Positions 1-64,000 of a DNA stretch of 64,000 nt are shown here, in pieces. The notes below the pieces were generated by a model that was given only the letters and a program-made list of their open reading frames with translations, was not told where the DNA came from and did no database searches. Position numbers and translations under genes: made by a program. Position 1 is the stretch's first letter. The number at the start of each line of letters is the position of its first letter. Source of the DNA: Macrostomum hystrix (lineage: Eukaryota; Animalia; Platyhelminthes); the NCBI GenBank assembly GCA_950097015.1, contig CATNEN010000008.1:248001-312000 (forward strand), given 5' to 3'.

Positions 1-400
1 TAGTCGATGGTGTTCTGTGCTTGAGCTGCTCCTAATATTTAGGCTTGATCAGTGAAATTGGAGAAATTCGCGTCAGGGTGTCCATAGTGGCCTAGTTCCA
101 CCTGTTGTAGCCCTTGAAGGTCCAGCAGTCCGTCTAGATAAAAATAGGTGACCACCGAAGACGGAGATGATGCAGGCACATGCGGGTGACATGCTGGTCA
201 ATTATGAAGGCCTGGCAAGGCCGCACAGAGGCGCAGTGCTAATTTGTGTATATGGGTGTATGAAATACACTAGCGCTTATGGGAAAAATCTAACCTTCGT
301 CCAGAACCATTGAATATCTCGACGATGGAAAGAGCTGGCGATTTGATTCTTGTTTCAGAAGATGCGCAACAAAAAGTTGGCCCGTGTTCTTGAGTTTCGT
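1..400. repeat. Dispersed repeat of unknown class, copy 1 (others at ~19505-19665 and ~63193-63525)
   Basis: The block gagctg..cctaatatttaggcttgatcagtgaaattggagaaattcgcg...cctgttgtagccct...ttcttgagtttcgtg recurs at three loci; the middle copy is internally deleted. Confidence 0.8.
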
Positions 401-1078
401 GTGCCTGCGTTGCTCCGTTAAGGTGCAGCACAAAAATGGTCAAATCAGGGAAATTCACACTTAGGTCGACAATTCCCAAATTCCAAACATGTGGACGAAC
501 CAAAGTTAAATTTCGCCACAATATTCAGCCAGGTCGATCAGTCAAAAAGAACATTTTCAAAGCGGTTCTTTCTCCATTGTAAACTCAATGCGGATGCACT
601 GTAAACAGTGCGATTAGAAAGAAGGGACTTATTTAAACAAGAAATTGTAAGCCATATTTCTTCAATAGGTGACAGATTGCTTTTTAGTCGACTGTTTTGG
701 AAAGGTCGAGGATTACACAAATGCCCTTTGTGCAACAGTTAAGATAAATTGTTCCTAAATTTCTACCCCCTGGCCAATATAAAAGTTTCCCAGGGGGAAA
801 AAGGATGCCGGCAATATTCTCTGTGTTAGACTACTTGGCCTCCTCATCCTTCCCCTAGACTAGACCCCACCCCTCCTCCACTCCAATCTTTCAGCACACG
901 CACATCAGCAGATTCAACAGCCAATGAAATTTGACCAACCAGAAACGCACAGAGAGGTAGGGCTGGACTGAGTTTTAGTGGACGCATTCTCTGCAGTTGA
1001 TCACAGACCGAAGCCTGATGACAGAGCGCACCGATTTCCACTGCACCACTCAACAGGCGCCGCCAAGCAACATCGCCG

Positions 1079-2203
1079 ATGAACAGTCGTCGTTATCCTT
1101 ATGCTTCGTCGATATCGTCCGCTGAGTCGCGCGATTATCGGCGACACAGGCGACGCCACACCAGGCAGCCGCATCAGCTGCCGGCGCTGCCACAGCCAGG
1201 CTGTCAGCAGCAACAGCCAAGCGGCTGCTCAATCGAAGAAGTGCACGTCAACTTTGGCGATCGATTGTACCGGCTGACTGGCCTGGAACAGGAGGCCACA
1301 TGCCAGGACCTGATCTTTGCGCTACTCTGGTTTCGCAGCCTGCATCAGCGGCGCCGTCGGGAGCATCGTCAGCAGCAGAAGGAGCACCAGGAAGCCGAGC
1401 TGATGTCGGAGGCTGCCAGGCACGAGCTGGTTATCGATTTTCCCGGCCGGGTGAAGCGCGTACGCGGCCACCTGCCCGTGCTGCGGCTGCTCGCCCACCT
1501 GCGAAAACGCTCCAACCGAGGTAAGAGCTTCCAGCTGCGCGTGCGACAGCGACGCTCAATCGTCACGAGGACAACAACAGCCGAGGAGGAGGAGAACTCT
1601 TTGGAGCTGCGTATCTTCGACTGGGGACCCGGTGATGAGCGCTGCCAGCGCCATCGTCGCCGAGAGGAAGCCGCGGCCGCTGCTGCGATTATCAATGGAA
1701 CATCAGACTTGACATCGGCGGGCAAGAATTCGTTGTCGAATTGCGCCAACGGCGGGTTGGATCCGGCCGACAAGAACCTCATGCTGGAGTGGATGCGTCG
1801 TCTGAACCTCAAAGTCGACACCGACGGCTCGGGCTGCCAGAAGAGCCTGCAGGTCAGCTTCCGACACCAGACAAGGCGGCGAGTGTTCAAAACTTCTCGG
1901 GCGGACGACTTTGACGGCGAAGACTACGTTGACGTTATTGAAGCGGATGAAGATGAGATCGATGACGATGAAGGAGATTTTGACGACGATGATGAGCGAG
2001 GGCATAGTCGATACCGTTGCACTGTCGGGACGAGTCGCCGGGACGACAGCAGCGATACGGGCGTCGACTGCCTGACACCGTCGGATTTGAACTGTGTCGC
2101 CGCAGTCAGCAGCCAGCGTAGCGGGTGTGTCGCGCGGTTCCAGACGCAGTGCCTGCTTGACGCTGATTGGCCAGACTTTGCATACATCGCCACTCTTGTA
2201 TGA
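1079..2203 (+). CDS. N-terminal RASSF family protein (RASSF9/10-like), single exon, 374 aa
   Basis: EEVHVNFGDRLYRLTGLEQEATCQDLIFALL...RHELVIDF...FQLRVRQR resembles the N-RASSF RA domain (ELKVWV..CG....TTCQEVVIALA). C-terminal DSSDTGV resembles the RASSF9/10 DSDTG motif. The protein ends in TLV (PDZ-ligand-like). GC-rich uninterrupted ORF. Confidence 0.65.
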   Translation: MNSRRYPYASSISSAESRDYRRHRRRHTRQPHQLPALPQPGCQQQQPSGCSIEEVHVNFGDRLYRLTGLEQEATCQDLIFALLWFRSLHQRRRREHRQQQKEHQEAELMSEAARHELVIDFPGRVKRVRGHLPVLRLLAHLRKRSNRGKSFQLRVRQRRSIVTRTTTAEEEENSLELRIFDWGPGDERCQRHRRREEAAAAAAIINGTSDLTSAGKNSLSNCANGGLDPADKNLMLEWMRRLNLKVDTDGSGCQKSLQVSFRHQTRRRVFKTSRADDFDGEDYVDVIEADEDEIDDDEGDFDDDDERGHSRYRCTVGTSRRDDSSDTGVDCLTPSDLNCVAAVSSQRSGCVARFQTQCLLDADWPDFAYIATLV

Positions 2204-2728
2204 CAGTTGCACCACGTGAATGAACCATTGTAAGCTGATTGTAACGAGATCTTTCCTGCTGAATTTTAGTATTATGCCGACTGGTTTTTTTAGCATAGCA
2301 TTGTTTCTCGTGTGGAAGAGTTGGAAAGTTCGCTCTGACCAGCAATGGAATGCCTGCGCTCATTGCTACATCGCAGGTTAAGCATTTCATGCATGCTTTC
2401 TTTCTTTGTGACGCTGATTAATGTGCTCTGGAAATACGTAGAACCGCAGTTTAAGACGCCTCACCATTTCTTTGATCGCACCCTCAGAAACTTTGTTTAC
2501 CTGTGCCAGATGACAGATAGAATCAATACTAAGTGCTATGAGTTACCTGTACAGGCCATGTCTATGGTCAAACTTATGGATGACTACCATGTTACTACGA
2601 GCTATATGGCGAAGTTTCTACCTCCAATAATTAATCTGTGACTGCAAATAGAAATTGATGTCTCTCAACCTGTTTCTCACCCATGCTAATCTACTAATCT
2701 GCAAATTTAAATAGATTACCGTCTAGAT

Positions 2729-3160
2729 CAGGGGTAGGCAAACTTATTTGCTGGCGGGCCAAAGAGAGAACCTAAAAGACGACAGCGGGCCGCATTGACT
2801 GTATAAATATGAGATAGGGGAGAGATGAGACACGGGAGAGATGAGACACAGAAAGATAATACACGAGAGAGATGAGACGGGAGAGATTAGACACGGGAGA
2901 GATAAGACACGGGAGAGATGAGACACGAGAGCGATGAGAGACGGGAGAGATAAGACACGGGAGAGATAAGACACGGGAGAGATGAGACACGGGAGCGATG
3001 AGAGACGGGAGAGATTAGACACGAGAGCGATGAGACACAGGAGAGATGAGACACGGGAGAGATGAAACAGGACACTGTAGATGTTAGAAGAGGCAACGGG
3101 CCGGATTTGGGAGCTTCGAGGGCCGCATCTGGCCCGCGGGCCGGAGTTTGCCGACCCCTG
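2729..3160. mobile_element. hAT (Charlie-like) non-autonomous MITE carrying an internal ~16-bp minisatellite
   Basis: TIRs CAGGGGTAGGCAAACT (2729) and AGTTTGCCGACCCCTG (ending 3160). Identical 8-bp TSD GTCTAGAT at 2721-2728 and 3161-3168. Confidence 0.9.
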
Positions 3161-3924
3161 GTCTAGATGCAAGTGTGACATGCGTTCAAGACTTTTTCAA
3201 GCATATGTGAATCGAATTAGAATAATCGCTTCCGAGTGACGAAAAAAGTAACCTGTTTTTTAATTAAAATATTCAAGCATTCGTAATTTCTACCTGCTGC
3301 GATTTCTGTCGAGAGTTCGTCGATGAGTCACAAATCGAGATGAGAGCGGCAAGATTTCCACCAAATATCCCCCTAGTTAAGCTGCGCTTCGCAAATCCCA
3401 TTCCAATATTATAGGTGATCAATCACACCTTCAGGTTGAAGCTGCCGCCAACGCAGAAATGACTGTACCGCAGACCTACAGAAAGAGAGAATCTGACACA
3501 CAAGATCACGGATCAGGGACACAACCCACTTCATTCTCTCCCCTATCCCAACTCACCCAGCCGCTGACTGTCTCCACTTTTGAGCTAGTGTTATATGAGC
3601 GATGACCGTCATAAGTCACCCGGCTGATAGAACAGGACCCCAAATGAGACCGCCTTCATATCGCCCTGGCCCTGTTCTGTTGAGACTGATAAAATGTATG
3701 CCGGTGGGAAAATCGCGGTCTTCCTTTTCGTCTCTCGACTCTGGCTGCCCTGTTTGACCGGCCTTCTGACGTATTTGCGGCACCGGAAGCTGGCGTCTTC
3801 CGCCTCTCTCCAGATCTTCCAGAGTCACGGACAGAAACTGGACGACTTCAATGGCCACACTGGCCCCAACCCTAATTATAGGCATTTGCCACTGGCCACA
3901 CTGGACATTGCTTTACTCCTTTGC

Positions 3925-4265
3925 CAAACTTGCCTACTTGCCTACTGTGGCTACCCTGCCTACTCTGGCTACTCTACCTACCCTGCCTAACTGGTCTACC
4001 CAACCTACCCTGCTTAACTTGTCTACCCAGCCTACCCAGCCTACTCTGGCTACCCTGCCTAACTTGTCTACCCAAACTACCTTAGCCTACCCTGCCTACT
4101 CTGGCTACCCTGCCTACCCTGCCTAACTTGTTTATCCAACCTACCTTAGCCTACCCTGCCTACTCTGGCTACCCTGGCTACCCTTGCCTAACCAAGGACT
4201 ACCAAAGTAGATAAAGTAGATGAAGTAGCTAACTACTAGTGGTCCTTGTGCCTAACTTGCCCACC
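3925..4265. repeat. Degenerate tandem repeat (ctaccctgcc/tactctggct units)
   Basis: Visible short-period reiteration. Confidence 0.8.
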
Positions 4266-5454
4266 CAGCCTACCCAGTCTCCTCTGCTTACCCTGTCCCC
4301 CTTGCATTCCTGCATCCAGCATCATTTCTTATCACTGCGATCCCTCTCGCCCCTGTTTCCACTCTCTGATGATGAGGACATAAAAACTGATTATGATGCA
4401 ACATTTATCCTCAAGCTGAAAGCCGACGAGTTGCCGACCCATAGAATAGGCGATGGGTCTGGGGCTGCAAATTTTTGTCCCAAAAGCATCGAGCTGTGTT
4501 TCAGTTGCTGTTGCATCATTAATGTGGGCAATAGCAGCAGCAGCAGCAGCAGCAACAGCAGGCATCGGCCAAGGAAAAAGATTGGCATAGCATCTCTTGG
4601 CTTGCACTAAATGACGCAGTTAAATAAAACTAATTTTGCTTGGCCTTTTTGTCCAACTGAAATGTTTAGTCAGTCACTGCCCTTCCCCCATTCTGCAGAT
4701 GGGATAATTTCTGCACGCTTGCTAGGGAACACCTGACTGTCTCCCTGTTGGGGATGAATAAACATAATTTTTTCCCTGCATGTTGTTGGTCCGGGCAGCG
4801 CAGGAGGTCATGGAAAACAGACCGCACATCCCTATGGGAACTTTTCGCATGCATCCAAAAGAGACAGAGAAGAAACAGTTTCGTGACTTTGCAATTCCTG
4901 GAAATCTGTTACCGACACGCGGTTTGACTTTCGAATTGCGACACGGCGATAGTTGAACCGTCATTGCTTTCCCATCTCGACTGTTTCTATGCAGTTGCTA
5001 TGGCGGTTATGGCCTCTATACGCAGCTTCAGTATGTTTCACTTCAGGGCTAGAATTTTTCAGTTTCTAGCCAAAGGCGATGCACACAAACTTTGTAAACA
5101 TTGCTTCTAGAAAGCTAGCTAATGCTAGCTAGTTTAGCTAATGCTCTTTTGTACTGTGAAGCTATGTTCACCTGTTAGATGACAATCTACAGTGGTTAGA
5201 TATTTTTTAATTCAAAACCATTGCAAATCACTTTGTGACTTTCGTTAGATTTAGTTTCTCGGCTGTCGATCAAAGGCTCAGGCTGACTGCTTCATTTCTA
5301 TATAAGTAATGTTTTTTTCCTTCAATCCGTATTACTAGCTTCTAAGTAGCTAGATTATGTAGCTAGATTAACTGCCAAATGACAGCCAAACAATTTTCAC
5401 TAGGTTTTAGCAAAAGAAACTAAAAACACGATAATTCCCAAACTTAAAAAACCT

Positions 5455-6225
5455 AACATCCCAAAACTTCCAAAATCCCAAACTTCCAAAATCCCAAACT
5501 TCCAAGATCCCAAACTTCCAAGATCCCAAACTTCCAAGATCCCAAACTTCCAAGATCCCAAACTTCCAAAATCCCAAACTTCCAAGATCCCAAACTTCCA
5601 AGATCCCAAACTTCCAAGATACCAAACTTCCAAAATCCCAAACTTCCAAGATCCTAAACTTCCAAGATCCCAAACTTCCAAGATCCCAAACTTCCAAGAT
5701 CCCAAACTTCCAAAATCCCAAACTTCCAAGATCCCAAACTTCCAAGATCCCAAACTTCCAAGATCCCAAACTTCCAAAATCCCAAACTTCCAAGATCCTA
5801 AACTTCCAAGATCCCAAACTTCCAAGATCCCAAACTTCCAAGATCCCAAACTTCCAAGATCCCAAACTTCCAAGATCCCAAACTTCCAAGATCCCAAACC
5901 GCCAAAATCCTAAACTTCTAAAATCCCGAAATTCCAAAATCCCAAACTTCCAAGATCGCAAACTTCCAAGATCCCAAACTTCCAAGATCCCAAACTTCCA
6001 AGATCGCAAACTTCCAAGATCCCAAACTTCCAAGATCCCAAACTTTCAAGATCGCAATCTTCCAAGATCCCGAGCTTCCAAAATACCACACTTTCAGAAT
6101 CCCTAACATCCAATATCCCAAACTTCCGAAATTCCAAACCGCCAAAATCCTAAACTTCTAAAATACCGAAATTCCAAAATCCCGAACTTCCAGAATCCCA
6201 AACTTACAAAATTTCAATCTTCGCC
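5455..6225. repeat. 16-bp minisatellite (cccaaacttccaagat)n, degenerate at both ends
   Basis: Direct inspection; it generates the spurious WKFGILEV ORFs. Confidence 0.95.
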
Positions 6226-7141
6226 TATCCAAGATTTAAAAGCCCTAAAAAATTAAGTCCCCCTTCCAATCTCTCTTTCCCCCTAATTTCGGAATCCAAA
6301 ACTATTCGATTATAATTTTATAATTCCTTAGCTTCCCAAACCTCCCAATAGGCAGTCACGTTTGTCCAAGAAATAGATGAGTGAAGACTTAGCTCGTACT
6401 GCGAAAGCATTATTACAAATGTGAAAAGTTTTTCTCGCTCAGATTTCATTCGTCGTAGTCCTAAATGCATACACAGCATATGCTGTATATATGGCCGGTA
6501 ATAAGTATTATAGATAAGTCACGGACCGTGTCAATCACTTGAAAACATGCGCCAAACGAAGACCTCTTCGCTCTCTCACCCTCTCTCTCATCCTCTCTCA
6601 CTAACCATACACTCTGGCCAGCCAGGACAAACCATTATTTGACAGCAACAACTGCCAATACCGTGTTCTGGTCAAATCCAAAGCAGTCTTGGATTTCCTA
6701 GAAAATTAGTATGTTCTTGAAGACTTTTTCGAGGCATCTGATAATGTCTGGCTCAAGGTGAAACACCGCACCGCCACCCTATCGCAATTCCTAATCCTGA
6801 CATTTCCCTTTGGAAAGAAAGCAAACTTTTTTGGCTTCACGGAAGTTTGTTGCGCATAATTTGTACCTCTTTAAAGGCTTCTTTTTAAAGAAACATCCCA
6901 GCCTGTTGGAATTTTTCTGCCTGTAGCAGCACGACTATTTTTGCGATATTTATTTTAGGTTTTTTCGGATGCAAGTTAAACTTGAAAATAAACGCATGTC
7001 TCCTTTTCAGACTCTTCCGGAGCTGCGCAAAAAGAAATCCTGATTGTTGTCTTTAGGTCGGGCAACCAGACAGCATTCCCAAATAATGATTAGGCGAGCA
7101 AGGAAAAACTGGAAAATTTGAATTCCTAAAAAATTAGACGA

Positions 7142-7232
7142 AATGACGAATTCGATGAACTGACCTAATTCGACGAACTGAACTAATTCGACGAACTGAA
7201 CTAATTCGACGAACTGACCTAATTCATGGAAC
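7142..7232. repeat. 18-bp tandem repeat (gacgaactgacctaattc), about 5 copies
   Basis: Direct inspection. Confidence 0.85.
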
Positions 7233-7826
7233 TGACTAACTCGTATTATAGTTTGTTTTTTTTCTGAAAAACAGTAATTGCTTTACTGTTTTCGAAGCTA
7301 AATAGGGATTGTATAAATTTAAGTAAAGTTACAGGGGAATGTCAATATCCGAGGATTTTTTCTTGGCTAGAAAAGCAGACTTTCAGCAAGGTGAAATTGA
7401 AATAAACTGACAGAAAATAACAAGTCTACAAAAAGCCTATCTCTGTGTTTTTTTAGTCCTTCAGCTAGTCCATTCCTTTTCGCCAAGTGAAAAACTTGAA
7501 TAATTGATTAGGCCTGAAGGTATTGCCATAAAATATAGCCTGAGTCTCGGCTGTTGAGTCTGCATCCATATTATATTATTTACGACTTCGACTCGATACT
7601 CAGGATGCGTCTCTGGCTTCATTGCACAGTCGAATGTCTCTGACATATCTGGGTCGAATAGGTCCACCGAGTCTTAACGGCAAGTTTTCTGCAGGCTTTT
7701 CTAAGAAACCTTCAAGTAAATGATAGGAAATACTATAGATTACGCAAAGTATAAACTTACAAGACACAGGCTTCACTTATCAGATGCTCCACTAATTGTT
7801 ATACTAATCAATACCTTCAAGAATCT

Positions 7827-9718
7827 TCAGGAACTGATGGTCTCATTTAGGAACTGATGGTCTCATTTAGGAACTGATGGTCTCATTCAGGAACTGATGG
7901 TCTCATTCAGGAACTGATGGTCTGATTCAGGAACTGATGGTCTCATTCAGGAACTGGTGGTCTCATTCAGGAACTGATGGTCTCATTCAGGAACTGATGG
8001 TCTGATTCAGGAACTGGTGGTCTGATTCAGGAACTGATGGTCTCATTCAGGAACTGATGGTCTGATTCAGGAACTGATGGTCTCATTCAGGAACTGATGG
8101 TCTGATTCAGGAACTGGTGATCTCATTCAGGAATTGATGGTCTCATTCAGGAACTGATGGTCTCATTCAGGAACTGATGGTCTCATTCAGGAACTGATGG
8201 TCTCATTCAGGAACTGATGGTCTGATTCAGGAACTGATGGTCTGATTCAGGAACTGATGGTCTGATTCAGGAACTGATGGTCTCATTCAGGAACTGATGG
8301 TCTGATTCAGGAACTGATGGTCTGATTCAGGAACTGATGGTCTCATTCAGGAACTGATGGTCTCATTCAGGAACTGATGGTCTGATTCAGGAACTGATGG
8401 TCTGATTCAGGAACTGATGGTCTCATTCAGGAACTGATGGTCTGATTCAGGAACTGATGGTCTCATTCAGGAACTGATGGTCTCATTTAGGAACTGATGG
8501 TCTCATTCAGGAACTGATGGTCTCATTCAGGAACTGATGGTCTGATTCAGGAACTGATGGTCTGATTCAGGAACTGATGGTCTCATTCAGGAACTGATGG
8601 TCTCATTCAGGAACTGATGGTCTCATTCAGGAACTGATGGTCTCATTCAGGAACTGATGGTCTCATTCAGGAACTGATGGTCTGATTCAGGAACTGGTGA
8701 TCTCATTCAGGAATTGATGGTCTCATTCAGGAACTGATGGTCTCATTCAGGAACTGGTGGTCTCATTCAGGAACTGATGGTCTCATTCAGGAACTGATGG
8801 TCTGATTCAGGAACTGGTGGTCTGATTCAGGAACTGATGGTCTCATTCAGGAACTGATGGTCTCATTCAGGAACTGATGGTCTCATTCAGGAACTGATGG
8901 TCTCATTCAGGAACTGATGGTCTCATTCAGGAACTGATGGTCTGATTCAGGAACTGATGGTCTGATTCAGGAACTGATGGTCTGATTCAGGAACTGGTGA
9001 TCTCATTCAGGAATTGATGGTTTCATTCAGGAACTGATGGTCTCATTCAGGAACTGATGGTCTCATTCAGGAACTGATGGTCTCATTCAGGAACTGATGG
9101 TCTGATTCAGGAACTGATGGTCTGATTCAGGAACTGATGGTCTCATTCAGGAACTGAAGGTCTCATTCAGGAACTGATGGTCTGATTCAGGAACTGATGG
9201 TCTCATTCAGGAACTGATGGTCTCATTCAGGAACTGATGGTCTGATTCAGGAACTGATGGTCTCATTCAGGAACTGATGGTCTCATTCAGGAACTGATGG
9301 TCTGATTCAGGAACTGATGGTCTCATTCAGGAACTGATGGTCTCATTCAGGAACTGATGGTCTGATTCAGGAACTGATGGTCTGATTCAGGAACTGATGG
9401 TCTGATTCAGGAACTGGTGATCTCATTCAGGAATTGATGGTCTCATTCAGGAACTGATGGTCTCATTCAGGAACTGATGGTCTCATTCAGGAACTGATGG
9501 TCTCATTCAGGAACTGATGGTCTGATTCAGGAACTGATGGTCTGATTCAGGAACTGATGGTCTCATTCAGGAACTGAAGGTCTCATTCAGGAACTGATGG
9601 TCTGATTCAGGAACTGATGGTCTCATTCAGGAACTGATGGTCTCATTCAGGAACTGATGGTCTGATTCAGGAACTGATGGTCTGATTCAGGAACTGATGG
9701 TCTCATTCAGGAACTGAT
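7827..9718. repeat. 20-bp satellite (tcattcaggaactgatggtc), about 94 units
   Basis: Exact 20-bp period with a few recurring variants. Confidence 0.98.
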
Positions 9719-12700
9719 AATCTTGTTCAAGATAATTCCGTATTTAGGATTCGAAAACCACCATTTGAGGAATATAATTTTAAGTCGTTTCATTATTCTT
9801 TTATCTCGAAATGCAAATGAAGTAAGTATTGCATTTGCTACATATATACTTATATATTTAATTAATGAATGCAAACATAGCTAAAACGTATCGAAATGTA
9901 GAGGAAATTTGGTACCATGAAAAGACAAATCCTTTGCGCGGGTCTTAATTCCCAGAGAAACGACTTACATCACGCTCTAGGCTGATTGAGAAAGCAAATA
10001 TTGAAAGCCGTACTATACAGCTATGGGATTTCTGTGTATAAAGCTTAATCTTTTCTTCCCTCCTCCCCTAAGTCCGTGCTTGGCGCTGTTTCTATCGAAT
10101 CAATCGGAGAATTTCACTTCGAATCCAGCGGAATGAGGAGGGGCGCCTTTCGGAAACCGAAGCGAGCTGGTCGCTTGAGCAAACGCGAAGCTATAAGAAT
10201 TCTGGCGTCATAGTTTATAGTTGACAATTTTCGACAATGAGTCATACAGGATGCAACTCACGGGAACGAATGAAGACAGGACAGAGAGAGAGGAATCGAC
10301 AGAAAGACCTACGGGCGACTATATGGGCGAATTCGTTGGGTGTAATGTTGGCTACCTACCAGCCGTATATAACGGGGATTTTCTAGCTATATTGCAGATC
10401 GGCATTGCGGCCCGTCATTTACTGTTATATAGGTGAGCTTTGCGACCAGCAGAAGGGGAGAAAGGGAAATTAAAGGGAACCCTTCGGCTGGTCATCTTTG
10501 CGGACTCCTCGGAAGCTAATAAAAAGAGGATTATGAGGACTCAGGACTGGGAGAATCCTTTGAGAGACCCTCTGTGGGAGTAATATATTTCTGATAATGA
10601 CCATTATAGCCACTAACTAAGGCGCTGCACAGATTACTTACGGGAGCGAGATAGGCAAGACGGATGGGGATCAAAGGTAGAGGGCTAGAGAAAAGCTCAA
10701 CTCAAGGATTGATCAGCAAACCGAGCGAAATTCGTTTGGCTATAATGATGGATTCACATCATTATTATTAATTGAGATAGTATAGTCATCGGATATTTAA
10801 AGAATTCACGGGAAACATTTATAAAGGATGCTCAAACAGCTAAAACAACTCCCAGTTGCAGTTCTCCATTAGACTAGGACACGACCAATCCATTTCGATT
10901 TTATTTAAAATATATGTTTTTCTGATTCATTCGTTTGGGCTCAGTTATTCAATGAAAAATTGCTATACGAGCGTGTACAAATTTCTTTAATTTATATTAT
11001 TTTATGAACAACAGCTGCACATAAAATGAACTAAAAGTCTTACTTCTAAACTATATAACAGCACTTTTGCAGTACTACGAGGTGAAAAAGTAAAATGGCA
11101 ATTTCATAACGAAAGTGGAATAATTGTTTTAATTCAGTATAAACAGCGTAAGTTTAAACAATTTTAATGTGAAAAATATTTTAACTATATTAGAAGCCAA
11201 GTGCTGATTAACCAACAACTTTGATGTTGCGGCACAAATGTACACAAAGAAAGTAAAAGCAAAAAAATTCTAATTCAAATCACGCAATTCACAATGGAAA
11301 TATTGTGCCAAAATTAGCATGTATCCTTAATTGTAGTTTCGGAGGGTTAAGCCACGTTGGTTAGTTTATTTTGTTCGCAGAAGAATAAGTTAATAGCAAC
11401 AATAAGATAAGAAACATTAAAAAATAAACTACTTTAAAGCCGTGGCAACAGTTTTTCTGCATTGGTTAAAACAAAAGTAGTAAAAAGCGAATAAAAATGG
11501 AAATCAAAATAATTTTATAATAACAGTAAATACAAACCCTATGTTTTTATAATAAAACTATAAGCAACTTATACTGATATATTTTTTGGTCATATCTTTT
11601 TAGTTACATTTCAAAGCATGAAAATATTTGCATTTTATTGTGTGAATTTCTTTTTTTTGATAAGAATTTCACACAGAACATATTTTCGTCCGTCCCTATA
11701 ATATTTTTTTGTGCGCTTCGAGTAATATTATGACTTTATAAGATAGAAATTATGCATGCGTTTTGGTGCGGCGTGCTGTCCATTAATTTTTATGCTAGAC
11801 TACTTTCTGCTGCAATTTTCTACAGATAGGCCTATTGATTATTGTACTGACTGTGACATGAAGTCACATGAAATTGTAGGAAAGTTAGATGATAAATATC
11901 TCATATGTTTCATGATATATGATGCCATGTCTTTGACAGATATAGTATAGCAAAGTTTTTTTAATTGCTTTGTTTTAAGAATAGATAAGTAATGGCTAAC
12001 AGTAATTTTATTTTAAAAAGTTTTAACTACTTTCCATTTAACAAGTTAGTTGCCATTCTAACACTTTAGAAGAAAACTTTAGGCACCAATTTTATGTAGT
12101 CTTTCTGTTACTATACATTTAATCTACTTAAACCTTTTACATTTTAGCTATTTCTTATATTGTTGTTACTTGGAATTTCTTTTATTTTCTAAGAAAGTGT
12201 ATGTCAATGCATTTTATAAATTTTAAATAATTGTAGATTTTATAAACTTAAGTCAGTTTTTAATGTTCCATATATAAATATATATGCAATGGAGCTCAGA
12301 ATCTTTGCTGCCATTCCAACTCGTAAACAAGAGGCATTCAGCCTTCTAATGCTTTATGTTCCACAAATTTGTGTCATAATTGTTGGGGAAATGATTGGCA
12401 TTAATATGACTTGGCATAAATTTATTTTATTTTTTGGGCTCTCAATGTAACTGTATTGATCTAAATTTTAAATTAATTGCATTGCAGATTTTAGATTTTA
12501 GCAATCCTGCTAGCAATTATGGATCACTTAATTGATAAAGTTGATGTATTGGCATTGTTTTCAAATAGTTTGTTAAACCATTTTCATTTTAAATCAATAC
12601 AAAAACATATTTTTTTAAACAATGAAACAATCAGAAACATTGATATGATGAGTGTCAAATGTTAGTGTTGCTGGGTGGCCTCTTAGTATGGTGTTAATTG

Positions 12701-13917
12701 TATGACTGTAAGCTTGTGTTAGTTAAAGGTAGAAAATTATAGTAGATCATGTTAGCTGGATGCATAAGATGTGCTAATACTTCCCTTTCCACTAACCAGC
12801 TCAATGACCTTTTGCCATTTTGGCTACAGACAAGTTTTGTACCCCAGAAGCAGCCTCAGTTTGTTAAGTGCAAAAAGCAACCTTAAAAATCAAAATTGCA
12901 AGTCATCCCATTGATTTGAAAAGAATGCCAATTTGTGATATATGATTGTAAAAATGTTTTCTAAATGCAAATTATTGTCTATATAAACATTTTTTTAAAT
13001 TTTCCTACATTTGTCTTATTATTTATTACATTTCTTTGAAGTGACAACAATGTTTTCTTACTACTGCTACTTTTTAAGTATAAATTAAGGTATTAGAATG
13101 TAAAAATCATTTAGTTTTATAGCATTACCAAGCAATATAACAAAGTTATTTTTTGTGTAAGTGGCAAAATCAGGAGATTTGTCTTGTGTAATCAATGGCA
13201 CCATCTAGACTATTGTATATAAAGCAATAGAAAAGACAGTCCATTTTTAATAAGAGATTGTCTCTTTTATATGCATTCAAATGATTGTGTCTATAATGTC
13301 TATTAAGCAATAATGATAGCCATATATTATGAAATATATAAGAGTAAAGAAAAACAAAAAAGAAACTGTAAGCTAGCAAATAAAATAATGAATAGGGGTA
13401 TTGCATTATAAAGTAAGAAACCCTATGATTATTGTAAGTAAAAGATTGTAAAAAGAAACAAATATATATGAGTATTGATAATATATAACAATGTAATAAC
13501 ATACTAATTACTTAATGATAGTAGACAAGCAGTCAGCAAGATTCCATTTGATAACACATTCTACTGACTCAATAATACAAGCACATACAAACCATATGTA
13601 GGCAACCACTCACTGAGATGTGTACAGGGTTCGCCTGGACTATTTTATAATCAGTCACTTTTTACCCTCACTGTGTCATTAGTAGTTAATAATAATAATA
13701 ATATCTTAGAATGGGTGCAGTCAAAAGCACATTGGTATTATGTATTATGTTTATAATGATGTTTTCATACTGTTGCCTTTATTCAGCTTCGTGATATCTC
13801 AGTGCTATCTCAATGAATGTTTTGCAGGATACTGCAGCAATCAAATTGGATTAAATCTAACCACCCAACTGAACTGGCTGGCTGGTCAGTGCGGCTGCTG
13901 CAGTAGGAAAGTGGATC

Positions 13918-16900
13918 ATGCAGACGGCAGCGCATTCCGCTGGTTGGTCCGCAACCATCGCGGTGGCGGCAGCCGTGGCCGCGGCGGCTGCGGCCGCTTC
14001 TGGCTCATCTGGCGGAAATGCTTCAGTTGTGATGCGCGACGGTGCCTACAAGAGAGACGAGATCGCAATTGACAGAGTCGAAGAAGACGAAGATGACGAG
14101 GCCGAAGAGCGGGATCAACAACAGCAGCAGCAGCAAGATGCAGACGAGGATGCCGAAGGTGTATGGAGTCAGGACATTGAGCAAAGCTTCCAGGAAGCTC
14201 TAGCCATGTATCCGCCGTGTGGCAGGAGGAAAATTATCCTGCAGGAGGAAGGAAGAATGTATGGTGAGTGGGGTGGCCTTGCTTAAGGACAAATTGTTCT
14301 CTTTCGGTTCAGATTCGAACTCCAGACCTCTCAGTCAGAAGTGCAAATCTCCCTTAGCTTTAGATCGGGAATTGGCGGAATTTCGTGTACCTAGAATTAC
14401 AAATAGGATAATTTGGGATTTAGGTGGATTTTTATATCTATTCGGGGGTCCCTGAGCTCGATTCCGCGGCATTTGGGCGCAGCCGCGGAGAGAATTCTTG
14501 AGGGCTTGTCGTGTAATTCACGAATTCTTGAGGGCTAAACTCCAAGGCACAGTGATAGTGTACACTGCCACACCTGTCTGAGTGTGTGCCTGCATACACG
14601 GTATCTGTGTGCGTGTGTGCTCAGGAGTCAGCGAAATGGGCAGAATTGCCTCCTGGTTTGCTGCGGGTCTAGTGTCACCAAATGATGTGCCTTTGCCCGC
14701 AACCATCCTGCAGTTATTACTAATATTATAATTATAAATCTATACTTTTTAGTAATGGTAATTTTATATAATTACTAAAAAAATTGTTACTATATTATTC
14801 TAAATAGTACTGCATCATTAAAATTATGATAATTTTCACATTCCAATTATATATTGTTATTTTAGACCCAATTAAGATTAGCATTGTATATTTTTGTTGA
14901 TTTTATGTATAAAAATCAGATTTTCCTACGCGCGAAAGCTTACTAGCTGAGGAAGCAGGGAATGCAAGTTTGCATTGGCGGATGCAATGTGTAGTTGCTC
15001 TGTTCAACTGCGTAGAAGTGCTTGTCCCATCTAATCTCTTTGCTTTAGCTGGCTTATGCAGTTTCTAGCTCTGACTTCCTGTCGGATTGCATCAAATGCA
15101 GAATTTCGTTTGCCTCTGTTCGTTCTCTTGCACCAAGCACCCGTAGTCTTGTGGGCATATCAGGAAATTAACAACATCGTATTGTATGGAACGAAATTTC
15201 TTTGTAATAAGGAAGCTACTGATGATGTCACGGTTAGCGGACTATAATTACAGACTATTAAATCTTAAGTTAAGTTTGAGGGGAATTAATAAATAGGAAA
15301 TCTAGAGTGCCAGATTAATGATAATTTTTATGCAGACTAGAGGGGCGGAGTAATGACAGACACTAGATTACAGGTGCGGGAGTAATCACAGACACTAGAT
15401 TACAGGTGCGGGAGTAATGACAGACACTAGATTACAGGTGCAGGAGTAATGACAGACACTAGATTACAGGTGCGGGAGTAATCACAGACACTAGATTACA
15501 GGTGCGGGAGTAATGACAGACACTAGATTACAGGTGCGGGAGTAATGACAGACACTAGATTACAGGTGCAGGAGTAATGACAGACTCTAGATTACAGGTG
15601 CAGGAGTAATGACAGACACTAGATTACAGGTGCGGGAGTAATCACAGACACTAGATTACAGGTGCGGGAGTAATCACAGACACTAGATTACAGGTGCGGG
15701 AGTAATCACAGACACTAGATTACAGGTGCGGGAGTAATCACAGACACTAGATTACAGGTGCGGGAGTAATCACAGACACTAGATTACAGGGGTGAAGTAT
15801 TACCAAAAGAAATCTATCTACAGAGAATATGATGGTGCTGATGATAGACGAAATCCAATGCCCTATTCATTCTGTCACGCCAGGCCGCAATGAGCTGATC
15901 GCCCGGTACATTCGGCTGCGCACGGGCAAGACCCGGACCCGCAAGCAGGTGTCCAGCCACATCCAGGTGCTGGCCAGACGGCGCACCAAGGAAGTCCAGA
16001 GCAGCATCCGGGATCCGGCTACTAAGGAGCGGGCAATGCAGACGCTTAGCCAGCTGAGCTCTGCTCAGATTGTTAGCGCCGGCCTCAATAATTCTTCTAG
16101 GGGACAACAACAGCAGCAGCAGCAGCAGTCCTCAATAACCGCCCCCGCCTGGTCCTCAACAATAGTTGTTGCCGAGGATTCGGCCGAACCAGAATCTCCC
16201 GTTGCTGTCTGCGGTCCGCGCCTGCGTCTGCGCGAACTGAGCGCCTTCGTTGAAGCTCCTTCGTTGGCAACGTCGCCTTCGACAGCAGGCGCCACCGCCG
16301 ACGAGACCAATCAGCAGCAGCGGCGTTGTCGGCGACACGTGTTCGCCAGCCTGACTGCGGCCTCCGCCTCCGCTGCCCAGCCTCCTTTAGAATGCGTCGA
16401 CGTCTCCCAGATTGCCGACAAGTTTCCCGAGCGACGCGGCGGCCTGCGCGACTTCCTGGAGGCCGGACCAGAGGGCTCGGCCTACTTGGTGAAGTTCTGG
16501 GCGGATATTAACACGCCGTTGCCTGATGAGCCGGAGGCCTTCTATGGATTCGGCACCGCGTTAGTACTGGGCCAATTCTTTAAATCTAGATAGACAGGTA
16601 GAATTGGTGGGGCCAGATGTACTTAGATAGTACAGACGCAGCTATTGCGTGGCTCATCTGAAGGCTGCGTACGGCTGTTCAGTCCATGGACTGGGGGGGG
16701 ACGCCACACCCACCCTTAATTACTCCAGCTGATGCTGGTACCCTTTTAGCAGTTGGGTGAACTGAAACGATGCAGATTTAATTGTCTTGCTAAAGGGCAC
16801 AAATTGTTCCAGTGGAGTCGGGAATCGAACCCCCGACCTTTAAGTCGTTTTTCCGACGCTCTAACCACTAGGCTAGCCCTACACTACACTACAACCCTCC

Positions 16901-18309
16901 TCCCCAGGGCAGATGTACACACCTGTGTCATTGCGGTCCTTCGTGCAGTATCAGTGTGCCTGTGGCTGCCACACCTTCAGTGTCTTCCTCAAAAACAATT
17001 GTCGTCTAGGAGTTTACTTACGTCCCAAGTTAGTAAAACATTTCTTTGAGCAAATGCTAGCTTTTCAAGCAGAAATTGAGAGTTCTCCCAGTCTGTCAGT
17101 TCCCGATCTGCGAATCCCCTCTGCTGCTTGGCAATCTAAAAGAAACTTCTCTCATATTTCCTCTCTACCCCCTGGTCCCCGGGACAAATTTCTTCCCCTA
17201 CCCCATGCTTCTCCTACTGAAGAAGCTGTGAGCTGGGATGAGTTGAGTTGGCATAAAGTGCAACTGCTTCTGCACGAAAGATCCCATGATCCTCCTTCTT
17301 CCCCTCCACTCCAATTCCCCCAAGTTTCGTATTCCCTGTCTGGGCAGGGAATATTTGGTGAGCAGCCGGCAAAGAAGGAACTGGAAGTTAGGCCTATTGT
17401 TGGCAAAACAATGCCAATTGATGCGTCGAAGCGGGAAGTAGCCAATATTTTGTTCGACCGCATAGTGCGGATTAAGTGCTAGCAATGAGTCATTCACCTA
17501 ACTATTAAAAATTTGATATTTTTTTCTATCTTTAATTAACTTCTTCCTAGAAACTTTCTTTGTTTCTCTGCAAAAGAAACTTTTATTTTAAAACGGCAAT
17601 ACTTCAGTCTTGATTATCTCACAGCTGTGTGAGTATGTGCTCAGGAGTCAGCGGAATGGGCAGAGTTGTCTCCTCGCTGGCTGCGGGTCCAGTGTCACCA
17701 ATGTGCCATTGCCCGCAGCCCTCCTGCAAATTTAAATTATTATATTAGACATTAATTTCTATTTTGCTTCAGTTCAATTTTCCATTTATCTTAAAAATCC
17801 CAAAAATGCTGCCTATAATCAATTCTGCCTACTTATGAGTAGTATTATCGTAGTTTATATTTTCGCCGCTCAGATATGAAAGCGCCGAACGGCTAACACT
17901 GTCCTGCTCAACCAAGGTGTGCTCGTTTGGCAGGCAAGTTGTTGAAAAAGTTGAGAAGCACATTGGGCCTAGACTGGAGTCTGGTCGCTACGTGTACCAG
18001 AGCGACCGGAGTCCTATGTGCGAGTACATGGTCAACTTTATTACTAAACTGCGCCAACTGCCTGAGAAATATATGATGAATACGGTACTGGAGAACTTCA
18101 CTATTCTGCAGGTGAGCTGGGCTCATGTATTTGTAGGTCGCGAGTTCGAATCTCGTCGGTAGTTTTTTTAATAATTGGGCTTCTAAATCTGGCATTGTCA
18201 GGTAATAAATTGCGAAGCCACTGGCGAGCCTCTGCTGTGCATTGCCTACGTATTCGAAGTGTCTACAGGCTCCGCGCAGCATCATGTTTATCGACTTAGT
18301 CGAGGCTAA
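13918..18309 (+). CDS. TEAD: TEAD/scalloped transcription factor; exons 13918-14263, 15884-16559, 17874-18111, 18202-18309
   Basis: TEA domain [30 protein letters not shown]...MYG|[32 protein letters not shown]-binding domain [43 protein letters not shown]...QHHVYRL. All three introns are GT-AG and preserve frame. The start ATG is assumed. Confidence 0.95.
14447..14712 (+). mobile_element. tRNA-derived SINE family A, 5'-truncated copy in TEAD intron 1
   Basis: B-box-like gagctcgattcc. The body tgctcaggagtcagcgaaatgggcagaattgcctcc...gcgggtctagtgtcacc also occurs at 17623-17730 and, inverted, at 28850-29010. Confidence 0.65.
15345..15792. repeat. 32-bp minisatellite (gacactagattacaggtgcgggagtaatcaca), about 14 copies, TEAD intron 1
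   Basis: Period 32 counted directly. Confidence 0.95.
16600..16878 (-). mobile_element. tRNA-derived CORE-like SINE (family B) in TEAD intron 2
   Basis: Reverse complement of the element at 29023-29338, with A/B boxes and a CORE-like segment. Confidence 0.75.
17623..17730 (+). mobile_element. SINE family A 3' fragment
   Basis: Matches the 3' part of 14447-14712. Confidence 0.65.
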
Positions 18310-18584
18310 CCTCTATCTGCGCTGTAAATAATTTGATTGTGTTTGTTATTTTGTTATTTGAAAGATATTGCAAAACTGCTTGAGTGCATTCGTCTTATTT
18401 CGTCCCTTTGTTTCTCTTTGTGCACAGTTTGTCGTTCTTATTTTCTACCATTTTAAAGTCATTTTATGCTTGCTTATTATTTCGCGAATTTACACAGATT
18501 TTTGTGCAACTCTGGCGTGTCCAGCTGCCTGCTTGGTTTACATTAGTTGTAATTGCTTACCATTTTCTGCTTACTTCACAGGCA

Positions 18585-19310
18585 TCCCTGTTGCTAAGCG
18601 GCCTCCCATTGACGGGAATCCCAGTTGCTAAGCGGCCTTCCATTGACGGGAATCCCCGTTGCTAAGCGACTTCCCATTAACGGGAATCCCCGTTGCTTAG
18701 AAGCCTCCCATTGACGGGAATCCCCGTTGCTAAGCGACCTCCCATTCACAGGAATCCCCGTTGCTTAGAAGCCTTCCATTGACGGGAATCCACTTTGCTA
18801 AGCGGCCTCCCATTGACGGGAATCCACGTTGCTAAGCGACTTCCCATTCACGGGAATCCCCGTTGCTTAGAAGCCTCCCATTGACGGGAATCCACGTTGC
18901 TAAGCAGCCTCCCATTGACGGGAATCCACGTTGCTAAGCGACCTCCCATTCACGGGAATCCCCGTTGCTAAGCGACCTCCCATTCACGGGAATCCCCGTT
19001 GCTTAAAAGCCTTCCATTGACGGGAATCCACTTTGCTAAGCGGCCTCCCATTGACGGGAATCCACGTTGCTAAGCGACCTCCCATTCACAGGAGTCCCCG
19101 TTGCTAAGCGACCTCCCATTCACGGGAATCCCCGTTGCTTAGAAGCCTCCCATTGACGGGAATCCACGTTGCTAAGCGGCCTCCCATTGACGGGAATCCA
19201 CGTTACTAAGCTGCCTTTCATTCACAGCAAACCCCGTTGCTAATCGGCCTCCCATTAAAGGGAATCCCAGTTGCTAAGAGGCCTCTTATTCACGGTAATC
19301 CTCCACGCTA
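18585..19310. repeat. 34-35-bp minisatellite (cccattgacgggaatccccgttgctaagcggcct), about 20 copies, downstream of the TEAD stop
   Basis: Direct inspection. Confidence 0.95.
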
Positions 19311-19504
19311 AGGGGCCTGTTTTTGAGGAAATCTATTTTACGGGAAAGTCTGTTGTTACAGGATTTTACAATTTTCTACCCCAGATTGGATAGAAACCCC
19401 GTTGCTTTGCTCGGCATTAGGAATGTTATGTCGCCTCTCTGTCTGTGATTGAGCTGCTTGCAAAAACAGCTCAAGCTCGTGATTGAGCTGTGATTGAGCT
19501 GTGA

Positions 19505-19665
19505 TTGAGCTGCGCCTAATATTTAGGCTTGATCAGTGAAATTGGAGAAATTCGCGTTAGAGTGTCGATAGTCGCCTAGTTCCACCTGTTGTAGCCCTTG
19601 AAGGTCCAGCAAATCCGTCTAGATAAAGGTCGGTGTTCTTGGCCCGTGTTCTTGAGTTTCGTGTT
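19505..19665. repeat. Dispersed repeat, internally deleted copy of 1-400
   Basis: Shared sequence blocks with 1-400. Confidence 0.8.
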
Positions 19666-20654
19666 GGTAGTTCTACTGTTAACAATTATGTAAAGCAATT
19701 ACTGTCTCTTGTATCCTCACTCATAGGTCTGCGCGCGCTTCCTTATTTTCTTGTTTGTTTGTTTGTTTGTTTCAGTTGTTTATTTTTTAGTTTCATTTTC
19801 TGTTTCAATTTTTACCCTCTTAGCTTCCATTTTTTTTATTAAGAAGACGATATTTGAGATTTTGAGATTTGAGATCTATTTACAATAAAATTCAACTTTA
19901 GTGCCTTATATCCGTAGTGCTTTGCCATCACAAATCCGTTGCTGGAATTTGGGATCAATTTTATTATTTTGTTTTTTTATCCTCAAACAGTATAGAAACA
20001 TTTTGCTGCCATCCGAAATTTATTTCTTAAGTGTTCAATTATGTTAGTCATCTAAAGCAGCTATCTATAGTTTTCATCTGCCGTCTTCCAATTGTACCAT
20101 TTTGTTCACGTAAATTAATCACGATTGTATTGTGTTAGATCTTTATAGGTGCTTCAATTTTTTATTTGCCTATTTTATTATCAATTTTAGTGTGATATAG
20201 TGTCAAATCTGTGTCTTAAATGTAGCTTGTCGGATACTTACAAGCTTATTAGGAACTGTCTTATTATCCAAGCAAAACTTTGATGTTTCTTATTATTTGC
20301 TTGTTTTATGAAACAATTTTTTAGAACTTTTGTTTATAAATTTATAATTAGTTGTGTATGAATGCAAACGATTTGTTATTACAATTCTACAACCTAATAG
20401 AATTTTTCACTTGGCTAAATTAAAATTGCTTTGTTTCAATTATTTGACACGAATTTGTAGTTAGGGTCTCCCGTCTGATCTCTCTCCCTTGTCTGATAAC
20501 TCCCCTGCCTAAAAACTCCTTTGTCTCATCACGCTTCTTTCGAGTCTCTTTTTCCCTAGGTCTTTGTTCTCCTGTCTCATCTCTATCTCGTCTATTATCT
20601 CTCCTGTTTATCTTTAGTTCCATCTCTCTCTAGTCTCTCTACTAGGCAGAGTCT

Positions 20655-21210
20655 TTCTAGTCTCATCTCTCCCGTCTAATCTCTCTTTTGTCTAATCTCA
20701 CCACTGTCGCATCTTTTCCCTGTCTCATCTCTCCCCTGTGTTATCTCTCCCCTGTCTCATCTCTCCCCTGCCTCATCTCTCCCCTGCCTAATCTCTCCCC
20801 TGTCTCATCTCTCTCCTGTGTTATTTCTCCCCTGTCTCATCTCTCCCTTGTCTCATCTCTCCCCTGTCTCATCTCTCTGGTGTCTCATCTCTCTGGTGTC
20901 TCATCTCTCTAACGTGTCTCATCTCTCTGGTGGCTCATCTCTCCCTTGTCTTATCTCTCCACTGTCTCATCTCTCCCCTGTCTCATCTCTCCCCTGTCTC
21001 ATCTCTCCCCTGTCTCATCTCTCCCCTGTCTCATCTCTCTGGTGTCTCATCTCTCTAACGTGTCTCATCTCTCTGGTGTCTCATCTCTACCCTGTCTCAT
21101 CTCTCTGGTGTCTCATCTCTCTGGTGGCTCATCTCTCCCGTGTCTCATCTCTCCCCTGTCTCATCTCTCCCCTGTCTCATCTCTCCCCTGTCTCATCTCT
21201 CCCCTGTCTA
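20655..21210. repeat. 16-bp minisatellite (tgtctcatctctcccc)n
   Basis: Reverse complement of the repeat inside the MITE at 2729-3160. Confidence 0.9.
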
Positions 21211-21316
21211 ATCCATTTTCCGCAACATCTCACCCCTGCTCTACATCGAGATTCACTAATAAGTCAATCAATAAATGTTACATGGCAATGCGACAGAAAA
21301 ATTTCCCCCTCCGCAG

Positions 21317-23077
21317 CGCACCCTGGGCCAGCCGCCAAAGTGTCGCTCTCACGCATAATCGAAGACGTGACGACTCGGGCGGCCGCGGCCGCAGCCGATG
21401 CCGCAGCCGCAGCGGCGGGCGATCAGGACGCCGCCCAGTCGCCGACGAAGCCGGCGAAGCCGCGCAAACCTGCCGGCACCGGGCGGCGGTCGCGGCAGGC
21501 CCGGCGCGATCCGCAGGAGCCAGTCAATCCCAGATCGGCCTACACCGTATTTGTCAAGGAGAAGATGGAACAGCTGGGCGCTCACATCAAAGACACGCCG
21601 GAGCTCAAGTTGAAGGGCCGCGATCAGATCAAAGTGGTTGCCCAACAATGGCGGGATCTCTCGGCGGAGGAGAAACAGCGCTATCAGCAGCTGTACACCA
21701 AGGCATTCGCCGCCTACGAGCAGGAACTATCTGCCTACAAGCAGACGGAGGCGCATAGAGCCTTTCAAGAGAAACTGAAGGCGTTGGACGCACAGAGGTC
21801 GGCTAGTAATCATCCGTCTACTTCTGCGCCCAGCCCGGCTAAAAGATCGAAAAGCGGCGGAGGCGGCAGCGGCGGCGGGGGCAGCAGCGGCGGCGGAGCC
21901 GGAAGCGGAGCCTCAGGCGGCCCCGCCGGTAGCGCAGTTAATCGACCTGCGGTCGGTCAAACTGTGCCAGTTAGAAAGGCTGGAACTGAGGAGAATGTGG
22001 TTAATAGTCTGTCGGGTGTTACTACTGTTGGTGTCAATCAGCAGGTGCAGCAGCAGCAGCAGCAGATGCAACAGCAGCAACTGTTGGTGCCAACCACAAT
22101 GGGTCATCAACAGGTTCTTGTACCGGCTGGTCAGCAACAGATGCTGCTGCCTGCTGGTGCCCAGCAGCAGTTGCTGGTACCTGCTAGCGGTCAGCAACAG
22201 GTGCTGGTTTCTGCCGGCGGTCAGCAACAGATGTTGGTGTCTGCTGGCGGTCAGCAGCAGATGCTAGTGTCTGCTAGCGGTCAGCAACAGATGCTAGTAC
22301 CTGCTAGCAGTCAGCAGCAGATGTTGGTACCTGCTAGCGGTCAGCAACAGATGCTAGTCCCTGCTAGCGGTCAGCAACAGGTGCTAGTAACGGCTGGTGG
22401 CCAGCAACAGGTGCTCGTGCCGGCAAGTCAGCTGTCAGGACTCACGGCTGGCCAGCATCAGTTCCTGGTGCCGGCTGGCGGTCAACAACAGGTGAGACGC
22501 TTATCGACACTTGAAATTATAGTTAGAGGGTGAGATTCTGAACTAATCACTCTAGCTTTGAGGTGAGATTCTGAACTAGTCACTCCAGTTTGAGGTGAGA
22601 TTCTGAACTAGTCACTCTAGTTTGAGGTGAGATTCTGAACTAGTCACTCTAGTTTGAGGTGAGATTCTGAACTAGTCACTTTAGTTTGAGGTGAGATTCT
22701 GAACTAGTCACTTTAGTTTGAGGTGAGATCCTATCTCATCTACTAACCCAAAGACAGTTTAGGACATGTTCTCATAAACTACTTAAAAAACGCCGCAGAT
22801 GCTGATGGCAGCGGCTGGTCCTGGCGGTCAGGGCCAGCAGCTACTGCTGCCAGCTGGCCAGCAGCTGATGCAGCTGCAGAACCTGCCCGGCCTGCCACCC
22901 GGCACAGTCGCCCTGCTGGCCGTCACCCAGGGTCCTGTCCCCGGGCTGGCACAAGTGGCCTCTGTTGGTGGCCAGTCATTGTCCAGCTTCCAGGAGCTGG
23001 TGCAATCCGCGCAGCAGCAGCAGCAGCAGCAACAGCAATTGCAGTCAGCATTGCCTCCTTCACAACATCAGCAGCAG

Positions 23078-23111
<34 letters not shown>

Positions 23112-23455
23112 TTCTCCAACAGCAGCAACAGCAGCTTCTTCAGCAACAGCAGCAGCAGCTGGCAAACAGCAAGCCAGTCAGCACAGCGGATCTTGCCGCC
23201 AGCATTCAGCGCATAGCCGAGGATTTAAACGCCGGCTCCGATGATCGAATGCGGGCAGCCGAAGAAGCTGTCCGCCTGCTGCGCGCCAGAATGGCCGACG
23301 TTCAAAACGCGTACAGGCAGCAGGGCCTCGCCCAGAACTTTGTGCCGGACCTGCAGGCGCAGATTGACCGGGTTCTGCCGGCTCTGAGCACCGTGCGGCC
23401 CGATGTACTCTCTAACCTGCAGGATCTGGTGCGCTCGCTAATTGTGCCCACCTGA
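21317..23455 (+). CDS. HMG-box protein, HMG20A/B-like; exons 21317-22491 and 22799-23455, 5' exon(s) not located
   Basis: RDPQEPVNPRSAYTVFVKEK...QQWRDLSAEEKQRYQ...YEQELSAYKQTEAHRAFQEK is an HMG box with an HMG20-like tail. Acceptor tttccccctccgcag at 21316, donor gtgaga at 22492, acceptor cgccgcag at 22798 (phase 0). No in-frame ATG precedes the box in this exon. Confidence 0.7.
22528..22728. repeat. 32-bp intronic tandem repeat (aggtgagattctgaactagtcactctagtttg), about 6 copies
   Basis: Unit starts at 22561, 22593, 22625, 22657, 22689 and 22721. Confidence 0.95.
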
Positions 23456-23714
23456 TCAGCCCCTTCCCCTGGACCCCTAGTCTTGGCAGCTTTCCAGCTG
23501 TTCCTTAATGGCTTCTAAGTTACTTATAGAAAAAGCCTGTGCTTTTTTCTAACAGATTCTAAGACATTATATTCTAAGAATATCGAATAGTTCTGTTCCT
23601 ATAGTTTTTGTCTATCCCTAGCAGGTATGGCTGGGGTCGTCAAATTGATCATGACTATCAAATATGTATATCTACCTTCTACTGCCTGCTAATACTCTCC
23701 CTTATCTAGACCCC

Positions 23715-23960
23715 TCCTCTGCCTCCTGCCTACTCTGCCCTCCCCGCCTCTGCCTCCTGTGCCTCCTGTGCCTCCTCTGCCTCCCCGCCTCTGCCTCCTG
23801 TGCATCCTCTGCCTCCTGTGCCTACTCTGCCCTCCCCGCCTCTGCCTCCTGTGCCTCCTCTGCCTCGCCGCCTCTGCCTCCTGCCTCCCCTGACTCCTCT
23901 GCCTCCTCTGCTTCCTCTGCCTCCTCTGCCTCTGCCTCCCCTGCCTCCCCTGCTTCGCCT
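23715..23960. repeat. Pyrimidine-rich low-complexity repeat (ctctgc/ctcctgtgc)
   Basis: Direct inspection. Confidence 0.85.
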
Positions 23961-25920
23961 CTCTTTCCCTCTCTTTCCCTGTCCATTGTCTCCGTCCATT
24001 GTCTATTAGTCCCAGCCAATTTATCTGTTTTATTTAGTTGATTGTGGCTAAATTACCGTTCCATCTCCACCATGGCCGTGTCTGTTATGTTCAGTATCTG
24101 TTATCATTTTTTTAATGTATGCAAAATCTTTTAATCATAAATCTTTACTGAATTCGACGATAGCGTGTTCTCACTGCAGTCTTATTTAGCTATAATTTCT
24201 GTTCCACTTTGTATTCAACAGCCTCATCAATGTATCGGATCATTGTGAGACAGCGACTGTTAGCTTGGTTAATCTCGCCGCTGACCTCATGTTTAAAAGG
24301 AAATTTTTATTAGGAAAAAAACGGTCCATGTTAGCTAATCTGTTATTTAATTCTGCTTTTGTAATTTTCTCCTTATCTGCTAGTCTGAGTCCAATTGGCT
24401 GCACTGCTCACTTTCTATATTGCACTTTGTTTCCATCCCTCCCAGTGGTAACAATATCGCGTTTTCAATTAACAATACTAATAAATAAATTCAAATTAGT
24501 TCTCTGCTGCATCTCATTCTGTTTGTAATTTATTAAAAACTTTTTCTACGAAATTAAGTAATTTAAATTGGCGCCGAAATAGTATAACGAAAACTCGCAT
24601 TTTCCTATTTAAAATGGAAAAAGCTGTGAGGCTAGTTTTTTCAGCTTGGTTTTCAAGTAACAGCCTCGAAAATTATATATAATATTTGTTATAAACTTTG
24701 GCGCGAATTTAAAATTTGATTGCTATCCATAATAGCTTTTCTGTTTGATCCTGTTACACCAAAGTGTATCGATGCTTTAGCTTAACTATCATCATTTTAT
24801 ACAAATTAAAAAACCTTTTACATTTGAGATGTTTTTTATTATACGAAAAATTGCTTATGAATTCGACTGAAATGTTTTTGTTTTAACCATTCAATCAACT
24901 GACAACAACCAATTCTGTTATTCTCTTTGGCTGTCACGCATATTTATACGATGTCCATTGCGTCTGAGCACTTCAATAGTACATTAGGGCATCCTGTGCC
25001 TTACATGATCCCCTCTATGCGTATTTCTCCTGCTTTTATAACATTTTTTCTGTCTTATCTTTAAATTTTTTGTGTCGCTCCTGTCTCTCCTTACTAAAGC
25101 AGCTATTAGTTTCTGTATTGTGGAGTCTGAAATTTAATGTACATAATTTCATGCATATTATACATACATTCTGTGTGTACACCTTGTGTCTGTCTATATT
25201 GTCTGTAGCTATCATACGTTTACATTATTGCGTCTGTCATAGCTTTATGATCGACTCATATCCAAATCTCTTTTTGTTTCAGTAGAAAAACTATTAAATG
25301 AAAGTTACATGTCCCGCACATCCTACTAGAAAGTAGTGTTATTGTCTATACTTGTTCATTGTTGAATTTACTTAACTCTGTTTATATTTAATTTAACTAA
25401 TACCGTGTTTCATTTCATTTCTTCTTTGTTTTCAATTCAAATCACAATAAGTTGGCGTTATTAAAACCAATTTTAGTCGTACTCTCTCGTTCATTGTTGA
25501 GCTGAAAATCTTGAGTTCTTGTGTGTTTTTAGATGCATCTGCCGCTTAATCTAGTCTGAATTTCTCTCTCGGTTTTTCCCCATTTTTATTGGCGATCCCA
25601 AAGTGAACCGCTCCCTAAAGAATGTTTTTATTGACAACTAATTTATTTGCGCTTAACAATTCGTTTATGAAACTTTGATTCAGAAACTTTGCTTTTGTGT
25701 AAAGTAATTTTCTCCTAACTATAAACATGTCATATAGTTCCAGTTTATTAACGCGAAATTAATAAAATGTTCATCAACCAATTATAAGTAGCTTATTAAG
25801 ACTCCCTGCCAGTTGTGTTATGACACAATTTTATATAGTTAGTTGCTGCTATAATGAAAGTTTTCTTTTTTTAGGCTCTTTTATTTTCGTCAAACACTGA
25901 GCCCATTATTTGTGAATTCT

Positions 25921-26563
25921 AGTCCAGATTCATAACATAATCTGACATTCAAGTCCATATTCATAACATAATCTGACATTCAAGTCCAGATTCATAACAT
26001 AATCTGACATTCAAGTCCAGATTCATAACATAATCTGTACATTCAAGTCAAGATTCATAACATAATCTGACATTCAAGTCAATATTCATAACATAATCTG
26101 ACATTCAAGTCCAGATTCATAACATAATCTGACATTCAAGTCAAGATTCATAACATAATCTGACATTCAAGTCAATATTCATAACATAATCTGACATTCA
26201 AGTCAATATTCATAACATAATCTGACATTCAAGTCCAGATTCATAACATAATCTGACATTCAAGTCAAGATTCATAACATAATCTGACATTCAAGTCAAT
26301 ATTCATAACATAATCTGACATTCAAGTCCAGATTCATAACATAATCTGACATTCAAGTCCATATTCATAACATAATCTGACATTCAAGTCCATATTCATA
26401 ACATAATCTGACATTCAAGTCCATATTCATAACATAATCTGACATTCAAGTCCAGATTCATAACATAATCTGACATTCAAGTCCAGATTCATAACATAAT
26501 CTTACATTCAAGTCCAGATTCATAACATAATCTGTACATTCAAGTCAAGATTCATAACATAAT
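25921..26563. repeat. 31-bp minisatellite (attcataacataatctgacattcaagtccag), about 21 copies
   Basis: Direct inspection. Confidence 0.95.
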
Positions 26564-26956
26564 CGGTATATTCTATTTGTCTTAAAAGAAAGCAAAAGTA
26601 CGAAAGCCTAAAAGAAAACAAAATCATAATAACCCTATAAAAGTAAAATTTCTTTAAAAATATGAAAACATACTTGGTTGGAACTTGTTTTACCATAGAC
26701 TACGAAAATTCGATACGAAATTTCATTCATTGATATCCAGAAAAGGGACATGTTTCTGACATGTCTATTAATGACAACAGTTTCTCCTGTGAGTTAAAGA
26801 TGGGACTAGTGCGTGTTTAGTCTATGGCACAGACTCATAAGTTCTCAGCTAGCAGCGGCAAGAGAACAGTACCGTTGGATGCTGGCCGAGCTGTTGGATA
26901 ATTAGCAATTCTGAGCTAGTTAAGCCGTGTGAAGGAGCCCTATCTGTCAAGATCCA

Positions 26957-27351
26957 TGAGCAGCCAGTGCAAAAGCTTCAAACTGTTCAGCAGCTGCAGA
27001 ATGAAATGCAACAGTGAAATGCCCAGCGAAAGCCAAGAAGTATGTGGCAACAACAACAGCACTGACGGCAGCGGCGGCGGTGGCGCCGGCGGCAGCGGAG
27101 AGGAACGCCGACCATCCGTCGACCTGAGCGCCCTGGAGCGGAAAGCTGTCACGGGCGGCATCACCCGCTTCCACTGCCGATACTTCTTGCGTCAGCGGCA
27201 CGACGATTCCGAGAAGCAGCGGCCGCAGGTCCAGCAGGACATCGAGGAGGAAGCTGGCAAGCAGGAGGAGGAGGAGGAAGAGACTGAAAAGGCTCCAGTC
27301 GCGCATAGCAACTGCCTGCGAAATCTGAAATCGGCTACAAAGAAGAATTGA
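26957..27351 (+). CDS. Possible small orphan protein or isolated exon (low-complexity G/E-rich)
   Basis: GC-rich open frame with exon-like composition in AT-rich flanks; no recognisable domain. Confidence 0.3.
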
Positions 27352-27573
27352 CCATCTGGCACTGACAGGTAAAGCTTGCGAGTGCCTGCACCACTATATT
27401 TCAGTTTTCAGTTCGCCAGCTGGCAATGTGCACAGAGACTGATTTTTCGCTATTCGGATTATTTCACTAGCAGGCAACTGCGGGGCTGTTTCAACAGATC
27501 AAATACAACTAGAACAGCATTAAACTGCCGCCTGTGCAACTGTGGTTTTGTTGAAGTCTTTGTTCTTTGTATC

Positions 27574-27840
<267 letters not shown>

Positions 27841-28382
27841 AAATAGATATGCATTAAGGAAGTCAAAGTCTGTGAAGATGCAGAATGCATTAACGCAATG
27901 TACAGATCGCATTTCGAAGGAGCGCTAATGCTTTTCAGCTTTAGTAACAAATTTGGCTTTGATTTCAAAGTCTAAGTTCAATACTTGCTCAATTTAATAA
28001 TGACAATAAAATAAATAAAAGTATTCAAATACCCTAATTTATTTCGCAAGGCAGTCAGAAAATTCTTAGTAATAAATAATTAGGGAAAATGTATAGAAAA
28101 AGTCTTGAAAGCTGTCTTGTAAATTAAGTTAAGGAAAGCTTTTCAAGTGGTAAAATTGTCAGTCTAGAACAAAGACAAATATTTTCTCAGCGCAACAAGC
28201 AATAAGCTGAGGCCGGAATGCAGAAGACGAAAATTAAGAAAGATGTCGAAAATTTCGCGACATACAAAATAGCAAGCTAAAAATTAGATTACAACAGAAT
28301 ATATTTAGCATCGCCTTGAAGATTCAACACAATAACTGCCGCAGTCGTAAGTAATGTCCTCTAGAAGTTCAAATCAATCACG

Positions 28383-30893
28383 TCAGCGTCGGGAGCCAGT
28401 CTTGATGTAGGATATGGTTGTCGGCAGGTGCAGCTCCTCGAAGGTGCACAAAAATGCGTCAGCGCTCTGCAATAGTTTAAGCCAGAAACATTTATAGCCG
28501 CTGAGGCTTCACCTTCTACTATAAGTAGTCTGTAACGCAATGCATCAGGCGCGAATTTTGTCACCTTCTCGTCCGGCAGGCAGGGTCCCAAAGCCTGCAG
28601 CAGCAGCGGCTCCTCAGCCACCATGGCTTTGAACTGGGAGTAGTCTATGGCACCCTTCTTCTGTGTGTCCTGCAAGGTTCGATTGGGATCAATTGATCGA
28701 TCTCTATTGCCTGTCGCTAGAGTTTTATTGGGGTAAATTAACTCACAAATTTCTTGAAGACAATTTCTACTAGATCTCGGACACCTTCGTCTGGGTCCTC
28801 TTCAACGGGTTGCTGCAGTGTCGGTGGGTGTTTCAATTATATATTAAGAATATTGGCAGGAGGGCTGTTGGCCCTGGAAAATCATTTGGTGACACTAGAC
28901 CCGCAGCCAGCGAGGAGGCAATTCTGCTCATTTCACTGACTCCTGAGCACATACTCACACAGAGTGCCCTGACTTTCTCATCGTCAGGTAGTGTACACTC
29001 TCACTGTGCTTTGGGCCCTCAGAGGTTGTAGCCTAGTGGTTAGAGCGTCGGACTCACGACTTGAAGGTCGGGGGTTCGATTCCCGACTTCCACTAGAACA
29101 ATTTGTGTCCTTTAGCAAGACACTTAACTCTGCATTGCTTCAGTTCACCCAGCTGTTAAATGGGTACCAGCATCAGCTGGGATAATTGAAGGTGGGTGTG
29201 GCGTCCCCCCAGTCCATGGACTGAAATGCCGTACGCAGCCTTCAGATGCGCCGCGCAATAGCTGCGGCTGTGCTGTTGGCTGCACATCTGGCCTAATTGG
29301 GGCAGGTGTAATCAATTATTTTTAATATTATTACTACTTGGGCTTTCACGACACGCCCGCAAGCCTTCTCTACGCGGAATCGAGCTCATGGACCTTCATG
29401 CGAGAGGCAAACGTGCTAGATCGCTCTGCCACTTAACCCATTGTGGTGTGCTCCTGGGCTACGCTGAAGTACGCAAACTTCAAACATACAGTTTAAAATC
29501 GATAAATAACTGACCTTGATGAGGGTGGCCTTCAGTAACTGGAAGATCTCTTCTCGGCTAATTACTCCATTCGAGTTCAGATCGTAGGCTCGAAAGGCGA
29601 CTGAAATTTGACAGCAGCGTCTGACCTATTTATTTACTGACCTAAATATCGTGATCGTCTCTCTGATTTTGCAGATGCAAAGTGAATTCTCAAACAGACT
29701 CTTACACTGGGTCTTCTCATCCAGGGTGCCTCGTAGGAAGGTTGACATGCCCTTCAGCCACTCCTCCTGGCTGATGTTGGAATCGAAGTCAGTGTCGAAA
29801 GCGCGGAAGACTGCGAAATTTTAGGTCGCATGCTTTTTATGCCTAATGATAAATAATAGAATTCTCAGTCGCCAAAAGAGCAGTCGATTTACCATGATCG
29901 ATCATCATCGCGTCCGTCATGCCGAATGAGCAGTGCAGAATGTCCTTGAACTTGTTTCTGTCCAGCTTAACATCGTCGCCGCCGGCCAGTTCCCGGTACA
30001 TGTGCAGCAGGTGCTCGCATTCCTTCTTGGTGACTGAGGAGTTAAAATGATGAAGAATATAACTGAACGATGATAATTTATTTTGAGGTTTGATTATATT
30101 TCCCTACTTCAATTTATACTATACAAAATTATCTTACACAGACAAACAGAAATTAGAACATATTACTTGCATCACCATTTAGTATATATAAGTATACATT
30201 TTAAGTATATTACTATTGCTGGTTTTGTCATCAAACAGATATGAAAATAAATAACTTAATAAGTTTTCATTCAACTATAGCCAGATTTTAGTAAAATTTT
30301 GACCTGTTAAGATAATATAAATTGTTAAGCTTTGTGATTGTTATACATATATTGTATGTTTTAATATTAACTAAAGTATGAACGTTTGGTGTAGTTTGAT
30401 CATTCAATTATAAATAGTAGATGCATTTATTCGCTCATTGGAATTCAAACTGTATGGTTTGAAAATTTCTTGTTCTATGTAAAAATAATTAGTTTTTAAT
30501 GTCCATGAGCTTTAGACTCTCAAAAGAGGTACAATAAGCATTAGATATCAACCGTGGGATCACATTAAATTTATTTTTATTTTATGTCTTATGTAAAATA
30601 TGAACAAAGTCGGTGGGCCACTTGAACCAATTTACTTTAACACTTCCTGAATACGAAAATAGTATAAATAAAAAGTACGACAATGTGTTAAGTAAATAAA
30701 ATGTCCTTTCTTGCTTCTTTCTATGCACAATAATTAATTGTTCTTTTTGTATCATCTTGGCTTAGCTATTTACTTATTTACTTCAAATTCAAATGGTTTC
30801 TTTTCAAACCAAAACAGTAAAAAACTTACAATTGGTTTGCTTGTGCAATGTTTCAGCCAACTTTGAAATAGCTGTCTTTGCCGAAACGTCCAT
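28383..30893 (-). CDS. EFCAB1: Calaxin / EFCAB1 EF-hand Ca2+ sensor, 216 aa; exons 30893-30830, 30033-29893, 29810-29706, 29600-29515, 28812-28747, 28669-28565, 28466-28383
   Basis: Manual splicing gives [31 protein letters not shown]...[30 protein letters not shown]...[29 protein letters not shown]...[15 protein letters not shown]...[15 protein letters not shown]. All introns are GT-AG and the CDS totals 651 nt in frame. Confidence 0.93.
28850..29433 (-). mobile_element. SINE family A (tRNA head at 29433) interrupted by a family B SINE, in EFCAB1 intron 4
   Basis: The minus strand begins agtggcagagcgatctagc...gagctcgattcc (A/B-box-like); the 3' body resumes at 29020-28850. Confidence 0.65.
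29023..29338 (+). mobile_element. tRNA-derived CORE-like SINE (family B)
   Basis: A box gtagcctagtggttagagc and B box ggttcgattccc. The segment tgtgtcctttagcaagacacttaactct...cagttcacccagctgttaaatggg aligns with the MIR/CORE domain. A second copy lies at 16600-16878. Confidence 0.75.
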
Positions 30894-32060
30894 GTTGATC
30901 GATTCGGATCTTTTTTGCTGCTGAAAAATTATTGACAAATTTGGGAAACTGAAAGATGTTTAATTTTCATAGCGAAGCAAATGCTATAGTTGCAACGATT
31001 TTAACAAATCAAATTAACCTCATTTATGTCACAAACGAATGCAGTAATTATATAAACGCAGTAATAAATTTTATGTGCTTTACTATTATTACTATTATTA
31101 TTATTATTATTTTACTATTACCTTGTAATTTACTAATTTGCGTTTAAAGGCTTTAATAAGCTGCTTTTGTGTTAACTCCGGTTAAAGTAAATCCACCGAT
31201 GCAGCACACATTGCGTGCCACCACAATAAAGAAAGTTTAGAGAAACAATCCTCGGAGCATTGCACTTCGATAATATACGCTGCAAAACTGTGAGTCATGG
31301 TCACGACAGACAGGCTAATGGAGCGGATTGCTATACAAGGGCTGCATGCTACTCTCGACTAGATTATCGGAAGTTTTCCAAATAGGGGCCCTTAAAAGTA
31401 TTGCCTCCAGCTGAAACTTTTTGATCGCATATTCAATCTAGTTAGATCTAGAGTGTCAGTTGCGTATAATTTTCAGTGGCTTCACTACTTTTGCCCTGCT
31501 TCTTTCACTCATCGCTCCGCAACTAGCTGACTGTGTGAGAATACGACAGGTGCGGATTTGGAATCCTATGCGATTCGATAGTATACCTACTGAATACAAG
31601 GCATCTAATGCTTCAGGAGAAGGATTATAAGTAAAGCATATCTGTAAAAATCTATTTTGAATCGGTAAAAATCGTATGCTAAGTTGGCCCTGATGCGATA
31701 CTCTAAAACACTACAATGCTTGATTGACACTAACCTTAGAGTGGCGGTAAAGTCTTGATTGGAACGATCGTCCGCGATCGAAGCAAAACTGGTAGATTGT
31801 CACAGGCTTAGATAATGATCGTCATTCATTCTACGAGCTACAGACTGATCGAGGATCCGTGCTTATTGTAAGCATAGTCTCATTCATTCTTTCTTAGGGT
31901 ACAAAATAAGCACTGCGGTAACGAAAAAACCTTTTAAATATAATATTTATGCGAAAAATCAAGAAACAGCTGTGCTCCAGCATAGCCACCTGCCGCATTT
32001 CTTAACGCCTACATCAAAATAATTATCAATGAATGAGAATCACGCCTTTTAGTACTGTGC

Positions 32061-32582
32061 CTATAAAACATCCTTGCGAGACTTCATAGGTGGCAGCCTT
32101 AAGTAATTTAGCTGTGACAAAATATCTATAGCGGTACTTGACAGTCTTGTACAATGAGCCCAGTAGACCTTGATGAACTTCTCCCAGACGCCGCTCATCT
32201 CGATGGCGTCGCCCACGCTGGCATCGGCGAAGTCCAGCATGCTGCAGCGAGCCTCGGCCCGGTTGAACAGAGCCGCCCGGCACTCCCAGCGGGCAGCGCA
32301 CAGGCGAACGCAGAGCAGCCTTCGCTGCACCGACTGCAGCTCCGTGTTGCAGTAGTAGGGCGTGATCTCGACCAGCTGCAAGAAGCTGGCTCTACGAAAG
32401 GGGCCGCTGTTCGGCGTCGTCACGGGCTGGCAGACGAAGCCGAACAAAAAGTCCGAGCGGAACTCGCAGAGTCTGCCGGTTTCCAGGCCCAGCATGTCGT
32501 CTGAGCTGTCCATGCTGTTGGGTGCGTCTGGCCTCGAATCCTTGCTCGGTACAATGAACTCGCAAAAAGTCCTTGCGACCAA
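32061..32582 (-). pseudogene. CTLD-PAN family copy 1: orphan exon 2, degraded 5' end, stop lost (TGA>TGG at 32160-32162)
   Basis: PAN block FVCQPVTTPNSGPFRRASFLQ...WEKFIKVY reads through; no exon 1 lies between it and copy 2. Confidence 0.75.
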
Positions 32583-34564
32583 TGCGTGTGTATTTTCTGT
32601 ATATAGCAGTCTCAGGATTTTTTATTTTAAAGCTAAACATGCATATTGAAAGAAAGTAACAATCACTGACGCGTGACACGATATAATTGTATTGTTTGAA
32701 ATGGGTCGAGGGAGGAAGGCGAGCCAATTTTCAGAAGCGGGTGTATGTATTAGAGAATTTTTCAGTGCTTACTTATACCCTCCTGATGAATCTTTATGAA
32801 GTGCCTACTGCAGTTGTGGAATACAGCTTCAAACAAGTTGCGTCTCATTTTCAGCGGCTTCACTAGTCTTATCCTGCTGCCTCCACTCAAATCTACCGCA
32901 CCTGACTGTGAGAATGCACGACAGATGCGGCTGCGGAATGCACGCAATTAGATAGTATACCTACTGAATGTATCTAATGCTTCTGGAGCATGTCTCTCAG
33001 TGAGGCATATCAGCCAAAATCGATGCAGTACAACCAAAATTGGCCCAGATGCGAATTTTCTACAGAAAAAAACTCAAAAATACTGCTCTGGTAGATTGTC
33101 ACAGGGGTTTTAAGCTTAGAAAATGATCGTCAGAAACTCTTACTAAATCTGACATCCACCTATACTAAATCTCTAATCACTATTGTTGTCTTTGTCTTTG
33201 TCTAAAATCCTGTGACACTCGCGTTGTCAATTTGGCTGCCCAGGTTGTTTATTAAGCAACACCCCTGAGCAACGCCTTGATCAACTATAGGTAGACATGG
33301 ATAAGGACGTAGACATTCGTATGAGGACGAGGACGATAAGGACGAGTAAGGACTCGTATATATGGACTCTCCTAGTGTCACAGACAAAATTGTAGAGTGG
33401 TAAAATAAAATATTAGTCAAGATTAAAACAATGAAGGATTGAAAGCTTCACCGTCAGGTGCAACTGTTAACGTATCATTAATATCACGCGGGTTCTCAAC
33501 TGAAATTATCTGCCTCTAGAAAGTCAGGATTGATTAACTGCATCTGAACTTGACTTTCTAAGTGATCTGAGTTCAACGAATCATAGCATGGCACGGATTC
33601 CAACTTACAATTCTTAATTAACTGCCTTTCAAATTCGGACGATCCTGAGGATGCCGTTTGCAAGCGATGCTTAAAGTGACCTAAAATGTAGAATATTCAG
33701 CATCTTCTTAGTTTATTTGTTTCATTTCTTAGACAACTTTTTTATTAATTGGACGGCAATTTATGATTCCTGTCAATGAAATTCTACATTCTAATGGGCT
33801 ATCTGGGCTATCTGGGCTTTTAAGTATCGATGTTGAACACTGACAACAATACCTACCCAATTTTATCGACGTTGCGTAGCATAAAATCCCTACCAAGAGC
33901 CACAAGAGAGCAGATGTTTATTTACGGACAACAGTTTCTAGATTCGTGACGCAATATTTTGGGTTCTTTCTGAGCGACAAAGTGCGACTTATATTAGAAA
34001 CACAATCCCTTCGATCCCTTCCCTTTTTCCATATTGCTTTTTGCTACCAGCATGCATTTTCTAGAACTGTTTCGAATGCGACCAAATTATCATATGCAGT
34101 TTTTTCGTTCCGTAATCATTTTATTATGAACTGCAATACACCAGGCTAGGATTTATGACAATGAAAAAATAATCAAAACAAAGGCAATAAATTACTTGTA
34201 GTTGTTAATCACATACAAAATATATTAAACTCTTGTCGTAGAACTCTGATGCAAGTACTCAGTGTACAAGATCAGTTATTACAGAAGTTGTAACAAAGAG
34301 TGGTCCAATTAAAAAAATAATGCAAACAAGGAGAAAAAGCAACCTCAAGATTGCTTAGGATTGCTCAGAATTGAGATCTGTTTTATTTCTTAACGCCGAC
34401 TAAATCAAGTAAAGTATGAATGAGAATCACGCGCTATGGTTCCATATCTGACATCCTTCCGAAAGTTCATAGGTTAGGATAGGCGTTAAGTTAGTAAGCG
34501 GCGATAAATATTGCAGGATAGCTCTGCATCAGTGAGCGGTATTTGACCGTAATGTAAAATGAGC

Positions 34565-35527
34565 TCAGTAGACCTTGACGAACTTCTCCCAGCTGCCGCT
34601 CTTCTCGATGGCGTCGCCGACGCTGGCATCGGCGAAGTCCAGCATGCGGCAGCGAGCCTCGGCCCGGTTGAACAGAGCCGCCCGGCACTCCCAGCGGGCA
34701 GCGCACAGGCGAACGCAGAGCAGCTTGGGCTGCACCGACTGCAGCTCCGTGTAGCAGTAGTAGGGCGTGATGTCGCCCAGCTGCAGGAAGCTGGCTCGAC
34801 GGAAGGTGCCGCTGTTCGGCGTCGCCACAGGCTGGCAGACGAAGCCGACCAATGAGAGAAATCGCAAATCGTTCAAACCGCCCCCTTGAAGAGCTAGCAG
34901 GTCTTCCGAGCTGTCCAAGTTGTTTGGTCTGTTCGTCCACCAGTCCGAGTCAAAGACAACCAACCTGCTGCCGTTGGCCATTTGCCAGCCGACTCTGAGC
35001 AGAGGAAATAATTTGTTACTGCGAGTTAGAGCTGGACAAAAGTGTGCGTTCTCATATGCTTTTCAAGAATTTCGATGTACCCTTCGCTTAAACATACTTT
35101 ATCTGTTGGTGTCACTGTCTGCGTTCATAGCGACACTCGAATTTGTCAACGTACGAACGAAGCTTCTGTTTTCCCAGATTGAAATTGTGTCAGAGCGCAG
35201 CAAAAGTCAATCGTTTAATCATCACAATTTCCAGAAGGCTAACCTGCTGCTGCTCCGCTCCTCCAGCATGTCGGTGACGCCGACCCACAGAATCAGCGTT
35301 GTGTTAGAGAAGGACGCTGCAGCCCGAATGGCGGCCGGCTCCATCACCAGCTCGCCGCGAGCCTCCAGGCACAGACGGGCTGCCTGGCACCAGTTGACTG
35401 TGGCTGTGGTGTTCACGAGCAGGCAGAAGCCGGACACGGACTGGAAGGGCGGCTGGCAGGACTGCAGGCTGTGCGGACAGGCGAGGAGGCTCAGCACCCC
35501 CAGGAGGACCGTGATAGTCGTCGACAT
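34565..35527 (-). CDS. Secreted C-type-lectin + PAN/Apple protein, copy 2, intact, 237 aa; exons 35527-35244, 34994-34565
   Basis: Hydrophobic signal peptide, CQPPFQSVSGFC/WCQAARLC/LWVG/GW/W..NRPNN/FVC CTLD motifs, then a C-x3-C-x5-C PAN pattern. Phase-2 GT-AG intron; 714 nt CDS. Confidence 0.85.
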
Positions 35528-35560
35528 CTCGACAAAGACACGGGGAGTGCCCGCGCAACG

Positions 35561-35782
35561 CTCAGGCTATTTGTCCACCGTCACTCTTCTCGCCTCGCTC
35601 AGGCTATTTGTCTACCGTCACTCTTCTCGCCTCGCTCAGGCTATTTGTCCACCGTCACTCTTCTCGCCTCGCTCAGGCTATTTGTCCACCGTCACTCTTC
35701 TCGCCTCGCTCAGGCTATTTGTCTACCGTCACTCTTCTCGCCTCGCTCAGGCTATTTGTCCACCGTCAATCTTCTCGCCTCG
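35561..35782. repeat. 37-bp tandem repeat x6 immediately upstream of the copy 2 ATG
   Basis: Unit ctcaggctatttgtc(c/t)accgtcactcttctcgcctcg. Confidence 0.95.
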
Positions 35783-35986
35783 CTCGTGTTATTTATCAGA
35801 ATCAAAACTGCCTAGCGTCGTCAAGGCAACAGACAGACGCTGAGCGTGAATTTTCATTTGGTTCTTTTCTATTGGCTCATTTTGATGCCAAATAAAATGA
35901 CACCATTCATTGCTCTAAGCAAATTTGTCGAGAAGACGACGAATTTGGGCAAACAACTTTTTCATAAAATGCATTACTAATCATAC

Positions 35987-36170
35987 TACGAGGGGTGTCA
36001 GGAAAGTTCTGATACGTTTTCTGGAGGATGACAATCGTTTCTCGGTTTCAGATATGGCTGACATGCTGCAGATTCCAAGGTCTACGATCTACGATTGCGT
36101 GGCGAGCATGGACCTTGTGACGCTGAGTACTCGCTGAGTCCCAAGGCTGCTCACTACGGAGCTGATTTGT
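35987..36170 (+). mobile_element. Mariner-type transposon relic (TIR + internally deleted transposase fragment)
   Basis: TA-CGAGGGGTGTCAGGAAAG TIR-like start, then FLEDDNRFSVSDMADMLQIPRSTIY...STR*VPRLLT (HTH and WVPxxL motif with W>stop). Confidence 0.65.
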
Positions 36171-36943
36171 CAAGCGTAGTGCAGTTGAGTGATTTAGGAA
36201 CGTGGCCTATTGGGCCGTATATTTGAGTACTTTTATAGTCGCACCCACACAGTGGCGGGCTGTGGATGAGCGGGCCGGCCGTCCAGAATCGCATTTTTCT
36301 GGCTGCGAGTCTACTGTCAGTGATATCAGTGACTCACACATATATAATCACACTTGGTCGTGAATCCATGAAATCCATGAAAAGTCGGAACGAAAAACAC
36401 TGCTATGCAAGTCCTCATTTACAGCTAATTACTAATTCATCAAATCAGAATCAATAAGATTAGGAAATCAGTGGACCTTGATGATGACACAAATATATAA
36501 GAGGCTAGAATTCAATGGGCGGACCAATTAGAACGCGACGGATCAAGGGCAGATGTTAGAAAGAGCCTATTGGAATAGCAAGTCGCTCAATGATCGAATC
36601 AACTTAGTTGGTAAAAGTTGTTATGGAAAGAGGTGTTTAAACTCGTTGTTGTCATTTCAAAATCTTCAAGGAAACACGCAGTAAATAGTTATTACTACTC
36701 ATACTAAGTTGTATTGTATGGCCAATGCCTTCAAGACGAGCGTTTCATTGCTGTTTACTGGCGGTTGGACTGAAAAATATTTGACTAACTGCTCACAATT
36801 ATTTGGAAAAATTTTCCAGGAAATATTCTTCCTCTGTCTCCAGTTCAGGGGCATCAAGACCAGTTTAATATCCTCAGTCGAAGGCAATGATAGATTGTAT
36901 GGTATGTGGCTGAGTGGAATAATGGCCAAATCACGAGTGTGCT

Positions 36944-37810
36944 ATGCGCACTCGGCGTAGCATGCTAAGAGTGAAGGTGAGGGAATTCCACAATGCTGGA
37001 GGCGCTACCAAGCAATTTGAGGCTATCGAGGAAGCTGATCTAACAAAGTTGCGAGCATATTTCGATGGAAGTACCGCTGAGAAGTTGCAGGATGAGGTAT
37101 TGTTCACCATTATGTACGTTTTTGGAGAGCGTGGGCAAGAGCACATGCCGGCACTGAAGGCAGCAAGCAGTCTGTTGATGAAGGTGGATGCTGATGGCAG
37201 ACCCTATATGTCGCTTCCAATACTGCCTACGAAAAATCAAAGTTCCGATCCTACGCGTTGTAAGGACGTCAGCTCGAAGCAAGCTAGGCTGTATGGGAAG
37301 CAGCAGGACCTGGTGAATAAATACATTTCGCTTCTCCCATCGGATCGCAAGGACGACTGCTTGTTCCCAAGAGCACTACCGAATGACAAGACGACGGGTT
37401 GTCTGCGTTTCTCATCTCAGCAGGTACGTGGCATCAATTGGTTTACCTCACTGATGAAACGGCTTAGCAAGCAGTGTAGTCTATCTCGAGAGTATACAAA
37501 TCATTGCATACGGGTGACGCGAATCGCGGACTTGCACGAGACTGGCCATGGAATGAACGATATCATGTGCATCACCGGTCAGAAGAGCGAAAGAACGGTG
37601 CGCCGATATCTAGCAAGGAAGCGCGACCGCGCAGTTTTTGAAGCGTCGACGGCTGTAAGCGGCGCCTTAGAGCGTCCTATCGAGGTTCCCAAGCAATCGA
37701 ACGGCGTAAACATGTCGTGCATTGAGACAGGTGTCGACGGTATCTCACCTGTCGAAGTCAAGCCGGCTAATGAAGTGCATCTTTCAAGTGGTAAGTTTAT
37801 GAGTAATTAA
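36944..37810 (+). mobile_element. Crypton-like tyrosine recombinase ORF (DUF3504-type), N-terminus apparently decayed
   Basis: AIEEADLTKL, FGERGQE (R), TKN (K), YTNHCIR (HxxR), ITGQKS (H>Q), VRRY (Y). The upstream out-of-frame KTSLISSVEGNDRLY resembles the Crypton N-terminal region. Confidence 0.75.
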
Positions 37811-38160
37811 ATGAATGTTTATTTATCAGAAAATGGTTTTCGGTGAATAAATGTGCCTTTGGTACCAAAACAGTTTCGCTTTCAATTATTGCAGTGAGGA
37901 ACACCCAGGCACAAGTGTCTCGTATTTTCGAAAATTGCCGGTTTGAAAACTGCACGTTTAATTTCGGGGTGAGTAAGTAATAGGCGTCTTTGACATGTGC
38001 AGTAACGTTGATAGGCAGTGACATTCAATTGCTCCTGTTCTGGTTTTGTGTTCATGGTTATTTAATGCATGGATGAATGTAGCTTTCTGCAAGCTAAAAG
38101 AGCCTACGAGCAAGCAAATGAATGCAAAATAGAAAAATGCATGCAATCGGAGCTTCTCTG

Positions 38161-38280
38161 CTAGTAATCTATGGCAAAAACGGTGTCAAAGCGTCAAGCA
38201 AGTGAATCCTTCAAGCACGCATTTCAGTACATGCTTTTCTTGTTTGACGCTTTGACACGGTTTTTGCCATAGACTACTAG
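38161..38280. repeat. Palindrome with 42-bp arms (3 mismatches) and weaker outer symmetry to ~38085-38340
   Basis: ctagtaatctatggcaaaaacggtgtcaaagcgtcaagcaag ... cttgtttgacgctttgacacggtttttgccatagactactag. Confidence 0.9.
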
Positions 38281-39159
38281 CCGTGAGGCCCCGATTCAGT
38301 TGGATTCAATTTCTTGCTCGTAGGTTCTACTAGCTCGAAAAATGCAATAATATAAATTATATCGTTTCAGTTATATTTTCATCCATGGTTTATTAGTTAA
38401 AATATACTGATGGACTCTTTTGTCTATGGAAAGTTCCAAAAGTGTGGAATAATGGCCTAAATGAAATTTCATTGCGTCTGAGGGAAAGTATACATACAAT
38501 GCTTGTTGTCTGCTATTGAGCAAGGGGCAGCACGAAAGCCCACCCCACCGACCCCCGGTTTAACCTCCAACCAAGCTACTCTCGGTCGGACCAAACACAA
38601 CAGAAAGCATAGACGCTGGCCGATGTTAGTCTGTTAGTCTGTCCACTTTTGTCTATGGTAATGAGAGCTGCTGGCTGCGGCGGTCGAAGCCTTGGCCAAT
38701 GAAAGGCAGTCATTGCAGAGTTTTTTATTCCCATTTAGAGTGTCAAAAGCGATATCGATACTCCTTTGTAGCTCGTCTGGTGGTAAAGACCTAGAGAAAA
38801 TGTTTTTCATATGCGCTGCGAAATTCAAAATATTGCGCGTCCTTCTTTTTCTGGGTGGTGACTCCATCACGGCATCGATTATATTTTTTTGATAAAAAAT
38901 ACAATGAGCTTCTAGCTGTAGTTTAAAACTGTCGCTTAAGTGCTTTCTAAGTGCTTTTAGAGACTTTCATGACTCTTGGAGAAAACATTTACCAATGAAA
39001 AATTTGGATACGTGAATTAGTTCTGGAAAGAGATAATCAGGCTTCGATAAATTGCAGGATATGATAATGGAACTTTACCTGTTGGGTGCCGAGCAAGTTA
39101 ATGGCGGTCGATCGAGGCGCGTAGCGCCGAGATCGTAATCGCCATTAACTGCGAGGCAG

Positions 39160-39311
39160 CCAACCGGTAAAAGCATTATAAGGCTTCAGGCCATAGACAA
39201 AACAACTCCCCCTATAACGCTATCTGGCGGCTGTCGGTCGACAAGCAACGGCGTTATAGGGGGAGTTGATTTGTCTATGGCCTGAAGCCTTATAATGCTT
39301 TTACCGGTTGG
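39160..39311. repeat. Palindrome with 61-bp arms (1 mismatch) and a 30-nt spacer
   Basis: ccaaccggtaaaagcattataaggcttcaggccatagac...gtctatggcctgaagccttataatgcttttaccggttgg. Confidence 0.95.
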
Positions 39312-39925
39312 TAAAATACTTTAATTGATAATTAAAAGAAACAAATATAAGCGTCCAAATTTTGTCAGCTTCTGGCTCATGGCGGATTGGCGCAGTTTGT
39401 GCCATAGACATGCCATTATCGCTGAGTGATCGTTTATACCATAATACGTTGCTGAAGCCTTATAATGGCTTTCACTTTGTCGATTTCCAGTCTGTCTGTG
39501 CCAACAATGTCTAGCGTTGCGGGTAATTTGAGCAGGACCAGACAACAATTTAGCACTAGCACTTTTTCTAGCACTCTCACTCAGTAATTGAGAATGAGCT
39601 CAGATATAACAGATAAAGAACTGAATGACTAGAAATAGCAGGAAGAATTGTGCGAAAGTTAATAGCAGTTACATCTGAGGAAGCCGTTACATTCCTGCAG
39701 AGCAAGGAAGGCAGAACGTGTTGCGAAAAAAGCTTGAAAAAACTATTCAAGTTAATAAGCCAGAGTGACTGGCTAACTAGCCAATAAGAAAGCAATCTAC
39801 TAACGCTGCCAAATCAATCAGATGGCTTCGCTGAGCGTGATTGGTCTAAAAATTAAAGTGCAGTACGAGTAGATACACAGAGTTGCTGCAAAACTCAAGC
39901 AAAAGCGGGTAAAAACGCAGAGATA

Positions 39926-41372
39926 CACTCAGCCACATTGAAAAGTTTCCACCCTAGCGCGCGAAGGGGCAACGTTTTGGTCTGTGGAGATATTCGTGGT
40001 TTGAGCCATAGACAAATATATAATCCGGAATCGACCGAAGCAAAGGAACAGCAAAGAAACAAAGTACGCGAGCATGGGTGACAACTCGCCCAGAACAGGG
40101 TCAGTAACGCGTATAGCAGCCACGTGAGTGCAGCAGAGCGCTCACTCTCCGGGGCATCCCCAGAACCAGGTGTCGCAGAAAATCTTGCGGTAGTTGTTGC
40201 CATGCAGTAGACAGTGATTCGCGCAGTTGGGCAACATTTTGCGGCGGATTGTCGCGCCGAATCGAGCGCTTCAGGTAATCCCAAACGTGCTCTATGGGAT
40301 TCATGTCCGGTGATCGGGACGGCCAGCGCAAGGTTCGCAGGTGCAGCAGCTCCTTCAGATGCGCCACAGCGGCTGCGCGATGCGGTGGGGCGTTGTCGTC
40401 TTGGAGGACGCAGTTCCCCACGCCACCACATGAAACATCAATGAAGGGCAGCAGGCGCGTCTGTAGAAGGTTGGCGTACGACTCGGCAGTCACAGTCGCA
40501 TCCAGGAACACGAGCTCCGTCTTCGCGTGCATTGTGATGCCTGCCCACACGTGAATAGAAGCTGACTGGCTCTCAGAGTTTTGCACGTGCTGCGGCAGCA
40601 TCTCCTGGCGCGGCTGGCGCCACACGCGAATGCGGCCGTCGGCACGGAACAATCGAAAGCGGCTCTCATCTGTGAAAATCACTCGCCGCCACTGCTGCTG
40701 CCTCCAGTGGACCCTTTGCATTGCCCATTGTTCCCGGCTGGCCACATGGGTTGGGGTCAGGCGTGACCGTTTGCGCATCTTACGGGATCGCAGCCCCGAC
40801 TCCCGCAATCGTCGTCGGATGGTTTGGGCGCTCAGGACATTCCCTCGCCTGCTTCTTTCAGCCCACATCAGCCGTAGCAGGGTGGCTGGCAATGTGGGGC
40901 TTCCCTTTACCATTCGCAGCAATCGCCGGTCCGCCCTCCTAGTTGTACTGCGCATATTGAGCCGCAGGCCGCGCGTGGCGTGCGCCACGCTGCCCGTTTC
41001 TCTGCACTTGATCTGCAGTTTGCGGATTGCTGTGTGTGACTGCCCAATTTGGCGAGCAACAGCTCGGATGGACATCCCAGCGTCCAGCATGCCAATGGCG
41101 CGCGCTCGTTCCAGGTCGGTCATTTGGCGAACCATTGCGTTCGGTTGCGAACGTGGATTTTAGACTCCTGTAAGATGCTGCTGTCTGCTCCATGTGACTG
41201 TTTCCTTCGACTTGTCTGGCATCTATGACCCAAGTTTTTGAATTCTATGGCCCAAGTGCGTGTTGACGAAATCATCAATCGTCTATGGCACAAGTCTGGC
41301 GACAAAAACCAGTTTTGAAACTCTAAATATACAACTTGCGCGAGGGTGGAAACTTTTCAATGTTGCTGAGTG
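39926..41372 (-). mobile_element. Tc1-family transposon, intact; transposase 41135-40101 (344 aa, DD34E)
   Basis: TIRs cactcagc(c/a)acattgaaaagtttccaccct with flanking TA at 39924-25 and 41373-74. Motifs FTDESRF, QDDNAPPH, SPDMNPIE; 34 residues between the second D and E. Confidence 0.95.
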
Positions 41373-41754
41373 TACTCATAGTTAGATATTTAGACATAGA
41401 CTATGATGAATTGAACGCCATTTATCATATATGCAATTCGATTGCTTATTTTCGGGGGCATCCCATCTGATTGATAGACATATAGGTTTAGACCATTTGA
41501 TTCCGACCATAGACAAAAAATTAATTTCTCACGAAGCAGCCAGTCAGTCAGTGGTGGCAAAACGTAAAAGCCGAATTCAAAGTTCACTTCAATGTTCCAT
41601 ATATTAATGCTCCTTTTTTCGAGGAGATTATATGATATAATATCCTAGTTTTTGTCAAATAATCTCACCAAAAATTACCATAGACAACACATTCCCGGCT
41701 CAGAATAGTACAATTTTTTACCGATTAAATAAGCAATCGTATTTTATCTATATA

Positions 41755-43070
41755 CACTCAGCAACATTGAAAAGTTTCCACCCTAGCGCGCGAAGCGTCA
41801 ACGTTTTGGTGGGTGGAGATATTAGTGGTTTGAGCCATAGACAAATATAAAATCCGGATTCGAACGAAGCAAACGAACAGCAAAGAAATTACGCGAGCAT
41901 CTGGTGCCAACTGGCCCAGAACAGGGTCAGTAACGCGTATAGCAGCAGAGCGCACACTCTCCGGGCATACCCACAACCAGGCGTCGCAGAAAATCTTGCG
42001 GTAGCTGTTGCCATGCAGTAGACAGTGATTCGCGGTAGACAGTGATTCCGAAGTAGTCAGTCCTTCAGATGCACCACAGCGGCTGCGCGATGCGGTGGGG
42101 CGTTGTCGTCTTGGAGGACGCTGTTCCCCACGCTACCACATGAAGCATCAATGAAGGGCAGCAGCGTCTTTAGAAGGTTGGCTTGGCAAAAAAATTGGCA
42201 AATACGACTCGGCAGTCACAGTCGCATCCAGGAACACAAGCTCCGTCTTTGCGTGCATTGTGATGCCTGCCCACACGTGAATAGAAGCTGACTGGCTCTC
42301 TGAGTTTTGCACGTGCTGCGGCAGCATCTCCTGGCGTGGCTGGCGCCACACGCGAATGCGGCCGTCGGCACGGAACAATCGAAAGCGGCTCTCATCCGAG
42401 AAAATCACTCGCCGCCACTGCTGCTGCCTCCACTGGACCCTTTGCATTGCCCATTGTTGCCGGCTGGCCACATGGGTTGGGGTCAGGCGTGGCCGTTTGC
42501 GCATCTTACGGGATCACAGCCCCAACTCCCGCTATTGTCGTCGGATGGTTTGGGCGCTCAGAAATCCCCTCGCCTGCTTCTTTCAGCCCACATCAGCCGT
42601 AGCAGGGTGGCTGGCAATGTGGGGCTTCCATTCGACATTCGCAGCAATCGCCGGTCCGCCCTCCTAGTTGTACTGCGCAAATTGAGCCGCCGGCCGGCTA
42701 GCGCCACGCTGCCAGTTTCTCTGCACTTGATCTGCAGTTTGCGGATTGCTGTGCGAGACCGCCCAATTTGGCGAGTAATAGCTCGGATGGACACCCCAGC
42801 GTCCAGCATGCCAACGGCGCGCGCTTGTTCCAGGTCGGTCATTTGGCGAACCATTCCGTTTGGTTGCGAACGTGGATCATAGACTCCTGTAAGCTGACTG
42901 CTGTCTGCTACATGCGAATGTTTCCTTCGACTTGTCTGGCGTCTATGGCCCAAGTGCGTGTTGACGAAATCATCAATCGTCTATGGCACAAGTCTGGCGA
43001 CAAAAACCAGTTTTGAAACTCTAAATATACAACTTGCGCGAGGGTGGAAACTTTTCAATGTTGCTGAGTG
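41755..43070 (-). mobile_element. Second Tc1 copy, defective (frameshifts, internal deletion)
   Basis: Same TIRs with TA flanks; the transposase is split over several frames. Confidence 0.92.
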
Positions 43071-43161
43071 TATATAACGACCATCGCTAAAATGAGAGCC
43101 AATGCAATTACCTCAAAAATTAAAAATAAAAAAATCATTTAATTTGAAAAATCAGCATATA

Positions 43162-43996
43162 ATGTCGGCCTCCATCACAATATGTCTAGCACTTGGGATG
43201 CTGCTCGCCTGTCCGCACAGCCTGCAGTCCTGCCAGACGCCCTTCCAGTCCGTGTCCGGCTTCTGCCTGCTCGTGAACACCACAGCCGCAGTCGGCTGGT
43301 GCCAGGCAGCCCGTCTGTGCCAGGAGGCTCGCGGCGAGCTGGGGATGGAGCTGGCCGCCATTCGGGATGCTGCGCCGAATTCAACCGACACCGCATTGTG
43401 GGTCGGTATCACTGATCTTTTGGAAGAACAGCTCACCAACAGGTTTATGTTTGTTTTGTTGAAATGATCCGACAATATTTTAGTGTTTTTAAGTAGCGTA
43501 TTTTTGGTCCGAAAATCTGGGTTTTGTAAGCCGTGAAGACCAATGCTTTCGACACCTCTTTTAATATCTGAAATAATCCTGAAATTACAGGATGGCGCAT
43601 GGTCAACGGAAGCGAGTTCATTGCACCGAGCACCGATTGGCACCCTAAAACACCCAACAACGTGGACAGCTCAGACGACATGCTGGGTCTGCAAAACGGC
43701 AGACTCTGTGACTTCCGCTCGGACTTTTTGTTAAGCTTCGTCTGCCAGCCCGTGGCGACGCCGAACAGCGGCACCTTCCGTCGAGCCAGCTTCCTGCAGC
43801 TGGGCGACATCACGCCCTACTACTGCTACACGGAGCTGCAGTCGGTGCAGCGAAGGCTGCTCTGCGTTCGCCTGTGCGCTGCCCGCTGGGAGTGCCGGGC
43901 GGCTCTGTTCAACCGGGCCGAGGCTTCGCCGATGCCAGCGTCGGTGACGCCATCGAGAAGAGCGGCGTCTGGGAGAAGTTCGTCAAGGTCTACTGA
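43162..43996 (+). pseudogene. CTLD-PAN copy 3; exon 1 43162-43442, exon 2 ~43591-43996
   Basis: The only nearby acceptor AG is out of frame, and a 19-nt deletion (cgctgccgcatgctggact) near 43926 frameshifts the PAN end. Confidence 0.8.
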
Positions 43997-44403
43997 GTAT
44001 AGAAAACTGGATGAACTTTTAGTTTTGTGATGTTTGGCCCTCCAAACCTGTACCTTCTCTGTTATTTTTAAATACAGCTAAAGCATCGGTTTTCAATTTG
44101 AAATTTTAGAAACTCTAACCTATTCAAGTTTGAGGACGGAACATATGATTATCTATATTTTCTAATTCAATATACACTCGCATTGGATGTCTGGCATAAG
44201 GGCATGAGAATAATATCAGTAAAAGGTGATGACGGGCTGTTTCTGGCTAAACATCACAACAAAAAGGCAAATAAAAGACTAAATTTGTCTCAAACCCACT
44301 GCAGTCACGCATGAAATTGGTCTGCAGATCTACGAGTACGACAGCCAGTCTAAAATGACATGAAAATGGTACTTTGCCTTTCATGGCATCAAGTCATGGC
44401 ATC

Positions 44404-44960
44404 CGGCGGCGCAGAGGACTCGCATGGGCGGCCTACCGTTCGATCCGGGCCGTCCTCCAGTCCACAGCGCTGCCTGAACGCCAGAGGGCTCGGCTGTGGC
44501 AGGCGGTGGTCGAGACCGTCCTGCTGTACAACGCCGAGTCGTGGACGCTGACAGCTACGCTAGAGCGGCAGCTGGACTCGGCGCACTCGGGGCTGCTCCG
44601 TGCGGCCTTTCCAGCTGACGAGAGTGTCGGGACCGAGGCTCTGTACGAGAGAGCCCAGCTGCAACGCCCGTCCACCATCCTGCGCCAGCGGCGACTTCGG
44701 CTAGCGGGCCACGTTATTCGGGCCGAGAGCTACTGCCGCCAGCCTGCCCAGGACGTCCTGCTGCTCACCCTGCAGGGCCCGTTCAGGCGCGGCCAGGCTC
44801 GGACCCGCCGCTATTTCGACTGATGCTGAGCGACGCCGGGGCGCCCGACACTGCCACCGGCGCGGACCATGTTCGCGCGCTGGCTCTGCGGCGCGCCATC
44901 TGACGCTGCCTCCCTGTCTTTTGGGGCTAGCGTCTCTTGTTGTTGTTGTTGTTGTTGTTT
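44404..44960 (+). mobile_element. 5'-truncated RTE-like LINE fragment with (TTG)n tail
   Basis: QAVVETVLLYNAESWTLT...RRLRLAGHVIR RT C-terminal motifs; candidate 8-bp TSD ATGGCATC at 44396-44403 and 44961-44968. Confidence 0.75.
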
Positions 44961-45079
44961 ATGGCATCATGGCAAGAAGTGTCTGAAGTGAAGTTCCGAT
45001 TGTTTGATTTGGTCAAAATTGGAGGTAAGAAAGTGTGCTACTACTCAAACTGAGTACTGCATTAAGAATCCGTAGGGTA

Positions 45080-45205
45080 AACTCCCGCTGCATCAGCGAG
45101 CATCAACCTGCGTTACGACTGCACCTCCGTGCAGCAGTAGTAGTGCAAGATGTTGCCATCTGCAGCAAGCTGGCACGACGGATGGTGGCGCTGTTCGGCG
45201 TTCGG
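45080..45205 (-). pseudogene. Heavily decayed relic of the CTLD-PAN exon 2
   Basis: cgactgcacctccgtgcagcagtagtagtgcaagatgttgccatctgcagcaagctggcacgacggatggtggcgctgttcggcg aligns to the PAN block of the other copies. Confidence 0.65.
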
Positions 45206-45698
45206 CTCGTCAAAGTCAGGCCGCAATGTCTCATGGGGAGTGGATTAATGATAATCGGGATTGGGGTTTTACTTGTGGGTATAGCATTCCGGGAAAATAT
45301 AGTTTTTGGGGACAGAAACTATTAGGGGAGGTGCAGATGGAAATTGGGCATAGAAATGAGGACAAGTTAACTTCTCAAGGACCGATGAGGCCAAAGTTGG
45401 TTTTGGGGATAAAAATCGGACGGCCACACAATTTGCGCAGCAGCCAAGACGCAAAGCCTACGCTGAACCGGCGTTGACCCTGAGTGATGTACAACTGAGC
45501 CTGACAGCACTCTGAAAATATTTCTATTTTAGTCGCTCTGTTTATCTGCTCAACCAATAAAGAGGTTCAATATTCACAAGCGAACAAGATAAGTCGAGAT
45601 TGCTTGGGAGCAGAAATATGCGAGGCCCCTGTTAACCCCTTGTTTGATGGTTGTTGTCATCCACTGCGAAATTAAAGCTAGTGTAGTGTCTGCTTGTT

Positions 45699-48600
45699 GC
45701 TCGCACCGGCGGGACACGCCTGTGAGGTATGAGTCAGACCAGGCCCACGGGCTAAGGTCTGCGATGCCTCACACCTGCAGTCGCTTTTTGAGCAGGCTTG
45801 GCAGGAAGGAGCCCTGTGCCTTCGGGTGCAGGAATCCCTCCACGCTGTCCCGTCAGCTGACCCATGGGTACACGTCCCGCGAGTGTTCAAGGCTGACCCT
45901 AGGGCAGCCGGACAGAATGGGCAACAGCGCTGGATGACCCATCCAGGGCCTCCGGCCAAACTGGGTACCTCTAGCCCTGGCTGGAGGGAAAGGTGTCACC
46001 CTTTGACCTTAACAGGGTATGCGGCCAGTCCGCAGCGTTCGTGCACCTGTGCGTGATCAGGTACCTCTGGCTACGGCTCTGAGGGAAAGGTGTCACCCTT
46101 TGACCTTAACAGGGTATGCGGCCAGTCCGCAGCTTTCGTGCACCTGTGCGTGATCAGGTACCTCTGGCTACGGCTCTGAGGGAAAGGTGTCACCCTTTGA
46201 CCTTAACAGGGTATGCGGCCAGTCCGCAGCTTTCGTGCACCTGTGCGTGATCAGGTACCTCTGGCTACGGCTCTGAGGGAAAGGTGTCACCCTTTGACCT
46301 TAACAGGGTATGTGGCCAGTCCGCAGCTTTCGTGCACCTGTGCGTGATCAGGTACCTCTGGCTACGGCTCTGAGGGACAGGTGTCACCCTTCGACCTCAA
46401 CAGGGTACGCAGCCAGTCTGCGGGCCTGGCACTGCTCTAGGTGTCCTCTTATGCCTGAGGTCTCACCGCGCTGAGGGGCTGAAAGGTCCAGGGAGTCTAT
46501 CCGGCCATTAGCGGTTTTTATTTTTATTTTTTCTTTCTCTTCTTTCCAGCGACCTATGGAGTCCCACTATAGCTCCAGCACGTCCCAGGACCCTGCTGAA
46601 ACGCTGACCCCGGCCGGCGACGCAGATCCTCAGGACCAGCGCCAGGGCGACACCGGTTCCACCGGCGCCCAAAATCCATCCTGCTCTTCCGCCACTCAGG
46701 AAAACACCAGAGCGGCTGGATCAAAGAGCAAACGCTCCCCTTCCACGCAAGCCCGCAGCTTCGCCCGCCTCCAGGAATTCCGGCGGCGTAAACAGGAAGT
46801 ACGGTTGGCTGCGAAATCCGCGCCAACCACCGCCTCCGAGGAGGGGGCCGGCAACTCTGCGAACATCGCGGAGGAACCGGCACCCAACAAGGAGGCGGAC
46901 TCCTCGCGCCGTCCGAGAAACCCGGAAGCGCGGAAAAGTGCCGCCCAGGCCTCTGGGGAGTCCGGTTCCTCTCGCGGCGGAACCTCTCACAGTCATCCGG
47001 AAACTCCGACGACTGCTGGGGGCCCGTTGCGGGAGGCGCCGGCCAAACCACAAGGCCAAAGCGCACTTACGCTGCTATGGCAAAGAGGCAGCCGGCCTTG
47101 GTTATCCGAGGCCAGGAGACGCCCCTCTCAACAGCGCAACTCGACCAGATCTGGCGCAGATTGGATTCCCATCTGGTCAAACTGGCACTGAGCGGCACTG
47201 TGCTGCACGTCCTGAAGACCGACATCCAGGACCAAGCCCTCATTGTCCAGCCTGCCGACAACCAGTCCGGACAGCAACTCCTCGAGATGCTGAAATCCTT
47301 CGACTGGGGCACGGAAATGGGCAACCTGTTTATCTACAGGGAGGACGAGCGCCCCCAGACACACCGTCATCGTGTTTGGATCCCAGCTCGCAGCGCCATC
47401 ACCAACGCCGGAGAACTGCGTCGCCTGCTGTTGGCAATCCACCCGGATCTGCCAGCAAACGGTGTCGTGGTTCATGAAACCATCACCAGATCTGGTGGAG
47501 ACGGTTTCACGGCCATCCTAGGATTGTCGGACAGCTGGATGCTCCGCTGCCCAGACATGTCCTACATCAGTGCAGGCCTCACTCGAATGCAGATTTTCAG
47601 CTTCGAGTCCGATGCCACTCGCCCGCCGCCCCCGGAAAAGCGGAAACGGACGGACCAGAGCTCTGCCGGGCCCCTGCGCCCTGGAACACAGACTCCTGGT
47701 CGTCACGACCACTCCGAGGATGCGGACCCTATCAGGGGCAAAGCCGCGCGAGCCGCAACGACAGGCGGACGTGGTAAGGGCCGGAAACCCGCCCGCAACA
47801 CCATCCGTACTGGCCTGACTCAGCGCGCCAGAGAGCTGTCGGACCCCAACAGTGGACGCCACAGCAGCACCCCCCGGCCCAATGTTTCATCGGAACCCCC
47901 GGCGGAAAACCGGGCTGAGGATACGGACGCCGCTGTTGCGGCAGCCCCGGCCTCAGCTCTGGATCCGATTCAGGAGGAACCGATGGAGCTCGGGCAAAAC
48001 ACCGGCGAGGACGAGGAATCGCTCCTGAACAACTCGCCGTAGGCCAGCAGATAGCCGCACGGACCGCCCCTCCTGGGGTGAGCTTCCTGCAGCTGAACCT
48101 GCACCACTACATCGCGGCCTCGACCAACCTGGCGCGTGTGGTGGACTTCGAAAAACCGGGCATCATCCTCCTCCAAGAGCTCTGGACGAAGAAAGGTAAG
48201 ATTCCGAACATTCCTGCAGGTTTTGACTGTTTTTTCATGCCCCAAAACCCCAGGGCTGCTGTGTTCGCGACTACCGATCTCAAAGCTTGGTATAGACCAG
48301 ACCTCTCTGACAAAGACCTCTGTGTCATCCAAACCAACCACATTCTCCCGAACCGCACCGTCATCATCGCCTCTATCTACATTCCTGGTGACGGTCCTGC
48401 GGTTCCGCCCAGTCTCACTTCCCTCGTGGACTACTGCTCAGACCGCGACTTTGAGCTGCTGGTGGCAGGCGACATTAACGCCCACCACACCCACTGTGGC
48501 AGTGTTACTTCAAACTGCAGAGGCGAGGATCTCCTTGCCTACATCTGCACCACCGATATTGAGTTCTGCAACTCGGGTGGCACACCCACCTTCGACAATG

Positions 48601-51600
48601 GGCGATGGACGGAGGTCCTTGACACCAACCTCGCCTCTCAGGGCCTGATCCCTCTGATCAGGAACTGGCAGGTGTGGGACGAAGAGGAATCTCTGTCTGA
48701 CCATCGCTTCATTCGTTTCCGGCTGCAAAGCTCCTACTCCAAGCCTGGTATTCTGTGGAAAAGGAACACCCGGAATACTGACTGGACGGCCTTTGCGGAA
48801 TCCGTGAAGCGCCAAACCAACCAGTTAGAACCCGTTGTTCCTGCCACCTGTCAAGAAGTGGACGACCTGGCTGATCTACTCAGCATGACCATCTTGACAG
48901 CTCATGAAACCTCTTGCCCCCTTAAAGCCTACAAAGGCAAAAAATCCGCTCCCTGGTGGAACCCAGCGCTTGGAACCCTCCGGCGCAAGGCCAAATCCCT
49001 CCAGCGGATTGCGCGAAAAAGCAAGGACCAAGCTGACCTGACCGCCTACCAGAATGCGATTCGCGACTTTAAGCGTGACACCAGGAAAGCGAAGTCCGAA
49101 AAGTGGCGCCAATACTGCTCCAAGCTGGAGGGCGCCCGCCCAACTTCTCGCGTTGTAAAAGCGCTCACTCTTGACAAAATGTCGAAGCTCTCAGTGATCA
49201 AAAGACCGGACGGCCGGCTTGCTGAGAATCCTGGCGAATCGCTCGACATCATGCTCGCCAGCGCTTTCCCTCAGACTGCGCCGCTTCAGGACCCGCCGGA
49301 CCACACTCCGGGCGGACACATCCTTGCGACAACTATTATCACTAGAGAACGGACAGCTCGCGCTGCTAATTCCTTCTCGCCTTTTAAGTCGCCTGGACCT
49401 GACAACATTTACCCCGCCTTCCTTCATGAAGCGGTGAAAAATGACAGGTTCCTCGGCCTCCTTTGCAACCTGTTCAAGGCCTGTATCACCCTCGGGTACG
49501 TACCCAGGTCTTGGCAGGAAGCCACTATCGTCTTCATCCCCAAACCTGGGAAGGGAGACTACCATTCCGCCAAAGCCTTCCGCCCCATCAGCTTAACATC
49601 CTTCTTTCTTAAGCTGCTTGAAAGGCTTGTTCTTTGGCGCCTCCTTCACGTTGAGCTGAGGAACTCCCCGCTCTCCGCCAACCAGCACGCTTTTCGATCC
49701 GGACGTTCCATCGAAAGTGCTCTGCATGCCATTGTCGACAAGCTGGAGCGCGCCGTGCTTGGCACCGGTTTTGCTCTCGATTCCTCGACATTGATGGTGC
49801 CTTCGACAATGTGCTTTTCGGAGCCTTTAGGCGAGCCCTGGAACGCCGGGCTACGCACGAGCACCTCACCCGCTGGATCATGTATATGATCTCTCACCGA
49901 ACTGCCACCTCGCACCTGCTTGGCCACTCCCGTTCTGTGAATGTCCAGAAGGGAGGCCCGCAGGGTGGCATTCTCAGTCCGATCCTTTGGAACCTTGTCA
50001 TGGACGAGCTGCTCTGCAGCCCTGACCCGGACCCGGTCCAAAAAATCGGCTATGCTGACGACGTCACCGCCACCGTGGCCGGACCGTCTCCCCCGGTTCT
50101 TAGAGACCATTTGCAAGCTTTCATCCACCGTGCCGAGCGCTGGGCCCATAGCTGCGGCCTCAAACTCTCTGAGTCCAAGACCGTCGCCATTATGTTCACC
50201 AGCAAACGAAACTGGAGGATTGAGCCTCTCCTTCTCTATGACAAACCCATCGCCATGGAGAAGCAAACCAGATGCTTAGGTGTCATCCTCGACCACAGGT
50301 TGAGCTGGACACCTCACGTCAAATTCAAAACCCGCAAAGCTCTTGCGACGCTCGCGCAGATCCGCAGAGCCTTCGGCGCCACCTGGGGCCTCACCCCCCG
50401 CCGTCTCTGGTGGATTTACACTACCATTGTAAGACCGGCCATCTCTTTTGCCGGCTTCATCTGGAATAGTGCCCTGGAGACCAAAGGGGTCCTGGAGGCC
50501 CTAAACAAGGTGCAGGGCCGTGCTTGTCGAGCCATCATGAGTGCGGCACCCTCCACTCCCTTCGCTGGCATGAATGCCTTCCTGGACCTTCCCCCTTTAG
50601 ATCTTTTTATCAAGGGGGAAGCGATAAAGACGGCTCGTCGTCTTCTGGACGCGGGCATCTCCATCCGGAAGCAACTTGCCTTCAGCAAGCGGAACCTCCA
50701 GCCCCATGGCGACCTCAGCCTACGGGACCTGGACGCAGCAGGAGGTCTCAAAATTCTCTCAGACGGAATCCCGTCGACGCTGTGCCCACCGCTAAAATTC
50801 AAAACCAGCATTCCGCCTCGCCAGGAAGTACGTGACCACGGCCAACCCCGTGAAATTCACTGCTTCACCGACGGATCGCAAATCAACTCGGTCTCTGGTT
50901 TCGGCTACTGCATTATGTCCGGAGGGAAAACTGTGGCGACCTTCTCCCAGCACACCGGCATAAACTCTACCGTTTTCCAGAACGAAGTTCTCGCCATCAG
51001 CTCCTGCGCCCTGGAGCTGATCAACCAAAACGTCCACGGAGCAGAAATCTTCCTCCACTCGGACAGCCAGGCGGCGATCCATGCCCTTGGACGCACGCAC
51101 ACCTGCTCGCGCACAGTCCTCGACTGCGTCGCGCAACTCAACCGCTTAGGGACCCACAACAAGGTGTCCCTAAGGTGGATTCCAGGGCACTCTGGCCACC
51201 CTGGTAACGAATTGGCCGACAGCCTCGCCAAGGCCGGTTCGACGGGTTCGCTTTTTGGCCCCGTGCCTGCGGTCTCCACCCCTACCGCCGTCGTCAACAC
51301 CCGGATTAACCAGTGGGTGACCTCTAAGCACAAGGACAGATGGATCAATACCGCCGATTGTCGGCAGTCTCGCGCTGCTGTCCCTTGTCCCTCCACTGCC
51401 CTTCGCAAAGCCTTGCTTGGACTGAACCGCAAGGACATCAGGGCAGTTACCATGGCCCTCTCTGGCCATGGCTGTTTCGCCAGGCACCGCTTCCTGCAGG
51501 GCAAAATCCGCAGTGAGGAATGCCCCTTCTGCCTCTCCTATGTTGAGGATGCAGAGCATTTTATTTGCGACTGCCCCGCCTTCACTCAGGACAGGCTCAC

Positions 51601-51871
51601 CTATCTCGGCCCAAACCCGGATCTCCCCGACGTTTTCAGGCCTGAGAACATCTGCCAGCTCGTCCGATACCTGAGGGCCACCGGGCGAGCAACCCTCCAC
51701 CTCCTGGACTCTCCGGAGGAGGACCGCGCTGCGGACGCCGGCACCACCGGATCCCCCTGCGCGACACCGCAGCTTTAGTTGCCCGTGGTCGCCAGGGGCT
51801 AGCGGAATGGGCGGCAACGCCTCCCCGCTGCATCCGGAAGATGCCCCCTGCAGCGAAGTTAAGTTAAGTTA
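45699..51871 (+). mobile_element. Near-full-length non-LTR retrotransposon (APE-RT-RNase H-CCHC, LOA/R1-like); ORF1 46556-48042 and ORF2 48078-51778, each with one -1 frameshift
   Basis: APE: FLQLNLHH, GDINAHH, SDHRFI. RT: [21 protein letters not shown]. RNase H: FTDGS, NEVLAI, SDSQAA, WIPGHSG..GNE.AD. C-terminal [14 protein letters not shown]. (AAGTT)n tail. Candidate 14-bp TSD agtgtc(t/a)gcttgtt at 45685-45698 and 51872-51885. Confidence 0.88.
45984..46420 (+). repeat. 97-bp tandem monomers (~4.5 copies) in the LINE 5' UTR
   Basis: Unit starts at 45984, 46081, 46178, 46275 and 46372. Confidence 0.95.
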
Positions 51872-53651
51872 AGTGTCAGCTTGTTTGTCCTTCTATCTCT
51901 CCGTGTTGTTTTTCAGTGCTTATTTTGGATTTTTAGACGCGTGTTTTTTAAGCTAAAAGTCAACCCACGCCAAGCCGGGCCGGACCAGCCGGGGGAGCGG
52001 ACGCCCACCACCCCGCGAGCGCTACCACTTGGCTACAGTCCCGGCCAATCAGCGAACGACCCGGCCTCACTATCTGTCGACCCTCGGCAAGAAGCAACCC
52101 CGGCGCTCAGAACGGCGGTCGCGAGTCTACTGTGATTTGTCGCCTTGGCTCAAGCTACAGCCAGGCATCCACCTCGCCGATCGACCTAATTTGGGGTTAA
52201 CATGACTCTTATATAAAAGGAAGCGTGTTTTTGCAGTGACTTTTTATCGTTCTCCGCAATTCGCCTCACACTGTGAGAAGCACGTGAAAGCTAGTCCACT
52301 TTGTTTGTCTCTCCCCGCCCGACCACGCTCCGCTTGTTCAGTTAGGTAGCTTTCGGCGCTACGCGTCTTGAGAGTGCGCCGCTGACAAGGGTGGTCTAGA
52401 TAGGCGCTTGTTGTCGAAGTGCAGTACGTGCTCTCTTCGGAGACTCCGCCGTCAGGCAGAAGGAGTGCCAACCGATAGGATCTGTCGGGGCAGCGCTGAA
52501 AGCAGAGACAACCGGAGCCTCTCGGGAAGAGTAGGGCGCGGATTAGGCCAGTTTAAGTAAAATTGTTATATCCAATTTCCCCGGACCAAAAGTTGCTTTT
52601 CACTGTGAGCGCGCTATAATTGCTTTCTGTGCGAATATCCTCATTCTGTCGGTGGAAATTTTTAATCAAGTTGAGCAAGTAAACGAGATTCAAATAAATT
52701 CCTATTCTTATCTGGCGTCGGCGAGGCACAAAAAACTGATTAACTCACTCCCAATAAATTTATTCGAGTCTTCGTGTTCATACTGTGTTATTCTTTTTTT
52801 AATTGGGAGTTTCGCCGGGCTGGAGGACGACACGACATCGCTTATCTGCAACACCGCTTCGCTCGCTACCCCAGTCTCTTAAGGCTATTTATTTTCAGAT
52901 TTCCCCTGCTGCTATTGAAACGATTGGTAGAACATTGGTGTTTGACAGGTTGCTTTTGACCTTGGCCCCTTGCAACAGACATGTTCATATGAAAATTGGC
53001 CTCAGCATGGCTTAGAAAATGATTGCCAATTGAGCAAATATCGGATTTACTTATTTCACACCCACAAAGTCATGTCAAGTCAATTACTTGCTCAGAGAAA
53101 TATACCCTTGAAGTTAGTTCACACCCATGCTTTAATTGGATTCTGATTCTGTTCTAGAAAAGAATAATGATCGACAACGAACAATCTAAAACTAACACTA
53201 ACATTCGGGTGACAACAACTATTCGGCATAGCAAAATATTTTAACTATTTACTTTAAAGCCGAATTTGAGTCGTTCCCCGGGCATTTCACAACGCATGCG
53301 GCTCACTCAATCGGTTAGATGTGTTATGCATTGCCAAATACGCTGCTGATGGCTTGGATAATCAAAGAAACAATGTCCGATGCAATCAACGAGCCGTATA
53401 GTTCAACAGCCAGTTCAATAGCTAGTTCGCACATGAACTATTCCATATATGTTCTAGAGTTTCATTGTTTATTTTTCATTGGCATTCGTGCCCTAAGATA
53501 AGAAAGCTATCGTGTTTTCATTTCTATTTCGCTAAGACACTTGACGGCAGCAAAACAACGGAGCATGCGGAGGCAACATTCCGATTTTGGATCAGTACAG
53601 GTTTGGAGGGCCAAACATCACAAAACTAAAAGTTCATCCAGTTTTCTATAC

Positions 53652-55369
53652 TCAGTAGACCTTGACGAACTTCTCCCAGACGCCGCTCTTCTCGATGGCG
53701 TCGCCGACGCTGGCATCGGCGAAGTCCAGCATGCGGCAGCGAGCCTCGGCCCGGTTGAACAGAGCCGCCCGGCACTCCCAGCGGGCAGCGCACAGGCGAA
53801 CGCAGAGCAGCCTTCGCTGCACCGACTGCAGCTCCGTGTAGCAGTAGTAGGGCGTGATGTCGCCCAGCTGCAGGAAGCTGGCTCGACGGAAGGTGCCGCT
53901 GTTCGGCGTCGCCACGGGCTGGCAGACGAAGCCTAACAAAAAATTCGAGCGAAAGTCGCAGAGGCGGCCGCTCTGCAGACCCAGCATGTCGTCTGAGCTG
54001 TCCACGTTGTTGGGTGTGTCAGGGTGCCAATCGGTGCTCGGTGCAATGAACTCACTTCCGTTCGCCATGCGCCAGCCGGTCCTGGGGTGTAAAAGTCGTA
54101 TGACAGCCAAATTTCAGTTTGGCATGAAGTTTCAAGACCTGAAATATTATGCATGTGTTTTAATTCTTTCGTATTGTCGGCCGTTCGCCAACGCGGTAGT
54201 GGGGGTTCGGGTACGGACCGCCCAAAGCTTGCCGGGGGTAGAGGGGGGGAAGCAGCGACCCTCGAGGCGTCCAGACACTCCGAGGAGAGACGGGATGGAC
54301 TTGGTGCGTACCGACACTCGCTAAGCCCTGACTGAAGGTTTTGACTGCGAGCGGGTAGCCACTTGACAGCCCAAGAGAGAGGTAGATGATGGTCTGGAAG
54401 CGTACCGACACTTCGCAGACTCGAGGAAGACTCTGGAGGAGAAGGATGATGGTGAGTTTTTGGCAGCAGCCGAGGCTGGGCAGAGGAATAAGATTCGATA
54501 ATAAAGAAATAAATAACGCGTGAAAGCTTTTCTTACCGGGAGGGGTTGAACGTTGAACTCATGCAATAAATTGTGCTTCAGGCTGCGTCGTTTATTATGG
54601 ATTCTACTTTCTAATGTTGTATTAGCTTCGCCAACGTTCTCGCCCTAGTACTCTGGAGGCGCGGGGGCTGGCTACGGGCACCGCGCGCAAATAAATAACA
54701 GCGTGGGGTGGGGCGAGGGCATAGGGCTGGACGGGGTAGGGCTAAGCCACGCAGGGCTGGGGTGGTAGCAAACAGGGCTGGGCTGGGGTCGGCTGCAAGC
54801 CGAGAGAGAGAGAAGGAGACCGGCTAGCCAATCAGAAGCCTCCTTGGCGAGAGGCCTGATTGGACTAGCGAGGACGGCACAGGGGACAGCCAATGGGCGA
54901 ATGACAAACACGCCAACGGAGGGTGGCCTAAGCCGGGGCCGGGCAGAACCGGATTGAGCAGGCGGCCGGGGTGGAGGGGTGGAGACGCAGGGGTCGGGGC
55001 AAGGTCGTTATGAGACGCAGCTCACAACACATGTACGTTCTGTTCACTGTGTTTAGAGTATGTCTGCAGTAAATTTCAAACCTGTTGGTAAGTCGCTCCT
55101 CCAGCATGTCGGTGACACCGATCCACAGTATGACGGACCTGTTTGAGAAGGGCGCAGCAGCCCGAATGGCCGACGGCTCCATCGCCAGCTCGCCGCGAGC
55201 CTCTTGGCACAGACGGGCTGCCTGGCACCAGCCGACTGCGGCTGTGGTGTTCACGAGCAGGCAGAAGCCGGACACGGACTGGAAGGGCGGCTGGCAGGAC
55301 AGCAGGCTGTGTGTGTGTACAGGCGAGCAGACTCAGCACGAACAAAAGGATCGGAATAGGTAATGACAT
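53652..55369 (-). pseudogene. CTLD-PAN copy 4; exons 55369-55082 and 54081-53652; +4 frameshift from an (AC)5 run
   Basis: Exon 1 is 288 nt against 284 in intact copies; exon 2 is intact (430 nt). Confidence 0.8.
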
Positions 55370-56233
55370 GCATCCTGGCTTCAGGAGCAAGCCTTTGCTT
55401 CTGCCTTGAGTTTTTTTCAGCTTATCAAAACTTTTCTTTCTCAACGTAGTCTTCCTTTTTATAGATAGAATTCTTTTTTGTATTTCTCAGAGATTTTTCC
55501 TTCCTTCTTAAGCAAACCCTTAAGGATTTTAACCTAAACCTAAACCTAAGCGTTAAACCTAACGCTCCCACCAATGAATTCGACTGTATTGCACAGGTGC
55601 ATAGCAGGTATTGCTATCAATTTAATAAAATTACTGAGTTGACAGGCAGGCTTGCTGATAGCTCAAAAAATCCTTCAAAAAACTGAAGGGCTTCTTCATT
55701 TTTAAGAGAGACCCATATCACTCGTTAAATCCAGAACTGGATGGCTGGTTTCTACTGCGCGAATCATACCTAAATTGGCAAACAAACCAGCGCCAAAATT
55801 AACTGAAGATTCTTCAGCCATGTGTCACCGTTTCAGCAGCAGTCCCTAGTTGCTTCTCCTCTACTTTGCAATGGCTTTTCCTAATTCGACTTGTGCATTG
55901 GCTGCAACAACGCTTTGCTGGCGTGAATAACAAGACAGTGTCATAGTTGCGTAGTCTCAATATCAGGGCTGCTTTAGCCAGAGCGGCGGGGGATAAGTAA
56001 TTATCATCGAAAATGAACCAGGTAGCTGCACTCCACTGTGTTTTGCGATGCCGAATCGCGCAGAAATTAAATTCTGAGCCTCGGTCTCTGACACTGTTTA
56101 TTTGCTATAGACTAATGGCCCTTACTTGTAGTTACGTTTTTTCGCTTACGTCCAATTATACACAGCAGCCGAGCGAGCTGCGTGCGAGTGCGTCGCCGAA
56201 GCTGTTTCGGCGACCGAGAGCCCCGTGAGCCAG

Positions 56234-57499
56234 TCAGCGTTGCGGCAGCAAGTCTTCACGTTCTTCACGAAAGACGGAGTTCTTCAGGTTCCTCACCGGA
56301 AGCGTGGCGTCCATGATGAGATGGTCGCGCGATTGGGACGGCATTAAACACGCAACGGCGAGTTGTTTGGCATGCAGAGTGCAGTGCTGTTTGACGGTAA
56401 GAAGCTGCGTCTTGTCATGCAGGTCTGCCTCAGCGCTTGCTGACACGCAGCTAGCAATGGCCCGCAGCGCATTGTTTTGGGCGACTTGGAGCCTGGACCT
56501 GCTTGTGTTGGAGATGAGGGTGGAACAGACTGGTGCAGCGTACTCGATAATTGGTCTGATGAGATCCTTAAAAGTGAGAAGCATAGTCTCCTTGTCACAG
56601 AGGCACCAGCCAGCGCGCGTAGAATTGAAATGCATGGCGGGCTCTTTGCGCTCCGAGAAGGCAGTGACTTTTAATCTTAAGTTTAGTGTCTAATGTCGAA
56701 ACCAAGAAATTTGGGGTGGGTCACATGCGGAAGGATGACCCCATTAACACGCACGTCCAGCTGGAGATTGTACTGTTTTTGGTCCAGCGTAAATAGCGTT
56801 GATTTGAAGGCCTCCGTAGCGGTAGTCAGCGGTCGAGTGATGGACAGGCAGGCTGTAGAGGTTGGCCAGGTGCAACGGCTTGGTTTGGTCCCTGAACATG
56901 CGCATGGAGAGATGCTACAAAGCCGCATTGCCCGGAACCCGCAGCCCCACCTCCACCTCTTCATGGGCCAGGCCGTGCCTGACAAGGGTGAGCAGCCGCC
57001 ATGGGAGCCGACTCCTCTCCGGTGCACGACCCTGTCGAGGAGATGGACTGTGTAACCGCGGAACTTCGATGTGGACTCACTCTCGGTAAGGTTGGACACT
57101 TGCTAGAGGGCAACGTCGATCTTGAGCTCCTCCAGCAGCCGTTCAAGTGCCTGTCGACGCACCTGCAGCCGGCTGAGGTTGCACTGTAGGATGCGGACAT
57201 CCGCTTGGATAAGACCTGAATTCGGCTCAACGTCCCCCGACTCAAGGAGCCAGCGGCGAGACCAGTCGGAGTTGGCCTGCCACCCGCCCTAAAACCCCCC
57301 TGCGGGTGGGGAGGGGCGGACGTCGAGGCGACATCCGCGTTTCCGGAGCATTTAGTGCAGACGAACATCAGCGACACCTTTCCCCACGAGAAGGGAGCTC
57401 CGTTTGACAGGCAAAACAATAATTTGTTTGGCCTTCGACTGTGGTGGCCCGCGACTCCGAGTGGACCCAGTTTTTTTCTGTGGCGCTGCTTCGCCAGGG
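56234..57499 (-). mobile_element. Internally deleted, decayed Ingi/I-group-like LINE (APE N-terminus joined to the RT C-terminal part)
   Basis: VRILQCNLSRLQVRRQALERLLEELKIDVAL*QVS...FRGYTVHLLDR is APE-like; PKFLG, LIRPIIEYAAPV and LQVAQNNALRAI are RT C-terminal motifs. GDVEPNSGL lies upstream of the APE. Confidence 0.7.
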
Positions 57500-58391
57500 C
57501 AACATTGGGTTACAGGGTTACACAACACTGGCAAGAGAATAGGACAGGCCCCTGGGCTCGGACGCAACCTATATGCCTGGAGAACCAACGGTGCCTGGCC
57601 TGCCTTCCAGGAAGTGCCTAGGTCCTAATGCTCAAGAAATCGTTGTCAGGACAATCTTGCAAAAATTTCTTCTGCTGAATGCAGGAAGCGTTTGTTTCTG
57701 TTAGAACGGAAATTATTTTGGTTATTTATAAAGCCTATTGTTCGTAGCTGAAAGAATGAAGGAACGAACTGAGACAGCCTGGCCTGTTCGCTTTTGCGGA
57801 AGTATCAGCCAACAAGCTTCCTGAAATTCATAGCTAAAATACCTGCAAAATACACTTGTATATCTGTGACTTTCTGAAAGTCGGCTAAATCCTTAGAAGA
57901 AATACAAGTAAACGAACTTGCAAAAGATTATCAGGTACAAAACTCGCAAAAACTTTGTGGCAAAATGTTCTAGAACATGCACAGACAATTTTGGGCATTA
58001 AGAAATACAGTAGTCAACTTTTGACACTGGATACTGTCAAGGATAATCACTTCTTTGAACAACCAATCAAGAGTAGTTACTTTTGAAGGCTGTCTGCAGC
58101 CGATCCAACAAGGCCTTGACTTCTCAAAAGGAGATCCGGTTATTTTGCAAATCAAATTTAGATTATTGGTATGTTAAAAAATATAAATTGGAATGCTAAA
58201 AGATTTTATTTTTTATTCGCCCTGTTTTTCACAAAGTTTTTTTGCTGACGAAAGTGCTTAAGTTATACTAGCGGATTGAAGCCTTATGCGACTGAGATCC
58301 TGCTGACAGAAGATAAAAGCTGCAGTACCAATATGAAAAATTTGTAGACTTTCCGAATCAAAAAGTTTCAACTACGAGCATAGCAGCAGTT

Positions 58392-59507
58392 TCAGTAGAC
58401 CTTGACGAACTTCTCCCAGCTGCCGCTCTTCTCGATGGCGTCGCCGACGCTGGCATCGGCGAAGTCTATCATGCGGCAGCGAGCCTCGGCCCGGTTGAAC
58501 AGAGCCGCCCGGCACTCCCACCGGGCAGCGCACAGGCGAACGCAGAGCAGCCTTCGATGCACCGACTGCAGCTCCGTGTAGCAGTAGTAGGGCGTGATGT
58601 CGCCCAGCTGCAGGAAGCTGGCTCGACGGAAGGTGCCGCTGTTCGGCGTCGCTACGGGCTGGCAAACGAAGCCCACAAATGAGTTGTTTCGAAAGTCGCA
58701 CAGGAAACCGCTCAATAAAGCCAGCATGTCATCCGAGCTGCCCCAGTTATTGGGCATTTCTGCTCCCCAGTCCGACTTCGAGGCGATGAACTCGCTTCCG
58801 TTCGCCATGCGCCAGCCGATTCTACAGTGAGTTGCCATGCGGAAATACAGTTTAGTCATCTTTAGGACTACCTTGGTTTGCCCTTGCTTAGCTGTACTTC
58901 TTCGAGTCTTGAATTGAATTCACACTTTTTGCAGCTAGGCTCTCAGAACATTGGGTGTCCGACTCATGTCGAAAGTCGGACACCTGGTTGTATGTGTCGC
59001 AATGTTGGACCCTGTAAAACGCTTTAAATTTAACTCACCTTTCATGGATTTTTCGGGACGATTGTAACTAAACTTCTAACTAAGCACTCTTACCTGGTAC
59101 GCTTCAAAGGCTTCCTTAACTTAGAAAATCTAGCGTAGAGCCGCCAAGCAATAGGTTACCGACAAGTATATATAAAAGGCAGCAGTTGCGAATTAGCAAA
59201 TGAACAGATCAGCCATGTCTGACCTGCTAGTCATCCGCTCCTCCAGCATGTCGGTGACACCGACCCACAGAAAGACGGAGCTTGTTGAATAGGACGCAGC
59301 AGCCCGAATGGCGGACGGCTCCATCGCCAGCTCGCCGCGAGCCTCCTGGCACAGTCGGGCTGCCTGGCACCAGCTGACTGCGGCTGTGGCATTCACGAGC
59401 AGGCAGAAGCCGGACACGGACTGGAAGGGCGGCTGGCAGGACTGCAGGCTGTGCGGACAGGCGAGCAGCAGCGAAAGTCCGAGAAAGATTCTGATCGGCG
59501 CCGACAT
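58392..59507 (-). CDS. CTLD-PAN copy 5, intact, 237 aa; exons 59507-59224, 58821-58392
   Basis: 284+430 nt exons, GT-AG intron, no stops. Confidence 0.85.
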
Positions 59508-60622
59508 CCACTGTGTTTGTCTTTACGCTTTGTCCTTTGCCTGTAGAAGCGAAATTTATTGTTCCATCTTTGCCAAGTCTTTCTTCGACGAGATGGAAAT
59601 TTGATCTGAGTTTTGCTGCTTTATTTTGCATTTGCATTTTATAGTCTTTGTCAGCCAATGAGAGTGCGCTGGCCATCGTGTTTCTTTGGTTTGGACCATC
59701 AATCCTTTGTAGACTTTAATGAATATCACATTATTGCCAAGTTGGGCAGTGGCGCAGTGAAGCTAGCCTCCATTATGCGCACAGCCCCGTGAGAAGAACC
59801 TAAAGAGAACTCTAAAGTAGTAGACGCCAATGTAAACTGTATTAGATAGGTAACAATACCTGTGACAGAGCATTCCACTCAGCACGAAACACGAAGGCCC
59901 CTCAGTCATTTGTATTGAGTCATGCGAATTATGACGAAAGCTAGCCTCTTGAAGGCCTCTTCCTCCAGGGCCAGGTACCTGGGAAGCATCGCAGACGATT
60001 GCTCCGATTTGAGCCAAATCAAAGATGGGAATTATCCGCCACTGCATCAATGCTCTTTAGACAACCTTATAGAACTTGTTCTGCAATTTCTGTACTCAGG
60101 AATACAAAAATAGGATGCTAAAGCATATATACTACTGGAAATAGTGTGCAACGACGTTGTTTTAGTGTGAATTATTTGATTTTGAAAATTTCTTAAGAAA
60201 TTGCGACAGGACGACTAAGCGGTTACGGTTGGAAATATAAATCTGAAAACGGAACCCAATGATATTCAGCAAGCACGGCCCAAAACATGACACAATGCAT
60301 GATACACTATACACAATGCATTCGAAACAGAAATATAACATGTGTTTCGTGAATTCTATTTATCGCTAGCATATTTCTCAAAATTGACAACCCGACCTCA
60401 ATTGGTGTGAATCCATTAAAACCAAAGGCACAGCAAAAACTACCTGCACAAACGGCCAGCAAATGAAAGGCACAGAGGGGACAGAAGTCATTTCAGTTCT
60501 ATTGGCTGGCTCAGCAGAGGACTGAAGAGGCTAGGCTAGGCAATCATAAGCATGCAAGTTTCAATAAATTCGACTCATTGCGGGGCCATCAGTTCAAGCA
60601 CCTGGGATTTGCTGCAGAAAAA

Positions 60623-61855
60623 ATGTCAGCGCCGATGGCCGTCCTCCTGGCGGTGCTGAGCCTCCTCGCTTGTCTGCACAGCCTGCAGTCCTGCCAGCCG
60701 CCCTTCCAGTCCGTGTCCGGCCTCTGCCTGCTCGTGAACACCACAGCCGCAGTCAGCTGGTGCCAGGCAGCCCGTCTGTGCCAGGAGGCTCGCGGCGAGC
60801 TGGCGATGGAGCCGGCTGCCATTCGGGCTGCTGCGCCCTATTCAACAAGCTCCGTCTTGCTGTGGGTCGGTGTCACCGACATGCTGGAGGAACGGACGAC
60901 CAGCAGGTTTGACGTCGCTGATCTGTTCTTTGGCTGATTCGCTACTGAAATAGCTGAACCTCAGCGCAGTAAATGTTAATCAGCAGTTTTAATAGCAAAT
61001 AAAGCTTTTCAATTGTCGCGACTTCCTTGCATTTTGCCCTGGTTCTCCTGATCTCAGTGTGCTGGATCCTTGTTCTGATCAGAATTTCGTGTTGCACCTG
61101 CTAATCTTCTCTAGTTTTGTGAGTTGTTAAAAAAGACTCAAAAGCAGCACTATTAGCTATGCTTTTAACTTTCAGAGCATAGAGTCGATACTACATGTTA
61201 ATGTACTTGAGTACATTATAAACACTCAATTGAATCGTGAGTGTTTTAGTTGTCATTGCTAATTCTCATTTCGCAATTTTATAAGAATGAATGACAGATT
61301 TAGAACGCAAACGCTTTTTGCTTGAGTCTGAAGAGTGACTGGCCAAGTTCCCATGGCGGTGTAAATCCACATTCAACACTCCTAACACTGAATTAAGCTT
61401 GACTTCAACGTCTACATGTCATCAGGAAAGGCTGGCGCATGACCAACGGGAGCCAGTTCGTGGTCCTGGACACCGACTGGTCAGTGAACTCGCCAAACAA
61501 TGCGGACAGCTCCGATGACATGCTGGCTTTTAACATCAACGGACTATTAGATTTTAGGAGTATCAGTCTGTGTGGCTTCGTCTGCCAGCCCGTGGCGACG
61601 CCGAACAGCGGCACCTTCCGTCGAGCCAGCTTCCTGCAGCTGGGCGACATCACGCCCTACTACTGCTACACGGAGCTGCAGTCGGTGCAGCCCAAGCTGC
61701 TCTGCGTTCGCCTGTGCGCTGCCCGCTGGGAGTGCCGGGCGGCTCTGTTCAACCGGGCCGAGGCTCGCTGCCGCATGCTGGACTTCACCGATGCCAGCGT
61801 CGGCGACGCCATCGAGAAGAGCGGCGCCTGGGAGAAGTTCGTCAAGGTCTACTGA
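60623..61855 (+). CDS. CTLD-PAN copy 6, intact, 237 aa; exons 60623-60906, 61426-61855
   Basis: 284+430 nt exons, GT-AG intron, no stops. Confidence 0.85.
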
Positions 61856-62460
61856 GCTCATTGTATAGGATAGTCAAATACTGCTAGGAAGCAGCACTGA
61901 GCAGTCCTACAATATTTGTCACAGCTTACTAATCAAACGGTACCACCTATGAGCCTATGCCATAAGAATGATAGACACGGTGTTAACTAGTTCGCGTGGA
62001 GACGATGACCATGTCTATTTCACTGCACAAATCAGAAGTGTTCGTTTTTTCAAGCAGCATAAAGAAATATAAATTTCAATACCTTTTTGCACATTTTCGC
62101 ACGCACACAAACTGTTCTTTTTTAGATAGAATGCATTAACAATTGTCTGTCTGGGTAAAAAGGATTGGGGAAGAGTTGTGTTACAGTATGATGGCGTTGT
62201 CCTTAGGTCAAAGATTGCCAATCAAAATAATTTTAGAGCGAGCGGGTGCAATCAGTCACTAAGTCAATCAAAACAGTTAATAGCAACTTCTCACGGCCGT
62301 CCTGTCGTCATCGCGTTAACAAAAATGATACAGAGCCCTGACAATCCATGCTGAGAGATTTGAGGCTTATAAAACATAAAAAACCCTCTTAATTCGAAAC
62401 AAGAAACTATTTGATAGTTTTATCATCGGTGCGGGGGGGGTCGGGATGCCGCAGTTCAAA

Positions 62461-64000
62461 ATGTCGGCACCGATCGCGGCTCTAATTTCCGTGCTGAGCC
62501 TGCTCGCCTGTCCGCACAGCCTGCAGTCCTGCCAGCCGCCCTTCCAGTCCGTGTCCGGCTTCTGCCTGCTCGTGAACACCACAGCCGCAGTCCACTGGTG
62601 CCAGGCAGCCGGTCTGTGCCTGGAGGCTCGCCGCGAGCTGGCGATGGAGCCGGCCGCCATTCGGGCTGCTGCGCCCTTAGCAACAAACACCGCGATCCTG
62701 CTTTTAGCGTCATCGTCATGATCGGCGTCACCGACATGCTGGAGGAGCGGAACGTAGACAGGTCAGCTGACAGGTCAGCTGTCAGCTGAAAAACAAATCA
62801 CGGAAGGGATTGCAGAACTGCTAGAATTTTATTACCTCATTAGGCTTGCATGGAACGTCAATAAAAACATGACATATTCACTTTGGAATTGTGAAGCTGA
62901 AGCCTGGGCGTCCAGTTAGTTTTGACTAGTTGTAGCTAGTTATCTTCGCCGTTAAGAGCGAATTAGCTGCTCAAGGCAAGCAAAACACGATATCAAAAAA
63001 AGTTAAATTTCTGTTTTCTTCTAGCCGGCGTCAATCAGGAGTTTCAGTGCCTTTTTACAGTGGGACTACGAAGCCATATTTCGCCTGTTTTTATACCAAG
63101 GAGGGATTTTTCCCTGTCCGAAAAAATGCGAAACATTTTTGGCAGCGCCTGAATGCCAACAGCGTTTGGGTGGTGACTGATTGGTTGACAGACTAGGCGA
63201 TGGTGTCCTGTGAGCTGCGCCTAATATTTAGGCTTGGTCAGTGAAATTGGAGAAATTCGCGTCAGGGTGTCCATATTGGCCTAATTTCACCTGTTGTAGC
63301 CCTAAAGGTCGGTGACCACCGAAGACGGAGATGATGCAGGCACATTCGGGTGACATGCTGATGAATTTTGAAGGCCTGGCAAGGCCGCACTGAGGCGCAG
63401 CGCTAATTCTTGTATAGGGGTGTGCGAAATACACTAGCGCTTAAGGGAAAAATCAGACCTTCGGCCAGAACCATTGAATATCTCGACGGTCTGAAGAGCT
63501 GGCGACTTGTTTCTTGAGTTTCGTGAAATGTGTCGAGTTGATGACCGGGCCTTTCAGTTTTATGAGACGAAAAATGACGGATTTAATGATAATCACTGAT
63601 TGAGCGAATTTTCGCTTTTAAACCATGTTTCATTGTTCGTCCGAGTACGTTAGTATTCAAATATTTTCTAAATTTTACTATTAAATATTGATTAAAATGC
63701 AAACGAATTATTCCGCTAACAGGCGTCAAAGCCTCAATCAATCGATTTTTGAGCTTGGAGTAAGGAGGTTTTAGTTTTTAAAATCTTTCCACAAACGACA
63801 GAATTCAATTACGCAGACGTCAATAAAAAACAGTTTCAAGTCTTAAAGTGACTCATTCTTTTTTATTAACCTTGAACTAAAAGCAAATTGTTCATTTTGC
63901 GACTTACAAACAGAACCGGCTGGCGAATGGCCAACTGAAGCCAGTTCGTGGTCCCTGACACCGACTGGTCAGTGAACTCGCCAAACAATGCGGACAGCTC
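62461..64000 (+). pseudogene. CTLD-PAN copy 7; exon 1 62461-62761 (frameshifted), exon 2 from 63914 runs off the window
   Basis: Apparent 1-bp deletion near cccttagc (~62675) and an in-frame TGA at 63936-63938 replacing Gly. Confidence 0.75.
63193..63525. repeat. Dispersed repeat copy (same family as 1-400), in the copy 7 intron
   Basis: Long shared blocks with 1-400. Confidence 0.85.

Follow-up and report, generated by a model that had tools for sequence, protein, structure and literature searches.

Homogenised coding blocks around a variable binding loop in a flatworm lectin-PAN gene cluster: a likely case of region-limited gene conversion

The question raised by this locus of Macrostomum hystrix is how neighbouring copies of one gene can be nearly identical in two coding blocks, silent sites included, and differ strongly in the stretch between them, which covers a presumptive ligand-binding loop. 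A preliminary description had read this arrangement as a diversifying recognition repertoire carried on a constant framework. We determined the anatomy of the cluster, the nature of the encoded domains and the distribution of silent and replacement differences along the copies.

Using blastn with the exons of copy B, together with explicit gene models, we found seven copies and an 87-nt relic in the window (the whole 64-kb stretch of DNA that was analysed). The copies are oriented -,-,+,-,-,+,+, in the number and order first reported. Transposable elements lie between some of them. The features are as follows:

32161..32556 (approximate), minus strand: copy A, a relic with exon 2 only (blastn, translation)
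34565..35527, minus strand: copy B, intact; exon 1 35527-35244 (284 nt), exon 2 34994-34565 (430 nt) (gene model)
40104..41135, minus strand: Tc1/mariner transposase ORF, not a family member (Pfam DDE_3 and HTH_Tnp_Tc3_2; repeats D5/D6)
42148-42953: second Tc1/mariner copy, broken
43162..43996, plus strand: copy C, broken; exon 1 43162-43442, exon 2 43591-43996 (gene model)
45116..45201, minus strand: 87-nt relic of the PAN block, equivalent to exon 2 nt 173-259 with 86% identity (blastn)
47077..51778, plus strand: non-LTR retrotransposon lying between copies C and D; encodes endonuclease, RT and RNase H, ORF2 split (Pfam)
53652..55369, minus strand: copy D, broken; exon 1 55369-55082, intron 1000 nt, exon 2 54081-53652 (gene model)
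58392..59507, minus strand: copy E, intact; exon 1 59507-59224, exon 2 58821-58392 (gene model)
60623..61855, plus strand: copy F, intact; exon 1 60623-60906, exon 2 61426-61855 (gene model)
62461..64000, plus strand: copy G, broken; exon 1 62461-62761, exon 2 from 63914 and past the window end (gene model)

Three of the seven copies (B, E and F) are intact. Each measures exactly 284+430 nt, the length that had been given for intact copies, and has a phase 2 GT-AG intron (249, 402 and 519 nt, respectively); E and F are arranged head-to-head. That the other four copies (A, C, D and G) are defective had been only partly noticed. Copy A is truncated: it retains the variable segment and the PAN block, the latter the most diverged among the copies, has neither exon 1 nor an acceptor, and its TGA stop codon has become TGG. 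Copy C has lost 5 nt at the start of exon 2 and 19 nt in the PAN block. In copy D, a 4-nt insertion (ACAC) in exon 1 shifts the frame of the signal peptide, exon 2 being intact. Copy G contains a 17-nt insertion in exon 1 and an in-frame TGA in exon 2; the part of this exon that extends beyond the window was taken from the genomic match L005.

The family product is a small, putatively secreted protein of about 237 residues, in which a signal peptide precedes a C-type lectin-like domain (CTLD) and a PAN/apple module. This domain order, proposed initially, is upheld by paralogs, by a profile of the family and by predicted folds, and the products do look secreted. Pfam PAN_1 (PF00024) matched the window copies only weakly (18.0-19.9 bits, under the cut-off of 21.4 bits) and exceeded the cut-off on paralog L011 (22.1 bits). 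An AF2 model of the C-terminal 93 residues of copy B (34568-34846, minus strand) had a pLDDT of 88, and nearly all its top Foldseek matches were PAN proteins (HGF, plasminogen, SRK, MANEC, SML-2, copper oxidase). VIA comparison gave Z values of 7.7-6 with an rmsd of 2.5-3 Å over 67-75 residues, the best match having a Z of 7.7 and an rmsd of 2.5 Å over 70 of the 93 residues; a Z below 8 is middling by the standard of the tool, and the list of matches is homogeneous. As judged from its predicted fold, which agrees with those of the HGF N domain, the plasminogen N-terminal domain, the factor XI apple domains and apicomplexan MIC4/SML-2, the C-terminal part belongs to the PAN/apple modules. It shows the PAN-like four-cysteine core (C-x3-C-x5-C-x11-C) and differs from other PAN/apple modules by one additional, family-invariant cysteine (in YC), whose partner may be the second cysteine in helix 1 of the CTLD.

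No match to Lectin_C (PF00059) was obtained with the window exon products, searched separately, or with the close intronless paralogs L011 and L019. The distant intronless paralogs L034, L048 and L043, which match window exon 2 with E values of 1e-12 to 1e-16, scored above the cut-off of 22.6 bits (32.7, 25.7 and 24.3 bits, respectively). A family profile aligned with the carbohydrate-recognition domain (CRD) of DC-SIGN with an E value of 1e-13, placing xPNN opposite EPNN and l-a-D opposite WND; this alignment bears out the assignment of the variable stretch to the CTLD long loop and WND strand. The fold was modelled on L011, which is about 50% identical to the window copies (AF2 pLDDT 89.9, pTM 0.83), and Foldseek matched this model to DC-SIGN, mincle, CL-11 and CD23 with a probability of 1.0 and a TM score on target of 0.66-0.79. 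Taken together, the family profile, the paralogs and the predicted folds identify the N-terminal part as a CTLD. It shares with DC-SIGN/CD209, mincle and collectins, besides the fold, an N-terminal cysteine hairpin, a W..A...C helix 1, WxG.TD, GW..NG and the final FVC. The motifs WCQAARLC, WVGVTD and GFVCQ, at outer-disulfide and WIGL-type positions, were found in all copies, and the outer-disulfide cysteines are invariant in 35 paralogs.

The binding site itself departs from that of canonical CRDs. Where DC-SIGN has EPNN...EDC...WND, the window copies have [R/T/M/S/A]PN(N/S)...DD...[N/C/L/W/T]D, so that no complete Ca2+ site 2 was found in them: the Glu of EPN is gone from all copies and the Asn of WND from most, being mostly replaced by C, L, W or T with the Asp retained. 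Both inner-disulfide cysteines are absent from the window translations aligned with DC-SIGN and the paralogs; DDM/L-L and D-F/L-R-S/N stand in place of the DC and D..C present in DC-SIGN and the distant paralogs. The replacements of EPN and the loss of this disulfide had been seen correctly from the start. Distant paralogs in the same genome retain EPN, EPS or EPD and the inner disulfide, like canonical C-type lectin CRDs, whereas the window clade has lost both features and carries a C-terminally fused PAN module. Because the EPN Glu, most of the WND Asn residues and the inner-disulfide cysteines are lost, classical sugar binding through Ca2+ site 2 is doubtful as far as residues can tell. Ligands would be bound through the surface of the variable segment, probably not by classical Ca2+-dependent sugar binding. 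The products, presumably secreted, might serve recognition in mucosal, gut or reproductive secretions.

The copies were then divided into segments, positioned as follows:

35315..35485, minus strand: homogenised framework block FW1 of copy B, exon 1 nt 43-213 (identity, pS)
34847..34966, minus strand: variable segment V2 of copy B, exon 2 codons 10-49 (pS/pN, DC-SIGN alignment)
34565..34846, minus strand: homogenised PAN block of copy B, GFVCQP to stop (nt identity, pS, GC3)
53652-53933, 58392-58673 and 61574-61855: equivalents of the PAN block in D, E and F

V2 comprises the xPNN loop (V2a), a conserved DSSDD island and the WND-equivalent strand (V2b); the motifs originally quoted for it were all present in the translated copies. 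Nucleotide identity in the PAN block was 94-100% among nine full-length copies (91-97% for copy A), and 88-98% in FW1. Pairwise NG86 estimates of pS were 0.054 in PAN, 0.13 in FW1 and 0.66 (saturated) in V2, which confirms the near-identity claimed at synonymous sites. Third positions varied at 35 of 38 codons in V2 vs. 11 of 93 in PAN (Fisher p = 1e-18). Intron lengths ranged from 98 to 1152 nt across copies, and introns and flanks were unalignable except in certain pairs. The saturation of V2 silent sites and the lack of alignable introns and flanks mark the copies as old duplicates, despite a pS of only 0.05 in PAN.

The likely explanation is that the framework and PAN blocks have been homogenised by ectopic gene conversion, and that the loop picture is mainly one of region-limited concerted evolution. 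This conclusion is drawn from the silent near-identity of old copies, homogenised pseudogenes, mosaics, raised GC3 and a long conversion tract. Thus, the PAN blocks of the pseudogenes C, D and G are as homogenised as those of the intact genes, and all four gametes occur within PAN, at sites 266 and 400. The nearest relative of a copy changes from segment to segment: copy F resembles E in V1 (93%) and G in V2a (96%) and is unique in V2b, its identity with G falling from 96% to 51% between V2a and V2b, and D and C are 96% identical in one segment and 82% in the next. GC3 reaches 0.90 in PAN, compared with 0.64 in V2 and 0.57-0.68 for genes nearby. Further evidence came from copies B and H, which are separated by 32 kb and inverted relative to each other, and which have in common one 948-bp tract of 98.3% identity. 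It spans the whole gene body, intron included, beginning at CDS nt 17 and ending 1 nt beyond the stop codon, between unrelated flanks. A second cluster in the genome showed the same trend.

In the mechanism that we propose, two coding blocks (framework, ~170 nt; PAN, ~280 nt) would be repeatedly overwritten by non-allelic conversion between copies, which would maintain their near-identity, silent sites included, and raise their GC3. The remaining stretches (signal peptide, a small patch called V1, intron, and V2 with the EPN loop and WND strand) would stay anciently divergent and would travel as cassettes only occasionally, when both ends of a conversion tract fall in homogenised blocks. A constant framework with a hypervariable loop would then reflect mainly concerted evolution limited to these regions, not demonstrable positive selection.

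The reading initially favoured, in which positive or balancing selection keeps the loops diverse and purifying selection holds the framework and PAN constant, appears unlikely as the main explanation. It gains from the coincidence of the variable segment with the loop and strand that bind ligands in canonical CTLDs, from the high pN of V2 (0.41), from the large, clustered and pseudogene-laden family, as in birth-and-death immune families, and from cassette mosaics that yield new V1/V2a/V2b combinations. However, pN in V2 is lower than pS, and V2 dN/dS was below 1 in every pair (NG86), at 0.17-0.66 in saturated pairs with a finite dS (roughly 0.2-0.5), and 0.23-0.97 in less saturated ones, which mostly involve pseudogenes; synonymous saturation makes these values imprecise. 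Positive selection was therefore not found in V2 at the segment level, where the claim of diversifying selection fails by the dN/dS standard that the preliminary description itself had set; a handful of sites under positive selection may be masked in a segment average, and tree-based tests are confounded by recombination. Moreover, protein-level purifying selection cannot explain silent sites that vary to the maximum in V2 and hardly at all in PAN, and the constant blocks are found in pseudogenes as well. What stands of the preliminary description includes the domain reading, the location of the variable stretch on the canonical binding loop and strand and the near-identity of the framework; the latter is not simply due to purifying selection, as nucleotide homogenisation reaches pseudogenes too. 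Selection may be what keeps V2 from being homogenised, and in these data it is inseparable from the mechanical barrier of low homology.

A bolder extension of gene conversion, for which we see a slim chance and which is argued by analogy, is that the homogenised blocks act as homology anchors through which V1, V2a and V2b cassettes are exchanged among intact genes and a pseudogene reservoir. If so, this flatworm would shuffle cassettes in the germline (or, most boldly, in somatic cells) to build a lectin-like repertoire, following a logic like that of the pseudogene-templated conversion of chicken antibody genes.

It is very improbable that the constant blocks reflect nucleotide-level constraint, for instance from an embedded RNA element or from an antisense product overlapping them, or that they were made alike by faulty assembly or polishing. 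Long antisense ORFs do run across the GC-rich PAN block, but they are expected by chance at a GC3 of 0.9; the blocks bear copy-specific and common variants in mosaic patterns, their conservation is equal in broken copies, GC3 is raised as biased conversion predicts, and the other cluster behaves alike. Least credible of all is targeted hypermutation of the binding-loop segment in recent duplicates, with silent and replacement sites diverging there only: it would account for the high pS and pN in V2 next to low values within sharp boundaries, but the introns and flanks indicate that the copies are old throughout, V2 cassettes are common to several copies, and B and H, the only pair of truly recent origin, match in V2 at 96-98%, as they do over the remainder of the tract.

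This is a large, lineage-restricted flatworm family, for which the genome yielded at least 102 matches. It had not been recognised at first, but relatives, unnamed or misnamed, exist in Macrostomum lignano, and molluscs have clusters of similar small Lectin_C+PAN_1 proteins. Residues 444-670 of the M. lignano protein A0A1I8HX01 are 55% identical to the window exon 2 product. The Atlas cluster 'Apple domain-containing protein' of Platyhelminthes (score 0.96) and Atlas Lectin_C+PAN_1 proteins of about 231-246 residues from Mollusca (score 0.94) are leads obtained without alignment. In size and domain content, the window family resembles these uncharacterised small Lectin_C + PAN_1 proteins of Spiralia. 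Gene models with PAN/Apple and C-lectin domains sit in the LG11L schistosome-resistance region of Biomphalaria glabrata (PMC13712769); by description PAN precedes C-lectin in them, the reverse of the order in the window family.

The closest parallels in genomic pattern are two immune-type multigene families, the Biomphalaria FREPs and sea urchin 185/333 genes. In these genes, conversion or recombination is reported to homogenise some parts and to reshuffle the variable parts (PMC12074976, PMC1988830). Their domains differ from those of the window family, and the likeness is one of genomic pattern: all are tandem, pseudogene-rich clusters with one part homogenised and the variable parts mosaic. 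The mode of gene-family evolution at this locus is clean but familiar.

We searched the window locally by blastn with the exons of one copy as query, and built explicit gene models. The cluster comprises seven CTLD-PAN gene copies (A to G) and an 87-nt relic, in the orientations first listed in the preliminary description, and its statement that intact copies are all exactly 284+430 nt holds in the gene models of B, E and F. The state of the copies was as follows.

B, E and F: intact, each exactly 284+430 nt, with predicted GT-AG phase-2 introns of 249, 402 and 519 nt, respectively
C: broken by deletions of 5 nt and 19 nt
D: broken in the signal-peptide region, where 4 nt (ACAC) are inserted
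G: broken by a 17-nt insertion and an in-frame TGA
A: a remnant of exon 2 only, the stop codon of which is gone

The array goes on just beyond the edge of the window with copy H (locus L002), and near kin were found 190 kb away (copy I, L007) and on a different contig (copy J, L008). Two of the intact copies, E and F, are arranged head-to-head (59507-60623); their start codons are only 1.1 kb apart, and they may have a common bidirectional promoter.

To compare silent (pS) and replacement (pN) differences per site, Nei-Gojobori counts were made per segment on five non-redundant intact genes, the intron-split codon being omitted from all counts.

V2 (variable segment, exon 2 codons 10-49): pS 0.66, pN 0.41
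PAN (C-terminal block): pS 0.054, pN 0.028
FW1 (N-terminal framework block): pS 0.13, pN 0.057

The framework and PAN are thus near-identical even at synonymous sites, as had been claimed. Variable third positions amounted to 35 of 38 in V2 versus 11 of 93 in PAN (p = 1e-18). Intron lengths ranged from 98 to 1152 nt across copies, and neither introns nor 400-nt flanks could be aligned between copies, the exceptions being a single recent pair and some short stubs. Together with the contrast between segments, this indicates that the copies are old throughout and that the two constant blocks are young. Recent duplication followed by hypermutation is ruled out by the unalignable introns and flanks. 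Purifying selection alone is ruled out as well as the source of block identity, since silent sites and pseudogenes are homogenised too. Young constant blocks in old copies are the signature of ectopic gene conversion, a well-known evolutionary mechanism.

Several further observations agree with gene conversion. The PAN block of the broken copies C, D and G was homogenised to the same degree as in intact genes, and drift of PAN was seen only in the truncated relic A (92-97%). Shared variants within PAN formed all four gametes. GC3 reached 0.90 in PAN, as expected of GC-biased conversion, against values of 0.64 for V2 and 0.57-0.68 for the genes nearby. Copies B and H, which are in inverted orientation, 32 kb apart and have unrelated flanks, have in common a single 948-bp tract (98.3%) that starts at CDS nt 17, takes in the intron and ends one base beyond the stop. 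The variable parts are themselves mosaic among copies: in the xPNN loop part of V2 (V2a), F was 96% identical to G and D 96% identical to C, versus 51 and 82%, respectively, in the WND-equivalent strand (V2b), while the short variable patch V1 of F was 93% identical to that of E. A second cluster, on another contig, showed the same trend, though weaker.

The preliminary description had also proposed a diversifying recognition repertoire. By the yardstick that it set itself, this was not borne out at the level of the segment, as pairwise dN/dS in V2 was below 1 (0.17-0.66 among pairs with finite dS). Less saturated V2 pairs gave 0.23-0.97, with pseudogenes involved in most of them. After the event common to B and H, about 5 replacement and 3 silent changes (counted by eye in the alignment) accumulated, plus 3 in the intron, which gives a ratio of roughly 0.6, though the numbers are very small. 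A few selected V2 sites may sit behind saturation, segment averaging and recombination. Selection may also help to stop V2 from being overwritten, an effect that is here inseparable from a mechanical one, since diverged sequence is itself a barrier to conversion. Thus, a constant frame with a hypervariable loop can come from region-limited conversion between old paralogs with no positive selection detected, which calls for caution in scans that take such patterns as immune-type, selection-driven diversification.

Other features of the window are listed below.

2744-3181, 5400-6033, 20818-21300 and 27376-27846: long ORFs consisting of tandemly repeated short units (LSRVSSLPCLISPVSH-type, WKFGILEVWDLGSLGS-type and SIYL-type), probably minisatellites rather than genes
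15829-16593, + strand: TEAD exon (TEA and YAP-binding domains), in the left half of the window, upstream of the lectin cluster
20818-23455, + strand: HMG-box gene with long polyglutamine tracts, likewise in the left half and upstream of the cluster
36944-37810, + strand: 288-aa ORF without Pfam match
40104-41135, - strand: Tc1/mariner element with an intact 344-aa transposase ORF (DDE_3, HTH_Tnp_Tc3_2)
42148-42953, - strand: broken second Tc1/mariner copy
45887-46468: array of five to six tandem copies of a 97-nt unit, with identities of up to 99%
47077-51778, + strand: non-LTR retrotransposon (LINE), between C and D

The two Tc1/mariner copies are within the cluster, 1.7 kb apart, and the tandem array adjoins the 87-nt PAN relic, just upstream of the LINE. 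ORF1 of the latter (321 aa) had no Pfam match; its ORF2 is split over two frames, encoding endonuclease and RT, then RT and RNase H. By eye, the C-terminal part of the 288-aa ORF resembles tyrosine-recombinase or Crypton-like domains. The 639-nt intron of copy J contains a tRNA-like stretch (GGGGGCTGTGGCCTAGTGG...GGTTCGATTCC-type; L008 ~2090-2160, + strand of the locus, gene J being on the - strand), which may be a tRNA-derived SINE.

For the domain architecture of this spliced gene, exons were searched separately and full-length questions were put to intronless paralogs of the same genome. Pfam Lectin_C matched neither the window exon products nor the nearest intronless paralogs, and the exon 1 product by itself had no Pfam match; Lectin_C scored above the Pfam cut-off in three distant paralogs. 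A 35-sequence family profile matched the DC-SIGN CRD (E 1e-13), placing xPNN opposite EPNN and l-a-D opposite WND. The AF2 model of the intronless paralog L011 (pLDDT 89.9, pTM 0.83) gave CTLD matches at a Foldseek probability of 1.0. PAN_1 scores were weak (18-19.9 bits for window copies and 22.1 bits for L011, with a cut-off of 21.4). The C-terminal 93 residues of the window's own sequence were modelled by AF2 with a pLDDT of 88, and the predicted fold matched almost only PAN modules; the HGF N domain headed the list (Z 7.7, with 70 aa superposed at an rmsd of 2.5 Å) and was followed by plasminogen, factor XI, MIC4 and SML-2. The family profile, the paralog Lectin_C matches and the predicted folds (that of the CTLD on L011) therefore uphold the proposed order, a CTLD followed by PAN, in a secreted-looking protein whose variable cassettes coincide with the loop and strand that bind ligand in canonical CTLDs.

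Translations of the copies and the paralog alignment also confirmed the earlier reading of the motifs. In window copies R, T, M, S or A stands in place of the EPN Glu, the Asn of WND is mostly substituted and both inner-disulfide cysteines are missing, whereas distant paralogs retain all of these. Because two of the five Ca2+-site-2 ligands are gone (three are retained), ligands are probably bound other than by classical Ca2+-dependent sugar recognition, with PAN as a putative constant attachment or oligomerisation module. Two family-invariant cysteines are left unpaired by the canonical scheme and may form an interdomain bridge; the first follows the Trp of CTLD helix 1, and the second belongs to the PAN motif YC. 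Extra V2 cysteines occur at variable positions in E, D, C and I (LCD), in F, G and J (xCGFVC) and in I (NCPNN); they are odd-numbered in several copies, which hints at intermolecular or non-canonical disulfides. The lost Ca2+ ligand and inner disulfide, with the possible interdomain disulfide, make this a variant of CTLD structure that is open to testing. The proteins are reasonable candidates for mucosal, gut or reproductive recognition in flatworms.

At least 102 matches to the family were found in the 220-Mb genome, many of them single intronless ORFs of ~240-290 aa. Word-based protein searches with the window exon 2 product and with L011 gave zero matches, owing to the low sensitivity of that method, since an exhaustive profile search did recover relatives. 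In public data, full-length relatives (~240 aa) are nameless or wrongly named; one is contained in Macrostomum lignano A0A1I8HX01, a merged gene model annotated as guanylate cyclase. The best named relatives are from M. lignano, both for the family (55% identity) and for the TEAD exon (45-74% identity). Our literature search found no description of a CTLD-PAN family in flatworms, and PAN is not mentioned in a bivalve CTL survey. We regard the family as uncharacterised, highly expanded secreted CTLD-PAN proteins of macrostomid flatworms, which occupy at least 100 loci in this genome. The ESM Atlas contains an 'Apple domain' cluster from Platyhelminthes and similarly sized Lectin_C+PAN_1 clusters from molluscs, and a schistosome-resistance region of Biomphalaria includes PAN plus C-lectin gene models (PMC13712769). 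The domain family, like the evolutionary mechanism, belongs to a kind already known.
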